Below are positions 1 through 41,468 of a stretch of 41,468 nucleotides of DNA, one piece after another. Source of the DNA: Malassezia furfur. Its lineage: Eukaryota. The DNA lies in assembly GCA_052055015.1 (NCBI GenBank), contig JBQJIT010000047.1, one strand, 5' to 3'. The position numbers and the translations under genes are program-made. The notes under the pieces are model-generated. The model was not told the origin of the DNA. It searched no databases and saw only the letters and a list, made by a program, of their open reading frames with translations. Position 1 is the stretch's first letter, and every line of letters begins with the position of its first letter.

Positions 1-61
1 GCCGCGCACCACACGTATGAAGGAGAACAAGAGCGATGTATAGTAGTAGCCGAAACCTATC

Positions 62-1228
62 CTACCAAGGGCCCACCGAGTACGCCACCACGGGCACCAC
101 CAGGATCCCCACAAAGAACACGACCGACCACACCGAGGCCGTCGTGTACGGCGAGGACCGCGCCGTCACCTTGTCGTCCACGGTCGCGGCACGCGCGCGC
201 GGCGGCAGCGCCACCGTCGCCACGCGCGGCTCGTCCTTATCGCCGCGCCCCTCTTGCCGCGCCTTGGCCTGGTCGAGCATCGCGTGGAAGTCGGCCGGGT
301 CCATGCGCGTGCCGAGGAGTGTATCGAAGTGCACAAAGAAGGGCTGCGAGTAGTTGTAGCGCAGCCCCTGGCGCTGGTGGTGCACGTCGTGGTATTCTGC
401 CGAGTTGGGGAAGAGGAGGTGGATCGGGTGGTAGTACCATGGGAACGCGTACCCACAGTGGTCTGACACCGTTTTGTAGGTCGACAGCATGAAGAAGACC
501 ATCGACTGCCGCAGATTGATCAGGCTCCCGAGCTGCGCCAACGCCGCGCCGGCCGTGTCGAGCAGGAGCCCCTCGAGCGGGTGGTTGTACAATGCGCCAA
601 ACGCGTACGGCACGTACAGGCGGTGGTGGTGCGAGTGCAAATGGCGGTACAGGAAGCGCACCTCGTGCATCAGCCGGTGCAGCGCATACTGCCATGCATC
701 CATGATGAAGCACGCCAGCCAGAACTGCAGCCAGGGCAGGCCCCACCAGTACAGCGCGATGCCCGCGCGCACGAGCAGCAAGTCGGCGGCACGCCCGGCT
801 CCGCCGGGCACCACCAACGCATACGCCGCACGCAGCCAGCTCACGACGCGCAGCACTTCCTCCTCGGGGTGCACATCCGTGCGCCACGCACCAACGCTGG
901 GCGTATCTTCCAGCACGATCAGGCCCAACACGGTCTGGATCGCGTGCTGGAGCAACACCATCTCAATCACCCGGCGCATAGTGACCCGATTGCGCTTCGC
1001 AACCTGTTCCGGCGGGTGCATGCGGAAGCGCTCGCTCCACGCCGGCTGCAGCACATCGAGCGCGTGGTACGCCAGCGACGTCACCCAGTAGATCAGCACC
1101 GGCAGCAGCAGCGACAGGTGCTTGTCCGAGATGGCGCTCCACACCCGCGCCTCCTTCTGGTAGTAGAACGGGAGCGTCTGGCGCACCAACGCTCCCACTT
1201 CCGCGTCGCCCAGCGCTCCTCGCGCCAT
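62..1228 (-). CDS. SUR2: Sphingolipid C4-hydroxylase (fatty acid hydroxylase/sterol desaturase family)
   Basis: C-terminal part of ORF 62..2446, from ATG at 1228 (MARGALGD...). His boxes HRLMH, HSHHH and YHDVHH; LYVPYAFGALYNHP motif; transmembrane segments. Confidence 0.9.
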   Translation of the reverse strand: MARGALGDAEVGALVRQTLPFYYQKEARVWSAISDKHLSLLLPVLIYWVTSLAYHALDVLQPAWSERFRMHPPEQVAKRNRVTMRRVIEMVLLQHAIQTVLGLIVLEDTPSVGAWRTDVHPEEEVLRVVSWLRAAYALVVPGGAGRAADLLLVRAGIALYWWGLPWLQFWLACFIMDAWQYALHRLMHEVRFLYRHLHSHHHRLYVPYAFGALYNHPLEGLLLDTAGAALAQLGSLINLRQSMVFFMLSTYKTVSDHCGYAFPWYYHPIHLLFPNSAEYHDVHHQRQGLRYNYSQPFFVHFDTLLGTRMDPADFHAMLDQAKARQEGRGDKDEPRVATVALPPRARAATVDDKVTARSSPYTTASVWSVVFFVGILVVPVVAYSVGPW

Positions 1229-1300
1229 GTTCGCAGTGGCAAACGCACGTGGCGCAGCGCGGACGCCGTCGCAACGCCACGTGGAGTTGTGCTCACGTCG
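1229..1300. promoter_or_regulatory. 72-bp bidirectional promoter (SUR2/SCJ1) with two CACGTG E-boxes
   Basis: CACGTG at 1246-1251 and 1278-1283 between divergent ATGs. Confidence 0.6.
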
Positions 1301-2458
1301 ATGCTCGCCCTGCTGCGCTGCGCGTGGGCCCTGGCCGTGGTGTGCGCCGTGTGCGTCGCACCGCTCGTCGCGGCCGCCCGCGACTACTACGAGGTGCTGG
1401 GCGTGAAGCGCACCGCGTCTGACCGCGAAATCAAGACGTCGTACCGAAAAATCGCGCGCGCCATTCACCCGGACAAGCACCCGGACAAGGCGGCCGAATT
1501 CATGGAGCTCAGCGAAGCCTACCAGGTCCTCAGCGACCCAGACCTCCGCAGCGTATACGACCACCACGGCGCCGACGCCGCACAGCAGCGCCAGGCCCAA
1601 AACAACAATGGGCAGCGCCCCGGCGATCCCATGGACCTCTTCCGCCAGTTCTTTGGGGGGGGCGCAGGCGCCTCGGACGAGACTCCCAAGGGACCGCGCC
1701 AGACGTACAACGCAGAGCTCGCGCTGAGCGACATCTACGTCGGCCGTGTCTTCACGCTCGAGCACATTCGCCCGGTCGTGTGCCCGGCGTGCTACGGATC
1801 GGGCGCACACTCGCCGCAGGACATTCACACCTGCTCGGCATGCCAAGGGCAGGGCGTGCAGCTCATGCGCCAGCAGCTCATGCCGGGCTTCGCGACCAAC
1901 GTCCAGGTCGCTTGCCCGACGTGCGGCGGCAAGGGCAAGGTCATCAAAAAGGCATGCCGCCGGTGCCGCGGCGACAAAACTGTCATGGAGCGCACCGAAA
2001 TCGACGTGGATGTCGAGGCAGGTGCCCGCGAGGGCGCCGAATACGTCTTTGAGGGCATGGGACAGCAGGCACCGGACATCGACCCGGGTGACGTCGTGGT
2101 CACCATCTCGTCCAAGACGGAGCCGGGCGACTACCGCCGCGCAGGACACAACCTGTACTACACCATGCCCATCTCGCTCCCAGAAGCGCTCTTCGGCTTC
2201 ACCAAGGAAATGCGCCACTACGATGGGCACACATTTACGGTGCGCCGCTCGCAGCCCACACAGCCGCACACCGTCGACCGCATCCCGGGCGAGGGTCTGC
2301 CGATCCCAGAGGCCGAGCGCGACGACGCTCAGGGGCGCACTGCTGGCGACCTGTTTGTTACCTACGAGGTGATTGTTCCGCAGCTCACGGGCAAGCGGCG
2401 CGATGCGGTCATGCGTGCGTTTGGTGTCGAGCACGAGGCGGCCCACGCCGACTTGTGA
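1301..2458 (+). CDS. SCJ1: ER-lumenal type I DnaJ co-chaperone (Scj1-like)
   Basis: ATG at 1301, signal peptide, J-domain with HPD, four CxxCxGxG repeats, C-terminal HADL ER-retention-like signal. Confidence 0.9.
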   Translation: MLALLRCAWALAVVCAVCVAPLVAAARDYYEVLGVKRTASDREIKTSYRKIARAIHPDKHPDKAAEFMELSEAYQVLSDPDLRSVYDHHGADAAQQRQAQNNNGQRPGDPMDLFRQFFGGGAGASDETPKGPRQTYNAELALSDIYVGRVFTLEHIRPVVCPACYGSGAHSPQDIHTCSACQGQGVQLMRQQLMPGFATNVQVACPTCGGKGKVIKKACRRCRGDKTVMERTEIDVDVEAGAREGAEYVFEGMGQQAPDIDPGDVVVTISSKTEPGDYRRAGHNLYYTMPISLPEALFGFTKEMRHYDGHTFTVRRSQPTQPHTVDRIPGEGLPIPEAERDDAQGRTAGDLFVTYEVIVPQLTGKRRDAVMRAFGVEHEAAHADL

Positions 2459-2482
2459 GGGTATATAGAGAGCGGCACCTAG

Positions 2483-4058
2483 CTACCAAGACACGCCCAG
2501 TGCGGCATAGGCGGCCCATACCAGCGCAACGCCGGCGACACATACGTGCATACGCGCGGCGCCTGCGCGCGCCTGCGCGTCCGACGGCGCCAGGTGCAGG
2601 CCGCTGGGCACTTGCTCCACCACGGGCGTCGGCAGCGTCGCAGACTGCGCGTCAGTGTCCAGCAGCTGCTCGGCACTCGACGCGACTGCCGTGGTCAATA
2701 ACGCGTCAGTTTTTGAGTGCGTCGCGATGCTCGTGAGCGGCGTGCGTGTGACGCCCTGCGTGGGCAACTGCGCAAAGCCCACGAGCGGCGGGTTGTAGCT
2801 AAACACGCTGTACACCGTTTTGAGGAACGAGTCGCCCATCACCCATGCAGGTGACGAGGACGACAGATGATCCGCGACAAATACGGCGCCGACACACCGG
2901 CTGCTGTCCGATGAGAGGCTGCCGAGGTTCAGCGTGTCGTTCGTTAGCACCCACGGGCGCTGGTTGAAGACGAGCGTCATGTTGAACTGCACGTCGCACG
3001 GAAAGGTATAATACTGCGCCAAGTCGCCCGAGCCTTGCTCTGCACCAGGCACCGAGTCGTACACCTGGGCGACCAACGCTGCAGGGCCGCCCAGCAACGT
3101 TGTGCCCGTATCGATCGAGGCCGAAGACTGGTTCCCCAGCTCGATCGGCTGACCATTTACCTTGAGTGCATCCATGTCGATGCCCCAGAACCCATTGCCA
3201 TGGGGGCCAAAAGTGTCCAGCACCGCGGACCAGCTGATCTCGCCGCGGAACTGGGTGCGATCAATTTTCCCCAGCGTCCATGTCCCGCCCGGCAGAATGT
3301 CGGTCTGGTTTTGGATGCTGTCGAGGTTGTTTGCGAGTTGGAAGGAAAAGACGGCGTCCTGCATCTTGCCAGTGGATGCCAATACCTCCCAGAATGGCAT
3401 GGTGCGCGACGTACTCAGTGTCTGGAAGCCCAGGCCCATGACGCCCGCCGCGGGCGGCGTCAGCGTGCGATCGCCTAGCCGGTTCGCTCGCGCAAAGGTC
3501 AAGTTCGCGACCTTGTACCCAGCGACTTGCACATCATCGGATACGAGTGTGCCGTCCACCTCGCCCACACCGTACTTGAGGTTGATCGTTGTGGAGCTCA
3601 CACGACTCGTGTTGCTGGCACTCGCATTGTAGCGCTGCAGATCTGAATCACATCCATCCGCGACGAGACACTGTGCATCTGCGAGCCAGAAGTCGGACGA
3701 GCCCGTATCGAGCACGACGTTGTATTCCTGCGCTGGCGTGCCAATGGCCAACCCGGCAAAATAGAAGCTGCGTGAGTGCATATGCATACCTGTCTGGGCC
3801 GTAATCGGCCAGGGAGGCCGTCTGACGCTCTTCATGCACATGCTCTTGTGCAGGTGCGTACCGCTCTCTCACACGCGTGGCCTCACGCCGAGCCCACGCA
3901 ACGAGCGCTTCGCCCTGCAGGCCATTGCGTGGATGCAAAGATCGACGATTGAGCCAGAGGGAGAGCGTCGTGTGGTTCTTGTCGGATACGGGTGTACCCT
4001 GCGCCATGACCAGCGCTAGCAGCGGCGCAAAGTACCACACCCATCCCCCAAGATGCAT
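2483..4058 (-). CDS. Secreted, probably GPI-anchored pepsin-family aspartyl protease, copy 1 (intron 3768-3789, 22 nt)
   Basis: Signal peptide and propeptide in ORF 3648..4058 join ORF 2483..3841 through GTATGC...CTCACGCAG; spliced length 518 codons. DTGS and DTGT catalytic motifs; hydrophobic C-terminus. Confidence 0.9.
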
Positions 4059-4279
4059 GGTACGAGCTGACAGTCGAGATCCCTCACGGATTCAGGGGTA
4101 TCCGATCCGCTCGGGGGTGCCGCCTCCGCGCGCAGTTACCTCCACCACCGATGTTTTGATTGGGTCCACCTGCATATTGTGGAGATGAGTGTTTATGCCA
4201 GGCGTCGGCGACCGTGCGCGGAGACAAAGGCCCCGGGCGGTGCTCGCACGCAACTACGAACAATGCACAAGTCAACGTC

Positions 4280-5941
4280 TTACAAAACAAAGGCGGCGGT
4301 CACCGTCGCAATGACCGCCGAGTACAGCACCAAATAGACACTGTAGGGCACCTGTACACCGTTGTCCTGGTTGCCGCCCAACCCGTAGGAGCGGAGCGAC
4401 GCGAGTGACTGGAAACCGGTCGGCACGCTTACGAGCGACGGTGTGGGCAGGCCGTTCCCGCCCAGCAAGCCCGTCTGTCGCGAGTGCACGGACGAGCTCG
4501 AAGTGAGCAGCGCACTGCTCGTGACACTGCCACCTCCCGCGAGCGACGTCGAGGCATCCGAGAAAGTCTCGCCCGACGTGATCGACGTCATCGGTAACGT
4601 CGACGCACCACCGGACGGCAGCGATGCAAAACCAACACGCTCTGGATTCCAACTGTACACGGAAAACACGGTGCGCAAAAACGTGTCGCCCAGAATCCAC
4701 GCAGGCATCGCCGAGTTCTGCGACTGCGGCGCGTCAAAGAGCGAGCTGATGCACATGTTGCTCCGGCTCGACAGGCGGCCCAGGTTCAGGTTTTCGTTGT
4801 CAAGCGTGAACTCTTTGCCGCCAAACGTCATCTTCAGCGTAAAGGGTTGCGTGCAGGGGTACATATAGTACCCCGAGCCGCCAAGCAGGTACGACGGCGC
4901 GGAGCGGACGCCGGGGATCTGGCTGTAGATCTGACGCAGGATGGACTGGGGGCCACCGATCAGCGTCGTGCCTGTGTCCACTGCGACGATGTTCTGCTGG
5001 TCGAGCTCGATTGTCTCGCCGTTCGCAACGAGTTTGTCCATGGTGATCGCCCAGTAGCCAATTCCCTGAGACCCGTACCCTTCAGTCAGGTCGACCCATG
5101 CAATGTCTCCTGTGTACTGCCGGTCGTCCAACACACCCAACGAAAACACACCACCAGGCACCACCTTGCTGGCCGAATCGCTCGAATCGGCCGACGCCAG
5201 CTGGAAGGAGAAGACGGGGTCCTTGACCTTGCCCTGGAGCGCGACCACCTCCCAGAACGGCGTACTCTCGCTCGAGGAAAGCGACTCAAAGCCCATGCCC
5301 ATCAGGCCGGACGCCGGCGGCTGGATGGTGCTTCCAGTCAACTGGCTCACGCGTCCAAATGTCAAACCATCCACCTGGTATTCGGCCATCGTCACGTCGT
5401 CGGCGCCCAACTTGCCAGACACCGTATTGGTGCCGTCGCCATAGGGCGTCAAAAAGGTGCGGTCGCTGCTGTTGAACGTCGAGCTTTTGGACGGGTCGTA
5501 AAGCGTCATCGACTCCGAGCAGCCCGTCAACTCCGAGCAGGACGCGTCGGCGATCCAAAAGTCGGACGATCCCGTGTCCATCAGCACATTCACGGTTGTC
5601 GACGGCGTGCCGATGCCGATCGGCATAAAGTAGAAGCTGTTCTGGCCATAGTTGCCGATGCCGACCAGCTGACGCGCGTGCTTCTTCGCATTCTTGTGCT
5701 TCCGCGTGCTGTTGTACTTGGCATTGAGAGCGTTGCGCTCGCGGTCCATCCACTGCACAAATGCATCACCTTCCAGGTTGCCGTTGCGCGGGTGGAGCGC
5801 CTCGCTGTTGCTGCGGATCGGCACCTGAATTCCGGTGCCCTCTGCACGATGTGCGCTCGGCGTGGGCGTCGGCTCCGCATTGGCAAACTGGCAAAGCAGC
5901 ACGGCCGCGCAAACGGCGCGTCCTACAAGTCCCGTCAGCAT
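4280..5941 (-). CDS. Secreted, probably GPI-anchored aspartyl protease, copy 2
   Basis: ATG at 5941 (MLTGLVGRAVCAAVLL), DTGSSD and DTGTT motifs, Ser/Thr-rich stalk, hydrophobic tail. Confidence 0.92.
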   Translation of the reverse strand: MLTGLVGRAVCAAVLLCQFANAEPTPTPSAHRAEGTGIQVPIRSNSEALHPRNGNLEGDAFVQWMDRERNALNAKYNSTRKHKNAKKHARQLVGIGNYGQNSFYFMPIGIGTPSTTVNVLMDTGSSDFWIADASCSELTGCSESMTLYDPSKSSTFNSSDRTFLTPYGDGTNTVSGKLGADDVTMAEYQVDGLTFGRVSQLTGSTIQPPASGLMGMGFESLSSSESTPFWEVVALQGKVKDPVFSFQLASADSSDSASKVVPGGVFSLGVLDDRQYTGDIAWVDLTEGYGSQGIGYWAITMDKLVANGETIELDQQNIVAVDTGTTLIGGPQSILRQIYSQIPGVRSAPSYLLGGSGYYMYPCTQPFTLKMTFGGKEFTLDNENLNLGRLSSRSNMCISSLFDAPQSQNSAMPAWILGDTFLRTVFSVYSWNPERVGFASLPSGGASTLPMTSITSGETFSDASTSLAGGGSVTSSALLTSSSSVHSRQTGLLGGNGLPTPSLVSVPTGFQSLASLRSYGLGGNQDNGVQVPYSVYLVLYSAVIATVTAAFVL

Positions 5942-6320
5942 CCAGGATCTTAAGACGGCCTGGCACGATCTAGTCGGAGCCAAAAAACAAGGTGGGTTGT
6001 GCACCTGCACTGCCGCGGAGGAAAGCGCACCCCGATGCCCACACCACGTGGCCCTCCACGCTGCTGAAGGCGCGAAGCACATAGCCATGCTTCGCAGCAC
6101 ACACCCACACGTTCAGTCTGCGACGAGGATTCCTTGACGGTGTCTATGCTGTATCTGTAGCTACGCTCGCCGTAGGCTTGTACAAAGCGCATGCGGTCTC
6201 CACAAGACATGGGGTGCACAATGCTTTTATTCCATTTTTCTTTGCGCAAGAGAGTACGGCACACAAGTTCCGATAGTGAGGCGAATGTACCGCTACACAA
6301 TGCACTTAAGTTGCACACAT

Positions 6321-6683
6321 TTAACCAAACATGCCGCCGGTCGAGCCGCCGCCCATGCCGGCCGACTGGCCGATGGCCTGCATCTGCTCGCCGACCTTCG
6401 CGTTCACGGCGAAGAACTTGGCGACGCAACTGAGGGGTGAGTACGACACACATACCGGTCGAGACAAACGCTCTCGCCCTTGTTGAGGTCGGGCTCAGCG
6501 TAGCGCGTGTTGATGCACTTGGTATGACACGCGTCGACCAGACGGTTGAAGACGTCCGTGATCATGTCGAGCTGCACATGTCAGTTTCACACATGGCCTA
6601 CACACTTCGGCAGTTGCGGCCTCGATCTGCGCCGAGTTTGCCGCGGCGGGCTGGCTACTTCCACCACCTCCGAAAAGCGGCAT
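6321..6683 (-). CDS. TIM10: Mitochondrial small TIM chaperone Tim10 (introns 6572-6605 and 6430-6455)
   Basis: Spliced product ...[25 protein letters not shown]...KGESVCLDRCVAKFF...; twin CX3C motif; 101 codons after removing 34-nt and 26-nt introns. Confidence 0.9.
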
Positions 6684-6848
6684 CTTGCTGTACGAAAACC
6701 AAGAGGCGTCGCCGACGACGAAGCGCTGACTAATCCTTGCCCGGGGGGCGCCGCGCCGCGAGCAGCGGATGGTGATCGGCGTAGAGCGTGTTCAACAAGG
6801 GAGGTCCATTTGGATTGTCTATGTCATAGTACAGAAAGTGTTTCTTGT

Positions 6849-8588
6849 TTACAATGCGAAGCACGCAACGAGCGTCGCGGCAACGAGCGAAATGAGCATG
6901 ACCGGTACACCGCCAGTCCTGCTCTGCGCGCTGTTGCCTCCTCCGAAAATTGAAAAGATGCCACCTCCGTCGCCCCCCAACTCGCTCGTGAGGCTCGCCC
7001 ACTGCGCGCTGTTGCGCACCGTAACTTGAGATACGCCGCCGCCAACGCCGCCATTCCAACCAGTCGGCAGCGAGCTGGGCGCACTCAACTTCTGCATCCC
7101 ACTGGGAACATCGATCAGCGTCGGCGTAGGAAGACCCTCGCCGCCCACGACGCCCGTCAACTGCATGCGTGAGCGCGACATGGGCTCTGAAATGCCACCG
7201 CCACCGCCGTTCGAGGCCGCTGCACTCGCGACCGTGTTTCCGCCGCTCGTCTCAGTGAGCGCCAGCGTCCGGGGGCCGTTCGATGGGAGCGACGCAAACC
7301 CGACGCGCTGCGGTTGCCAGCTGTACACCGAATACACCTTGCTCAAGAACGTGTCACCCAGAATCCATCCCGGTGTTGCTGATCCGGCCGGCGAATCGAC
7401 GACAAACAGTGCGCCGCCACACGTCTCGCGGCCCATGTCGACCTGGCCGATATTAATGTCGTCCTGGTTGAGCGTAAAAGCCTTGCCGCCGAACGTGAAC
7501 GCAATCTCAAACTTTTGCGAGCACGGGAACACATAGTAGCCCTGACCGCCAAACGTCGACGACGACGCAGGCTCTGCGTTCGGGATCTGGGCATAGACGG
7601 CCTCGACCACCGACTCAGGCGCGCCGATGAGCGTTGTGCCGGTGTCGACGGCGACAAGGTTGTGCTGTCCAAGGTTGATGTTTTGGCCATTGACTGAGAG
7701 TGCATCCATCTTGATACCCCAGTAGCCAATGCCCTTGGAGCCGTAGCGGCTATCGAGGTCAATCCACGTTATGTCGCCGGAGTACTGCTGGTCGTCGAGG
7801 TTGCCAAGCGTGAACACGCCACCGGCGGTCACTTGACCGGCCGACGAGTAGTCCGTGTTGTCCGTGAGCTCGAACGAGAACACGGGGTCCTTGAGCTTGC
7901 CTTCGATCGCGACCACCTGCCAAAACGGCGTTGAGCCACTGCTCGAGAGCGACTCAAAGCCCATGCCCATAATCCCCGACGCGGGCGGCTGGATCGTGCC
8001 CGAGGCAAGCTGCGTGGCAATGCCAAAGTTGAGCCCCGAGATCTTGTAGCCGGCCAGCGAGACATTGTCGGCACCCATCGAGCCACGGACACCGCCCTGG
8101 CCGTACGGTACCTCAAACTGCTGCTCGCTGCTCTGGTATGTCGAGCTGTCGGACGGCTCAAAGAGGTTCATGTTGTCGCATCCCGAGCACGACGTGCTCG
8201 CGATCCAAAAGTCGGCCGACCCCGTGTCGAGCACCACATTGTACGTCTTCTCGGGCGTCCCGAGACCGATCTGCGAAAAGTAGAAGCCACCGAGGTTCAC
8301 GCTGCCGAGCGGCGCAGCCTGGCGCGCGTGCATCTTGTTGCGGTTATTGCCCCGGTTCTTGTTGCCATGCTTCGAGTACTTGTTGGTCACATGCGTGCGC
8401 TCGCGCTGCATCCACTGCAATAACGCGTCGCCTTGCAAGTTCTTGTTACGTGGGTGCGGCAAATCCCGGTCGACCAGGATCGGCAGGCGAATCCCTGGCG
8501 AGGTGGTAGGCGCAGCAGATTGCGTGGGCGACGGCGCGGCGATGCCACTCGCAACCAAAGAAGCCAGCACGAGTAGGAGGCACCGCAT
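6849..8588 (-). CDS. Secreted, probably GPI-anchored aspartyl protease, copy 3
   Basis: ATG at 8588 (MRCLLLVLAS), DTGSAD and DTGTT motifs, Gly/Ser-rich stalk, hydrophobic tail. Confidence 0.92.
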   Translation of the reverse strand: MRCLLLVLASLVASGIAAPSPTQSAAPTTSPGIRLPILVDRDLPHPRNKNLQGDALLQWMQRERTHVTNKYSKHGNKNRGNNRNKMHARQAAPLGSVNLGGFYFSQIGLGTPEKTYNVVLDTGSADFWIASTSCSGCDNMNLFEPSDSSTYQSSEQQFEVPYGQGGVRGSMGADNVSLAGYKISGLNFGIATQLASGTIQPPASGIMGMGFESLSSSGSTPFWQVVAIEGKLKDPVFSFELTDNTDYSSAGQVTAGGVFTLGNLDDQQYSGDITWIDLDSRYGSKGIGYWGIKMDALSVNGQNINLGQHNLVAVDTGTTLIGAPESVVEAVYAQIPNAEPASSSTFGGQGYYVFPCSQKFEIAFTFGGKAFTLNQDDINIGQVDMGRETCGGALFVVDSPAGSATPGWILGDTFLSKVYSVYSWQPQRVGFASLPSNGPRTLALTETSGGNTVASAAASNGGGGGISEPMSRSRMQLTGVVGGEGLPTPTLIDVPSGMQKLSAPSSLPTGWNGGVGGGVSQVTVRNSAQWASLTSELGGDGGGIFSIFGGGNSAQSRTGGVPVMLISLVAATLVACFAL

Positions 8589-8752
8589 GCTGTCGGGATG
8601 GCGGTTGAGGGCAGCGCAACGCCAAGACTTCGCACGCAAAAGGGCCCCCTGGCAGCCCACGTGGCATTGTCAGGGGTTGAGCTCCGCGAGGACGGCATCC
8701 CTGTTATGACTAAGCACAGAGTAGTGAGGGGTGGCGCAGCTACGCCGTCAAC

Positions 8753-10347
8753 CTAGCATACAAGAGCATAAGCAATCAATGCCATGGCCAGCAGCGTAGC
8801 TTGCACAATCGGCACACGTCCCATCTGATGCGGGGCATCATTTTGACTGCCAGAGGCTGTCGAGGTGCCAGAGGGAAGCGAACTGGGTACACTGAGCTTG
8901 CCCATCCCACTGGGCACCTCGGCGAGCGCCGGCGTCGGCAGCGAGCGTGGCCCTGATTCCGACATACTCCCATTGCCTCCATTCGCTGTCGTTGCACCTG
9001 AAGTTGCTCTGTGACTTTGTGTGGAGCTCAGCGCAAGCGTCTTGGGGCCATTTTTGGGGAGCGACGCAAACCCAACGCGTTGTGGCTCCCAGCTGAACAC
9101 GGAAAACACCTCGCTCAAAAAGACGTCGCCCAAAATCCACGCGTTCGTTTGGTTGTCTGTCGGGTACACCACCGACGCAAATCCGCTGACACACGTTGAG
9201 GTGGTCTTATTGAAAGAGCCAATGTTGAGCTGGTCCTGGTTCAGTGTGAATGCACGGCCCCCAAACGTGAAGGCCACCTCAAACTGCTCTGAGCAGGGGA
9301 ATACATAATACGTGGCAAAATCGTCATCCCGCTTCTCGCCCTCCGCCGAGGATGCCAGCGTGGAATTGGGGATCTGTTCATGAAACGCCTTGGCGACTGC
9401 TGGAGGGGCACCAATGAGCGACGTGCCGGTATCAACCAGGACTAAGTTGTTCGAACCCAATGGGACGTCTGAACCATCGAGAGAAAGTGCATCCATCTTG
9501 ATACCCCAGAACCCTTTGCCCTTGGAATCGTAACGACTGTCCAGGTCCATCCACGTAATCTCGCCAGAATACTGCTGGCTATCGAGAGTGCCGAGCGTGA
9601 ACACACCACCTGGGACCATCTCATTCGCCTGCGACTGGTTTGTATTGACCTTGAGCTCGAATGAAAACACGGGATCTTGAACCTTGCCCTCAGCCGCCAC
9701 GACCTGCCAAAACGGTGTCACATGGTTGTCCGAAAGCGATTCAAAGGCTAGGCCCATAATTCCGGATGTGAGCGATGTATCATTCCTCGTTCCTGGTACA
9801 ACGCAAAAGTTCAAACCAGCGACCTTATAATTCGCTAACGAGACATTGTCGGCGGCCATCTACCTTGGTTGCCGAGGTACGTAATTCTCGTCGTACGATT
9901 GCTCGGCTAATATGTCGAACTTTTTGACGGATCAAAAAGTTTCACGGTGCAATCCGTGCAAGGTCGAGTCTCGACCCAGAAATCGGCGGAGCCGGAATCG
10001 AGCATTACGTTGTAAAGCTCCTCTGGCGTTCCGATGCCGACTTGCGCATAATATCGCCCACTAAGGACTATATTTCCAAGCGGCGCCGTTTGGCGTGCAC
10101 GCAATTTTGCCTCCCCTTTGTTATGATATTTGGCATACTTCCTGTGTAAATAGTTACGTTCGTTCTCCATCCATTGCCGTAAGGCCTCGCCTTGCAGGTT
10201 CTTGTTGCGCGGATGCGGCACTTCCCGATCAAACAGGATCGGTAGGCGGATACCTGGTGATTCAGATGGATTGGCAGACTGTGCCACGGATGACACAGCA
10301 ACGACGTTCGCGATCAGAGAAATCAGCACGATCAGAGAGTACTTCAT
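8753..10347 (-). pseudogene. Aspartyl protease copy 4, disrupted by an in-frame TAG (9907-9909) and a frameshift near 9860
   Basis: ORF 9907..10347 (signal peptide, DSGSAD) and ORF 8753..9859 (DTGTS, GPI-like tail) are two halves of a close paralog of copy 3. The total span is not a multiple of 3, and I found no intron that repairs both lesions while keeping conserved residues. Confidence 0.75.
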
Positions 10348-10790
10348 TTAAGGATAATTAACGTTGCGGGGTAGCTTAGTGCCAAGGCTTGGCATGGGAA
10401 TTCCCTCACGAGGACAGCACGTGGCAATGGAGGCGCGTATCATTCAGGGCGTCGTGGTCGGGATCGATCTGCGCGAAGCTATGCACACGTTTGGCCGCAC
10501 GGCAAAGAGCACAAGACATAACAACACACAGGGAAATACGCCATACTATTCACCAGAGCACACATATCACAAACAGAATGACAAATGCATTGATAAGTCT
10601 AATATATTTTGGTGGACCCATTGACGGCTAAGAGCGCCAGCTCGACGCGATAGCAAAGGCAAAAAGGGGTAATTCGCGTGCCATCAAAAGGCAGTCAATC
10701 TGATGGGACAATGCAAGCAAAAAGCTCGCGCCCAGTCAGAACCAGAGTACAGCGGCTCTCGGTAGGGACCACGCAGCTACGCGGGTACAT

Positions 10791-11222
10791 TTACTCGCGG
10801 CGACCGAAGCGGGGGCGGAAGTCGCCGCTCGGCGCACCGTCCTTCTTGTCACCGTCATCGCGGCGGCGGTACTCGCGGTCACCGCCAGCGCGGCCACCAC
10901 GGAAGCCGTCGCGCTCGCCAACAACGGCGCGCTGGGGACGAGCGGGGCGCTTGTGGGTCATCGGCACAATCTCCGAAGGGAGGTGCAGGTACTCGCGGAG
11001 GTACTCAAGGCCCTCATCCGTGAGCACGTAGTAGTACCACTGCCAGTTGAACTGGGTGTGCACGAAGCCCTTCGAGTTGAGCGACTGCATGGCCTTCACA
11101 ACCTCGAGGTTGGGCACATCCAGGTTCGGGTGCTTCACCTCAAAGTTCTTGGGGGCGACAAGCACACCCTCCTGGAACAGGGCAGTGTAGATCGTGCGGC
11201 GGTTCTCCTTCGAAATGATCAT
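10791..11222 (-). CDS. RPS10: 40S ribosomal protein S10 (eS10)
   Basis: [12 protein letters not shown]...[36 protein letters not shown], a typical eS10 sequence. Confidence 0.95.
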
Positions 11223-11418
11223 GGTTGACGAGCACACGTTGGTTGCAGGGCCAGCCGGCCGTGGCCGCATCTTCGCTTCGAGAAATGATCACGTGATGTA
11301 TTCTAGTTTTGATCTTCACGTGAGCAGGTCTCCCCTTCTGCGCCCGCGGCGGCTCGTCTGTCTCTCACAAACGAACGGTAGGTCGCGTGCAGTGGCAAGG
11401 ACGCTAACCGTTAGCAAC
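11223..11418. promoter_or_regulatory. RPS10/RPS30 bidirectional promoter with two TCACGTGA palindromes
   Basis: CACGTG at 11290-11295 and 11317-11322 between divergent ribosomal-protein genes. Confidence 0.65.
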
Positions 11419-11651
11419 ATGGGCAAAGTCCACGGATCTCTCGCTCGTGCCGGTAAGGTCAAGTCGCAAACTCCCAAGGTCGAGAAGCAGGAGAAGCCCA
11501 AGCAGCCCCGCGGCCGCGCGCACAAGCGTCTCCTTTACAACCGTCGGTATGTATCCATGGATTTGCAACAGTATACTTACACATCAGCTTCGTCAACGTC
11601 CAGGTCGGCCCTGGTGGCAAGCGCCGCATGAACTCTAACGCGGACAAGTAA
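11419..11651 (+). CDS. RPS30: 40S ribosomal protein S30 (eS30); CDS intron 11547-11587 and probable 5'UTR intron 11378-11414
   Basis: [26 protein letters not shown]...YNRRFVNV...RMNSNADK; 64 codons after splicing. The UTR intron reads GTAGGT...GCTAAC...TTAG. Confidence 0.95.
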
Positions 11652-12097
11652 ACGAAATCCGGAAAAAAAAAAAACATACCTCGGCGCTACGGTCGATGTG
11701 ATGGTACATTGATTTTGGTGGCCCTCCTTCACTTGTGCTCACAGGTGTATACATCACGATATTTCTGTACTGCGCCAGATTGGCGACCCCAATGATCCTA
11801 TCATCTCGGTTCATCGCGCACTTATGAGTGTACTTGCATGAGCTGTAGCTTTCGTCAATCGGCCAAAATGGAAATGCTTTCCTCTTGTGTGGTGTGGGTA
11901 TCTGTCTACCAATATGCGTTTTCAAGCGTGTGGTGGCGCTTGCTAGTGTGGATTGCGGGCATGAGTGGATGCCGCATGCATCTGTGTAGTTCGTCAGAGA
12001 CAATCTCGTAGTAGTACGAGTGGTCCCCGGCATGTGCTGTACGCGTTGTGCGGCCAGCTGTGTGCACATGCTTTAGGAGTAGCATTGCTCGCGCAGG

Positions 12098-12697
12098 CTA
12101 TGCCACAGCGATGCCGTCGCGGTACACGACTAGTTGGGGTGCGCTCTCTTTCGGGCTGCGCGACGCGCGTTCAACCCAGCCGATATCGAAACGGTTGTCA
12201 AGCACGCCGTGCGCCAGTGCTTCGTTCCACACGAACCCCGCGCAGTGCAGGTCGCGAAAGTCGGCGTGAGGCGAGGTGAGGTGCAGCAGGAGCATGGGTA
12301 CACGACTCGAACGCGCCTGCAGCATCGCATGCTTGCTGAACCCCGAGAGAACCGCCAGAACACCAATCAAAGGTGCCTCATCAGGCTGCGTCGCAAGCGC
12401 ACCAGGCGCTGTAGACGTCGGCGCAAACTTGTCCCACGCGGCACGCACCAGCGTGCCTTCGAGCTCGCGCACAATATGAGGACCTGCTGGCTTGGCGATC
12501 GCCTTGCATTGGGTCACGACACGAACGCGCGCGTCCGGCTGTGTGTGCACCGGAGAGAGTGTGTGGGGCGACCACCACCCACATAGGTCCATACCGCGGT
12601 CGTGGGCGCCCCCTGTGCGGTACACATCCATGCGCAGCCAGCGCTGCAGCAGCGACAGACACGCCTGCTCGTACGCCGTACCCCGCAAGGTCGCCAT
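12098..12697 (-). CDS. RRG7: Rrg7/DUF2034-like protein with Mrr-type restriction-endonuclease-like motif
   Basis: GTAYE...RTGGAHDRGMDLCGWW...VVTQCK...GPHIVRELEG pattern typical of Rrg7; start taken at ATG 12697. Confidence 0.75.
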   Translation of the reverse strand: MATLRGTAYEQACLSLLQRWLRMDVYRTGGAHDRGMDLCGWWSPHTLSPVHTQPDARVRVVTQCKAIAKPAGPHIVRELEGTLVRAAWDKFAPTSTAPGALATQPDEAPLIGVLAVLSGFSKHAMLQARSSRVPMLLLHLTSPHADFRDLHCAGFVWNEALAHGVLDNRFDIGWVERASRSPKESAPQLVVYRDGIAVA

Positions 12698-12744
12698 CCA
12701 AAGCCACGTGGCGTGACGCGACGCGTGCGGCGACCATCTTTCCC

Positions 12745-13191
12745 ATGGCGCCGACGAGCCAGCGGAGCAGCATGGCGCCCATGTCGCGCGCGCGCATGTC
12801 GGTCGCGCCCGGCGCCGCTGCAAATGCGCGCCTGGCCGCAAAACAAGCAGAGCTGCATGCGCTGCAGAATCTACGGAACGAATCTGCGCGGCTCGCACAG
12901 GAGATGGCCCAGCTGGGCGACCGCGTGGACACGCTCGTCGCTGGTGGCATCTGTACGTGTTTGCGCTTACACAGCCGTGTCTTCCGTCATGTCGAGCTGG
13001 CAAGGCGTATTCCGAGCGATCCAGATTGCACAGGGTACGTGTTTCTATTTTTTTTAGCTCACGCAGCAACCACTGCCGCGTCGCGCGAGGCCGAGTCAAC
13101 CGCGACAAACGGCGCGCCCGCTGATAGCGTACGGCAGGTGCCCGAGGCGCTTGTGCGCATCCCAATTCAGACGTCCGAGTCTACGCCATAA
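12745..13191 (+). CDS. DAD2: DASH/Dam1 complex subunit Dad2 (introns 12953-12974 and 13035-13066)
   Basis: Spliced product: ARLAAKQAELHALQNLRNESARLAQEM...SVMSSWQGVFRAI...VPEALVRIPI; 131 codons. Confidence 0.85.
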   Translation: MAPTSQRSSMAPMSRARMSVAPGAAANARLAAKQAELHALQNLRNESARLAQEMAQLGDRVDTLVAGGICTCLRLHSRVFRHVELARRIPSDPDCTGYVFLFFLAHAATTAASREAESTATNGAPADSVRQVPEALVRIPIQTSESTP

Positions 13192-14598
13192 TCATGTATA
13201 TGTAGAAGGAACCCCGCGCAAGTGTAGGTCGCTGCCGGGCCGGAGGGATGCGGGCGGTGCGGTGGCTTCGCGCACCATACCCCGCAGGTGCTCGTCGATC
13301 GAGCCGTGCGCGGCATGCGTGCTGCGGAAGCGCAGCTGCGTCGCTATCAAAAGATCGACGAGTGCGTTCGGCATGCACGCAAGCACGGCCGAGGCCAGCG
13401 CACTGAGCCAGCTGCCAAACCGCGTCGTGCCGGCGACCGTATATCGCGGCCAGAGTGGCTGCGTGCGGGCAAAGAGGAGCGAGGCCACCTTTTCGAGAAC
13501 CGCGCGCGGTGCATGGGGTGGCGCAGAGCGCTGGCCATGGCGCACGAGCTGCTGCGTTGCCGGCGGTGGTTGGAACGCAGCGCTGTTGCCCGCGTCGACA
13601 TCCACGCGCGTCCACCGGAGGGGCCGGACAGGATGCGCCGGCGCATCTCGTGCGAGCGCCTGCACCTCGCTCTCGCGCCTTATCGTCGCGAGGCCCGCGT
13701 CAACCGACTGTGCGACGATCGACGCAGCGCCTTGCAGCGGCTGTGTGACGCGCGAGGCCGGCGACGCAACGAGCGACACGATCAGCGCCGGGTCCGCTTG
13801 CGTGCTTGCGCGATTCGGCGGCGCAGCGAGCAGCGGGACGATGCGGCTGACGGTGGTGAGCGGCGTGACGACGTGCGTCGTCAGCGCGCGCTCGATGGCC
13901 TGGGGCGACTGTTGCGCCAGAGGATGGGCGCCCGTGTCTACGGCGAAGGACGCGGCGTTCACGACGCCAATCACCTGCACATTCTCGCCCGGACGCGCGT
14001 ACGGGTCGCCGCCGGTGGTGAGCGGGAAGCGCATGCACAGCGCCGCGTGCACCGCACGCACAAACTGGTCTTCGGCACCCGCGTGGAGGACGAGCGCTTT
14101 GACGTAGCCGCGCGACTGCGGCGGCACCTCGAACTCGAGCGCGCGTTTCGCATGCTCGTTATTCACGGACACGAGCACAATGAGGTTGCGCGAGGCGAGG
14201 TACAGCGCGAGTGCACGGCCGAGCGGCGTCTCGCCGCCCAACACCACCACGGCCTGCGTCCGGCGCCCGTCCGTCTCGGCACCGCGCGTGGGTAGTGCGG
14301 GTCGCGACTTGATCCACGCAACACCGAGACCCACGGCAACGGCGCCGCCGAGCACGTATGCGAGCGTGGTGCGGTTGCGTGCGAGGGCGCGGCCCATCTT
14401 AGTCGTGAGCGACGGCGGCGGCGGTGGCGGCGGCGGCGGCTGCATGCCGAGCGCCGTCTTGGACTGCTGCGAAACCCATGCGAGCCAAGATGAGGGCGAC
14501 TGTGCGTCGCCCCACTCGATCGGTGGGCCGTACTCATTGAGCGACCGCGAGACGCGCTCGACGCCGGCCTGCCAGCGGTCGTGCAGTTCGCTCCACAT
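13192..14598 (-). CDS. DUF1776 (Ysc83-like) Rossmann-like membrane protein
   Basis: N-terminal transmembrane segment followed by AVVVLGGETPLGRALALYLASRNLIVLVSV and a degenerate SDR-like fold. Confidence 0.65.
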   Translation of the reverse strand: MWSELHDRWQAGVERVSRSLNEYGPPIEWGDAQSPSSWLAWVSQQSKTALGMQPPPPPPPPPSLTTKMGRALARNRTTLAYVLGGAVAVGLGVAWIKSRPALPTRGAETDGRRTQAVVVLGGETPLGRALALYLASRNLIVLVSVNNEHAKRALEFEVPPQSRGYVKALVLHAGAEDQFVRAVHAALCMRFPLTTGGDPYARPGENVQVIGVVNAASFAVDTGAHPLAQQSPQAIERALTTHVVTPLTTVSRIVPLLAAPPNRASTQADPALIVSLVASPASRVTQPLQGAASIVAQSVDAGLATIRRESEVQALARDAPAHPVRPLRWTRVDVDAGNSAAFQPPPATQQLVRHGQRSAPPHAPRAVLEKVASLLFARTQPLWPRYTVAGTTRFGSWLSALASAVLACMPNALVDLLIATQLRFRSTHAAHGSIDEHLRGMVREATAPPASLRPGSDLHLRGVPSTYT

Positions 14599-14629
14599 GG
14601 TGTAGGGTGGAGGTGTCGCTGGGCCGACG

Positions 14630-15583
14630 ATGCACGAACCGGTGAACTGGGACGTGATCCTCGGCGAGACGGCCGACGCGACCGCGCCGCATGCCTCGGG
14701 CGATGCACGCCCATGGCAGGTGGACGACCGCGACGTAACTGAGTTTGGAATGTTCCCGCTGGACGACGATGTGGATGTGGTCGAGTGTGTGCAGTGTCAC
14801 AAACCCATCCTGCGCGAAGCGTACCCCTACCACCAGGAGAACTGCACGATGGCGTGCGATATCCAGTCTGGCCGCCTACCACAGACTGTGCTGCAAGATA
14901 CCAAGGGGCAGGCGATGGACATCGATATGGACGGCGCGCCGGACGCCAAAGACGCGCCGGATACGCCGCGGCGGAAACACTTTGGCGGGAAAAAGAACCG
15001 CGGTCCGATCAACCTCGACCGCCAGTGCGGTGTGATCAACAACAAGGGTCTCCCGTGCTCGCGCTCGCTCACCTGCAAGTCTCACAGTATGGGTGCGAAG
15101 CGCAACGTGCCGGGCCGCTCGCAGCCCTACGACACCCTGCTGTTCGAGTGGCAGAAGGCGACCAACCCCGCGTTTGTTGCGCGGTTGGAGGAGAAGGAGC
15201 GCGCGATCGCCGCGGCCAAGGCAATGGCAAGCGCATCGAAAGACAAGAAGCGCAAGCCGAGCACGAGCAGCGACCGCGCGCGCGACGCCAACGCCGAGCA
15301 GGAGGCGCTGGGACTGCGTGCACAGGAGCACGGCGAGGACATGTATGCGATGCACGCGTCATACCAGGACGTGGAGCGCGACCTGCAGAGTGTGCTGCGC
15401 ACTATCTGCACGTCCGCGGACCGCGACCGGACCACCATCCTGCCCATGGCGGTGCGTGGGTTTGCGGGGCAGTATACGACGCGCACCAAACGTTTCCGAG
15501 TGCTGCGCCAGTTTCTCGCCCAGGGCCTCAGCGGCACAGCGCATATGCACGCGCGGCACCCCGAGGCGGAAGCGAGCAAGTAG
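14630..15583 (+). CDS. SGF73: SAGA deubiquitination-module subunit Sgf73/ataxin-7
   Basis: N-terminal CxxC...H...C zinc finger and SCA7 domain [11 protein letters not shown]...[23 protein letters not shown]. Confidence 0.92.
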
Positions 15584-15600
15584 GGGGCTATGTACGAATA

Positions 15601-17709
15601 TTAGTATCGCCGCGCAGGGCGCTGCAGCTGGTAGTAGTGCGGCGCGAGCTCGAGCAGCCACGCCTGGTCGATCACGGTGATGTCGCGCATCATCGGCTTG
15701 GTGGTGTGCGTCACCTCGCCAAACACCACCCAGCGCTCGGGCGGCGCACGCGTGAACAGCACCGAGGACGGGTGCGCCCACAGCAGCGCGCTGTGGTGCA
15801 CGCTGCGGAAACTCCCGTCGTCGAGGCGCTCGGCCGCGTTTTTGAACAGGCCGGCGACGAGGCACTTGCGCACGAGTGTCGCGTCTTCCGAGCTGCGCAG
15901 CGGCAGCGACCAGTGCAGCGTGACGTACTTGGCAAGCTGCGCACGGATGGTCTGTGCGCGCCGCAGCGACGCGTACGACAGCGAGTACTTGGCCGCCCAC
16001 TTGGGCGACTGCTGCCCGATGCGGGGGTGCACAAACGCATTGTACACGTTGAGCAACGTGAGGTGGTCGCCCTCCTCGGCGACAAACTTGCGCCGCGCAA
16101 TCTCGGCCTGCACGTCCATCGACGGGCCGTATTCGAACGCGGTGAACGGCGAAGCGACCGACGTCATGGCCGCGATGGTCAGCACCTCTTCCGAGCAGCC
16201 GGCATGGGCGGCATACAGGAGCTGCGTGAGTCGATCCACGTACCGCACGCGCCATCATCGGGTCGAGTGGTGCCTCGGCCAGGCGCTCACCGAGCGGCAG
16301 CAGTCGTCCGTGGTCATCGAGCGCCTCGAGCGACGCCAAGTAGGTGAGGGCGCGCGACATGGCCTCGGCGCTCGGTGCGGGCGGCACAAAGTCGAAGCGC
16401 GCGAGGTTGTCGATCCCCAGCGCCTTGAGCTGCAGCAAGTACGGCGCGAGATCGCACCGCACCAGCTCCGGCGTCGGCCCGCGCGGCAGTGCGGCGAGTT
16501 GCGACGCAGGGAACAGACGGAGGCACTTGCCCGGCGCCGTGCGTCCTGCGCGGCCGGCGCGCTGGTGGAGCGCCGCCTGCGACGCGGGCACCACGGCGAG
16601 CACGTCCATCCCCGACGCCCAGTCGAGCTGCTTGATTTTGGTAAAGCCTGTATCAATGACGTAGACGATGCCGTCAATCGTGACACTCGCTTCAGCGACG
16701 TTGGTCGCGAGGATGATTTTGCGTGTACCGCGCGGCGCGGGCAGAAACACGCCGTTCTGCTCATCGGGAGGGAGACCCGCATAGAGCGGGAGGAGGAGCA
16801 TGGGCAACGACCCGGGCGGAAGCGCCGCATAGCGGTCGTGCAGTGCCTGCATCGCCGTCTGAATCTCGTCGCGCCCGGTGAGGAAGACGAGCAGGTCACC
16901 GAGCGGCTGCGTGAGGTGCACATTCCACGCGGCCTCAACGGCCGCCTGCACGTAGTTGTGTACGGGGGCGGGGGTGTAGGCGATCTCCACAGGGTAGCTG
17001 CGCCCCTCGAGCGAGAGGAGCGCGACGTCCTCGGTCGCCTGGCCGGCGTACGTCGGATCGAAGTAGCGCGCAAACGCCTCGGCATCGATTGTCGCGCTCG
17101 ACACAACGATGCGCAGCTCGGGGCGCACCTTGCGGATCTTCTTGAGTAGCGCAATGAGCAGGTCGGTGTATACGCCGCGCTCGTGCGCCTCGTCGACCAT
17201 CACGACGCTGTAGCGCGACAGGAGAGGATCGCGCATGCACTCGCGGAACAGCAGTCCCGGCGTAGTATACTTGAGTTGCGTGTGCACCGGGTGCGTGCAG
17301 TCCTCGAAGCGCACCGCATACCCGACCTCCTCGCCGAGCTTGGTGCGCGTCTCCGAGGCGACGCGCGCAGCGACCGACGAGGCCGCGACGCGCCGCGGCT
17401 GCGTGCAAACCACTTGGCGTCCGTCTGTAGCCCACCCTGCCTCGCGTATGTACTGCGGAATTTCTGTGTGAGATGTGCGCACGTACGTGTGGTCTTCCCG
17501 CTGCCCGTATGCCCAACGACGACGACGACGCCGTGGTGCTCGAGGAGGTACAGCAGCTCACGGCGGTGCCGGTAGACGGGCAGCCGCTCACGCAGCTCCG
17601 CATCCACGAACGACGGTTGCGGCACGTCGATGCCCAGCTCCTGCTCACGCACCGACGCACGGTCCAGCGCGCTCGCCGGCCGCTCCGCGCCGGGCTTCCA
17701 AAACGCCAT
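15601..17709 (-). CDS. DHX35: DEAH-box RNA helicase, DHX35-like (introns 17464-17486 and 16222-16243)
   Basis: GHTGSGKTTQIPQY, TQPRRVAA, DEAHER, SAT, ATNVAEASVTI, QRAGRAGR; N-terminal MAFWKPG. Three ORF fragments join through 23-nt and 22-nt introns to 688 codons. Confidence 0.9.
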
Positions 17710-17732
17710 GCCGCTCGCCTGCGAACCTCCAC

Positions 17733-19235
17733 ATGGACGCGCTGCGCGCGTACGTCGCTGCGCTGCCGGAAGCGCGGGGGAGCGGCGATGCGCTCGCGTC
17801 GATGTACGCGGATCTCGGCGGGCAGCGCGCGTCGGACCCGAATGCGTTCCGCACCAAGGTCGACTGGTGGTCGCGCACGCTCCGCGACATTGCGTGGCAC
17901 GGGCTTGTGACCAACGCCCTCAGCCTCGCGCTCGACGACGCGCTGTTGACGGGACTTGCACGCCCGTCGACGGGGCGCCCCATGTGTGTCGCGGTCGTCA
18001 TGGTACGCTGGGGTACTCACGTAGGAGGAACTCGTGCGCCAGCGCCGCGCGATGCGCCGCGCCGACTTTCTCGGCCAGACGACGCCGGTGCACCACCGCG
18101 CGCCGCTCTCGCGCGTGCTGTGGGAGTGGGTCGCGCAGCCCATATGGCGCACGGCGTCCAGCGCATGGCACGAGAGTGACGCGCTCGGTGACGAGGACGC
18201 GTGGCGCCGCATGCACGGCGAATGGGTGCTGCTGGACAATGTCGAGGTGCGTCGCCCTTACTCACGCAGCAAGCTGCCCAGCTGTTCCGCGACGCGGCGG
18301 CACAGCGCACGCACGGGGTGCTCGACAGTGTGCTGTCGCGCACCGAGCTGCACGCGCAGTTTGCGGCACTGCGCGACGCACATGGCCACCCGCGCCTGAC
18401 GCCGGCAGACTGTGCAGTGCTCGAGCGCTACCTGGAGCGCGACGAGGGGGTGCTGGTCACCGAAGGCGACCTCGTCAAGCTCGTGGCGCATGGTGCGCCG
18501 CGCACCGTGAGCGAGGCGGACCGCGGCGTGTTTTCCGTGCGCGAAATGCACCGCAAACTCACCGCGCAGGTCGACGAGCTCGAGGCGCGCGTCCAGCAGG
18601 CGCACGCGCGTATCGTGCAAGCGCTGCGCACCAAGCAGCCCGAGGCGAGTGCCAAGGCGTACCTGCGCACCAAGAAGCAGCTTGAGGAGCTGCTGACGAA
18701 GCGCGTGGGGGCGCTCGAGACGGTGCATTCGCTGCTGCTCCAGATGGAGCAGGCCGTGGGCGATGCAGAGATCGTGCGTACCTATGAGACGTCGGCAGCG
18801 ACGTTACGTACGATCCTGGCCGACCCTGCGCTGCAGCCCGCACGCGTCGATGCGACGATGGACGCGCTGGCCGAGTCGGTGGAGCAGAGCGACGAGGTGC
18901 ATGCGACGCTGACGAGTCATGCAGCGCCGGTGGACGACGACGAAATTGCGCACGAGCTCGAGCAGCTGGCACTGGACGCGCGGGACGAACAGGCCGAGCA
19001 GGCCGAGGCGGCCGAGGCGCCGCCCGACGTGGCCAAGCAGCCCGAGGCAGCCAAGCAGCCCGAGATGACCCAACAGTCCGAGCCGGCCAAGCAGCCCGAC
19101 GTGGCCCAGCAGCCCGAGGCCAAAGACCTCGCAGCGATGCGCTCGCTGCCCTCTGCCCCGCAGCATACACCGTCGGAGTCCGAGCCACGGCGTATGGCAG
19201 AACGCGTAGCGACTACAGAAGCGAGTGGAAAATAA
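17733..19235 (+). CDS. CHMP7: CHMP7/Chm7-like ESCRT-II/III hybrid protein (introns 18003-18024 and 18247-18269)
   Basis: N-terminal ASMYADL...FRTKVDWW winged-helix-like region plus Snf7 domain (AKAYLRTKKQLE...); 486 codons after splicing. Confidence 0.8.
19027..19122 (+). repeat. Degenerate 18-nt coding tandem repeat (xAKQPE units) in the CHMP7 C-terminus
   Basis: GCCAAGCAGCCCGA recurs, encoding DVAKQPEAAKQPEMTQQSEPAKQPDVAQQPEAK. Confidence 0.7.
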
Positions 19236-19844
19236 AGTACAAGAGGAGCACCACACAGAACCCTGCGATCGCGAGGATGCGGGTGTTGCGCCACCACATC
19301 TGCCGCCGGAGCCCCACGGCGCGCCGGCGGAACGCGAGGCTCTGGTGGGCGGCCGAGTCGGTGCGGTCCATGAGCAGCTCGATCTGCTCGCCACGGCTCA
19401 GGATTTTCTCGACGTTTTGCGTGAGCACGTCCTTGACGCTCCCGAGCTCGGCCTGGGCGCGGCGAATCGGGTCCGATTCGGGCGCCTCGTTGAACTGCGC
19501 ACGGAGCGCGTCGAGGCGCGCCTGGAAATCCGACGAGGGCGCGGCGGTGTACTGCGGCGGTGTGAGCGACGATGCGTCAAACGTACCTCCTTCTCGAGCT
19601 GTGTGAGGAACGCAAACGGGATGCGACGCCCCAGCTCGGCGTCGGCGACCGCCAGGTAGACGTAGCCGTCGTGCGCCACGTAGTGGAAGAGCCACGACTC
19701 AAACGCGTACGAGAGGCGCTCGGCCTTGTCGGCATCGATCTTGTGTAGGATGGTCTGCGCGGCGCTGAGGAAGCGCGCGTGCTCCGCGTCGTGCGACGCG
19801 ACCACCACGCGGGGGCCCTGCGCAACGAGCGCCAGCACGATCAT
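19213..19844 (-). CDS. VAMP7: Longin R-SNARE, VAMP7-like (intron 19552-19586)
   Basis: Longin domain (RLSY...FHY...GRRIPFAFL), SNARE motif (VKDVLTQNVEKILSRGEQIELL) and C-terminal TM; 199 codons; overlaps the CHMP7 3' end by 23 nt. Confidence 0.88.
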
Positions 19845-19921
19845 CGTGGCGCGATCACGTGGCGTCCGCGGAGATACCCGTGCGGGTCGGCGCGGGGGGT
19901 TGCGGGTGGCTGCCGACGAGC

Positions 19922-22777
19922 ATGAGCGACCCCGAGAGCCCTGTCCGCCGGCGTGCGTCGCGTTTGCTGAGCCACTGGCTTCCGCACAAGTCGCATAGTC
20001 GGACACGCCACAGTGGCCGCGACTCGGACCGTGCCAGTGAGCGCAGTGAGCGCAGCGATCAGCGCGAAGAAGAGCGCGAGCGCAAGCTCGAAGAGCAGCG
20101 CGAGTTTGAGCGCCAGGTGCAGCTGCGCCGCCGCCTGTCCGAAGAGCGCGCCATGCGCGAGGAGACGCCCGAGGAGCGCTCGCGCTACGGCACCAGCACG
20201 CTGTGGGCCGTCGAGGAGCACCCACTCGACGCGATGATCGACCTCGAGACTGCGAACGAGGCGGCGCGCAACGACCCTGCGATGCTCGACCAGCTCGCTG
20301 GTTCGACGCGCCGCTTCCGCGGGCGCATCCATGTGATGCGCCCGCTCGGCCCGCACCTCGTGTTCATGGTGCTGCGCGACCAGAGCATCACGCTGCAGAC
20401 GGTGCTCTCGGAGAAGAAGGGCGGTATGACGACGCACATGATGCACTGGGCGCGCCGGCTGCACACCGAGTCGCTTGTGACGGTGCAGGGTGTGCTGCAG
20501 CGCCCCCACGACGTGATCACGGGGTGCTCCATCACGCACCTCGAGCTGCGCGTGACGCACCTGTACCTCATCTCGGCGACCATTGAGCAGCTGCCGTTCA
20601 GCGTGTACGCGGCGGAGCGCAGCTCGTGCCACGCGCTCGAGGAGCATGCGGACCTCGACAAGGACAGTGCAGACCACTCCAGCACGGACCACACGAGCGA
20701 GCGCGACATGGACCACGGCCCGATCATTACGATGCGTACGCGGCTCAACAACCGCCTGGTGGACCTGCGCACGCCCACGGCGCAGGCCATCTTCCGCGTG
20801 CAGTCGGCTGTGTGCACGGCGTTCCGGCAGTACCTCATGGGACAGAGCTTCATCGAGATCCACACGCCCAAGCTGCAGGGCGGCGCCTCGGAGAGTGGCT
20901 CGAGCGTGTTCCAGGTGGGCTACTTTGGGCGCTCGGCGTTCCTGGCGCAGAGCCCGCAGCTGTACAAGCAGATGTGCATCGCCGCGGACATGAAGCGCGT
21001 GTTTGAGATCGGGCCCGTGTTCCGCGCCGAGAACAGCAACACGGCGCGCCACATGACCGAGTACACCGGTCTGGATCTCGAGATGGAGGTGAACCACTAC
21101 TACGATGCGATGCGCGTCATCGACGGCATGCTCAAGCACATCTTCACCGTGCTCAAGACCGAGTGCGGCGACCTTGTCAACACCGTGCGCCAGGCGTTCC
21201 CGAGCGGCGAGCTCGTCTGGCTCGAAGAGACGCTCGTGCTGCCCTTCCCGGAGGGCGTGCGCATGCTCCGCGAGGCCGGCTACCGCGAGGAGGACGGCAG
21301 CGAGCCGAGCGAGTTTGAGGACCTCGCGACGCGCGCCGAGGTGCGCCTCGGCCAGCTCGTCAAGGAGAAGTTCGGCACGGACTACTACATCCTCGACAAG
21401 TTCCCCGCGGCCGCTCGTCCCTTTTACACGCTGCCGGACGAGCACGACTCGCGCCGCACCAACTCGTTCGACATCTTTGTGCGCGGCCAGGAGATCTGCA
21501 CGGGTGGCCAGCGTATCCACAACGCAGAGGTGCTCGAGGACCGCATCCGCGAGCTCGGCATCGATGCGCACAGCCTCGAGGAGTACCTCGAGGGCTTCCG
21601 CCTCGGCGCGCCGCCGCACGCGGGCTGCGGTATTGGTCTCGAGCGCTTCGTGATGCTCTACCTCAACCTGGACGACATTCGCCTCGCCTCGCTCTTCTAC
21701 CGCGACCCCAAGAGCTTCGCGGTGAAGAAGCGCACCGAGCTCCGCCACCCGGAGGCGAGCACCCACCCGCCGCCATGGCGCCACCGCCAGGACCCCCACG
21801 CACCCGCGGAACTCGACTCGCTGCAGCCGCTCGTGAAGCTGATCGCCAACTACGGCGACTCGTCCAATACCTCTTGGCTCGACGACCGCTTCAAGGTGTG
21901 GCGCGACGAGGAGACGGGCGCCGCGCAGGGCTACTCGGTGCGCCGCAGCTACGCACTGATCGTCGGCAACCCGCTGTGCGACGCGTCGCAATACTCGCGC
22001 GTGATCACGCGCTTCCTGCAATACCTCAAGCACAAGTCGCTCTATCCCGTCTGGCTCATGGCCGGCGAGCCCGTGGAGCAGATCCTCGGCGGCCGCCAGG
22101 GCTGGTGCACGCTCACCTGCACGGCCGACCAGCGCCTGCCGGACGTCAGCAAGAACGACGCGCGCCACGACCCGGAGACGCAGCGCAAGATCCGCCACGC
22201 ACACAAGGTCGGCGTCACCGTGCAAGAGGTGCCGCTCGTCCAAGAGGTGCCGAAAGACGTCATCGAGGAGTGCAACGAGCGGATCAAGGCGTGGCAGGCG
22301 AGCCGCAAGGGCACCCAGGTGCACCTCACCGACGTGCACCCGTGGGTCGACCAGGAACACCGCAGCTACTTTATCGCCCGCGACGAGAACAAGACGGTGT
22401 GCTGCATGGTGGTCCTGGCGCAGCTCTCGCCGGAACACGGGTACCAGGTGAAGTGGGCCATGAGCTTCCCGGACGCGCCGTCGGGCGCGATCGAGCTCAC
22501 CATCTTCAAGGCGCTCGACTCGATCGGGTCGTCCCCGGCCACGTTTGGCACCGCCGCGACACCCAAGCTGCGCGCTGTGTACGGCCTGAGCGGTATCGCG
22601 TTCAAGGTGCTCTCGCGCATCTACGAGAATGTCGTGGAACGTACACACCTGCTCAACAAGGGCGAGTTCCGCGAAAAACTCGGTACGATCAACGACCCAA
22701 CGTACGTGTGCTACCCCAAGGGCGGCCTGTCGATGCTCGGCGTGCGCGACATTATCGACTTCTTCCGCGACCAGTAA
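19922..22777 (+). CDS. erdS: Aspartyl-tRNA synthetase-DUF2156 fusion; ergosteryl-3beta-O-L-aspartate synthase
   Basis: OB-fold, FIEIHTPKL, AQSPQLYKQ, FRAENSNTARH and GCGIGLERF (AspRS), followed by about 300 aa of DUF2156-like transferase (NYGDSSNTSWLD, IVGNPLC, YQVKWAMSFPDAPSGAIE, FREKLG). First ATG at 19922. Confidence 0.88.
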   Translation: MSDPESPVRRRASRLLSHWLPHKSHSRTRHSGRDSDRASERSERSDQREEERERKLEEQREFERQVQLRRRLSEERAMREETPEERSRYGTSTLWAVEEHPLDAMIDLETANEAARNDPAMLDQLAGSTRRFRGRIHVMRPLGPHLVFMVLRDQSITLQTVLSEKKGGMTTHMMHWARRLHTESLVTVQGVLQRPHDVITGCSITHLELRVTHLYLISATIEQLPFSVYAAERSSCHALEEHADLDKDSADHSSTDHTSERDMDHGPIITMRTRLNNRLVDLRTPTAQAIFRVQSAVCTAFRQYLMGQSFIEIHTPKLQGGASESGSSVFQVGYFGRSAFLAQSPQLYKQMCIAADMKRVFEIGPVFRAENSNTARHMTEYTGLDLEMEVNHYYDAMRVIDGMLKHIFTVLKTECGDLVNTVRQAFPSGELVWLEETLVLPFPEGVRMLREAGYREEDGSEPSEFEDLATRAEVRLGQLVKEKFGTDYYILDKFPAAARPFYTLPDEHDSRRTNSFDIFVRGQEICTGGQRIHNAEVLEDRIRELGIDAHSLEEYLEGFRLGAPPHAGCGIGLERFVMLYLNLDDIRLASLFYRDPKSFAVKKRTELRHPEASTHPPPWRHRQDPHAPAELDSLQPLVKLIANYGDSSNTSWLDDRFKVWRDEETGAAQGYSVRRSYALIVGNPLCDASQYSRVITRFLQYLKHKSLYPVWLMAGEPVEQILGGRQGWCTLTCTADQRLPDVSKNDARHDPETQRKIRHAHKVGVTVQEVPLVQEVPKDVIEECNERIKAWQASRKGTQVHLTDVHPWVDQEHRSYFIARDENKTVCCMVVLAQLSPEHGYQVKWAMSFPDAPSGAIELTIFKALDSIGSSPATFGTAATPKLRAVYGLSGIAFKVLSRIYENVVERTHLLNKGEFREKLGTINDPTYVCYPKGGLSMLGVRDIIDFFRDQ

Positions 22778-22832
22778 GCCACGTGCGCTGGGGAAGCAAT
22801 TCGCCGCGCACCCGGGACGCACCCGCCTCCAC

Positions 22833-23871
22833 ATGACGCCCTCCATCTTGGTCGTGGGGGCCGGTGCGGTCGGCGCGTTCTATGCAAGCCGCTTTGATCG
22901 GGTACGTAGCCATGCCAGGGCCATTCCTTATATAGCAATCGGCGCATGTCGCCCTGGTATGCCGCTCGAACTATGACGCCGTGAAACGCGATGGATTCTC
23001 CATGAAGACGCACAGCTTTGGAGACTACACCTTCTCTCCGGACGCCGTATATGCGTCGGTGGACGAGGCGCGCGACCAGCCGTGGGACTACGTCGTCGTC
23101 GCGACCAAGGCACTCAACCTCACTACGGACGCCGCCTCGTTCATCGCGCCTGTCGTCTCGGAGCGCACGACCATCGTCCTGATCCAGAACGGGCTGGACG
23201 TCGAGGCACCGTACCGCGAGCGCTTCCCGGACGCCCCGATCGTGTCGGCCATCACGATCAGCAGCATCGAGCTCACCCAGCCGTCCGAGGTCGTGCAGTA
23301 CCGCTGGACCCGCATCTCGCTTGGACCATACACGGACCGCTACGGCCACGCCAACGACGACGCACAGCGCCGCCTGTGCGAGCGCGGAACGGCCAGCAGC
23401 ACCGAGCTCGCCGAGATCTGGCAGCGCGGCGGCATCCGCGACACCGAGACCTACGATGCACTCGGCATCCAGCTCGTCCGCTGGCACAAACTCAGCATCA
23501 ACGCCTCGATGAACGTCTCGGGCGTGCTCGCGGGGTGCCTCGGAAACGACGCCATGACGCAGGACCCGTTCCTGCGCGACCACCTCGAGGCGTGCATGCA
23601 CGAGGTGCTTGATGCCACCCCGAAAATCTACGGCGTGCCGCTCCCGGATAAGTTTGCGACGCCCGAGGCCATCATCCGCAGCACCGAGCGCAACAAGAAC
23701 AGCCGCTCAAGCATGGTCCAGGACTGGCTCGCGCATCGCCCGATCGAGCTGCAGGCCATCCTCGGCAACGGGCTCCGCGTCGCTCAGGAGCACGGCGTTG
23801 TCATGCCGCGCCTTGCGACCATGTACGCGCTGCTGCAAAGTGCCTTCCAAGTTCACATGGCTGCTACGTAG
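22833..23871 (+). CDS. Ketopantoate reductase (ApbA/PanE)-family oxidoreductase (intron 22902-22935)
   Basis: ILVVGAGAVG, DYVVVATKAL, LIQNGL, RWHKLSINAS and SSMVQD motifs; 335 codons. Confidence 0.88.
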
Positions 23872-23940
23872 GATTGGATAGCGTGCACAGCAAGGAGTCT
23901 TCTTGATGCGACATGCGAAGGGGCCCAGGCCCAAGCGCCC

Positions 23941-24122
23941 TTACTTCTTGCCCTTCAGCTTCTCGATCGCCGCCTTCTTGGCCGCAGCCTCCTCACGCTG
24001 CTTCTTCTGGAAGGCAAGGTCCTGCACGATCAGCACACACTGCCTACATCCTCGTCCAGCTCCTTGGTCTGCTTCTTGGCCTGCTTAAGAGGCTTCAGCT
24101 TGCCGCCCTGGCGTCCCGACAT
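23941..24122 (-). CDS. TMA7: Translation machinery-associated protein 7, C-terminally short (intron 24022-24047)
   Basis: [51 protein letters not shown]; 52 codons. Confidence 0.88.
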
Positions 24123-24333
24123 GGCGCGTCTGTTGCGTGGTGGCGACAACCCGCACGCACAGCTGACTAAACATAAGCGTAACCGCAAGGGTGCTAGGAA
24201 ACCGCAGGGTCGCGGCCGTGGCGCGGCCACCGCGCGGCTGGGCCAGCCGGTGGGGGCCGCATGCGTCCCTACACGGAGGGCCATCGCGACCTCATCGCTG
24301 TAGGCCTCGTTCGTCGCCTGCCCTAGCGCGACG

Positions 24334-25217
24334 ATGCCCGCTGTGTCGCAAGACGGCAAGCAACGCCGGTCCCCTCGCACTGCGCCTGGCAAAGCGGCCG
24401 GGAACGAAATGCCCCGCCGACGACGCGCTTGCCCCCCGAACCGCAAGACGGACCATTCGGTGATTGAGCGCCGGCGCCGCGAGAAAATCAACGACCGTCT
24501 CCTCCATCTCCAGCGGCTCGTGCCGGCGTGCCGCGCACAGGCGGCCGAGCACTTCCAGCGCAAGGCCCAGGATCCAGACGACGGACGCATGGATACCGAC
24601 CTGGTGCTCGAAAAGCTGTGCATCATCTCTCATACGGTCGGTATGTGGCGTGGCGTCTTACCCCAGACTATGTCGAGCAGCTCCAGACACAGCTCGAGGC
24701 CTACCGCGCCCAGTGCCAGTGCGAGCCGAGCATTCCCGAGCCAAAAGGAAATAGCGACGAGCACGTCGCCTTTGCACACGACGGAATACATGGGTGCTCG
24801 TCGCGCCGCACCTCACGCACATCGAGCACAAGCCCCGAGCCGAAGCCGGCGGCGGACGCCGACGCGGGGCCGGACGACCCGCCGCTCGACGACGTCCACG
24901 AGGCGGACCCATGTGCCGAGTGCATGCCAGCGCCTCCTTTGGTCGTGTCATCCGGTGCGCCAGCGGTCTTGCCGCATTGGCACTACACGGTATGGGACGC
25001 GCCCGACGCGTACACTGCGTCGTGTGCGCATTGGCACACGCCGCGTGCAGTGCCGTACGCTGGCCATAGAGACGCGGTGTGGCACAGGCCGTGGCACCGC
25101 GCCTATTGTATGTGCCCCACGACGGGTGCCAAGGATGCGCGGCGCCGCAGCCTGGGTGCCGCGCGCCTCGCGCACCCCCACGCGCGGCCCCCCGCCGCGG
25201 TGCGGGGGCCGCGGTAA
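24334..25217 (+). CDS. bHLH transcription factor (intron 24641-24666)
   Basis: Basic region RKTDHSVIERRRREKINDRL, helix 2 LEKLCIISHTVDYVEQL after splicing; 286 codons. Confidence 0.85.
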
Positions 25218-25257
25218 CAGGGTGGAGGCCGTGCGCACGCCGTAGCGAAGAAAAACG

Positions 25258-26990
25258 ATGTGGAGCTTGCAGGGCCGCGCCGGCGGCGCGTCGTGGGCGC
25301 GTGCGGTGAGCGCCGCGGTTGGGGGCCGGCGGTGGGTATCGAACAAGCCGTACTATGTGACGACGCCCATCTTTTATGTGAACGCTGAGCCGCATATCGG
25401 GCACCTGCACTCGGACGTGCTTGCCGACGTGCTGTGCCGCTACCAATCGCTGCGTACCGGCGGATGGTCGCGCAACGCGGACGGCGTGTACCCGCCGCCA
25501 ACGCGTGCACAGCTCGCCACGGGCACCGACGAGCATGGGATGAAGGTGCAGCGCGTCGCCGAGTCGCAGAACGTGTCGCCGCGCGCGTTGTGTGACCGCG
25601 TGAGCCAGCGCTTCCAGGCACTCGCCGACGAGGCCAACATTGCGTACACGCGGTTCATCCGCACCACGGACGCGGACCATTCCGTGGCCGTCACAGCCTT
25701 TTGGGTACGTCGCACGCCCCCGGACTCACCCAGCAAACGCTCGTGGACCGCGGATACGTGTACCTCGGCAAGCACGAGGGGTGGTACGCCGTGTCCGACG
25801 AGGCGTTCTACCCCGACGCGCAGGTGCAGCAGGTCACGCGCAACGGCGAGACCTGGCACGAAAGCATCGAGACGGGCCAGCGCGTCGAGTGGACCGCGGA
25901 GACGAACTACAAGTTCCGGCTGTCGGCGTTCCAGGCGCCGCTGCTCGCGTGGCTCGAGGCGAACCCGCGTGCGGTGCAGCCGCGCGGGATGTACGAGCGG
26001 GTGCTGAGCGAGGTGCGCGAGGGCCTGAGCGATCTGTCGATCTCGCGTCCCCGCGCGCGCCTGCACTGGGGCATCCCCGTGCCGAACGACGCAGAGCACA
26101 CCATGTATGTGTGGGTGGACGCCCTGATCAACTACCTCACGGCCGTGGGGTACGCGGGCGGCGCCCCCCCGCCCGCGTGGCCGGCGGATGTGCATGTGGT
26201 CGGCAAGGACATTGTGCGCTTCCACGCGATTTACTGGCCGGCGCTGCTGATGGCCGCGGGGCTGCCGTTACCGCGCACGGTCGTGGCGCATGCACACTGG
26301 ACCGTGGAGCGGTCCAAGATGTCCAAGTCGCGCGGCAACTCGGTAAACCCGTTCGAGGCACTTGCCAAGTACGGCACAGATACCATCCGGTGCTTCCTGA
26401 TGCGCGCAGGGGGCAATATCTCGTCGGACGCCGATTACTCCGAGGCGCAGCTGCAGGAGTTCCAGCGCAAGTACCTGCAGGGCCAGCTGGGCAACCTGCT
26501 CTCGCGAGTGCTCGCGCCCAAGATCCAGGCGCGGCTCGTGGCGCATGCGGCATCCGACGCGGCGCTCGCCGCGCCGCAGCTCGTCGAGGACGATGTGGCA
26601 CTCACGTCGGCCATCGCCGCGCTGCCCTCGCGCTTCGATGCGCACATGGACGCGTTTGAGCTGAGCCGCGCGCTGCAGGCCGTGTTCGAGGTGCTGGCGC
26701 TCACGAATGAGTACGTGCAGCGTGCCGCGCCGTGGTCGCCCGCGACGCCCGTGGACGGCGTGCACCGCGCCGTGCACCTCGCGTGCGAGGCACTGCGTGT
26801 GAGCGGCGTGCTGCTGCAGGCGATCATGCCCGACGCCATGACGCGCCTGCTCGACGCGCTGCAGGTCGCGCCCGCCGAGCGCACGTTTGCGGCGCTCCTC
26901 GGCGCAAACGGCGTGTGGACGACGCGCACACACACGCCGGTGCGCGCGGGGGCGGCCAAGATTGCGCCCTTGTTTCCTCGCGTCCCATAG
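25258..26990 (+). CDS. MSM1: Mitochondrial methionyl-tRNA synthetase (intron 25705-25733)
   Basis: Presequence-like N-terminus, YVTTPIFYVNAEPHIGH, TGTDEHG, GKDIVRFH, KMSKS; 568 codons. Confidence 0.93.
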
Positions 26991-26991
26991 T

Positions 26992-27841
26992 CTATGCCAC
27001 TACACATCCGTGCGCCGCCATCTTCTTCTCCCCAGTCATGTACACGACCAAACGCCCCGTCTTGGTGCTGAGCTCGAGCACGTCGCCGCGCTTGCCGTTG
27101 CCCGTCATCCACGCGGGCAGGTCGGGGTCTGCCACCAGCTTGATCGTGCCGTGGCGCTTGTTCTGCTCGGCGTCGAGCCGCTTGGCATGCGAAGACACCT
27201 CGGGCGACATGTGGAACGTGCCCGTCTCGACACGCCACGAGAGCATGCCGTTGAAGGAGCGGGGGATCGCAACCGTCACTGGGTGAGTGGCGCAACGTAC
27301 CATTGCCTGCTGTCGACTTGCAGCGGATGTGCAGCGGGCGGCGCCCGACGTACTGTGGCACATTGACTGTGACCGAGTTGCTGACGCTCTTGGCGCTCAC
27401 AAACACGGTGTTCTTGCGCATTGACTCGGCGAGTGAGTTGGGGGTGAGCGTTGGTGCACTGCTGCCCGCGGGCGTCGACAGCTGCCCGGGCTGGGGCGTG
27501 TACGGCGTGATCGATCCGCCCTGGCCGTGCAGAATGTTGACGGTGACGTTAATGGGGCTCGAGCGCGTCTTGAACATGGCGCTCGCCGCATTGTCCTGCA
27601 CGACCTCAGGGAGCGGCATGTCGAAGAGCGGGGGTGAAACGTCGGGCAAGCTCGCGCCAATCGTGTACAGTCCCTTGATCGAGGCACTCGGCCAGTCGAT
27701 GAACAGGTGGCGCACGGGCTGCTCGCTATCTTCGTTCATATAGGCCCGAACCTGGGCGTCGTCGGCGTCGGGCGGCACCTCGTCGCTGGGCGCCTCGTTC
27801 GGCATCAACATCGAGCGGCGGTGCGCTGCGGTGCTCGACAT
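26992..27841 (-). CDS. Uncharacterised beta-rich basidiomycete-type protein with C-terminal CAAX (intron 27279-27300)
   Basis: ORFs 26435..27841 and 26992..27363 join through a 22-nt intron to 276 codons, ending KKMAAHGCVVA. Confidence 0.7.
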
Positions 27842-27958
27842 CGTCGTCAGTCAGGGCGGCCGCACGGTGCTGTACGCCCACGAAATTGTAAAGCCCGCGC
27901 GAATTCCGACAGGGCGCCCACGACCAATCACATTCCACCGGCCTCCGCGGCGAAGACG

Positions 27959-29278
27959 ATGACCGCACCGCCGCTCGCCCTAAGTGTGTGGGGTCGCGCC
28001 GAAGCGCTCCCTAGCCTGGAGCCTGGGTCGCTGTACGCCAGCGCCCTGCTCCAGCTTGCCTTGGCGCCCGGCCATGCCCTCTACACGCTCGCCCCGCGCG
28101 GCTGGCCACACCCTGACACGGTGCCTTGCCTGTACGCCGTGCAGGCGCACCAGGACGAGCTGCTCGTCGGCGACCCGCTCGCAACCACGCCAGACGCAAT
28201 CCGCGACTACCTGCGCGAGCACTCGCCGCTCGACGCGCCCCTGCGCGACACACCGCTCGCCGCCGCCCGCGCACAGGCGACCCAGGCGATCCTCGACGAC
28301 GCGCTCGCCGACCTCGTGCTGCATACCCTCTTTTCCCTGCCGCCCAACTTCCAGCAGGTGACCGCGTCGGCGCTCGCTCCCCCACGCACGCGCGTCCTGC
28401 CGTCGTCGCTGCCGCGCCGCCTGCGCGCGGCGGTACGCGCCCGCCTCGAAAGCCCCGCACTCCAGCTGTGGGGGCTCGGCGGCTCCTGGGAGCGCCAGGA
28501 ACGCGAAGACGCCCGCCGCTGGAACACCACCGCAGGGCTCGCCGAGGCACGCGACCCCGCCGCACACCTTCCCGCCTCGGGCGTGCACCTCCGCCCGGCA
28601 CTCACCGGCGACGTCAAGGAGCAATGGGAGCGCTCGCGCATCGCTGCGCGGGCACGCGAGCTCTTCCTGTCGCTGCGCGCGATGCTTGGCTCGGGCCCGT
28701 TCTTGCTGGGATGCATGCAGCCCACGTCCGTGGACGCGCGACTCTACTCGCTGCTTGCGCCGCTGCTCCTCGGCGCGGCGCTGCCAATCGACGTGCTGCC
28801 GGCGCTGCTGCGCGACGAGTTCCCAGAGCTCGTGGAGCACACGCAGCGCATGCACCAGCACCTTTGGTCGACCGCGGGCAAGGAGGCCTGGGCATGGCAC
28901 CGCACGCCCGCCCTCTACGCCGAGCCCTCCTTCTCGCTGCAGCCGCTCTGGCACGCCCTCAACCCGCGCAACTGGTTTGCCGGCAGTGCGCGCGAGCCAG
29001 AGCATCTGCCGCCCACGCTGCGGTACGGCCGCTGGGCGTTCTACCTGTGGGCCATCCTGGGGCCCATTGCCTACGTCGCGCTCACGGGGCTCGTTACGAT
29101 CGAGTACGCGGACCCGGACGAGGACGAAATCGTGGAGCCCGTCGAGGACGACGACGGCCTCGATGACGAAGACGGAGAAGTCATCGACGACGACGAAGAC
29201 GACGCGTACCTCGACGACAATGCACAAGAGATGGGCACACTCGACCCTATGGAGTTTGTAGACGAGGACGACGAGTAG
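27959..29278 (+). CDS. Metaxin/Sam37-like mitochondrial outer-membrane protein
   Basis: N-terminal LSVWG...LPSLEPGSL, GST-C-like FLLG..PTSVDA.LY, C-terminal TM and acidic tail. Confidence 0.75.
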   Translation: MTAPPLALSVWGRAEALPSLEPGSLYASALLQLALAPGHALYTLAPRGWPHPDTVPCLYAVQAHQDELLVGDPLATTPDAIRDYLREHSPLDAPLRDTPLAAARAQATQAILDDALADLVLHTLFSLPPNFQQVTASALAPPRTRVLPSSLPRRLRAAVRARLESPALQLWGLGGSWERQEREDARRWNTTAGLAEARDPAAHLPASGVHLRPALTGDVKEQWERSRIAARARELFLSLRAMLGSGPFLLGCMQPTSVDARLYSLLAPLLLGAALPIDVLPALLRDEFPELVEHTQRMHQHLWSTAGKEAWAWHRTPALYAEPSFSLQPLWHALNPRNWFAGSAREPEHLPPTLRYGRWAFYLWAILGPIAYVALTGLVTIEYADPDEDEIVEPVEDDDGLDDEDGEVIDDDEDDAYLDDNAQEMGTLDPMEFVDEDDE

Positions 29279-29284
29279 ACACGG

Positions 29285-29961
29285 CTATTTCTTCTTGCGC
29301 GGCGTCGGTGCGTCGCTGCTCTTGCGCTTCTTCTTTTCACTCTTGGGCGCGCGCGTCTCGGCTCGTGCGCCGGCAGGGATGCTGCGTGAGTGAGTAGAGC
29401 CACGTACAACTGGCCCTTCAAACGGTCCCACGGCTGCACATGCGCCTGGTGCGGCACGGCGTGCACGGGCGCCTCGGGCTCGCTCCGTGGCGCGCGGCGC
29501 GCCATATACATGCGGCGGTGCAGCCGCTTCGGCGCCACCTTGAGCGTATTGTGCGACGTGGGCAGCAGCGGCACGATGCCGTTCAGGTCCGTCGCGATGC
29601 CGACGCCGCGCTCCTCGGCAAAGTAGTTGTCGTCGACAAACACATCGGCCTTCTCGCCGCCGGCCATATCGATCAGCTGTGCACTGTTGTCGGTGCGTGC
29701 ATCTGTACGCCGCGTAGATGCGACAAACAGGTCGTATGTGTCGTTGCCAACGTCGACGGACGCGAGCGACGTCCGCGATGTGCTCTGCAGCGCGTCGAGC
29801 GACAGCGTAACGCCATCAAGCTTGCGCACATCGATCTCGTCGGGCACGCGGATCACCCACAGCTCTGTATCATCACCGTCCATCTCCGGCACCTGGCTGC
29901 GCCGGTAGCCGACGGGCGGCACAAACGGCGCGTCGGACGCCGTACCTGCAGACTGCGCCAT
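29285..29961 (-). CDS. RPA34: RNA polymerase I subunit RPA34/A34.5-like (intron 29382-29407)
   Basis: PPVGY, ELWVIRVP, LKGQFIPAG after splicing, Lys-rich tail ...SEKKKRK...RKKK; 217 codons. Confidence 0.7.
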
Positions 29962-30029
29962 GGCCCTTGCAAAAGAAACGACCGGCCGGAAAATTCGGCT
30001 GAGTCAGCTTCGTCCCACCCCACACTACC

Positions 30030-31119
30030 ATGGCACGGACGCCATGGCTCACTACGCTCGCGGCCCTTGTCGCCGCCTACCTCATATGGCGCCGTCTGCA
30101 CATGCGCAAGCGCCGCCCTGCACGCATCACACCGAGTGGCGAGCGCGTCGCGATCCTCGGCGCATCGACCGAGGACGGTCTGGGGGCCACGTTCCTCCAG
30201 CACTACCTTGAGCGCGGTGCACGCCAGGTGGTGATCGTCGGCCGCCGTCGTGCTGCGCTCGAGGCCGTGCGCGAGGCTGTGCTGCGCCGTGTGCCCACCA
30301 AGCACCCGGATGCCGTGGTGCACGTGTTTGCAGCGGACTGCACCAAGACGGACGACGTCATTGCGCTGCGCGACTTTCTCCTCACCGAGCTGCACGGCCT
30401 CGACACGCTGCAGATCGTGTTTGGCGTGACGTCCATCCTGCCGATCCTTGGTCTCGCTAGCGTCGACCCACTCGGCGTGAACGCGCGCGATGCAGCGTCG
30501 CCCAGCGACGTGCATCCCACCGCCGAAGGCCTGACGTCCATCGCCGACACGGTGCAACACTCGTGCGATGGCAACATCAAGGGCACGGCGATCGTGCTTG
30601 GTGCCTTGGTACGTGCCCCTCTGACCCAGATCCCCGTCCTCCAGACCACATCGGCTGACCCCGTGGTCGTCGGCACGGGCTCCGTCGCGGGGCTGATCCC
30701 TGCGCCGACCCGCGCCGTGTACTGTGCGACCAAGTCTGCCCAGCACTATTTGCTCGACAGTGTCGCGCTCGAATGTGAAGCGCAGGCGGGCCACACCGTT
30801 CCGGGCACCGATAAGCGCCGTGCGCTCGTGCGCTTCCTCATTGTCGCGCCGGGACCCATCAAGAACTCGTTCGTCAAGACGTACGCGGTCGATTCGGGTA
30901 GTGGGCCGCGCGACAACCGTGAGCGCGCGCTCGACGTGCACGATGTCGTGCGTGAGACGCTCATGGCCGTCGACGCCGACCACATGGGCATGCTGGTCCT
31001 CCCGCGCCACGTCTTTTGGGCGTCGCTCCTGACCAAGTTTGTGTCGACGTACGTCCCCTCTGCTCACCTCCAGACGCGCGCTCATTGGCAAGATGTCCCA
31101 CCAACTGTATCACTACTAA
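30030..31119 (+). CDS. Membrane-anchored short-chain dehydrogenase/reductase (introns 30609-30629 and 31049-31073)
   Basis: N-terminal TM, ILGASTEDGLG, VGRR, catalytic S and YCATK; 348 codons when spliced. Confidence 0.85.
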
Positions 31120-31130
31120 CGGGGGGTATA

Positions 31131-31868
31131 TTAACGCTGTACATGGTTGTAGTGACCGGGCGTCCGGTTGCGGCACATCTCGCAGTCCTCGCGATAGCCC
31201 ATCGTGTAGCGCAGCAGGGGCCGGCCGCCAGGAGGGTCACAGCTGCGCACGCCTGGCGAGTAGCGGTAAGCGGGTAGCGGCGGCGCTGAGGCCTCTGCAG
31301 ACACGCGGCGCAGCGATGCGTCGCTCGGCACAGGCGGGCACTGTGAGGCCACCAGCGGGTGGCCGAGGCCCGTGTGTGGTGCAAGGGCTCCGGGTGCAAG
31401 CGCCGTGTCGTCGTCCATCGACAGCCGCGACAGCGCGAGTGGCGAGGGCGTCGGCGGCATGTATGAGGTATGCGTGCGGGGCGTGTGCGTATGCGCAAAT
31501 GCGTTCGTCGGGATCGCCGACATGGTTGCGTCGACGTCGAGCATCGGATCCAGCATGGCCGCGTCATGGTGCTCAGGAGATGCAGGCGGCGCGCGTGGCG
31601 GTGTGTCAAACATGCTGCTGCGCCACGCAGCAGGCCCAAAGGGTGCATTGGGTACCTCTTCGTCGCTCGGCGATGCAGATGACGGGCAGTGACGCCGCTT
31701 GCGGCGGTCATTGCCTTCCGCCGTGCGCATCTGCATCCACTTGGCATTCGGGGTGCCTCGGTCGTCGGTGCCGGCGTCGCTCGTGGTGCTGGAGTCAGAC
31801 AGAATGCTCCGACTGCGCTTGAGACCCAGTGGCCATGCGGACGTAGACGCAGCAGCGTCGACTTCCAT
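31131..31868 (-). CDS. Hypothetical disordered protein with a C-terminal CxxC...HxxH motif
   Basis: ORF 31131..31898, probable ATG 31868; ends RYTMGYREDCEMCRNRTPGHYNHVQR; fills the gap between neighbouring genes. Confidence 0.7.
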   Translation of the reverse strand: MEVDAAASTSAWPLGLKRSRSILSDSSTTSDAGTDDRGTPNAKWMQMRTAEGNDRRKRRHCPSSASPSDEEVPNAPFGPAAWRSSMFDTPPRAPPASPEHHDAAMLDPMLDVDATMSAIPTNAFAHTHTPRTHTSYMPPTPSPLALSRLSMDDDTALAPGALAPHTGLGHPLVASQCPPVPSDASLRRVSAEASAPPLPAYRYSPGVRSCDPPGGRPLLRYTMGYREDCEMCRNRTPGHYNHVQR

Positions 31869-32303
31869 CTTGGTGGACGTCGGACAATGTATGCACAATC
31901 AAGTGCACGGACAGCCAAGATTCCACGTGAAACTTCTGCCGCGGATTTAGATCAGGAGAGAAAAAAATACAGAAAACTGCCGCGACGCCGTGTAGCTACG
32001 CCAAGAAGCGAGGAACCGCCGACGCTGTGCGTGGCATCTACGATGCATCGCTGAGCCGGCACAGAGGCATACAGAGCAGATAGAATGGCACACAGACGGA
32101 CCTCAGTTGGGTTAAAAAGGACCACGAAACCGCCCTGGCCGCATCCGCGCCAAGAGAGACACGTAGCGCAAGCCCATATCAGGGCCGCGTCGAAGCACAC
32201 GCCGCAATGCAGCGTGCTTCGCCGCGCCCAGCTCGCGCAGCATGCATCCCGAAAGATGTTGTGTCCCTACTATATTCCTGTAGCCATTCGCGTGCGCTAT
32301 CAG

Positions 32304-33121
32304 CTACCTAAACTCCGGAACACAGAACTCGCCCGGGCCGTACGGCTTGTGCGTGAGCGTCCGCTCGTTGCCCGCGGGCGCCGAGTTCAGACGACCGTCT
32401 TGGTTGCCCGGCTTGACGTGCTCGCCGCGCTCGAGCGCGTCGATGATGCGGACCATGGACTGCGGCGTGAGGTCCTCCTGTGGTTAGTGGGTTGCGTTGC
32501 CGCAAAACGTACGTAGTAGTCGTCGTTGATCTGGACCATGGGCGCGTTCGCACACGCACCGAGGCACTCGACCTCGATCATGGTGAACTTGCCATCCGAC
32601 GTCGTCTCACCCGGGTGGATGCCGAGGCGCTCCTGGATGGCATCCAGGACGCTTTCCGCGCCGCAGCCTCCCAGCATGCACGGCGTCGTGGTGCACACCT
32701 GGATGAAGTGCTTGCCGACCGGGGTGCGGTTGAACATGGTGTAGAAGGTGGCCACCTCGTACACACGCATCGGCGGCATTTCCAAGAACTCGGCGACGTA
32801 GTTCATCGCGCTGATGCTCAAAAAGTTGTCATTCTGCTTCTGTGCGAGATGCAGCAGCGGGATGACTGCAGCCTTCTTGTAGTTCTCGGGGTAGTGGCTA
32901 ACGATCACGTTGGCCTCCTTCAGGTTCTCTTCCGTCCACGCAAACGGAATGGACGGGTTGTTGTACGGCGTGTCGCGGTGGACGAACAGCGCGTCCGAGC
33001 GTGCCGGCACGCTGCTCGACATGCTGCGGGCCGCCGCAATACGCGACGCACCCCAGCGGGGCGCGGATACCAACCCACGCAGAGTCGCCCGGAGGGCCGT
33101 TTGCCGCAATGCCGAAGCCAT
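32304..33121 (-). CDS. NDUFV2: NADH:ubiquinone oxidoreductase 24 kDa subunit (intron 32478-32512)
   Basis: [41 protein letters not shown]; 261 codons. Confidence 0.95.
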
Positions 33122-33203
33122 CGTGCTTGTGTAACGGCTCGCTGCTGGTTGGCCGCGCGGGCTTTGATGTACGGCACGTGACTTCCACCACCCTCCACGC
33201 GCG

Positions 33204-34613
33204 ATGGACGCCGTGTGCGCGGGGTGTGGTGCGGTGGGCACGGTGCACCGCGTGCCCGAGATCGACGGGCGCGTGTGCACCGCGTGTGCGGCGCTGGCAG
33301 ACGAGTGCGCACTCGATGCGCCCGTAGACGCCGCCGCCGACGCACACGAGCCTTGGCCCACTGACGCAGAACGGCGGCTCCGGCGGCACACCTACGACCC
33401 AGAGCACGGCCGCCGCGCCGCACACCGGCGGACGCGCGCGCACTATACGTCGATGATCCACAGCGCCGCCGTACGTATGGGGTACGCGTATGCAAGCGAG
33501 CGCAGCGCGGCCCTGTGGGGGCAGGTAGGCGCGACGCTGCCCCGCGCACAGGCTGCCGTCGCCGCCGCGGCGCTCTACGCCGTCCTGCGGCATGACCGGC
33601 GCGCCGTGGACGTCGCAGCCGTCGCGATCGCGATGGAGCAGCCGTACGACGCGGTTGTGCGTGCCCTGCGCACGCTGCGTACGCACCACCCGGTCGCATT
33701 TGCCGACGCACACGTCGAGGACCCCGGCGTGTACGTCGGCGCGCACCTCGCCTACCTCGTACGAGCCGCACCCGCGGCAGGCGAGCCAAATGGCCCGCTG
33801 CTGTCACGCGTCAACCTTGACGAGGCACAGCGGCTCGGCGCGGCGATCGCGCAGCAGTGCCGACTGTACGAACTCACCGGCCTCGACGCCCAGCCATTTG
33901 CATTTGCCATCGCCCTGCATGCGCTCGAAGGTGCCACGCAGCGCACGCTCGTCATCCGCGCGCTTGTTCCGCTCGCCACGCATGCGATGGCCGAGCAGCC
34001 CGTGCACGGATGCACGGCGGCGCCCGCATCCGGCTCGGCGTCGACGATCCTGGCGCGCTACGCCGAGGTCGGCAAGATGCTCGCTGCAGCAGTCGCTGCG
34101 CTGCCGTGGGCGCGGCCCGGCAAGCGGCAAGGTGCGCGGCGGCACACGGCGCTGTATGTGCGCGACCTTGTGGCGTACTGGGCGCAGCATGGGCACCCCG
34201 CCAAGACTGAGGCGCCCCGGGCGTGGACGAGCTGCTTCCATGCACCGGGTGCGGGCGCGGCGCGGCGTGATCGGCGCGGACCAATACCCACGTTGTCGCC
34301 GCCGCCGTCGCCGCCGTCGCCGCCGTCGCTTGCGCGACGTCTGCAACTCACCTCCGCGGCGATCGACGCGCTGAGCGACGCGCAGGTCGACCGCATGCTG
34401 TTTGCGCGCGCCGAGTTCAACAGCTACCTGCGTCCGCCCGCCGAGCAAGAGGTGGTGCGCCGGCTCAAGGGCTGGGATGCCACCGAGCGCGCAGCGACGC
34501 CGCCGCCGGCCCCGCTGCCCATAGATACCCCCCGGCGGCTGCGTGCGGCGCCGCATCTGTACACGCCGCTTGACCCTGCCGAGCTCTCTGAGGGCTCGGA
34601 CTGGGAGATGTAA
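33204..34613 (+). CDS. Divergent TFIIB-related factor (BRF2/BRF1-like)
   Basis: N-terminal CxxC-x16-CxxC zinc ribbon, cyclin-like [12 protein letters not shown]-terminal [13 protein letters not shown] resembling the BRF TBP-anchor block. Confidence 0.6.
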
Positions 34614-34626
34614 TCTATCCTGTATT

Positions 34627-36240
34627 CTACCCACCCGGCACTTCGGTGCGCTGCACACCGCGTGCGCGCTCGGGCTCCTTTTCGCCCACGAGGCCGTCGT
34701 ACCAGTCACGCGACAGGCCGGCCTGGGCGCGGTCGCCCTCGTTGAAGGGCCCCTTGAGCTTCCCGACAAAGTTGCGGCGCACCTCCTCGCGGAACACGGC
34801 AACCGGGTCGCGCGGAGGGTCGTGCGTCGCGCACAGGTACGTTAGCCACCGGTGACCTGCCGAGACGTGCGTAATTTCGTCGAGGTGGATCACGTTGAGC
34901 GCCGCGACGGAGCGTTCGTCGCCTGCGGCCGCAAACTTGCGGATGGTCACCGGGTTCACGTCGAGGCCGCGTGCCTCGTGCACGAGGTGGATGATGGCTG
35001 CGTCAGAAAGGCACGTACATAGGCGTGCGCTCAGACTTTCCGACGTCTCCACCGCCGACTCCCACAGGCCGTGGTGCACGGGCAGAGCGCCAAAGTAGCT
35101 ACCCATCTCCATGAGCCGCCGCTGCAGGAGCGTAAAGTGCTTGGCTTCGTCGAGCGCAACCTTAAGAAAGTCGGAGTAGAACTGCGTCGGAAGCGTCGGT
35201 TTCGGCGTCGGCTGCGCGTCCGTGCGCGCCGCCGTCGCACTGAGCCGCGGCGCACGGGCGAGGATGCTGCGTGAGCGGCGCACGTACTCCCAGGCCAGGT
35301 CGATCGCCCACTGCTCAATGTTGGCGAGCGCGTGCAGCAGCGCAATGCGGCTGCGCTCCGTGCCGCCCTTGCCGCGCTTGCCCTCGGCGCCCGGCGCGAC
35401 GCGGCGCTCGCTGGGGAGGCGCGGCGGCCATGCGGGCGGCGTCTCGCTCTCGGACGTCGTCCACACGCCGTCCGCTCCCCAGCGTCCGCCGCCGATCGTA
35501 CGACACTGCCCGTTCCGGAAGGCCTCGGCCGCGTACTGTGTGTAGGCGACCTTGGCGAGCGGCTCGGCGGTCGACAGCACCAGCGCTGCCCATGCACACA
35601 GCGTGCGCGGCGCAGGGTCGGGGCGCGGCACGGCCGCCCAGTCAAACGACGGCGCGGGCGCCTCTGCATCGCTCGGGGGCGCGTGCGGGGGGTCGCGCGG
35701 GATCTGTGCAAACGCTGCGTGAGCCGAGTCGGCGCACCTTCCGAGACGGCGCGCACCTCGACGACCTCCCACGGCGCCTCGGGGTCCGTGTGCGGCGTCT
35801 CAACCCACACGTCGCCGTCGCGTGTCGTGACTGCATACACACACGACGACAGGCCCGTCGATGACTCGCCCGTGCTCAGCTGGAAATCGTATTGCTGTGT
35901 GAGTTGGCCGGGGGAGACGCACATGCCACCTGCGTCAGTGCAGCGACATACGGGCTGCGTCAGCTGCGCCACGTACCACACCACTACCGTATCCTCCAGA
36001 TCGCCCGCGTCGCCCCGCTCCTCGAGCGCGGCGTGCTCGAGCGGCGCGCCGAGGTGGGGGCACGCGGCCTCCATGCAATAATAGGCCGCGTCTTCGGCAC
36101 CCTGGAACGAGAACAACACCGACTTAGCACACACACGTACACACCGAGTGGTAGGCATTCGTCTGCGTGTTGCGCAGCGTAATGTGATGGCGCGCGGCGC
36201 CGTCCAGCGCCGCGCGCGCCCCGACGCGCACCTGCGGCAT
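34627..36240 (-). CDS. Rieske [2Fe-2S]-DUF455 (ferritin-like di-iron) fusion protein, 7 introns (about 36119-36140, 35955-35976, 35930-35951, 35895-35922, 35715-35737, 35267-35287, 34998-35018)
   Basis: CPHLG and spliced CPWH Rieske motifs; HALANIEQWAIDLAWD, DEAKHF, HEARGLD and DEITHV in the DUF455 part; spliced length 485 codons. Confidence 0.85.
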
Positions 36241-36296
36241 AGGGGCGGCGAAAGAGGGCCACGTGGCTTCAGCGCGTCGCGCAGAACCACGACGAC

Positions 36297-36593
36297 ATGT
36301 TGGGCCGTTTGGTGCGCTATGGCGCAGACGCAATGATGGTGTCTACCATCCTTGCCGGAATCAAGCATGCCTCGGGTCTCTCGCTGGACGTGGAGCGGAT
36401 TAGCGAGCCGAACCTGCGTGGCTTCATGCGGCAGTACCTCAACGCCGGCGACTACCTGTTCAATGCCGGTGTGTCGTTCGCCCAGCACAGCAACTACTTC
36501 CGCGCCACGGGCACCCCAGGCCACATCTCGCTGTTTGGCGAGGACGGCCTGCACATTCGTCAATACCCCGGGCCGTCTGAGAGCAAGTGGTAA
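36297..36593 (+). CDS. Small fungal protein, DUF1748-like
   Basis: MLGRLVRYGADAMMVSTILAGIKHASGL...YLNAGDYLF...SNYFR pattern. Confidence 0.7.
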   Translation: MLGRLVRYGADAMMVSTILAGIKHASGLSLDVERISEPNLRGFMRQYLNAGDYLFNAGVSFAQHSNYFRATGTPGHISLFGEDGLHIRQYPGPSESKW

Positions 36594-36834
36594 GGCGGCC
36601 ACACACGCAGCCACCCAGCATCCGGTCGGCCGCGCGAGCACGCCCGTCGCGTATGCCCAAGCGTATGGCGCATAGCGTGTACTCGCTCGGCTTGCTACGC
36701 ATACATCCACGGATTTGAGTAGACGCTGTTGCCATACATCCTCTCGGCACCGCCGCCGCTCTCCGGCGCCGCGCCGCGCGTGCGGCTGGCGGCGGTTCGG
36801 CCACGTACCTCCACCCGCGAATTTCGCCCAATTC

Positions 36835-37575
36835 ATGCTGCCGCCGGGGTCGGTGCCGCTGGCGCACCCACGCGTGGGCGACGCACGCATACTCGTGCTG
36901 CCGCACCCGCACTCGGGCGTGCCAAGCTATTTCGCGCTGAGCGACACGGACGCACGCCTATACGAGGTGCTCGTCGTGCGCCCGGACGCGCCGCACGCGC
37001 GCAGTTGGTTCGTGGGCCATGGCGATGGCACGGCGCGCCCGGACGCGCCCGGCGCGGTGGTGCGCGACGGCGCATTGCGCGTCCTCTCGCCCATCGATCC
37101 AATATTTGTGCTGCTGGGCCTGCTGGCTGACGTAGATGCGCGGCATTTCCGTCCGCTCGACGACCTGGCCGAGTCGGCCGCGGAGCTGCACGCGCGCCGC
37201 CGCGCTGCGTCGGTGCCGGACGGCGGCGAGGCGCGGCCATGGCCGGACATTGCACCGTTTATGATGCACTCAGCGATGGCAGCGCACCTGCCACGCCTAT
37301 GCGACACGCAGTCCGAGGCGGCGGCGGACGCGGGGTGCGTGTACCGACTCAGCTGGGACAAAATCGGCGCCGAGCTGGACGCCAAGCGCGCACGGCTCGC
37401 GCAGTCGGCCGTGTGCGACGCAGCGCCCGAGACGCTCGGGCGTCAGGTGCGCAAGGCGCTGACCAACGCACACACTGCGACCGACGCCGAGGTGGCCGCC
37501 GCGCAGGCCGAGGCGGCGCGCGCCATGGTGCTGGCATACTGCCCGCCATCGGTGGCCGCACACTGGGGGGCCTAG
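36835..37575 (+). CDS. RNH202: Ribonuclease H2 subunit B (Rnh202/Ydr279)
   Basis: ILVLPHPHSG, RSWFV, DGALRVLSPIDPIFVLL, FRPLDD, YRLS motifs; ATG 36835. Confidence 0.8.
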   Translation: MLPPGSVPLAHPRVGDARILVLPHPHSGVPSYFALSDTDARLYEVLVVRPDAPHARSWFVGHGDGTARPDAPGAVVRDGALRVLSPIDPIFVLLGLLADVDARHFRPLDDLAESAAELHARRRAASVPDGGEARPWPDIAPFMMHSAMAAHLPRLCDTQSEAAADAGCVYRLSWDKIGAELDAKRARLAQSAVCDAAPETLGRQVRKALTNAHTATDAEVAAAQAEAARAMVLAYCPPSVAAHWGA

Positions 37576-37611
37576 GTATGGGTAGAGGAATATCTATACA
37601 TTCACATACAT

Positions 37612-38643
37612 CTACTGTACACTGGTGGGGAGCAAGGAAGCGAACGAGGGTTCGTTGGGCGCCGGTATCGACTCGACGGGCGAGGGTGCAATGGCCGGTG
37701 GCGGGATGGGCGAGAGCGCCCACGACCACTCCGCCTGGACGCTCGACAAGAGGCTCGGCGACGGCTCGTGTGCATAGGGGCCGCCGGCCGCTGGCGTCGT
37801 CCATTGCGCGGCATGCGCCGCTTCCGCGTCCTGCGGCATAGCCCAGTGCCACTCTTCTGGCTCGAGCGAATCGTATGGGATCCGACCAAATCGGAAGCCA
37901 GAATCGGAGTCGCGCGGCGAGGCCGTGTCCTCTCCCATGCGGTGGGTGCGCTGGAACACCGGCGATCGAGACCCGATGCGCAGCTGCCGTGCATCGGTGG
38001 GCGAGTGTGTCCCGCTGCGTGTCCCGCTGCGTGTGGAGCGCGAGCCTGCCTGCCACCGGTCGGACGATGCGAGGCGGTCAGTCGCAGCGCGTATGCGGCG
38101 GCGCTCGGCGTCAATATACGACGGGAAGGGGATGCTGGCCAGGTCGAGTTTGAGATCCATGTCGGGGAGTGACATGTGGCTTGCAGTCGCGTTGTCAGTG
38201 CGGCGGCGCTGCTGGAGCACGCCAATGTGGCGCGTTTCGATGTTGGATTGGGAGCGCGGCTTGCCGCCCGCCCGGCCGTAAAAAGCGGTCGATGCACTGC
38301 GGTACGGGTCGGCAATGGGTGATGCGGGCTCGAACGCAAACGGGTCGCCGCTCTGCTCGCCGAGGGTGAGCCCCTCGAGCCTTCGGCGAGCCTCGAGAAG
38401 GTGCTGCATCGTCTCTTCGTCGTCGCCCTCGTCCGATTCGTCGTAGTAGTCGTCCGAGGAAAACACTTCTTCCTCTTCGTCGGCGCCGGTCAAGGGCTCG
38501 CCGGTCCATGTGCGCTGCATCGAGTCGCGCCGTGCGAGCTCAATAGGCGACAGGAACCGCGAGGGCGGGAGCAGGTCAGTGAGCTCGAGGTCCGCGATCG
38601 CGGCGCCGCGCGGCTCCCCCCCGCTGCCCGGGCGCAGGGTCAT
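37612..38643 (-). CDS. Hypothetical protein (acidic, low-complexity)
   Basis: 344-codon ORF from ATG 38643 that fills the intergenic gap; no recognisable domain. Confidence 0.55.
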   Translation of the reverse strand: MTLRPGSGGEPRGAAIADLELTDLLPPSRFLSPIELARRDSMQRTWTGEPLTGADEEEEVFSSDDYYDESDEGDDEETMQHLLEARRRLEGLTLGEQSGDPFAFEPASPIADPYRSASTAFYGRAGGKPRSQSNIETRHIGVLQQRRRTDNATASHMSLPDMDLKLDLASIPFPSYIDAERRRIRAATDRLASSDRWQAGSRSTRSGTRSGTHSPTDARQLRIGSRSPVFQRTHRMGEDTASPRDSDSGFRFGRIPYDSLEPEEWHWAMPQDAEAAHAAQWTTPAAGGPYAHEPSPSLLSSVQAEWSWALSPIPPPAIAPSPVESIPAPNEPSFASLLPTSVQ

Positions 38644-38849
38644 GGCGGTGAGCACGAGCCCAGCGCGCGGCGCCCACGTGTGCTACACGTGATCGGCTGG
38701 AGGGCAGGGAAGGGGCCCAGGGTGGGCGGAGGCCGCGGCCGCGGCCGGGCGTACTCGGGCGACAGCGTGTGGCCAATGAGGGCCCACCTATTTCTGAGGG
38801 CCGCTCTTTCCTTCTCCCAAGCCACCGAGTGTTTGGCACGTTGACCGTG
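38644..38849. promoter_or_regulatory. Bidirectional promoter (hypothetical gene/NDUFS8) with two E-boxes and a G-tract cluster
   Basis: CACGTG at 38675 and 38686; five GGG tracts at 38702-38726. Confidence 0.5.
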
Positions 38850-39575
38850 ATGGCCTCGCTGCTTGTCCCCCGTATCGCGGCCCGCACCGTGCTGCGCCCC
38901 GCGGGCGTGCGTGCGTTTAGCATGACTGTTCCCTCGCTGGCCACGCCGACCCCTGGCCCACGCGGCACGACGGGTCCCGAGCTGCTATCGCCGGTGCACG
39001 ACCAGCTGAACGTGAAGCGGGACCACGAGCTGCCGCACTTCCGGCATGCGCGCCCGCCGAAGCGTGAGCCCGACTACTCCGAGGGCCCGAGTGCCTTGGA
39101 GAAGGCCGGCCAGCTCTTCCTGTTCACCGAGATGGTGCGCGGCCTGTGGATCACGCTGGAAAACTTTTTCCGGCCGCCGTACACGATTCTATACCCCTTT
39201 GAGAAGGGCCCGATGAGCCCGCGGTTCCGTGGGGAGCACGCGCTGCGCCGCTACCCGTCCGGCGAGGAGCGCTGCATTGCGTGCAAGCTGTGTGAGGCGA
39301 TTTGCCCCGCGCTCGCCATCACCATCGAGAGCGAGCCGCGCCTCGACGGCGCGCGCCGCACGACCCGCTACGATATCGACATGACCAAGTGCATCTACTG
39401 CGGCTTCTGCCAGGAGGCGTGCCCCGTGGACGCCATCGTCGAGACGCAGACGCTCGAGTTTGCGACCGAGACGCGCGAGGAGTTGTTCTACAACAAGGAG
39501 AAGCTCCTCGCGAACGGCGACCGCGCCGAGGCCGAGATTGCGTCCAACATTTACGCGGACCATCTGCAGCGCTAA
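38850..39575 (+). CDS. NDUFS8: NADH:ubiquinone oxidoreductase 23 kDa (TYKY) subunit
   Basis: [12 protein letters not shown] and [12 protein letters not shown] ferredoxin motifs; presequence from ATG 38850. Confidence 0.96.
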
Positions 39576-39594
39576 ATACCGTCTGTAGAAGGAA

Positions 39595-41468
39595 CTATTG
39601 CACCATCGGCTCGTACGCGAACGACCGCGATGCCTGCATGTCGGCAGACCCAGAGGAGTCGTAGTGCAGCACCGCGGGGGTGCCGTCGAGGAGCAGCGCG
39701 TCGCCGTCGATGCTCTCGCCGTCGCTCGCGAGGAACGCACCGTCGTACGCCTGCGTGTCCTCGTGGTCGTCCTCGGCGATCGACGTGTTGCCGTGCGCGT
39801 GCAGCGCGAGCTTGGTGCCCTCGCCCATGGCGCTTACCTCGCGCACGCACCGCGGGTCGAGGTCGATGGCCGTCGCGAGGTGGTGCGCGATCTCGCTCGC
39901 GTACTGCTGCGGGAGCTGCGCGTCGTGCACCGCGCCCGGCGAACTCGGCGGCGTGTGTTCGTCGGGCGCGGCGTGCGCGTCGTACGCAAAGCGCCCACCG
40001 CCGAGGCGCATGTACGAGCGCGCGAGCAGCAAATGCACCTGCGGCTCCATGGGCGCGAGCGCACACACCTTGAGCAGCTCGGTGTGCGCCGCGGCGCGCC
40101 GCTGCGCACACTCGCGCGCGGACAGCGCCGTGCCACGCGCGCGTGCAGTGCGCAGGAGGAGCTGCGCTTTTTTGAGGCGCGTCATCGCCGCCTTGGGGTT
40201 CATCTCGATCGCGCGCTGGTACACGGCGAGCGCGCCCTCCGCGTCGCCGGCCTGCTCGAGCGCGTAGCCGAGCAGGTCGAGCAGCACGGGGTTCGCGCTG
40301 TTGATCAGGAACGCCTCCGCGTACGCCTCGCTCGCAAGCGCCGCCTGCCCCTCGCGCAGGTACACTTGGCCTAGGCCCGCCAGTGCGTTCCAGTGGCGCC
40401 GGTCGCACCGCCGCGCGCACCGGAACAGGCGCACGGCGCGCCGCGGCTGCTCGAGCTCGAGCGCCTCGTAGCCAGCGAGCGTGTACGCATACGCACACTC
40501 GGGCGATACGAGCGTCGCCTGCACAAAGCACTGGTACGCCGCGTCGTGCTGGTGCTGCAGCGACCACGTGTTGCCCGCCGCGATGTGCGCGACCGCCGCA
40601 CGCGGGTCCACGGCAAGCAGGTCCTGCGCAAGCGCCGCGAGCGCCACCTCGCGGTGCAGCTGGAACAGCACGAGCGAGTAGATGTCCATGTGCATCAGCA
40701 GGTACGGCTCCTGCTCGCGCGCACACGCAAAGTGCGTCTCGGCCTGCGCGTACTCGCTCGCGTCGTGCAGTGCGCGGCCCAGCAGGCAGTGCACGGATGC
40801 CGTGTGCCGGTGCGCCGCACGCAGGCTCCCAGGCGGCACCGCCGCAGGGTCGAGCAGCGCAACGGCTTCGCGGCCGCGGAACAGGCGCACGAGCCGGTAC
40901 GCCTCGCCCAGGTCGCGCAGCAGCGCGTATGTGTACCGCTCCGAGTCCGTCTCCGGGCGCACGCGCTCGCTCGCCTCGGCGCTCGGCGCTCGCACCTCGG
41001 GCACGGCGCGCGGCGGCGCACGGCGCAGGGGCCGCGGCGCAGGCTCCTCGGCGGGCGCCTGCGAGAACAGCTTGGTGCGATCGGCGGAGAGTTTGCCGGG
41101 GCGCCCCAGCGAGACGGGGGTGTAGGTCGTCCCGACCGGCTGGATCTTGTCGTCGTCTGCGGGCTTGGGGGGCGCGGGCGCGGATGGTGCGGGTGCGGGC
41201 GCAGGCGGCTGAGCTGTGCGCATTTCGTGCGTCTTGCGGAGGCCCCGCATCTGGGCACGCCGTGTGTCGGTGAACGGGTCGGTGATCTTGTCAAAGTCGA
41301 TCTTCGCATAGTAGTCGTCCGCCGGGAGCTCGGCGTCGACGTGCGCGGGCGTGCGCGGCGTGTGTGCGCGCACCGACGAAGGGACGGGCCGCGGTGTTGT
41401 TGTGGGCCGTGGCTCGTGTGCCGTGCGCTGGGCCGGGGTGGGCCGCGTGGGGCGCGCGGGCGGCGCAT
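39595..41468 (-). CDS. CDC27: APC/C TPR subunit Cdc27/Nuc2, 5'-truncated by the window edge
   Basis: TPR motifs MDIYSLVLFQL, AAGNTWSLQ, AYAYTLAGYE, RHWNALAGLG; frame stays open to the window end. Confidence 0.82.
   Translation of the reverse strand, partial: APPARPTRPTPAQRTAHEPRPTTTPRPVPSSVRAHTPRTPAHVDAELPADDYYAKIDFDKITDPFTDTRRAQMRGLRKTHEMRTAQPPAPAPAPSAPAPPKPADDDKIQPVGTTYTPVSLGRPGKLSADRTKLFSQAPAEEPAPRPLRRAPPRAVPEVRAPSAEASERVRPETDSERYTYALLRDLGEAYRLVRLFRGREAVALLDPAAVPPGSLRAAHRHTASVHCLLGRALHDASEYAQAETHFACAREQEPYLLMHMDIYSLVLFQLHREVALAALAQDLLAVDPRAAVAHIAAGNTWSLQHQHDAAYQCFVQATLVSPECAYAYTLAGYEALELEQPRRAVRLFRCARRCDRRHWNALAGLGQVYLREGQAALASEAYAEAFLINSANPVLLDLLGYALEQAGDAEGALAVYQRAIEMNPKAAMTRLKKAQLLLRTARARGTALSARECAQRRAAAHTELLKVCALAPMEPQVHLLLARSYMRLGGGRFAYDAHAAPDEHTPPSSPGAVHDAQLPQQYASEIAHHLATAIDLDPRCVREVSAMGEGTKLALHAHGNTSIAEDDHEDTQAYDGAFLASDGESIDGDALLLDGTPAVLHYDSSGSADMQASRSFAYEPMVQ

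Follow-up and report, generated by a model that had tools for sequence, protein, structure and literature searches.

Tiny introns occur in Paramecium (about 25 nt), in chlorarachniophyte nucleomorphs (18–21 nt) and in microsporidia (from about 23 nt), and a shortage of in-frame, stop-free introns has been reported for Paramecium. The introns of Trichomonas and Giardia carry a conserved 3' motif with the branch point inside, and in animals and plants a conserved motif stays intact only if its microexon is included. In the ciliate Stentor coeruleus, GT-AG introns of 15–16 nt are described, with the branch A at position 10 of 15, 75.6% A+U, a weak branch consensus and nearly uniform lengths (PMC9505925), and very-short-intron lineages are stated to tend towards degenerate signals (Irimia and Roy 2008, PMC2483917). 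Very short introns are already in the literature for Malassezia itself: the curated M. sympodialis annotation lists 5350 introns with a mean of 30 bp, 99% of them RNA-seq-supported (Zhu et al. 2017, PMC5389616, Table 2). Its annotators permitted introns down to 10 bp (PMC5389616), and those of M. restricta set minimum intron lengths of 15–20 (PMC6473144).

The window, i.e., the whole stretch of DNA analysed here (41,468 nt), comes from the nuclear genome of the Malassezia furfur species complex and is dense in genes; its tiny introns are genuine, the organism being the skin yeast M. furfur or a close relative. We count 26 supported introns, about one per gene, and one further 34-nt candidate, unverified. 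An earlier note on this DNA had counted 28, which is close, although which 28 were meant cannot be told; its size range of 21–41 nt holds for all 26. Within this single 41-kb window, the length distribution is narrow, with a mode of 22 nt and a lower limit of 21 nt, i.e., a mode not above about 25 nt, as in the tiny-intron lineages, and 14 of the 26 introns measure 21–23 nt (counting one GG-ended element at 36119), so that the likeness to ciliate, nucleomorph and microsporidian introns drawn in the same note is borne out.

Introns of Paramecium, nucleomorphs and microsporidia belong to the same length class, in which recognition must span the whole intron, but their genomes are A+T-rich, unlike the window. 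As in Trichomonas and Giardia, the branch site and the acceptor are held a fixed distance apart within a single conserved block, yet those organisms have very few introns and a longer block, compared with about one intron per gene and a 9-nt block here. Stentor introns are likewise tiny, near-fixed in length, devoid of a pyrimidine tract and end five bases after the branch A (PMC9505925), whereas those of the fungal window have 37–74% G+C, donors and branch boxes that are both strong, and a length tail reaching 41 nt. Their rigid signals also run contrary to the degenerate-signal trend cited above (PMC2483917). M. sympodialis, from the same genus, shares the very short introns, its published figure being a mean of 30 bp (PMC5389616) and ours a mode of 22 nt.

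Architecture of the introns

Of the 26 supported introns, 25 begin with GT and end with AG, the exception (36119–36140) ending in GG. Inspection of all 14 sites of 21–23 nt confirms 13 as canonical GT..AG elements, four on the plus strand (12953, 18003, 18247, 30609) and nine on the minus strand (3768, 16222, 17464, 27279, 34998, 35267, 35715, 35930, 35955). These 13 mini-introns follow one layout, GT[AG][CT]G[CT], 6–8 nt, CT[CGT]AC, N, [CT]AG. The architecture proposed beforehand (GTAYGT, a short spacer, then branch box-N-CAG) thus describes 13 of the 14 sites, with the box read as CT(C/G/T)AC and the acceptor as (C/T)AG. The fusion of branch point and 3' splice site claimed with it is equally apparent, branch box and acceptor forming one fixed 9-nt module and the spacer being the sole length-variable part (6–8 nt in the 21–23 nt class).

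Across the 26 introns, the donor is GTACGT in 16, GTATGT in 4 and GTGCGT in 2, with four other GT[AG]NG[CT] forms; C occupies donor position +4 in 19 (GTACGT 16, GTGCGT 2, GTACGC 1; GTGCGC left out). A branch-site box (pyrimidine-T-N-A-pyrimidine) precedes the acceptor in 25 of 26, as CTCAC (15), CTGAC (4), CTTAC (3) or one of three others (1 each). By motif assignment, the likely branch A lies at intron position 16–18 in the mini-introns, 16 being the smallest value; in 18/25 introns, including all 13 canonical mini-introns, its distance from the 3' end is exactly 5 nt. Three bases separate this A from the AG in each of those 13, in agreement with the claimed absence of a polypyrimidine tract; such a tract is absent between branch site and acceptor, where 18 of the 25 introns have just 3 nt, and the longest pyrimidine run anywhere in the 13 mini-introns is 2–7 nt. 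Intron G+C ranges from 0.37 to 0.74 and donor and branch boxes are strong, which sets these introns apart from the A+T-rich, weak-signal class of tiny introns.

The layout was searched window-wide as a regular expression and compared with simulated windows. It matched 22 times at 20 distinct places, all 20 on the sense strand of the host gene, i.e., fifteen-fold over the 1.4 matches expected (mean of 200 second-order Markov simulations of the window; sd 1.3, maximum 6); non-Malassezia loci (L006–L025) gave 3 matches in 78.6 kb. The motif alone is insufficient, as one of the 20 strict matches and one looser match are coding: the 27-nt look-alike at 40298..40324 (minus strand), in a CDC27/APC3 gene, encodes residues that align without gaps to the TPR residues of human CDC27, and the looser match at 18537–18569 is coding as well.

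Frames, protein domains and orthologues

Of 16 single candidates with lengths not divisible by three, 15 have coding frames that fit splicing and not read-through, the frames having been scored independently on each side, with some flanks belonging to the training set. Each of the 13 canonical mini-introns has support from a restored frame, from Pfam coordinates that abut or from an exact gap in orthologues. Together with GT/AG ends, donor, branch box and conserved proteins, this agrees with the spliceosomal type assigned to them in the earlier note. Below, a slash marks the junction.

In the DHX35-type DEAH helicase (minus strand), a 22-nt phase 0 intron (16222..16243) lies between HA2 domains: HA2_N stops 7 residues before the exon end, which a PDB alignment reaches, and HA2_C position 8 is residue 1 of the next exon. 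The 23-nt phase 1 intron of this gene (17464..17486) follows the P-loop at the end of the upstream exon (GSGKTT/Q/IPQY), and the alignment with PDB chain 9l5s_z starts at residue 1 of the downstream exon (IPQY). Removal of two phase 0 introns from CHMP7/Chm7 (plus strand) yields the sequence of the M. brasiliensis protein (P0156); one measures 22 nt (18003..18024; ..AVVM/EELVRQ.., an exact match) and the other 23 nt (18247..18269; ..LLDNVE/QAAQL..), where the frames also fit. The DASH subunit Dad2 (plus strand) has a 22-nt phase 1 intron (12953..12974), with fitting frames and DASH_Dad2 matched up to position 41, two residues short of where the exon ends, the next exon resuming from about 45 (junction 43, 44, 45). 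A second Dad2 intron of 32 nt (13035..13066) restores the frame jointly with the first (22+32 = 54 nt), and the third exon matches Dad2 positions 73–99; an alternative 23-nt form would end at 13057, the 32-nt form ending in canonical CTCACGCAG. The DUF7330 gene carries a 22-nt phase 1 intron (27279..27300, minus strand) at which DUF7330 3–106 and 108–187 abut (106, 107, 108), and its orthologue P0169 reads ..STTGNVTVVLP.. across the junction. In aspartyl protease 1, a 22-nt phase 2 intron (3768..3789, minus strand) has the motif and joins ..DYGPD/S/FYFAGLAIGTP, which matches the contiguous GNYGQNSFYF of the paralogue Asp2; the coding score upstream is weak. The neighbouring gene Asp protease 4 looks broken.

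Similar evidence covers the longer introns. Pfam positions abut exactly at the exon ends of TMA7 (1–23 and 24–48; 26 nt, 24022..24047, minus), and in methionyl-tRNA synthetase (29 nt, 25705..25733, plus) tRNA-synt_1g 1–104 runs to the exon's last residue and 106 is residue 2 of the next exon, so that 104 and 105 abut. In ketopantoate reductase (PanE; 34 nt, 22902..22935, plus), ApbA abuts at about 19 and 20. A 26-nt intron splits the CX3C motif of a small Tim protein (Tim10/DDP; 6430..6455, minus), where frames fit and zf-Tim10_DDP 10–45 ends at the last residue upstream, 47–64 continuing from residue 1 downstream (45, 46, 47). Ribosomal_S30 1–40 stops at the last residue before a 41-nt intron of the ribosomal protein S30 gene (11547..11587, plus), which was found by a gene-finder script; Longin 1–58 likewise reaches the last residue before the 35-nt intron of a longin/synaptobrevin SNARE (19552..19586, minus), Synaptobrevin beginning 25 residues into the next exon. 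In NDUFV2, the 24-kDa complex I subunit (35 nt, 32478..32512, minus), frames fit and 2Fe-2S_thioredx is at position 129 of 145 at the upstream exon's last residue. For two 26-nt introns, the evidence consists of frames and motif: one in an HLH transcription factor (24641..24666, plus), whose junction peptide resembles HLH helix 2 by eye, and one in an RNA polymerase I A34-like gene (29382..29407, minus), with a frame change.

Three of the 14 mini-introns measure 21 nt, and in this very small sample all three are in frame and stop-free. Each is missing in 10/10 orthologues outside the furfur complex, and excision restores conserved residues. One lies in a short-chain dehydrogenase (30609..30629, plus), where a 90%-identical sister sequence has 8 residues spelling GT.TG...CT.AC.CAG, a 24-nt form; a 25-nt intron of the same gene (31049..31073, plus) gives a spliced C-terminus ..T/RALIGKMSHQLYHY like that of orthologues. 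The other two are in the Rieske-DUF455 gene (minus strand). Splicing at 35267..35287 turns the read-through E into a D that does not vary among orthologues outside the furfur complex, and at 34998..35018 DUF455 positions 148 and 150 abut around 149; in the orthologous locus L004, a 23-nt motif element lies at about the same place, just past the ..FARL end of the orthologue match.

The microexon cluster of the Rieske-DUF455 gene

What is new here is a cluster of three introns (22, 22 and 28 nt) in the same gene, parted by exons of 3 and 7 nt, the whole occupying 82 nt. On the minus strand, the order is a 22-nt intron (35955..35976), the microexon CCC (35952..35954), a second 22-nt intron (35930..35951), the microexon GTGGCAT (35923..35929) and a 28-nt intron (35895..35922) required for ..WH/QYDF. 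Joined, the pieces TG, CCC and GTGGCAT give C-P-W-H, matching orthologues (VVVCPWHQYDF). The same cluster structure is found in a lower-GC Malassezia (L002, GC 0.52), with introns of 98, 69 and 50 nt around the same CCC and a CTGGCAT; GTGGCAT stands between introns in L004 and L005. In L004 (GC 0.72), the first intron of the cluster is missing and the intron positions of the gene show lengths of 24 and 23 nt, the latter at the third intron, while the orthologous locus L001 has none of the compared introns. Like animal and plant microexons, these 3–7 nt exons keep a conserved motif by their inclusion; unlike them, they are fungal, lie between introns of 22–28 nt, interrupt a metal-ligand motif and are presumably constitutive. 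A literature search for fungal microexons found no case.

Further along, a 23-nt intron (35715..35737) joins the Rieske and DUF455 parts across a frame change, both domains being in one protein in orthologues, and in L004 a 23-nt motif element occupies roughly this position. The 22-nt element at 36119..36140 (minus), also listed as an intron beforehand, is probably the first intron of the gene judging from frame and orthology: GTACGT and a normally spaced CTAAG box are present, its removal gives YHSV/L/LFSFQ like the orthologous YHSVLLFAFAG, and in L002 a 51-nt intron interrupts the same codon in the same phase, but its ..CGG end is a non-canonical 3' dinucleotide.

Recognition of the introns and alternative readings

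Taken together, the elements would be ordinary U2-type GT-AG introns shrunk to about the smallest workable size, a reading to which we give a probability of roughly 90%, excision being deduced from the sequence. The sequences show exact boundaries, conserved boxes, fixed spacing and the absence or length variation of orthologous introns; the branching A, the factors bound and the order of removal we infer. A mini-intron may be viewed as a 6-nt donor, a free spacer and a fixed 9-nt module CT(C/G/T)AC-N-(C/T)AG holding branch site and acceptor, a composition that would place the branch A at position 16–18, five bases from the 3' end. Each intron would be recognised across itself (intron definition), the donor being bound by U1 and then U6, and the branch box by U2; the AG that comes first after the branch A, three bases beyond it, would serve as acceptor, with no intronic pyrimidine tract for the large U2AF subunit. 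Because such recognition spans about 22 nt, exon length would be irrelevant, and three introns could be accommodated within 82 nt around exons of 3 and 7 nt; the cluster introns would have to be removed one after another, since the binding sites of neighbours come within 3–8 nt of each other.

Does this call for a special spliceosome? A lineage-specific adaptation or reduction, in which U2AF, SF1 or U1 parts are lost or changed, or the U1 5' end matches GTACGT, is conceivable but doubtful. The preference for C at donor +4 and a donor-to-branch-box gap of just 6–8 nt, with no space for a pyrimidine tract, would fit it, and the idea has guided studies of other tiny-intron lineages, yet Stentor, with introns of 15–16 nt, still lists U2AF1 and U2AF2 (PMC9505925). 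Two observations favour a general-purpose spliceosome that operates at the lower end of its length range over one devoted to mini-introns: introns of 25–41 nt with the same signals share the window, and the orthologous introns of a lower-GC Malassezia are 50–98 nt long with T-rich 3' regions. The DHX35-type spliceosomal fidelity helicase encoded in the window is a weak hint against a stripped-down machine.

Some sites might instead depart from minimal splicing: the introns might be longer, other splice sites might be used, or retention of the in-frame, stop-free ones might be regulated. Same-frame canonical alternatives do exist at the 36119 site (22 nt, 36123–36144; 43 nt, 36102–36144), the second Dad2 intron has two possible lengths (23 and 32 nt), and a retained 21-nt intron would bring no stop codon; orthologue sequences speak for the minimal form wherever this was tested, which makes this unlikely. 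That the elements are not removed at all, being short coding insertions, frameshift errors or marks of pseudogenes, may draw on the three stop-free elements, the coding look-alike and the broken-looking protease gene, but is already contradicted by homology and appears extremely improbable, as 10 of the 13 canonical mini-introns would frameshift conserved housekeeping genes, excision restores Pfam model order and orthologue-conserved residues, and the matches are enriched fifteen-fold, every one on the sense strand.

Several of these introns are nevertheless misread in public gene models, the NCBI M. furfur model P0003 translating two of the three in-frame, stop-free elements: the introns of this yeast are so small and so regular that some of them have been taken for protein-coding sequence there.

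Introns of 21-23 nt in a gene-dense window

Interpreted from its sequence as a nuclear region from the M. furfur species complex, the window has a G+C content of 55-70% and is packed on both strands with eukaryotic housekeeping genes (Pfam on 149 open frames); an Rfam search of it gave no matches. For three of its proteins, the best named relatives are all Malassezia, with identities of 92-95% to M. furfur CBS9595_003025, 83% to M. brasiliensis and 60-70% to other Malassezia. The genes recognised comprise four tandem aspartyl proteases, ribosomal proteins S10 and S30, Dad2, a DEAH helicase, CHMP7, a longin SNARE, MetRS, a short-chain dehydrogenase, NDUFV2, a Rieske-DUF455 protein, RNase H2B, NDUFS8 and CDC27. 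The nearest PDB chains of the DEAH helicase gene (15604-17919, minus strand), which contains two mini-introns, are of DHX35 type (9l5s_z, 9s2f_35); DHX35 is known from Cryptococcus and humans as a spliceosome fidelity helicase. Aspartyl protease 4 (8756-10347, minus strand), within a stretch of lower G+C (0.55-0.57) at 8-12 kb, has an in-frame TAG at its paralogue's Q and a frameshift near 9860-9910, and is probably a pseudogene; the gap at about 9860-9910 corresponds to these two lesions and is ruled out as an intron.

An earlier note had listed 14 spliceosomal introns of 21-23 nt, and 13 of them prove to be complete GT..AG units of that length, on the strand of the host gene. Their layout, written as a regular expression (donor GT(A/G)(C/T)G(C/T), spacer of 6-8 nt, branch box CT(C/G/T)AC, any base, then (C/T)AG), gives 22 matches at 20 distinct places in the window, against 1.4 ± 1.3 (maximum 6) in simulated windows (200 second-order Markov runs). 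The same expression matched three times in 78.6 kb of unrelated loci from outside the genus (L006-L025) and 3-8 times per locus in GC-rich Malassezia relatives (L001, L004 and L005, 4-7 kb each), and had no match in two further loci, L002 and L003. Strand (all 20 motif places have the orientation of the gene around them), reading frames, Pfam abutment and orthologues form the four independent lines by which the elements, judged from sequence, are introns.

Frames were compared by codon log-odds trained on Pfam-supported stretches, with 30 codons scored on each side of 22 candidates. Among the 16 single candidates whose length is not a multiple of three, 15 have best flanking frames that fit splicing and exclude read-through, in a test not fully independent since the training set contained some of the flanks; the sixteenth, at 3768 in aspartyl protease 1, has a weak upstream frame score in a signal-peptide exon, and its junction matches a contiguous paralogue. 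In an exon-by-exon scan, Pfam matches abut across the junctions at TMA7 23/24, MetRS 104/105, DUF455 148/(149)/150, Dad2 43/(44)/45, PanE 19/20, small Tim 45/(46)/47 and DUF7330 106/(107)/108; HA2_N with seven further residues is followed by HA2_C from position 8, and Longin position 58 coincides with an exon end. The spliced product of the sites at 18003 and 18247 equals the M. brasiliensis CHMP7 protein, and the orthologue of the DUF7330 gene is contiguous across the junction at 27279. A solved DHX35-type helicase aligns from residue 1 of the exon that follows 17464, hence the junction GSGKTT/Q/IPQY.

The elements at 30609, 34998 and 35267 are 21 nt long, in frame and free of stops, so the frame test is inapplicable to them and the rival reading is that they are coding. 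For the dehydrogenase element at 30609, read-through seemed to be favoured by an unspliced phmmer alignment to PDB 3rku that began inside it, but the N-to-P spacing (counted by eye) and the orthologue alignment point the opposite way and rule it out. Outside the furfur complex, each of the three elements is missing in 10 of 10 orthologues; removal restores the D of all these orthologues (at 35267) as well as a local ARL-S-IIHLV, and a 90%-identical sister sequence carries, at the position of 30609, eight residues that spell an intron of 24 nt with matching signals. Two other in-frame look-alikes are in fact coding: 40298-40324 (minus strand, 27 nt) belongs to a gap-free alignment to a TPR helix of human CDC27, and 18537-18569 (plus strand, 33 nt) lies inside an equal-length Snf7 match of CHMP7 and is kept in the M. 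brasiliensis orthologue. In-frame matches to the motif therefore need a homology test.

The short introns were also picked up by a gene-finder script whose splice matrices had been trained on 21 of them; it is informative only for four new short introns (11547, 13035, 22902 and 24022), later checked by Pfam. Its 'introns' of 78-129 nt were discarded as bridging genes or antisense, and short candidates at 37335-37352, 27872-27912, 12644-12674, 18782-18811 and 33513-33549 were set aside as untested or antisense. A candidate 34-nt intron upstream of the small Tim domain (6572-6605, minus strand) is predicted by this script only.

Rigid signals and a fixed branch-to-end distance

Across 26 supported introns, lengths are 21 nt (3), 22 nt (8), 23 nt (3), 25-29 nt (7) and 32-41 nt (5), with none below 21 nt. 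Donors are GTACGT in 16, GTATGT in four, GTGCGT in two and other hexamers in four; acceptors are CAG in 23, TAG in two and CGG in one; and branch boxes are CTCAC (15), CTGAC (4), CTTAC (3) and three others. Exactly 5 nt follow the likely branch A in 18 of 25 introns, including all 13 canonical mini-introns, while six introns have 6-8 nt there and one has 11 nt. With this distance fixed, differences in length are confined to the stretch from donor to branch box (a spacer of 6-8 nt in the mini class), and the earliest likely branch A falls at intron position 16. The polypyrimidine tract, which the earlier note had reported missing, is indeed absent: just three bases separate the likely branch A from the AG, leaving no space there for such a tract. 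In the second Dad2 intron (13035-13066, plus strand), eight consecutive T and then an AG precede the canonical CTCACGCAG; forms of 23 nt and 32 nt both preserve the frame.

The 14th mini-intron site, 36140 to 36119 (minus strand), is the putative first intron of the Rieske-DUF455 gene, placed by orthology. A 22-nt intron is called for by the frames, by the orthologue sequence YHSVLLFAFAG and by L002, where an intron interrupts the same codon in the same phase. The element carries GTACGT and, five bases before its end, a CTAAG box, but it terminates in GG; its core is flanked by a 7-nt direct repeat, TCGGTGT (36119-36144, minus strand). Two canonical alternatives that keep the same frame fit more poorly, as 36144-36123 (22 nt) would be without a usable branch A and 36144-36102 (43 nt) would lose seven conserved residues; among the forms considered (22-nt GTGTGT..AAG, 18-nt, 39-nt and 43-nt), none fits both signals and orthologues. 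One non-canonical splice site is mentioned for M. sympodialis SPO11 in the available text of Gioti et al. 2013 (PMC3560662).

That Malassezia introns are short, as the earlier note had stated, is confirmed in print: the accessible text on M. sympodialis gives a mean of 30 bp for a curated set with 99% RNA-seq support (PMC5389616), the wording 'very short introns' is used in a review (PMC7426719), and the M. restricta annotation, in the excerpt available, used minimum intron lengths of 15-20 (PMC6473144). Literature searches, which covered few subscription journals, returned no text on the Malassezia length mode, the layout of splice signals, a fixed branch-acceptor module, a contrast between species, or fungal microexons of this kind. 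In a genus whose short introns were known before, those of the window add a new and well-defined case to the tiny-intron class. Their G+C content is 0.37-0.74, unlike that of the tiny introns of ciliates, which are A+U-rich, and they combine shortness with rigid signals, counter to the tendency of very-short-intron lineages towards degenerate signals described in the part consulted of Irimia and Roy 2008 (PMC2483917).

Two microexons in a Rieske-domain gene and their annotation

The conserved microexon cluster of the Rieske-DUF455 gene is striking: from 35976 to 35895 (minus strand), an intron of 22 nt, CCC, a second intron of 22 nt, GTGGCAT and an intron of 28 nt follow one another. The exon pieces TG, CCC and GTGGCAT spell C-P-W-H, continued by QYDF, as in the VVVCPWHQYDF of Rieske-domain orthologues. 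At the level of sequence, orthologous metagenome loci settle that the cluster is real. Locus L002 (G+C 0.52; 2624-2850) has the same three introns, T-rich and 98, 69 and 50 nt long, around CCC and CTGGCAT; in L004 and L005 (G+C 0.72; L004 2776-2829), GTGGCAT lies between two introns, 24 and 23 nt long; and in L001 and L003 the reading frame is uninterrupted. Since the L002 counterparts are 98, 69 and 50 nt long, the mini-introns are ordinary introns in shrunken form, and since L002 also has CCC between introns, the 3-nt exon is common to divergent lineages. Among Malassezia lineages differing in G+C, orthologous introns run from 98 nt down to 22 nt or are lacking altogether, which offers a compact system for the study of intron shrinkage and loss.

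Differences are also seen between close lineages, whose residues flanking the introns at 30609-30629 (plus strand) and 34998-35018 (minus strand) are 90-99% identical: the former is 21 nt here and 24 nt in the protein P0123, and the latter differs from P0001 and P0003 at donor position +4 (C versus T).

Mini-introns and microexons have clear consequences for annotation, as public Malassezia protein sets translate in-frame mini-introns and skip microexons. In P0003, the NCBI M. furfur model of the Rieske-DUF455 protein, both 21-nt introns are translated as two 7-residue inserts, and the first donor of the cluster is joined to the second acceptor, giving VVVWWHQYDF, where W replaces the C-P of the Rieske C-P-W-H. 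Models of M. nana, M. psittaci and M. yamatoensis likewise extend into intron sequence. Inserts of seven residues from 21-nt introns, skipping of the CCC microexon, or reading into terminal introns (..STYVL..) are found among P0003, P0029, P0127 and P0128. Studies on these proteomes inherit such model errors.

Splicing near a possible lower limit

Boundaries, boxes and spacing are the part of the proposed mechanism that is read directly from the DNA. Recognition would take place across the intron, with U1/U6 at the donor and U2 at the branch box, and the acceptor would be the first AG to be reached, three bases beyond the branch A, chosen without an intronic site for the large U2AF subunit. 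In post-catalytic yeast spliceosomes seen by cryo-EM, the acceptor AG docks directly onto the branch A and the donor G, which makes a three-base linker plausible. Because just 3 or 7 nt separate an acceptor of the cluster from the donor that follows, the introns of the cluster would have to be removed one by one. Five bases also follow the branch A in the introns of Stentor, in the available text (PMC9505925), which suggests a shared lower limit.

The observation of the earlier note holds, and its interpretation is borne out in part. Is the spliceosome adapted to such introns, as that note suggested, or is an ordinary one working at its limit? We lean towards the latter, with longer introns present in the window and in relatives and the DHX35-type helicase retained. 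The full proposal remains tentative, with a probability of roughly 0.3: GC-rich Malassezia may splice at the smallest scale that is physically possible for a complete, conventional fungal spliceosome, with a branch A at position 16, three bases to the acceptor, rigid signals, and a geometry that lets three introns leave 82 nt sequentially across exons of 3 and 7 nt. If true, the acceptor would be chosen without an intronic U2AF site, U1 and U2 would not jointly occupy neighbouring sites, and a transformable yeast would become a model for the splicing of minimal introns and microexons. Together, the 5-nt branch-to-end distance, the 21-nt floor and the 3-nt exon between 22-nt introns put sharp and testable bounds on the proximity of donor, branch and acceptor in a transformable fungus.

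Follow-up and report, generated by a model that had tools for sequence, protein, structure and literature searches.

A probable Malassezia orthologue of the ergosteryl-aspartate synthase ErdS with an acidic clamp segment and no adjacent erdH

In a 41-kb stretch of Malassezia furfur DNA (hereafter the window), we found a gene that, judging from its sequence, very probably encodes the Malassezia orthologue of ErdS, the ergosteryl-3beta-O-L-aspartate synthase. The gene is intact and the encoded protein looks functional; Malassezia ErdS belongs to the described enzyme family as an unexceptional member that has been inherited vertically. Work on ErdS and Erg-Asp has dealt with Aspergillus, Neurospora and Magnaporthe, and S. 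cerevisiae lacks ErdS. A full-text search found no literature that names Malassezia together with ErdS, and the words 'Malassezia', 'Ustilago' and 'Cryptococcus' do not occur in the text supplements of PMC8913301 and PMC13219428. The discovery of ErdS is described in PMC7334510, and the mechanistic and mutant data that we draw upon below come from sections 10-14 of PMC13219428. We infer that the protein is expressed and that the yeast would produce steryl-aspartates; particular sterols are suggested as its substrates by analogy with the characterised enzyme.

Reading frame, domains and functional residues

The ORF listing contains a 951-aa frame that runs from ATG to stop and fills positions 19922..22777 (+) exactly, with zero interruptions. 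This intronless CDS (951 aa plus stop) is supported by the ORF and by a full-length alignment to the cryo-EM chain 9w9f in the PDB, in which query residues 36-950 lie on chain residues 60-947 with an E value of 8e-272, so a chance match is of no concern. (Note that the records of the chains matched, 9w9f, 9w9e and 9w9g, are titled 'Aspartate--tRNA ligase, cytoplasmic'. Because the alignment numbering fits every residue named in PMC13219428, 9w9f is taken to be the A. fumigatus (Afm) ErdS of that paper, and 9w9e and 9w9g likewise.)

The N-terminal extension (residues 1-125; 19922..20296, +) contains the segment that aligns to the tRNA-elbow clamp helices of A. fumigatus ErdS. It is followed by the OB-fold anticodon-binding domain of the AspRS part (residues 126-231; 20297..20614, +), which was placed with PF01336 and the 9w9f alignment and is 50-79% identical within Malassezia; the Pfam match to residues 132-214 (E 0.0012, 19.1 bits) falls under the gathering score. 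An acidic, His-rich hinge insertion, seen as a block in the alignment, occupies residues 232-268 (20615..20725, +). The class II AspRS catalytic domain (residues 269-598; 20726..21715, +) is recognised both by PF00152 (tRNA-synt_2, residues 271-593, E 1.2e-74) and by the NCBIfam model for archaeal/eukaryotic AspRS, TIGR00458 (415.9 bits; cutoff, 368.4). Among the AspRS columns that are invariant in 19 aligned ErdS proteins are Q343-S344-P345-Q346, F367-R368-A369-E370 and G568/G570/G572/E574/R575, and the domain as a whole is 77-93% identical within Malassezia.

A linker (residues 599-640; 21716..21841, +), delimited by the 9w9f alignment and 52-62% identical within Malassezia, joins the AspRS to the aminoacyl-tRNA transferase (ATT/DUF2156, double-GNAT) domain (residues 641-951; 21842..22774, +). 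PF09924, LPG_synthase_C, is the former DUF2156. It matches residues 647-869 (E 9.2e-10) with 38.5 bits, above the gathering score of 27.5, which is the outcome hoped for when an earlier note on this DNA, made from the letters alone, proposed a DUF2156 HMM search. The transferase domain of 9w9f is matched in the alignment by residues 641-950, which are part of the same single ORF as the AspRS. The position given for the transferase in the earlier note, about 21820-22777, agrees with the extent obtained here, which is ~21860-22530 by Pfam and, when the solved ErdS is used as the guide, 21842-22774. Between Malassezia orthologues, identity in the transferase domain is 62-84%, and against other fungi in the alignment it is 47-60%, which argues that both halves of the fusion are under constraint.

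In the transferase domain, the CCA-pocket and catalytic residues listed in sections 10 and 13 of PMC13219428 are identical to those of Afm ErdS at nine of nine positions. In particular, W791, R795, K796, G797, Q799, H801, F916, R917 and K919 correspond to Afm W785, R789, K790, G791, Q793, H795, F913, R914 and K916, and the proposed general base, His801, is encoded by codon 22322-22324 (+). In the alpha(+) helix between the GNAT folds, R755/K756/R758/H759 correspond to Afm R749/K750/R752/R753, so that three of the four basic residues are identical; the R-to-H change (R753H) is found in 15 of the 19 aligned ErdS. Comparison of the 16 residues that PMC13219428 lists for the sterol pocket at the GNAT I/II interface gave 11 identities, three conservative changes (T641S, E731D and E798D) and two non-conservative ones (S642N and E712P). 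(E712, C728 and E731 were located manually in the 9w9f alignment.) All five pocket residues for which mutation has been measured to lower activity (S644, W645, D647, Q836 and K838) are identical. Moreover, T641S, S642N, R753H and E798D are found in most ErdS from outside Aspergillus, with S642N present in 16 of the 19 aligned proteins and in both phyla, and no Malassezia-specific pocket substitution was found among these 19. Together with the end-to-end alignment to the characterised A. fumigatus enzyme, the retention of the functional residues bears out the earlier reading of this ORF as an in-frame AspRS-DUF2156 fusion of the ErdS type.

If the Malassezia protein works as the Aspergillus enzyme does, its AspRS half would activate aspartate and charge tRNA-Asp, after which this tRNA would swing its 3' end into the double-GNAT transferase domain at the C-terminus. 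In that domain, His801 (Afm H795) would deprotonate the 3beta-OH of a sterol that sits between GNAT I and GNAT II, at their interface, the aspartyl group would move from A76 to the sterol, and Arg917 (Afm R914) would stabilise the transition state. Removal of the aspartate, if any, would have to fall to an unlinked gene. (The string 'aspart' was not found in passages of a Malassezia lipidome study, PMC7374198, which did not look for lipids of this kind.)

The closest named orthologues among the matches listed come from Malassezia obtusa (82%), M. psittaci (80%), M. vespertilionis, M. pachydermatis and M. caprae, in keeping with the earlier view that the organism is a lipid-dependent yeast. At least 22 clusters are 60-100% identical to the window protein, six of them bearing Malassezia names, and the orthologues span 94-100% of the query length. 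Every one of the best 120 homologues listed is an AspRS-DUF2156 fusion, and the name 'ergosteryl-aspartate synthase' is attached to one of these 120. The named Malassezia orthologues, six of six, are called aspartate-tRNA ligase, as had been anticipated when mis-annotation of the window gene was judged probable. Such database names mask ErdS function, and the annotation of Malassezia genomes should keep erdS apart from the housekeeping AspRS.

Gene neighbourhood and the ErdH family

Upstream of erdS and divergent from it lies a two-exon gene for a VAMP7-like R-SNARE (~19216-19844, -) with Longin (PF13774, 2.7e-15) and Synaptobrevin (PF00957, 2e-25) domains; the 77-bp intergenic region between the two start codons (19845..19921) was read directly from the sequence. 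Downstream is a ketopantoate-reductase-like (ApbA) gene with one short intron (~22833-23871, +; PF02558 8e-24, PF08546 9.4e-24), whose ATG sits 55 bp past the erdS stop. The Pfam matches on both sides confirm the two neighbours proposed previously, and the VAMP7-ErdS-ketopantoate-reductase order is kept in three divergent Malassezia-like contigs (L001-L003), in which ErdS is only 63-66% identical.

The gene divergent from erdS is, in many ascomycetes, erdH. At the window locus no Abhydrolase_3-type hydrolase lies directly upstream on the opposite strand. Of the window's stop-to-stop ORFs with a length of 110 aa or more, 192 in all, none gave an alpha/beta-hydrolase Pfam match at E <= 1e-4, and tblastn with 45 ErdH-family queries (12 + 31 + 2) returned nothing in the window or in L001-L003. 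The claim that the window contains no alpha/beta-hydrolase thus holds, and so does the absence of erdH from the locus, but the idea that this absence is an unusual trait does not: among 39 other fungal erdS loci with at least 2.5 kb of upstream sequence, an adjacent ErdH is missing in 23 and present in 16. Unlinked erdS is common, not special, and 'interspaced' cases are already flagged in the Fig. 6 legend of PMC7334510 (2020).

To delimit the ErdH family, we took the gene that recurs, in metagenome loci, on the divergent side of erdS; the catalytic triad of the family, S156/D278/H308 in the numbering of metagenome locus L004, lies near the published S153/D277/H307. Among the best 120 ErdH profile matches listed, four are named 'putative ergosteryl-3beta-O-L-aspartate hydrolase' by their sources, the named matches belong to the Ascomycota except for a single record that carries the name of a plant, Carpinus fangiana, and none bears a Malassezia name. 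A search of representatives gave 548 ErdH representatives at E <= 1e-30. Thirty of the best 150 of these 548 were looked up, and they were from Lentinula, Tulasnella, Saitoella, Savitreella, Rhizophlyctis, lichen fungi, Penicillium, Lophium and a Sordariomycete paralogue clade, with no Malassezia name among the 30. ErdH-like proteins exist in Tilletia (T. caries), Tulasnella and Lentinula. Two possible leads to a Malassezia ErdH come from the literature, namely a gene of M. pachydermatis called 'arylacetamide deacetylase' (PMC12722467) and a SAY1 homologue that PMC7374198 describes in six Malassezia strains. (Note that one Malassezia ErdH candidate, P0322, picked by its amino-acid composition, was rejected; its nearest relatives are lichen-forming ascomycetes and none of the 62 matches listed for it is from Malassezia. 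The composition heuristic is weak, and a Xylariaceae protein scored as high.)

The N-terminal clamp and alternative readings

According to section 14 of PMC13219428, N-terminal helices of A. fumigatus ErdS clamp the tRNA elbow, and deletion of the clamp (xSKxxLKKxx) decreases Erg-Asp synthesis by 12- to 18-fold. The window protein does not have a basic N-terminal helix with this motif. Its clamp-aligned segment (residues 36-62) carries a net charge of -3, and what remains is the Ser and three of the contact positions only (R44, R48 and E49, equivalent to Afm K65, R69 and E70). The net charge of the segment ranges from -4 to 0 in seven of seven Malassezia proteins and from +2 to +6 in 11 of 12 other ErdS. 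Because the ErdS of Magnaporthe oryzae is also described in PMC13219428 as being without the xSKxxLKKxx motif, we do not regard the motif as a strict criterion for ErdS. The motif in the window protein is degenerate and the segment net acidic, and efficiency or tRNA sequestration may therefore differ. With its genus-wide loss of the basic clamp, Malassezia provides a naturally occurring variant on which the 2026 'entrapped tRNA' model can be tested. The hinge insertion has a different distribution: in the alignment it is shared with Violaceomyces, Sporisorium and Pseudozyma (Ustilaginomycotina), Auricularia carries one too, and it is absent from the ascomycete ErdS; identity in the hinge region outside Malassezia is 3-14%.

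In a rival reading, the fusion would supply Asp-tRNA for translation in the reduced Malassezia genome, either in addition to another AspRS or as the sole one, with loss of the clamp easing release and with sterol aspartylation as a side activity. Consistent with this idea, truncation of the clamp region of A. fumigatus ErdS bettered complementation of a yeast dps1 deletion, that is, made Asp-tRNA release easier (PMC13219428, section 14), and the named Malassezia orthologues are annotated as plain aspartate-tRNA ligases. Those names, however, are automatic, and according to PMC7334510 and PMC13219428 a separate canonical AspRS is present in every ErdS-bearing fungus examined there. (The 41-kb window is a tiny fraction of the genome, so the fact that a second AspRS is missing from it says nothing.) A housekeeping role would also have to be squared with a transferase domain whose catalytic residues are fully kept; because the domain and these residues are fully conserved, the sterol activity is clearly under selection. 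We consider a dual-duty or sole AspRS very unlikely, and we think it less likely still that the protein is an ErdS-like enzyme whose substrate preference has shifted to, for example, host cholesterol, other skin sterols or a non-sterol acceptor. Such a shift would fit with the in vitro promiscuity of A. fumigatus ErdS, whose acceptors include ergosterol, cholesterol and numerous further 3beta-OH sterols (PMC13219428, section 12), with growth on sebum that contains cholesterol and cholesterol esters (PMC7374198), and with the non-conservative changes at two of the 16 pocket residues. One of these two, S642N, is nevertheless the majority state, none of the pocket substitutions is specific to Malassezia, and the ergosterol pathway is reported in Malassezia genomes by PMC7374198, so the normal substrate is available. 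That the gene is a decaying or inactive relic, kept merely as an ORF, strikes us as extremely improbable: the partner hydrolase is unlinked, as might be expected of a relic, but nothing interrupts the frame of 951 codons, every catalytic residue is retained, and the catalytic and transferase domains retain the high identities given above among Malassezia orthologues that have otherwise diverged.

We thus favour the reading of the window gene as a genuine erdS. A more far-reaching proposal, to which we assign a low probability, is that Malassezia runs sterol aspartylation differently, with a synthase that has no basic clamp and perhaps with no dedicated hydrolase, such that steryl-aspartates (including cholesteryl-aspartate made from host sebum) would pile up without turnover; in a bolder version, the declamped ErdS would serve as the cytosolic AspRS as well. 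If this were true, steryl-aspartates at the skin interface could affect the charge of the membrane, tolerance to antifungals or recognition by the immune system. The 'absent removal' of aspartate and the aspartylation of host sterol, both raised in the earlier note, are speculation. Since the niche is rich in cholesterol and the Aspergillus enzyme accepts it, lipid analysis could reveal aminoacylated host sterols, which this human skin commensal might make.

Comparison with known systems

Like MprF and LysX, the window protein contains a PF09924 transferase fed by aminoacyl-tRNA, and LysX (LysRS-MprF) is also fused to a class IIb synthetase. Unlike these proteins, it has no membrane flippase domain, and the acceptor of ErdS is a sterol rather than a glycerolipid; moreover, section 11 of PMC13219428 describes the sterol pocket of ErdS as different from that of bacterial aminoacyl-phosphatidylglycerol synthases. 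The LysX model NF002821 scored 78.7 bits against a cutoff of 742, through the synthetase part only, and no other Pfam domain was found in the window protein. With a score so far under the cutoff and no membrane part, an MprF/LysX identity was rejected. ErgS, the ergosteryl-3beta-O-glycine synthase (PMC8913301), belongs to the same transferase family and uses the same sterol 3beta-OH acceptor. It is, however, a free-standing DUF2156 protein that uses Gly-tRNA from a separate GlyRS, and it is essentially confined to Ascomycota (PMC8913301). An ErgS identity was rejected because ErgS is no fusion, whereas the domain in the window is fused to an AspRS in one ORF.

Closer relatives are the ErdS proteins of Violaceomyces, Sporisorium, Pseudozyma, Ustilago and Testicularia, which are 53-56% identical to the window protein over 94-100% of its length and share its Pfam architecture and hinge insertion. 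These other Ustilaginomycotina proteins differ from it in their net basic clamp (+3 to +4 in the three aligned) and longer N-termini. Three features separate the Malassezia gene from that of A. fumigatus: the clamp segment is acidic or neutral, with a degenerate xSKxxLKKxx motif; the hinge carries the 37-residue acidic, His-rich insertion; and, where A. fumigatus has the erdS/erdH pair, the divergent neighbour 77 bp upstream is a VAMP7-like gene. The two proteins nevertheless have the same order of domains, from N-terminal extension through OB fold, class II AspRS core and linker to the double-GNAT transferase.

Architecture, conservation and annotation of the Malassezia ErdS

The ORF listing contains erdS as a single ATG-to-stop ORF of 951 aa at 19922..22777 (+), exactly the limits assigned to it in the earlier note. 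In a Pfam scan, the class II D/K/N synthetase core (PF00152) covered ErdS residues 271-593 (E 1.2e-74) and LPG_synthase_C (PF09924, formerly DUF2156) covered residues 647-869 at 38.5 bits, where the gathering score is 27.5, in agreement with the DUF2156-like C-terminal domain of the earlier note; an OB-fold match (PF01336) on residues 132-214 was weak and under the cutoff (19.1 bits). Among NCBIfam models, TIGR00458, the equivalog for archaeal/eukaryotic AspRS, matched the synthetase half with 415.9 bits (cutoff 368.4). (Note that P0001, a database entry of 965 aa that is 100% identical, stems from a gene call beginning at an upstream in-frame GTG (19880-19921), which is a prokaryote-style gene-calling artefact; the eukaryotic start codon is the ATG at position 19922, and M1 is conserved in 19/19 aligned orthologues.)

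A search of PDB sequences with the window ErdS returned chains 9w9f, 9w9e and 9w9g (E 8e-272), with an unbroken alignment of residues 36-950 to chain positions 60-947. The deposits are titled only 'Aspartate--tRNA ligase, cytoplasmic'; we treat them as A. fumigatus ErdS because the alignment numbering fits every residue that the 2026 cryo-EM paper names (PMC13219428). The mutagenesis described there was mapped on the PDB alignment and checked on a 19-sequence ErdS alignment. All nine CCA-pocket and catalytic residues (A. fumigatus W785, R789, K790, G791, Q793, H795, F913, R914 and K916) are identical, H795 being the proposed general base (PMC13219428), as are all five activity-lowering sterol-pocket positions (S644, W645, D647, Q836 and K838). 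Among the 16 sterol-pocket residues that the paper lists, 11 are identical, 3 conservative and 2 different (S642N and E712P), S642N being the majority state in ErdS of both phyla. In the alpha(+) helix, three of four basic residues match, with His in place of the fourth as in 15/19 aligned ErdS. No Malassezia-specific substitution was found among the mapped residues in the 19-sequence alignment. Thus, the Pfam and NCBIfam domains, the PDB alignment and the functional residues agree on the ErdS-type AspRS-DUF2156 fusion first proposed from the sequence.

In the protein database, named Malassezia orthologues are 82% (M. obtusa), 80% (M. psittaci), 69% (M. vespertilionis), 67% (Malassezia sp.), 65% (M. 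pachydermatis) and 63% (M. caprae) identical to the window ErdS, and 15 further clusters lie at 60-78%. Identity falls to 53-56% in other Ustilaginomycotina and to 46-52% in ascomycetes and Agaricomycotina, a ranking which places the window in a Malassezia species and shows erdS to be vertically inherited. Within Malassezia, identity is 77-93% over the catalytic core and 62-84% over the transferase domain (47-60% for the latter against other fungi). These per-domain identities show both halves to be constrained, with purifying constraint acting on each domain. The suspicion that such a gene would pass for the housekeeping AspRS was borne out for its relatives: all six named Malassezia orthologues are labelled aspartate-tRNA ligase, and only 1 of the 120 matches listed (P0109, a JGI name) is called ergosteryl-3beta-O-L-aspartate synthase. 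The same database includes full-length ErdS from many Lecanoromycetes and lichen-forming fungi, including Lasallia, Hypocenomyce, Mycoblastus, Lepraria and Lecanora (P0032, P0035, P0043, P0046, P0058, P0095 and others); the 2020 paper, by contrast, counts Lecanoromycetes among the lineages without ErdS (PMC7334510).

Gene neighbourhood and linkage to ErdH

Every stop-to-stop ORF of 110 aa or more in the window (192 in total) was translated and compared with Pfam. Upstream of erdS lies a divergent (-) VAMP7-like R-SNARE gene (Longin plus Synaptobrevin) and downstream an ApbA/ketopantoate-reductase-like gene (+), the neighbours named in the earlier note. Both spacers are extremely short, with 77 bp (19845-19921) between the VAMP7-like start codon and the erdS ATG, and 55 bp (22778-22832) between the erdS stop and the ketopantoate-reductase-like ATG. 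ARAGORN found no tRNA genes in the 41-kb window, so that erdS has no linked tRNA-Asp gene. Farther away are a class I methionyl-tRNA synthetase gene at 25246-26987 (+), whose two ORF pieces match PF09334 profile positions 1-108 and 105-391 and are presumably parted by a short intron, and four eukaryotic aspartyl-protease genes (PF00026) in tandem at 2486-10347 (-), which have the look of a secreted-protease family expanded locally; the fourth, in pieces at 8756-9859 and 9910-10347, is probably split by an intron.

To identify ErdH, 80 erdS loci were taken from metagenome contigs and their flanking ORFs clustered. The largest conserved neighbour family (17 loci, always upstream on the opposite strand) belongs to Abhydrolase_3 (PF07859), has invariant Ser156, Asp278 and His308 (numbering of one metagenome locus, L004) at positions 1-3 residues off the published A. 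fumigatus ErdH triad of S153/D277/H307 (PMC7334510), and as a profile gave, among the matches listed, four that are source-named 'putative ergosteryl-3beta-O-L-aspartate hydrolase'. On these three grounds we take the family to be ErdH. The claim that no ErdH lies beside erdS holds for the whole window: none of the 192 ORFs matched an alpha/beta-hydrolase Pfam family, and tblastn with 12 neighbour-family proteins, 31 further ones (including basidiomycete sequences) and 2 of Tilletia type found no ErdH there.

The same gene order (SCA7, helicase, Snf7, VAMP7, ErdS, KPR, HLH, MetRS, GST) recurs on three Malassezia-like metagenome contigs (L001-L003, with the methionyl-tRNA synthetase gene in the same place) whose ErdS shares just 63-66% identity with that of the window, and none of them has ErdH within 10 kb either side of erdS. 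The lack of a linked ErdH is therefore old and genus-wide rather than peculiar to this genome. Missing linkage is commonplace, not unusual: where the sequence upstream of erdS extends for 2.5 kb or more, a divergent ErdH is present at 16/39 loci (absent at 23), and where it extends for 5 kb or more, at 13/29 (absent at 16), proportions that are rough because the set contains several near-duplicate loci; ErdH follows erdS at none of the 36 loci that have 2.5 kb or more on the downstream side. Species with erdS and erdH 'interspaced' are already marked in the legend to Fig. 6 of the 2020 paper (PMC7334510). In the lichen-forming Candelaria pacifica (P0216, from the ErdH-profile search), ErdS and ErdH carry locus tags only 3 apart, and both records give 408,173 bp as the longest contig.

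Beyond the window, the named ErdH-profile matches among the 120 listed were all from Ascomycota, except one Carpinus fangiana (plant) record; a search seeded with a compositionally biased ErdH candidate led to lichen fungi. An exhaustive representative search gave 548 representatives at E <= 1e-30, and among the 30 examined were Lentinula raphanica and two Tulasnella species (Basidiomycota), Saitoella and Savitreella (Taphrinomycotina) and a chytrid; none of these 30 was from Malassezia. The Tilletia caries protein P0267 (Ustilaginomycotina) reaches 403 bits with the ErdH profile and keeps the family motifs; ErdH-like genes are thus present in the subphylum to which Malassezia belongs. As leads towards a candidate ErdH that is unlinked, a gene survey records a SAY1 homologue, but no ATF2, for six Malassezia strains (PMC7374198), and a M. 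pachydermatis variant table has an 'arylacetamide deacetylase' gene (PMC12722467); both names belong to one and the same hydrolase superfamily. The chytrid Rhizophlyctis rosea has an ErdH-family protein (P0302, 326 bits), although reports of ErdS are confined to Dikarya; either P0302 is a paralogue, perhaps, or the hydrolase family may predate the synthase.

Predicted activity and comparison with known ErdS enzymes

This analysis establishes the domain architecture, the gene context, constraint on both domains, and homology to an enzyme known from structure and biochemistry, whose functional residues are conserved. By analogy with the Aspergillus work, the AspRS half would activate aspartate and charge tRNA-Asp, the tRNA 3' end would then move into the GNAT II pocket, and His801 would deprotonate the sterol 3beta-OH to yield a steryl-3beta-O-aspartate. 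Because the Aspergillus enzyme takes cholesterol (along with many other 3beta-OH sterols; PMC13219428) and the pocket is conserved, it is chemically plausible that Malassezia ErdS could act on host cholesterol.

ErdS was described across Dikarya, including Ustilago and Cryptococcus, in 2020 (PMC7334510). We found no paper in the indexed literature that links Malassezia to ErdS or AspRS, and the ErdS papers PMC7334510, PMC8913301 and PMC13219428 contain the word 'Malassezia' 0 times. The window gene is a further ErdS orthologue, in a genus without ErdS discussion in the indexed literature; the remaining points of note are its declamped N-terminus, the ErdH question in Malassezia and the skin-lipid niche.

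A second, minor difference from the Aspergillus enzyme is an acidic, His-rich insertion of 37 residues (232-268; 20615-20725, +) at the hinge between OB fold and catalytic core, which the aligned ascomycete ErdS lack, whereas the other aligned Ustilaginomycotina and Auricularia also have one there.

The main difference concerns A. fumigatus residues 59-102, basic helices with an xSKxxLKKxx motif that clamp the tRNA elbow and whose removal reduced Erg-Asp synthesis by a factor of 12 to 18 while improving Asp-tRNA release for translation (PMC13219428). With 8 Lys/Arg and 11 Asp/Glu, the aligned segment of the window ErdS (residues 36-62) carries a net charge of -3. This charge lies between -4 and 0 in 7/7 Malassezia ErdS (the window ErdS, with residues 1-62 at 19922-20110, and P0002, P0003, P0006, P0008, P0011 and P0017) and +2 to +6 in 11/12 others. 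On this alignment, the basic clamp motif has been lost genus-wide in Malassezia. Three clamp contact positions are kept (A. fumigatus K65, R69 and E70; window R44, R48 and E49), and residues 1-35, further upstream, form a basic stretch of net charge +5. Loss of the motif is no bar to ErdS membership, since Magnaporthe ErdS likewise lacks it (PMC13219428); tRNA retention and efficiency in the Malassezia enzyme may nevertheless differ from those of its Aspergillus counterpart.

Follow-up and report, generated by a model that had tools for sequence, protein, structure and literature searches.

The second ligand motif of a predicted Malassezia Rieske-DUF455 protein is very probably encoded across 3-nt and 7-nt micro-exons between ultra-short introns

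We analyzed a 41,468-nt stretch of Malassezia DNA, close to M. furfur and referred to here as the window, whose minus strand carries a gene encoding a Rieske and DUF455 fusion. In a Pfam search, DUF455 (PF04305) was matched over its full length (profile positions 2 to 247 of 247, 281.8 bits, E = 6.3e-84, above the cutoff). The first ligand box of the Rieske domain (box 1, Cys-x-His) is contiguous and reads CPHLG at 36062-36048 on the minus strand. The second (box 2, Cys-x-x-His) is CPWH and appears only once three introns have all been removed. When the read-through protein, with those introns left in place, was searched with the Pfam Rieske profile (PF00355), its residues 4 to 27 aligned to profile positions 33 to 56. 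The gene model assembled here comprises 484 amino acids, has an uninterrupted frame, and can be aligned over its whole length with the orthologue P0030. Its features are the following.

36145..36240, minus strand: exon 1, with the ATG at 36240-36238, encoding MPQVRVGA...RHHITLRN...AYHS; its 3' boundary is uncertain.
36123..36144, minus strand: first intron, 22 nt, GTGTGT...AAG; a tentative model whose acceptor is odd and which has no branch site in a suitable position.
35977..36122, minus strand: exon 2, carrying box 1 Cys-Pro-His (36062-36054) and ending in TG, bases 1 and 2 of the box-2 Cys codon.
35955..35976, minus strand: intron 1, 22 nt, with a GTACGT donor, a CTGAC branch motif, the A at position 17, and 5 nt from there to the CAG end.
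35952..35954, minus strand: micro-exon 1, CCC, base 3 of the Cys codon and bases 1 and 2 of the Pro codon.
35930..35951, minus strand: intron 2, 22 nt, GTATGT ... CTGAC ... CAG.
35923..35929, minus strand: micro-exon 2, GTGGCAT, base 3 of the Pro codon followed by Trp and the ligand His.
35895..35922, minus strand: intron 3, 28 nt, GTGCGT ... CTCAC ... CAG, followed by CAATACGAT.
35738..35894, minus strand: exon 5, QYDFQLSTGESSTGL...EVVEVRAVSE, the remainder of the Rieske domain.
35715..35737, minus strand: intron 4, 23 nt, joining ...VSE to AFAQ... (orthologues read VSEAFAQ and VSEAFSA).
35288..35714, minus strand: exon 6, a linker and the start of DUF455.
35267..35287, minus strand: intron 5, 21 nt, free of stops and in frame; its excision yields DLAWDI (orthologues read DLAWDIIARAP).
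35019..35266, minus strand: exon 7, DUF455.
34998..35018, minus strand: intron 6, 21 nt, again free of stops and in frame; excising it yields ARLSIIHLVHEARG, which is exact in orthologues.
34627..34997, minus strand: last exon, the DUF455 C terminus, ending ...EVPGG, with the stop codon at 34629-34627.

The N terminus encoded by exon 1 matched the orthologues P0030 and P0006. The first intron, worked out by hand, was the only GT..AG removal found that kept the conserved SVLFSF strand in frame; its equivalent is present in the Malassezia-like locus L009 and absent from locus L013.

Next, we looked into the splice units at box 2. The sequence of exon 2 ends in ...GTGGTGTG immediately before the 22-nt intron 1, and the three intron units together are packed into 82 nt. 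A preliminary description of this DNA had read three GT-AG units of 22, 22, and 28 nt on the minus strand, separated by CCC and GTGGCAT, and these letters proved correct to the base. The mature join of TG, CCC, GTGGCAT, and CAA... is predicted to read VVVCPWHQYDF. We likewise confirmed that no six-frame open reading frame holds box 2: the 12 hits to CPWH, C.WH, or CP.H all lay outside the gene and its vicinity, and the sole CPWH in the six-frame translation of the window is an unrelated one at position 1851 on the minus strand. The unspliced frame across the three introns is open, with 120 residues and no stop. A tandem duplication relating introns 1 and 2 was considered and rejected: 16 of their 22 positions agree, but 15 of these are the splice signals themselves, and the counterparts in L009 differ in length (98 versus 69 nt).

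We enumerated all GT..AG pairs at the locus, which gave 30 candidate introns, 197 non-overlapping combinations, and 52 distinct in-frame stop-free products, and scored these products on a profile built here from 72 non-Malassezia homologues. The three-intron model, which had been expected to restore the second ligand box CPWH and did so, ranked first of the 52 (128.6 bits versus 116.8 bits for the runner-up, on our own orthologue profile and not on Pfam). The product that skips CCC ranked fourth (111.7 bits), and the read-through ranked 34th (92.8 bits). Across the four loci on which the procedure was tried, the best GT..AG model restored CPWH at every one.

The three introns resemble the other tiny introns of the window in modal length and branch geometry. 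Motifs of the form GTRNGT..CTNAY..YAG, at most 30 nt long, occurred 18 times, versus 1.9 ± 1.3 expected (maximum 6; 50 dinucleotide shuffles). All 18 had a CAG acceptor and 11 had a GTACGT donor, while the branch A lay 5 nt from the end and at position 16 to 18 in 13; introns 1 and 2 both have the A at position 17 and 5 nt beyond it, and the geometry of intron 1 is the mode of the window. In each of the three box-2 introns the A of a CTSAC branch motif lies 5 nt from the intron end. All three box-2 introns fit the Malassezia type, with a GTRYGT donor, a CTNAC branch motif about 5 nt from the end, a CAG acceptor, and a length of about 21 to 30 nt. These results indicate that the box-2 introns are of the ordinary type for this genome, and the three-unit arrangement is far beyond chance. 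In the manually curated annotation of M. sympodialis, introns average 30 bp and RNA-seq support is put at 99% (PMC5389616, Table 2), and "very short introns" have been reported for Malassezia (PMC7426719); those introns are of the same genus-wide type as the ones at box 2. Among the matches listed, we found no Malassezia-specific literature on introns, the branch point, or the spliceosome.

We then compared the locus with its homologues, as the preliminary description had proposed. CPWH occupied exactly the same place, between a hydrophobic V/I run and xYDF, in 74 of the 80 homologues that carry box 1 (80 of 124 homologues). The six exceptions were the read-through of the window; the models P0004 (M. 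furfur), P0029 (M. nana), and P0031 (Violaceomyces), the last with a gap at the box-2 place; and P0122 and P0123, which are contiguous-ORF calls. The comparison of intron positions showed that those of box 2 recur in other fungi. L009 has the order TG, a 98-nt intron, an identical CCC, a 69-nt intron, CTGGCAT, a 50-nt intron, and CAATAT, and this was the best of 1203 products. Loci L012 and L013 read TGCCC, a 24-nt intron, GTGGCAT, a 23-nt intron, and CAATAC (best of 9 products), with intron 1 exactly absent. L001 reads TG, a 70-nt intron, the 10-nt exon CCCTTGGCAT, a 65-nt intron, and GAATAC (best of 10 products). The position of intron 1 is thus occupied in L009 and L001, that of intron 2 by a 69-nt intron in L009 and a 24-nt one in L012/L013, and that of intron 3 in all of them, and the 7-nt counterpart of micro-exon 2 is GTGGCAT in L012/L013 and CTGGCAT in L009.

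The read-through strings of P0122 and P0123 imply 22 nt, CCN, 22 nt, GTGGCAT, and 22 nt, an architecture deduced from the protein strings, with Pro at the spot of micro-exon 1 and the residues GGM implying micro-exon 2; the M. nana architecture was likewise deduced from a protein string, not from DNA. P0033 reads VVVCPWHQYDF and is 77% identical to the L009 product. The other calls from its source are contiguous ORFs, which suggests that P0033 may represent the exact loss of all three introns. Contiguous coding of the joined form in some lineages, as TGCCC in L012/L013 and as CPWH in P0033, lends indirect support to inclusion of the micro-exons in transcripts. In P0124 (93% identical), the middle of intron 3 differs from that in the window and the flanking exon residues are almost unchanged. 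Taken as sequence comparisons, these data indicate that the micro-exons are conserved in position and sequence between the splice sites of orthologous genes. A homologue search with the read-through Rieske region gave 3 of 7 candidates near its length and 3 of 244 longer ones, with no spliced M. furfur product among them, and a search for stray fungal contigs among bacterial and archaeal genome contigs gave one pattern match and no confirmed case.

Public gene models bear out the expectation that automated annotation would fail here. Against a Pfam Rieske gathering cutoff of 20.3 bits, the public models of M. furfur and M. nana, like the read-through, stayed at 13.7 to 18.1 bits (16.9 bits for the read-through alone and 13.7 to 17.5 bits for misannotated models), while the CPWH-bearing orthologues P0006 and P0030 scored 30.5 and 36.2 bits; the read-through, P0004, P0029, and P0031 had no significant Pfam Rieske domain. 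In the public protein entries for M. furfur and M. nana, a cluster ligand is lacking, introns are retained, and the micro-exons are missed. In P0004, the NCBI model from M. furfur CBS 9595, the string is VVVWWH, corresponding to one 47-nt intron that skips CCC.

Aligned with proteins of solved structure, box 2 of P0030 coincides with VCPWH of the Rieske protein 3d89 and with CPFH of CarAc, the carbazole dioxygenase ferredoxin. The mouse Rieske domain-containing protein 3d89 and CarAc (1vck) have box 1 as CxH, box 2 as CPWH or CPFH, and then a ..TGE-type turn; P0030 aligns with both of them over both boxes, although the fungal protein adds a C-terminal DUF455, unlike those soluble proteins. The spliced product is a predicted Rieske [2Fe-2S] domain, with two Cys and two His as putative ligands. 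A PDB search with the read-through protein gave a single spurious match (E = 7.1). We found no literature joining "DUF455" and "Rieske," and among the matches listed for DUF455 nothing functional appeared by title or abstract.

In our view, the region very probably belongs to an ordinary, functional gene of Malassezia, whose box 2 is split by three ultra-short introns and whose mRNA encodes CPWH. One could suppose instead that the main mRNA skips CCC by joining donor 1 to acceptor 2 (a 47-nt intron, 35976-35930) and removes intron 3, which would give VVVWWHQYDF and lose the third ligand. P0004 carries exactly the VVVWWH string, the product is in frame and stands fourth in the ranking, and a 47-nt intron is inside the size range observed in the window; if P0004 is based on RNA-seq, it could be a real isoform and not the failure of an aligner on 3 nt. 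We nevertheless judge this very unlikely. It replaces an invariant ligand Cys at a cost of 17 bits, and it leaves unexplained why CCC lies between a complete acceptor and a complete GTATGT donor, both here and in L009 between introns of 98 and 69 nt, while L012/L013 encode TGCCC contiguously. Furthermore, an exon of 3 nt is beyond what standard RNA-seq junction filters can place; the M. sympodialis pipeline, for example, demanded that 20 bp or more of exon align on either side of a junction (PMC5389616). Such a filter would exclude exons of a few bases, and these go unmentioned in the passages considered here.

The preliminary description had proposed that, if all three introns (72 nt, in frame) were retained, a cluster-less isoform would result and could act as a switch; such regulated retention might exist alongside normal splicing. 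The frame of the read-through is open here, and also in the species of P0122 and P0123, where the total is 66 nt. However, 24 consecutive codons are free of stops at 72% of all positions, frames, and strands of this window, whose G+C content is 65%, and a total divisible by 3 has a 1-in-3 chance. Nor is the frame conserved: the two introns of L012/L013 add up to 47 nt, and the three of L009 to 217 nt, where reading past the donor meets a stop. Moreover, introns 5 and 6, both 21 nt long and in this same gene, likewise keep the frame and lack stops, so that the open frame is a general property of short GC-rich introns and not a special design. The switch thus found no support, and we regard it as quite improbable. 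Least credible of all would be a Rieske domain decaying in Malassezia, with the apparent introns as debris and DUF455 alone of consequence. The failure of the read-through and of three public models to reach significance on the Pfam Rieske profile would fit such decay, but the exons on either side show high conservation, the splice signals and the letters of the micro-exons are kept while intron interiors vary (P0124 versus the window), and the best GT..AG model yields CPWH at each of the four loci.

If the reading with three introns and two micro-exons holds, each intron would be recognized singly by intron definition, aided by a tight length optimum of about 21 to 23 nt. An acceptor and the next donor are just 3 nt (or 7 nt) apart, so the three introns would be removed in succession and not together. 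The ordered splicing suggested in the preliminary description is plausible, but the order of removal would not be dictated by the sequence; simultaneous handling of three units within 82 nt would be excluded. As for their history, introns 1 and 3 may be older than Malassezia because both bound the 10-nt exon in a Tilletiaria-like relative; intron 2 would then have split this exon into 3 and 7 nt within the Malassezia lineage, with later exact losses of single introns in some species.

We also consider a bolder view, which we hold to be unlikely, in which the 82-nt module forms a naturally occurring, nearly minimal substrate for splicing with an obligatory stepwise path, its neighboring sites, 3 and 7 nt apart, being too close for simultaneous spliceosome occupancy. 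Skipping of CCC, the one in-frame error named for the module, turns the ligand Cys into Trp, and on this view it might be used or tolerated to make a cluster-less Rieske-DUF455 protein, and the tandem micro-exons may be missing from all Malassezia annotations. Independently of that view, the arrangement at box 2 resembles recursive splicing at zero-length exons in Drosophila, where a donor comes almost directly after an acceptor and removal must be stepwise; there, no exon letters are left, whereas here 3 and 7 coding letters remain.

Micro-exons of at most 3 nt and Malassezia introns of about 30 nt are already published. In another basidiomycete, Coprinopsis cinerea, internal coding exons of 1 to 3 nt are described in 89 gene models, 27 of these exons being 3 nt long, and ordinary annotation misses them, with harm to the gene model (PMC12230235). 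The C. cinerea micro-exons resemble the present ones in size (3 nt or less) but come from long-read cDNA, whereas the Malassezia ones are deduced by comparison alone; in addition, those of Malassezia are in tandem, are set between introns of 22 to 28 nt and not of ordinary length, and encode metal ligands (PMC12230235). In plants, conserved micro-exons of at most 15 nt are reported to be needed for gene function and to be absent from reference annotations; they lie among long introns and were found with an RNA-seq-based pipeline, unlike the Malassezia case (PMC8831610). No literature on Malassezia micro-exons was found among the matches listed; the one paper that mentions both only names a TopHat option.

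The locus offers a compact, evolutionarily validated test piece, with the same architecture built from 22-nt and from 50- to 98-nt introns across related species, which is usable for studying exons of 3 and 7 nt without exon definition and the order in which neighboring minimal introns are excised. Gene models to correct are the public entries for M. furfur and M. nana, and the failure of standard pipelines at ultra-short introns and micro-exons makes a case for homology-aware or long-read reannotation of Malassezia. Catalogues of Fe-S or oxygenase proteins across the genus would otherwise miss the Rieske domain of this gene.

We examined the second Rieske ligand box (Cys-Pro-Trp-His, CPWH) of the minus-strand gene and confirmed the observation of three introns and two micro-exons, laid out as follows.

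Probable splice layout at box 2
Up to 35977, minus strand: exon upstream of intron 1, ending ...GTGGTGTG
35976-35955, minus strand: intron 1, 22 nt, GTACGT ... CTGAC ... CAG
35954-35952, minus strand: micro-exon CCC, 3 nt, between introns 1 and 2
35951-35930, minus strand: intron 2, 22 nt, GTATGT ... CTGAC ... CAG
35929-35923, minus strand: micro-exon GTGGCAT, 7 nt, between introns 2 and 3
35922-35895, minus strand: intron 3, 28 nt, GTGCGT ... CTCAC ... CAG
From 35894, minus strand: exon downstream of intron 3, starting CAATACGATTTC

The transcription in the preliminary description agreed with the window sequence at every letter, and its statement that no six-frame open reading frame (ORF) here contains CPWH also held: all 12 matches to CPWH, C.WH or CP.H lay away from the gene, and the sole CPWH in the six-frame translation of the window (position 1851, minus strand) was unrelated. 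The read-through frame across the three introns is open and stop-free. Taking the comparisons below together, we consider it very probable that the introns are spliced out and CPWH restored.

Downstream in the same reading direction lies DUF455 at full length (PF04305, 281.8 bits, E value = 6.3e-84). A protein search returned 1079 proteins with E values ≤ 0.001 among 8000 scored candidates, of which 120 were listed. Among these listed matches, the top relative of the DUF455 part was M. furfur CBS 9595 (92% identity, 93% query coverage), next came M. psittaci, Malassezia sp. CBS 17886, and M. nana, and then Ustilaginomycotina, other basidiomycetes, and more distant eukaryotes; an N-terminal Rieske domain was fused to DUF455 in most relatives (best 120 of 1079). 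The identities and the shared fusion together indicate a Malassezia close to M. furfur and a Rieske-DUF455 fusion gene. The full gene model (8 exons, 484 aa, 0 internal stops) aligned over its entire length with orthologue P0030 (residues 1-484 against 1-455) and across residues 2-464 with orthologue P0006. P0030 in turn could be aligned, box 1 and box 2 alike, with the solved Rieske protein 3d89, where box 2 is VCPWH, and with the ferredoxin CarAc.

Two neighbouring ORFs on the opposite strand belong to the Mitofissin family and resemble RNase H2 subunit B, respectively. The former (PF08520, 82.6 bits; 36243-36593, plus strand) and the Rieske-DUF455 gene stand head to head; only ~56 nt separate its first Met codon (~36297) from the other gene's ATG at 36240, which leaves an extremely compact region for the divergent promoters. 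The latter (Ydr279/RNase H2 subunit B-like; 36676-37572, plus strand) matched PF17745 at 42.9 bits and PF09468 at 22.9 bits, under the PF09468 cutoff. The first intron of the gene (36123-36144, minus strand) had no clean GT-AG solution. Working by hand, we found a single GT..AG excision that left the conserved SVLFSF strand in frame: 22 nt, GTGTGT...AAG, whose acceptor is unusual and for which no branch motif stands at a suitable place. Another candidate of 43 nt (36144-36102) looks canonical, but its excision would take out SVLFSF. The equivalent site holds an ordinary intron in locus L009 of a relative and none in L013, and the (GT)n run here could hide an assembly slip.

Next, we aligned homologues for VCPWH and compared intron positions, and both comparisons favoured the proposed splicing. 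Box 1 was present in 80 of 124 stored proteins, and CPWH served as box 2 in 74 of these 80, preceded by a V/I-rich strand and followed by xYDF, as shown by DLVVVCPWHQYDF of Malassezia sp. CBS 17886 and MVVVCPWHEYDF of smuts; intron positions recurred in DNA loci L009, L012/L013, and L001. The six without CPWH were the window read-through, the public gene models of M. furfur (P0004), M. nana (P0029), and Violaceomyces palustris (P0031), and P0122 and P0123, contiguous-ORF calls from another Malassezia-like organism. We then enumerated all GT..AG intervals of at least 10 nt from 35995 to 35880 (30 candidates) and combined up to three non-overlapping intervals, giving 197 combinations. The 52 distinct products that were in frame and stop-free were scored against a profile of 72 Rieske regions with all 13 Malassezia-like rows excluded. 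The three-intron model ranked first of 52 (128.6 bits; runner-up, 116.8), a model skipping CCC (VVVWWH) ranked 4th (111.7 bits), and the read-through ranked 34th (92.8 bits). The spliced M. furfur product was not found in protein searches (3 of 7 and 3 of 244 candidates).

The three introns at the Rieske site are of the normal type for this genome. The motif GTRNGT..CTNAY..YAG, ≤ 30 nt, occurred 18 times in the window versus 1.9 ± 1.3 (maximum, 6) in 50 dinucleotide-preserving shuffles of it; all 18 end in CAG, the branch A falls exactly 5 nt before the intron end in 13 and at position 16-18 in 13, and introns 1 and 2 have it at position 17, followed by 5 nt. These motifs, of 21-30 nt, are spread on both strands; the Rieske site excepted, none lies within 15 nt of another, and the pair at 12953-12974 and 13035-13066 is 60 nt apart. 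Three more such introns occur in the same gene (23 nt, VSE|AFAQ; 21 nt, DLAWD|I; 21 nt, ARLS|IIHLVHEARG), and their excision is independently required by orthologue sequences. Two of them are as follows.

21-nt introns of the same gene
35267-35287, minus strand: in frame, stop-free; DLAWDI matches orthologues after excision
34998-35018, minus strand: in frame, stop-free; ARLSIIHLVHEARG matches orthologues after excision

Both are kept as 7 extra residues each in NCBI P0004 and in the contiguous-ORF calls P0002 and P0003. In the manually curated gene set of M. sympodialis, the mean intron is 30 bp with 99% RNA-seq support, as tabulated in PMC5389616 (Table 2), and the genus is credited with "very short introns" in a review (PMC7426719).

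The strongest of five lines for the splice model is the comparative DNA of relatives. A scan of metagenome contigs gave 85 pattern matches and 19 confirmed loci, 4 of them informative, with these layouts.

Layouts in relatives
L012/L013: TGCCC, 24 nt, GTGGCAT, 23 nt, CAATAC
L009: TG, 98 nt, CCC, 69 nt, CTGGCAT, 50 nt, CAATAT
L001: TG, 70 nt, CCCTTGGCAT, 65 nt, GAATAC

In L012 and L013 (72% G+C; ~80% protein identity to M. nana P0029), intron 1 is exactly missing, with introns 2 and 3 and the 7-nt exon kept. L009 (52% G+C; best named match, M. nana; 99.6% identical to ORF P0027) has the 3-nt and 7-nt exons in the same codon phases, between introns of ordinary length that each start GTATGT. Its entire DUF455 part (3332-4483) forms one unbroken alignment block, so the window's three DUF455-half introns are absent there, while the three CPWH introns are kept and long. 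L001, best matched by Tilletiaria P0032, has a 10-nt exon between introns 1 and 3 and is missing intron 2. Blind enumeration placed the CPWH-restoring model first in L012 (of 9 products), L001 (of 10), and L009 (of 1203). P0122 and P0123 contain ...VVVWYVHRLTQPVRARAHAGGMYVAFLTQQYDF, which, deduced from protein, would decode to TG + 22 nt + CCN + 22 nt + GTGGCAT + 22 nt. P0033, 77% identical to the L009 product, reads VVVCPWHQYDF; because the other calls from its source are plainly contiguous ORFs, this suggests that all three introns were lost exactly in the species concerned. Reverse-transcript-mediated intron loss would leave such exact absences, and those that leave TGCCC or the full motif contiguous thus act as evolutionary proxies for cDNA evidence. 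The agaricomycete-like loci L002 (~1895-1960) and L015 (~3125-3200) have contiguous CPWH at the DNA level and an intron that lies 2 nt further downstream than intron 3 of Malassezia, in phase 2 instead of phase 0, which could reflect sliding of the intron or its independent gain. Similar translations were seen for L003, L004, L006-L008, L010, L011, L014, and L016-L019.

The expectation that automated annotation would call the Rieske domain defective was borne out by public models, which fell below the 20.3-bit Pfam Rieske cutoff (P0004, 13.7; P0029, 17.5; P0031, 14.4), as did P0122 (18.1) and the window read-through (16.9); the CPWH-bearing orthologues P0006 and P0030 scored 30.5 and 36.2 bits. 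The VVVWWH of P0004 is a 47-nt plus 28-nt intron model, and that of M. nana keeps intron 1 together with CCC and skips GTGGCAT. P0031 reads ...DIEDFVEYDF, without VVCPWH; the JGI/NCBI annotation has probably missed the same micro-exon there, 10 nt long as in L001. In plants, small micro-exons are described as misannotated (PMC8831610).

Each of introns 1-3 has a complete set of signals (donor, branch motif, and acceptor), spaced as is modal for this genome, and the simplest reading would be intron definition with a narrow length optimum. Only 3 nt separate acceptor 1 from donor 2, and 7 nt separate acceptor 2 from donor 3; given the size of the spliceosome, the three excisions could hardly be assembled simultaneously and would be sequential. 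Ordered splicing is plausible, with the order not set by the sequence, since whichever intron goes first, the sites of the other two stay intact. Among exon-skipping errors, only CCC loss stays in frame (Cys to Trp); skipping GTGGCAT or both micro-exons shifts the frame.

The preliminary description further held that retaining all three introns could act as a switch yielding a Rieske-dead isoform. Its factual part stands, as the 72 nt are in frame and open, but the regulatory reading is not supported and is unlikely: in this 65.4% G+C window, 72% of 24-codon stretches on any strand or frame are stop-free, a length divisible by 3 is a 1-in-3 event, and two other introns of the gene are likewise in frame and open. 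Nor is the frame property conserved, with introns summing to 47 nt in L012/L013 and, in L009, to 217 nt with a stop shortly after the donor.

The micro-exons at the Rieske site are well supported by these sequence comparisons, and exons of ≤ 3 nt are already documented in a basidiomycete. Coprinopsis cinerea has such exons in 89 gene models, including 27 exons of 3 nt (reported in PMC12230235). Fungal micro-exons are described as little studied (PMC11121469), and our literature search for Malassezia and microexon did not find a published description of Malassezia micro-exons; the one paper it returned uses the term just as the name of a software option. What is particular here is that two micro-exons stand in tandem inside a metal-ligand motif, flanked by introns near the lower size limit, and that they are conserved across species with very different intron lengths.
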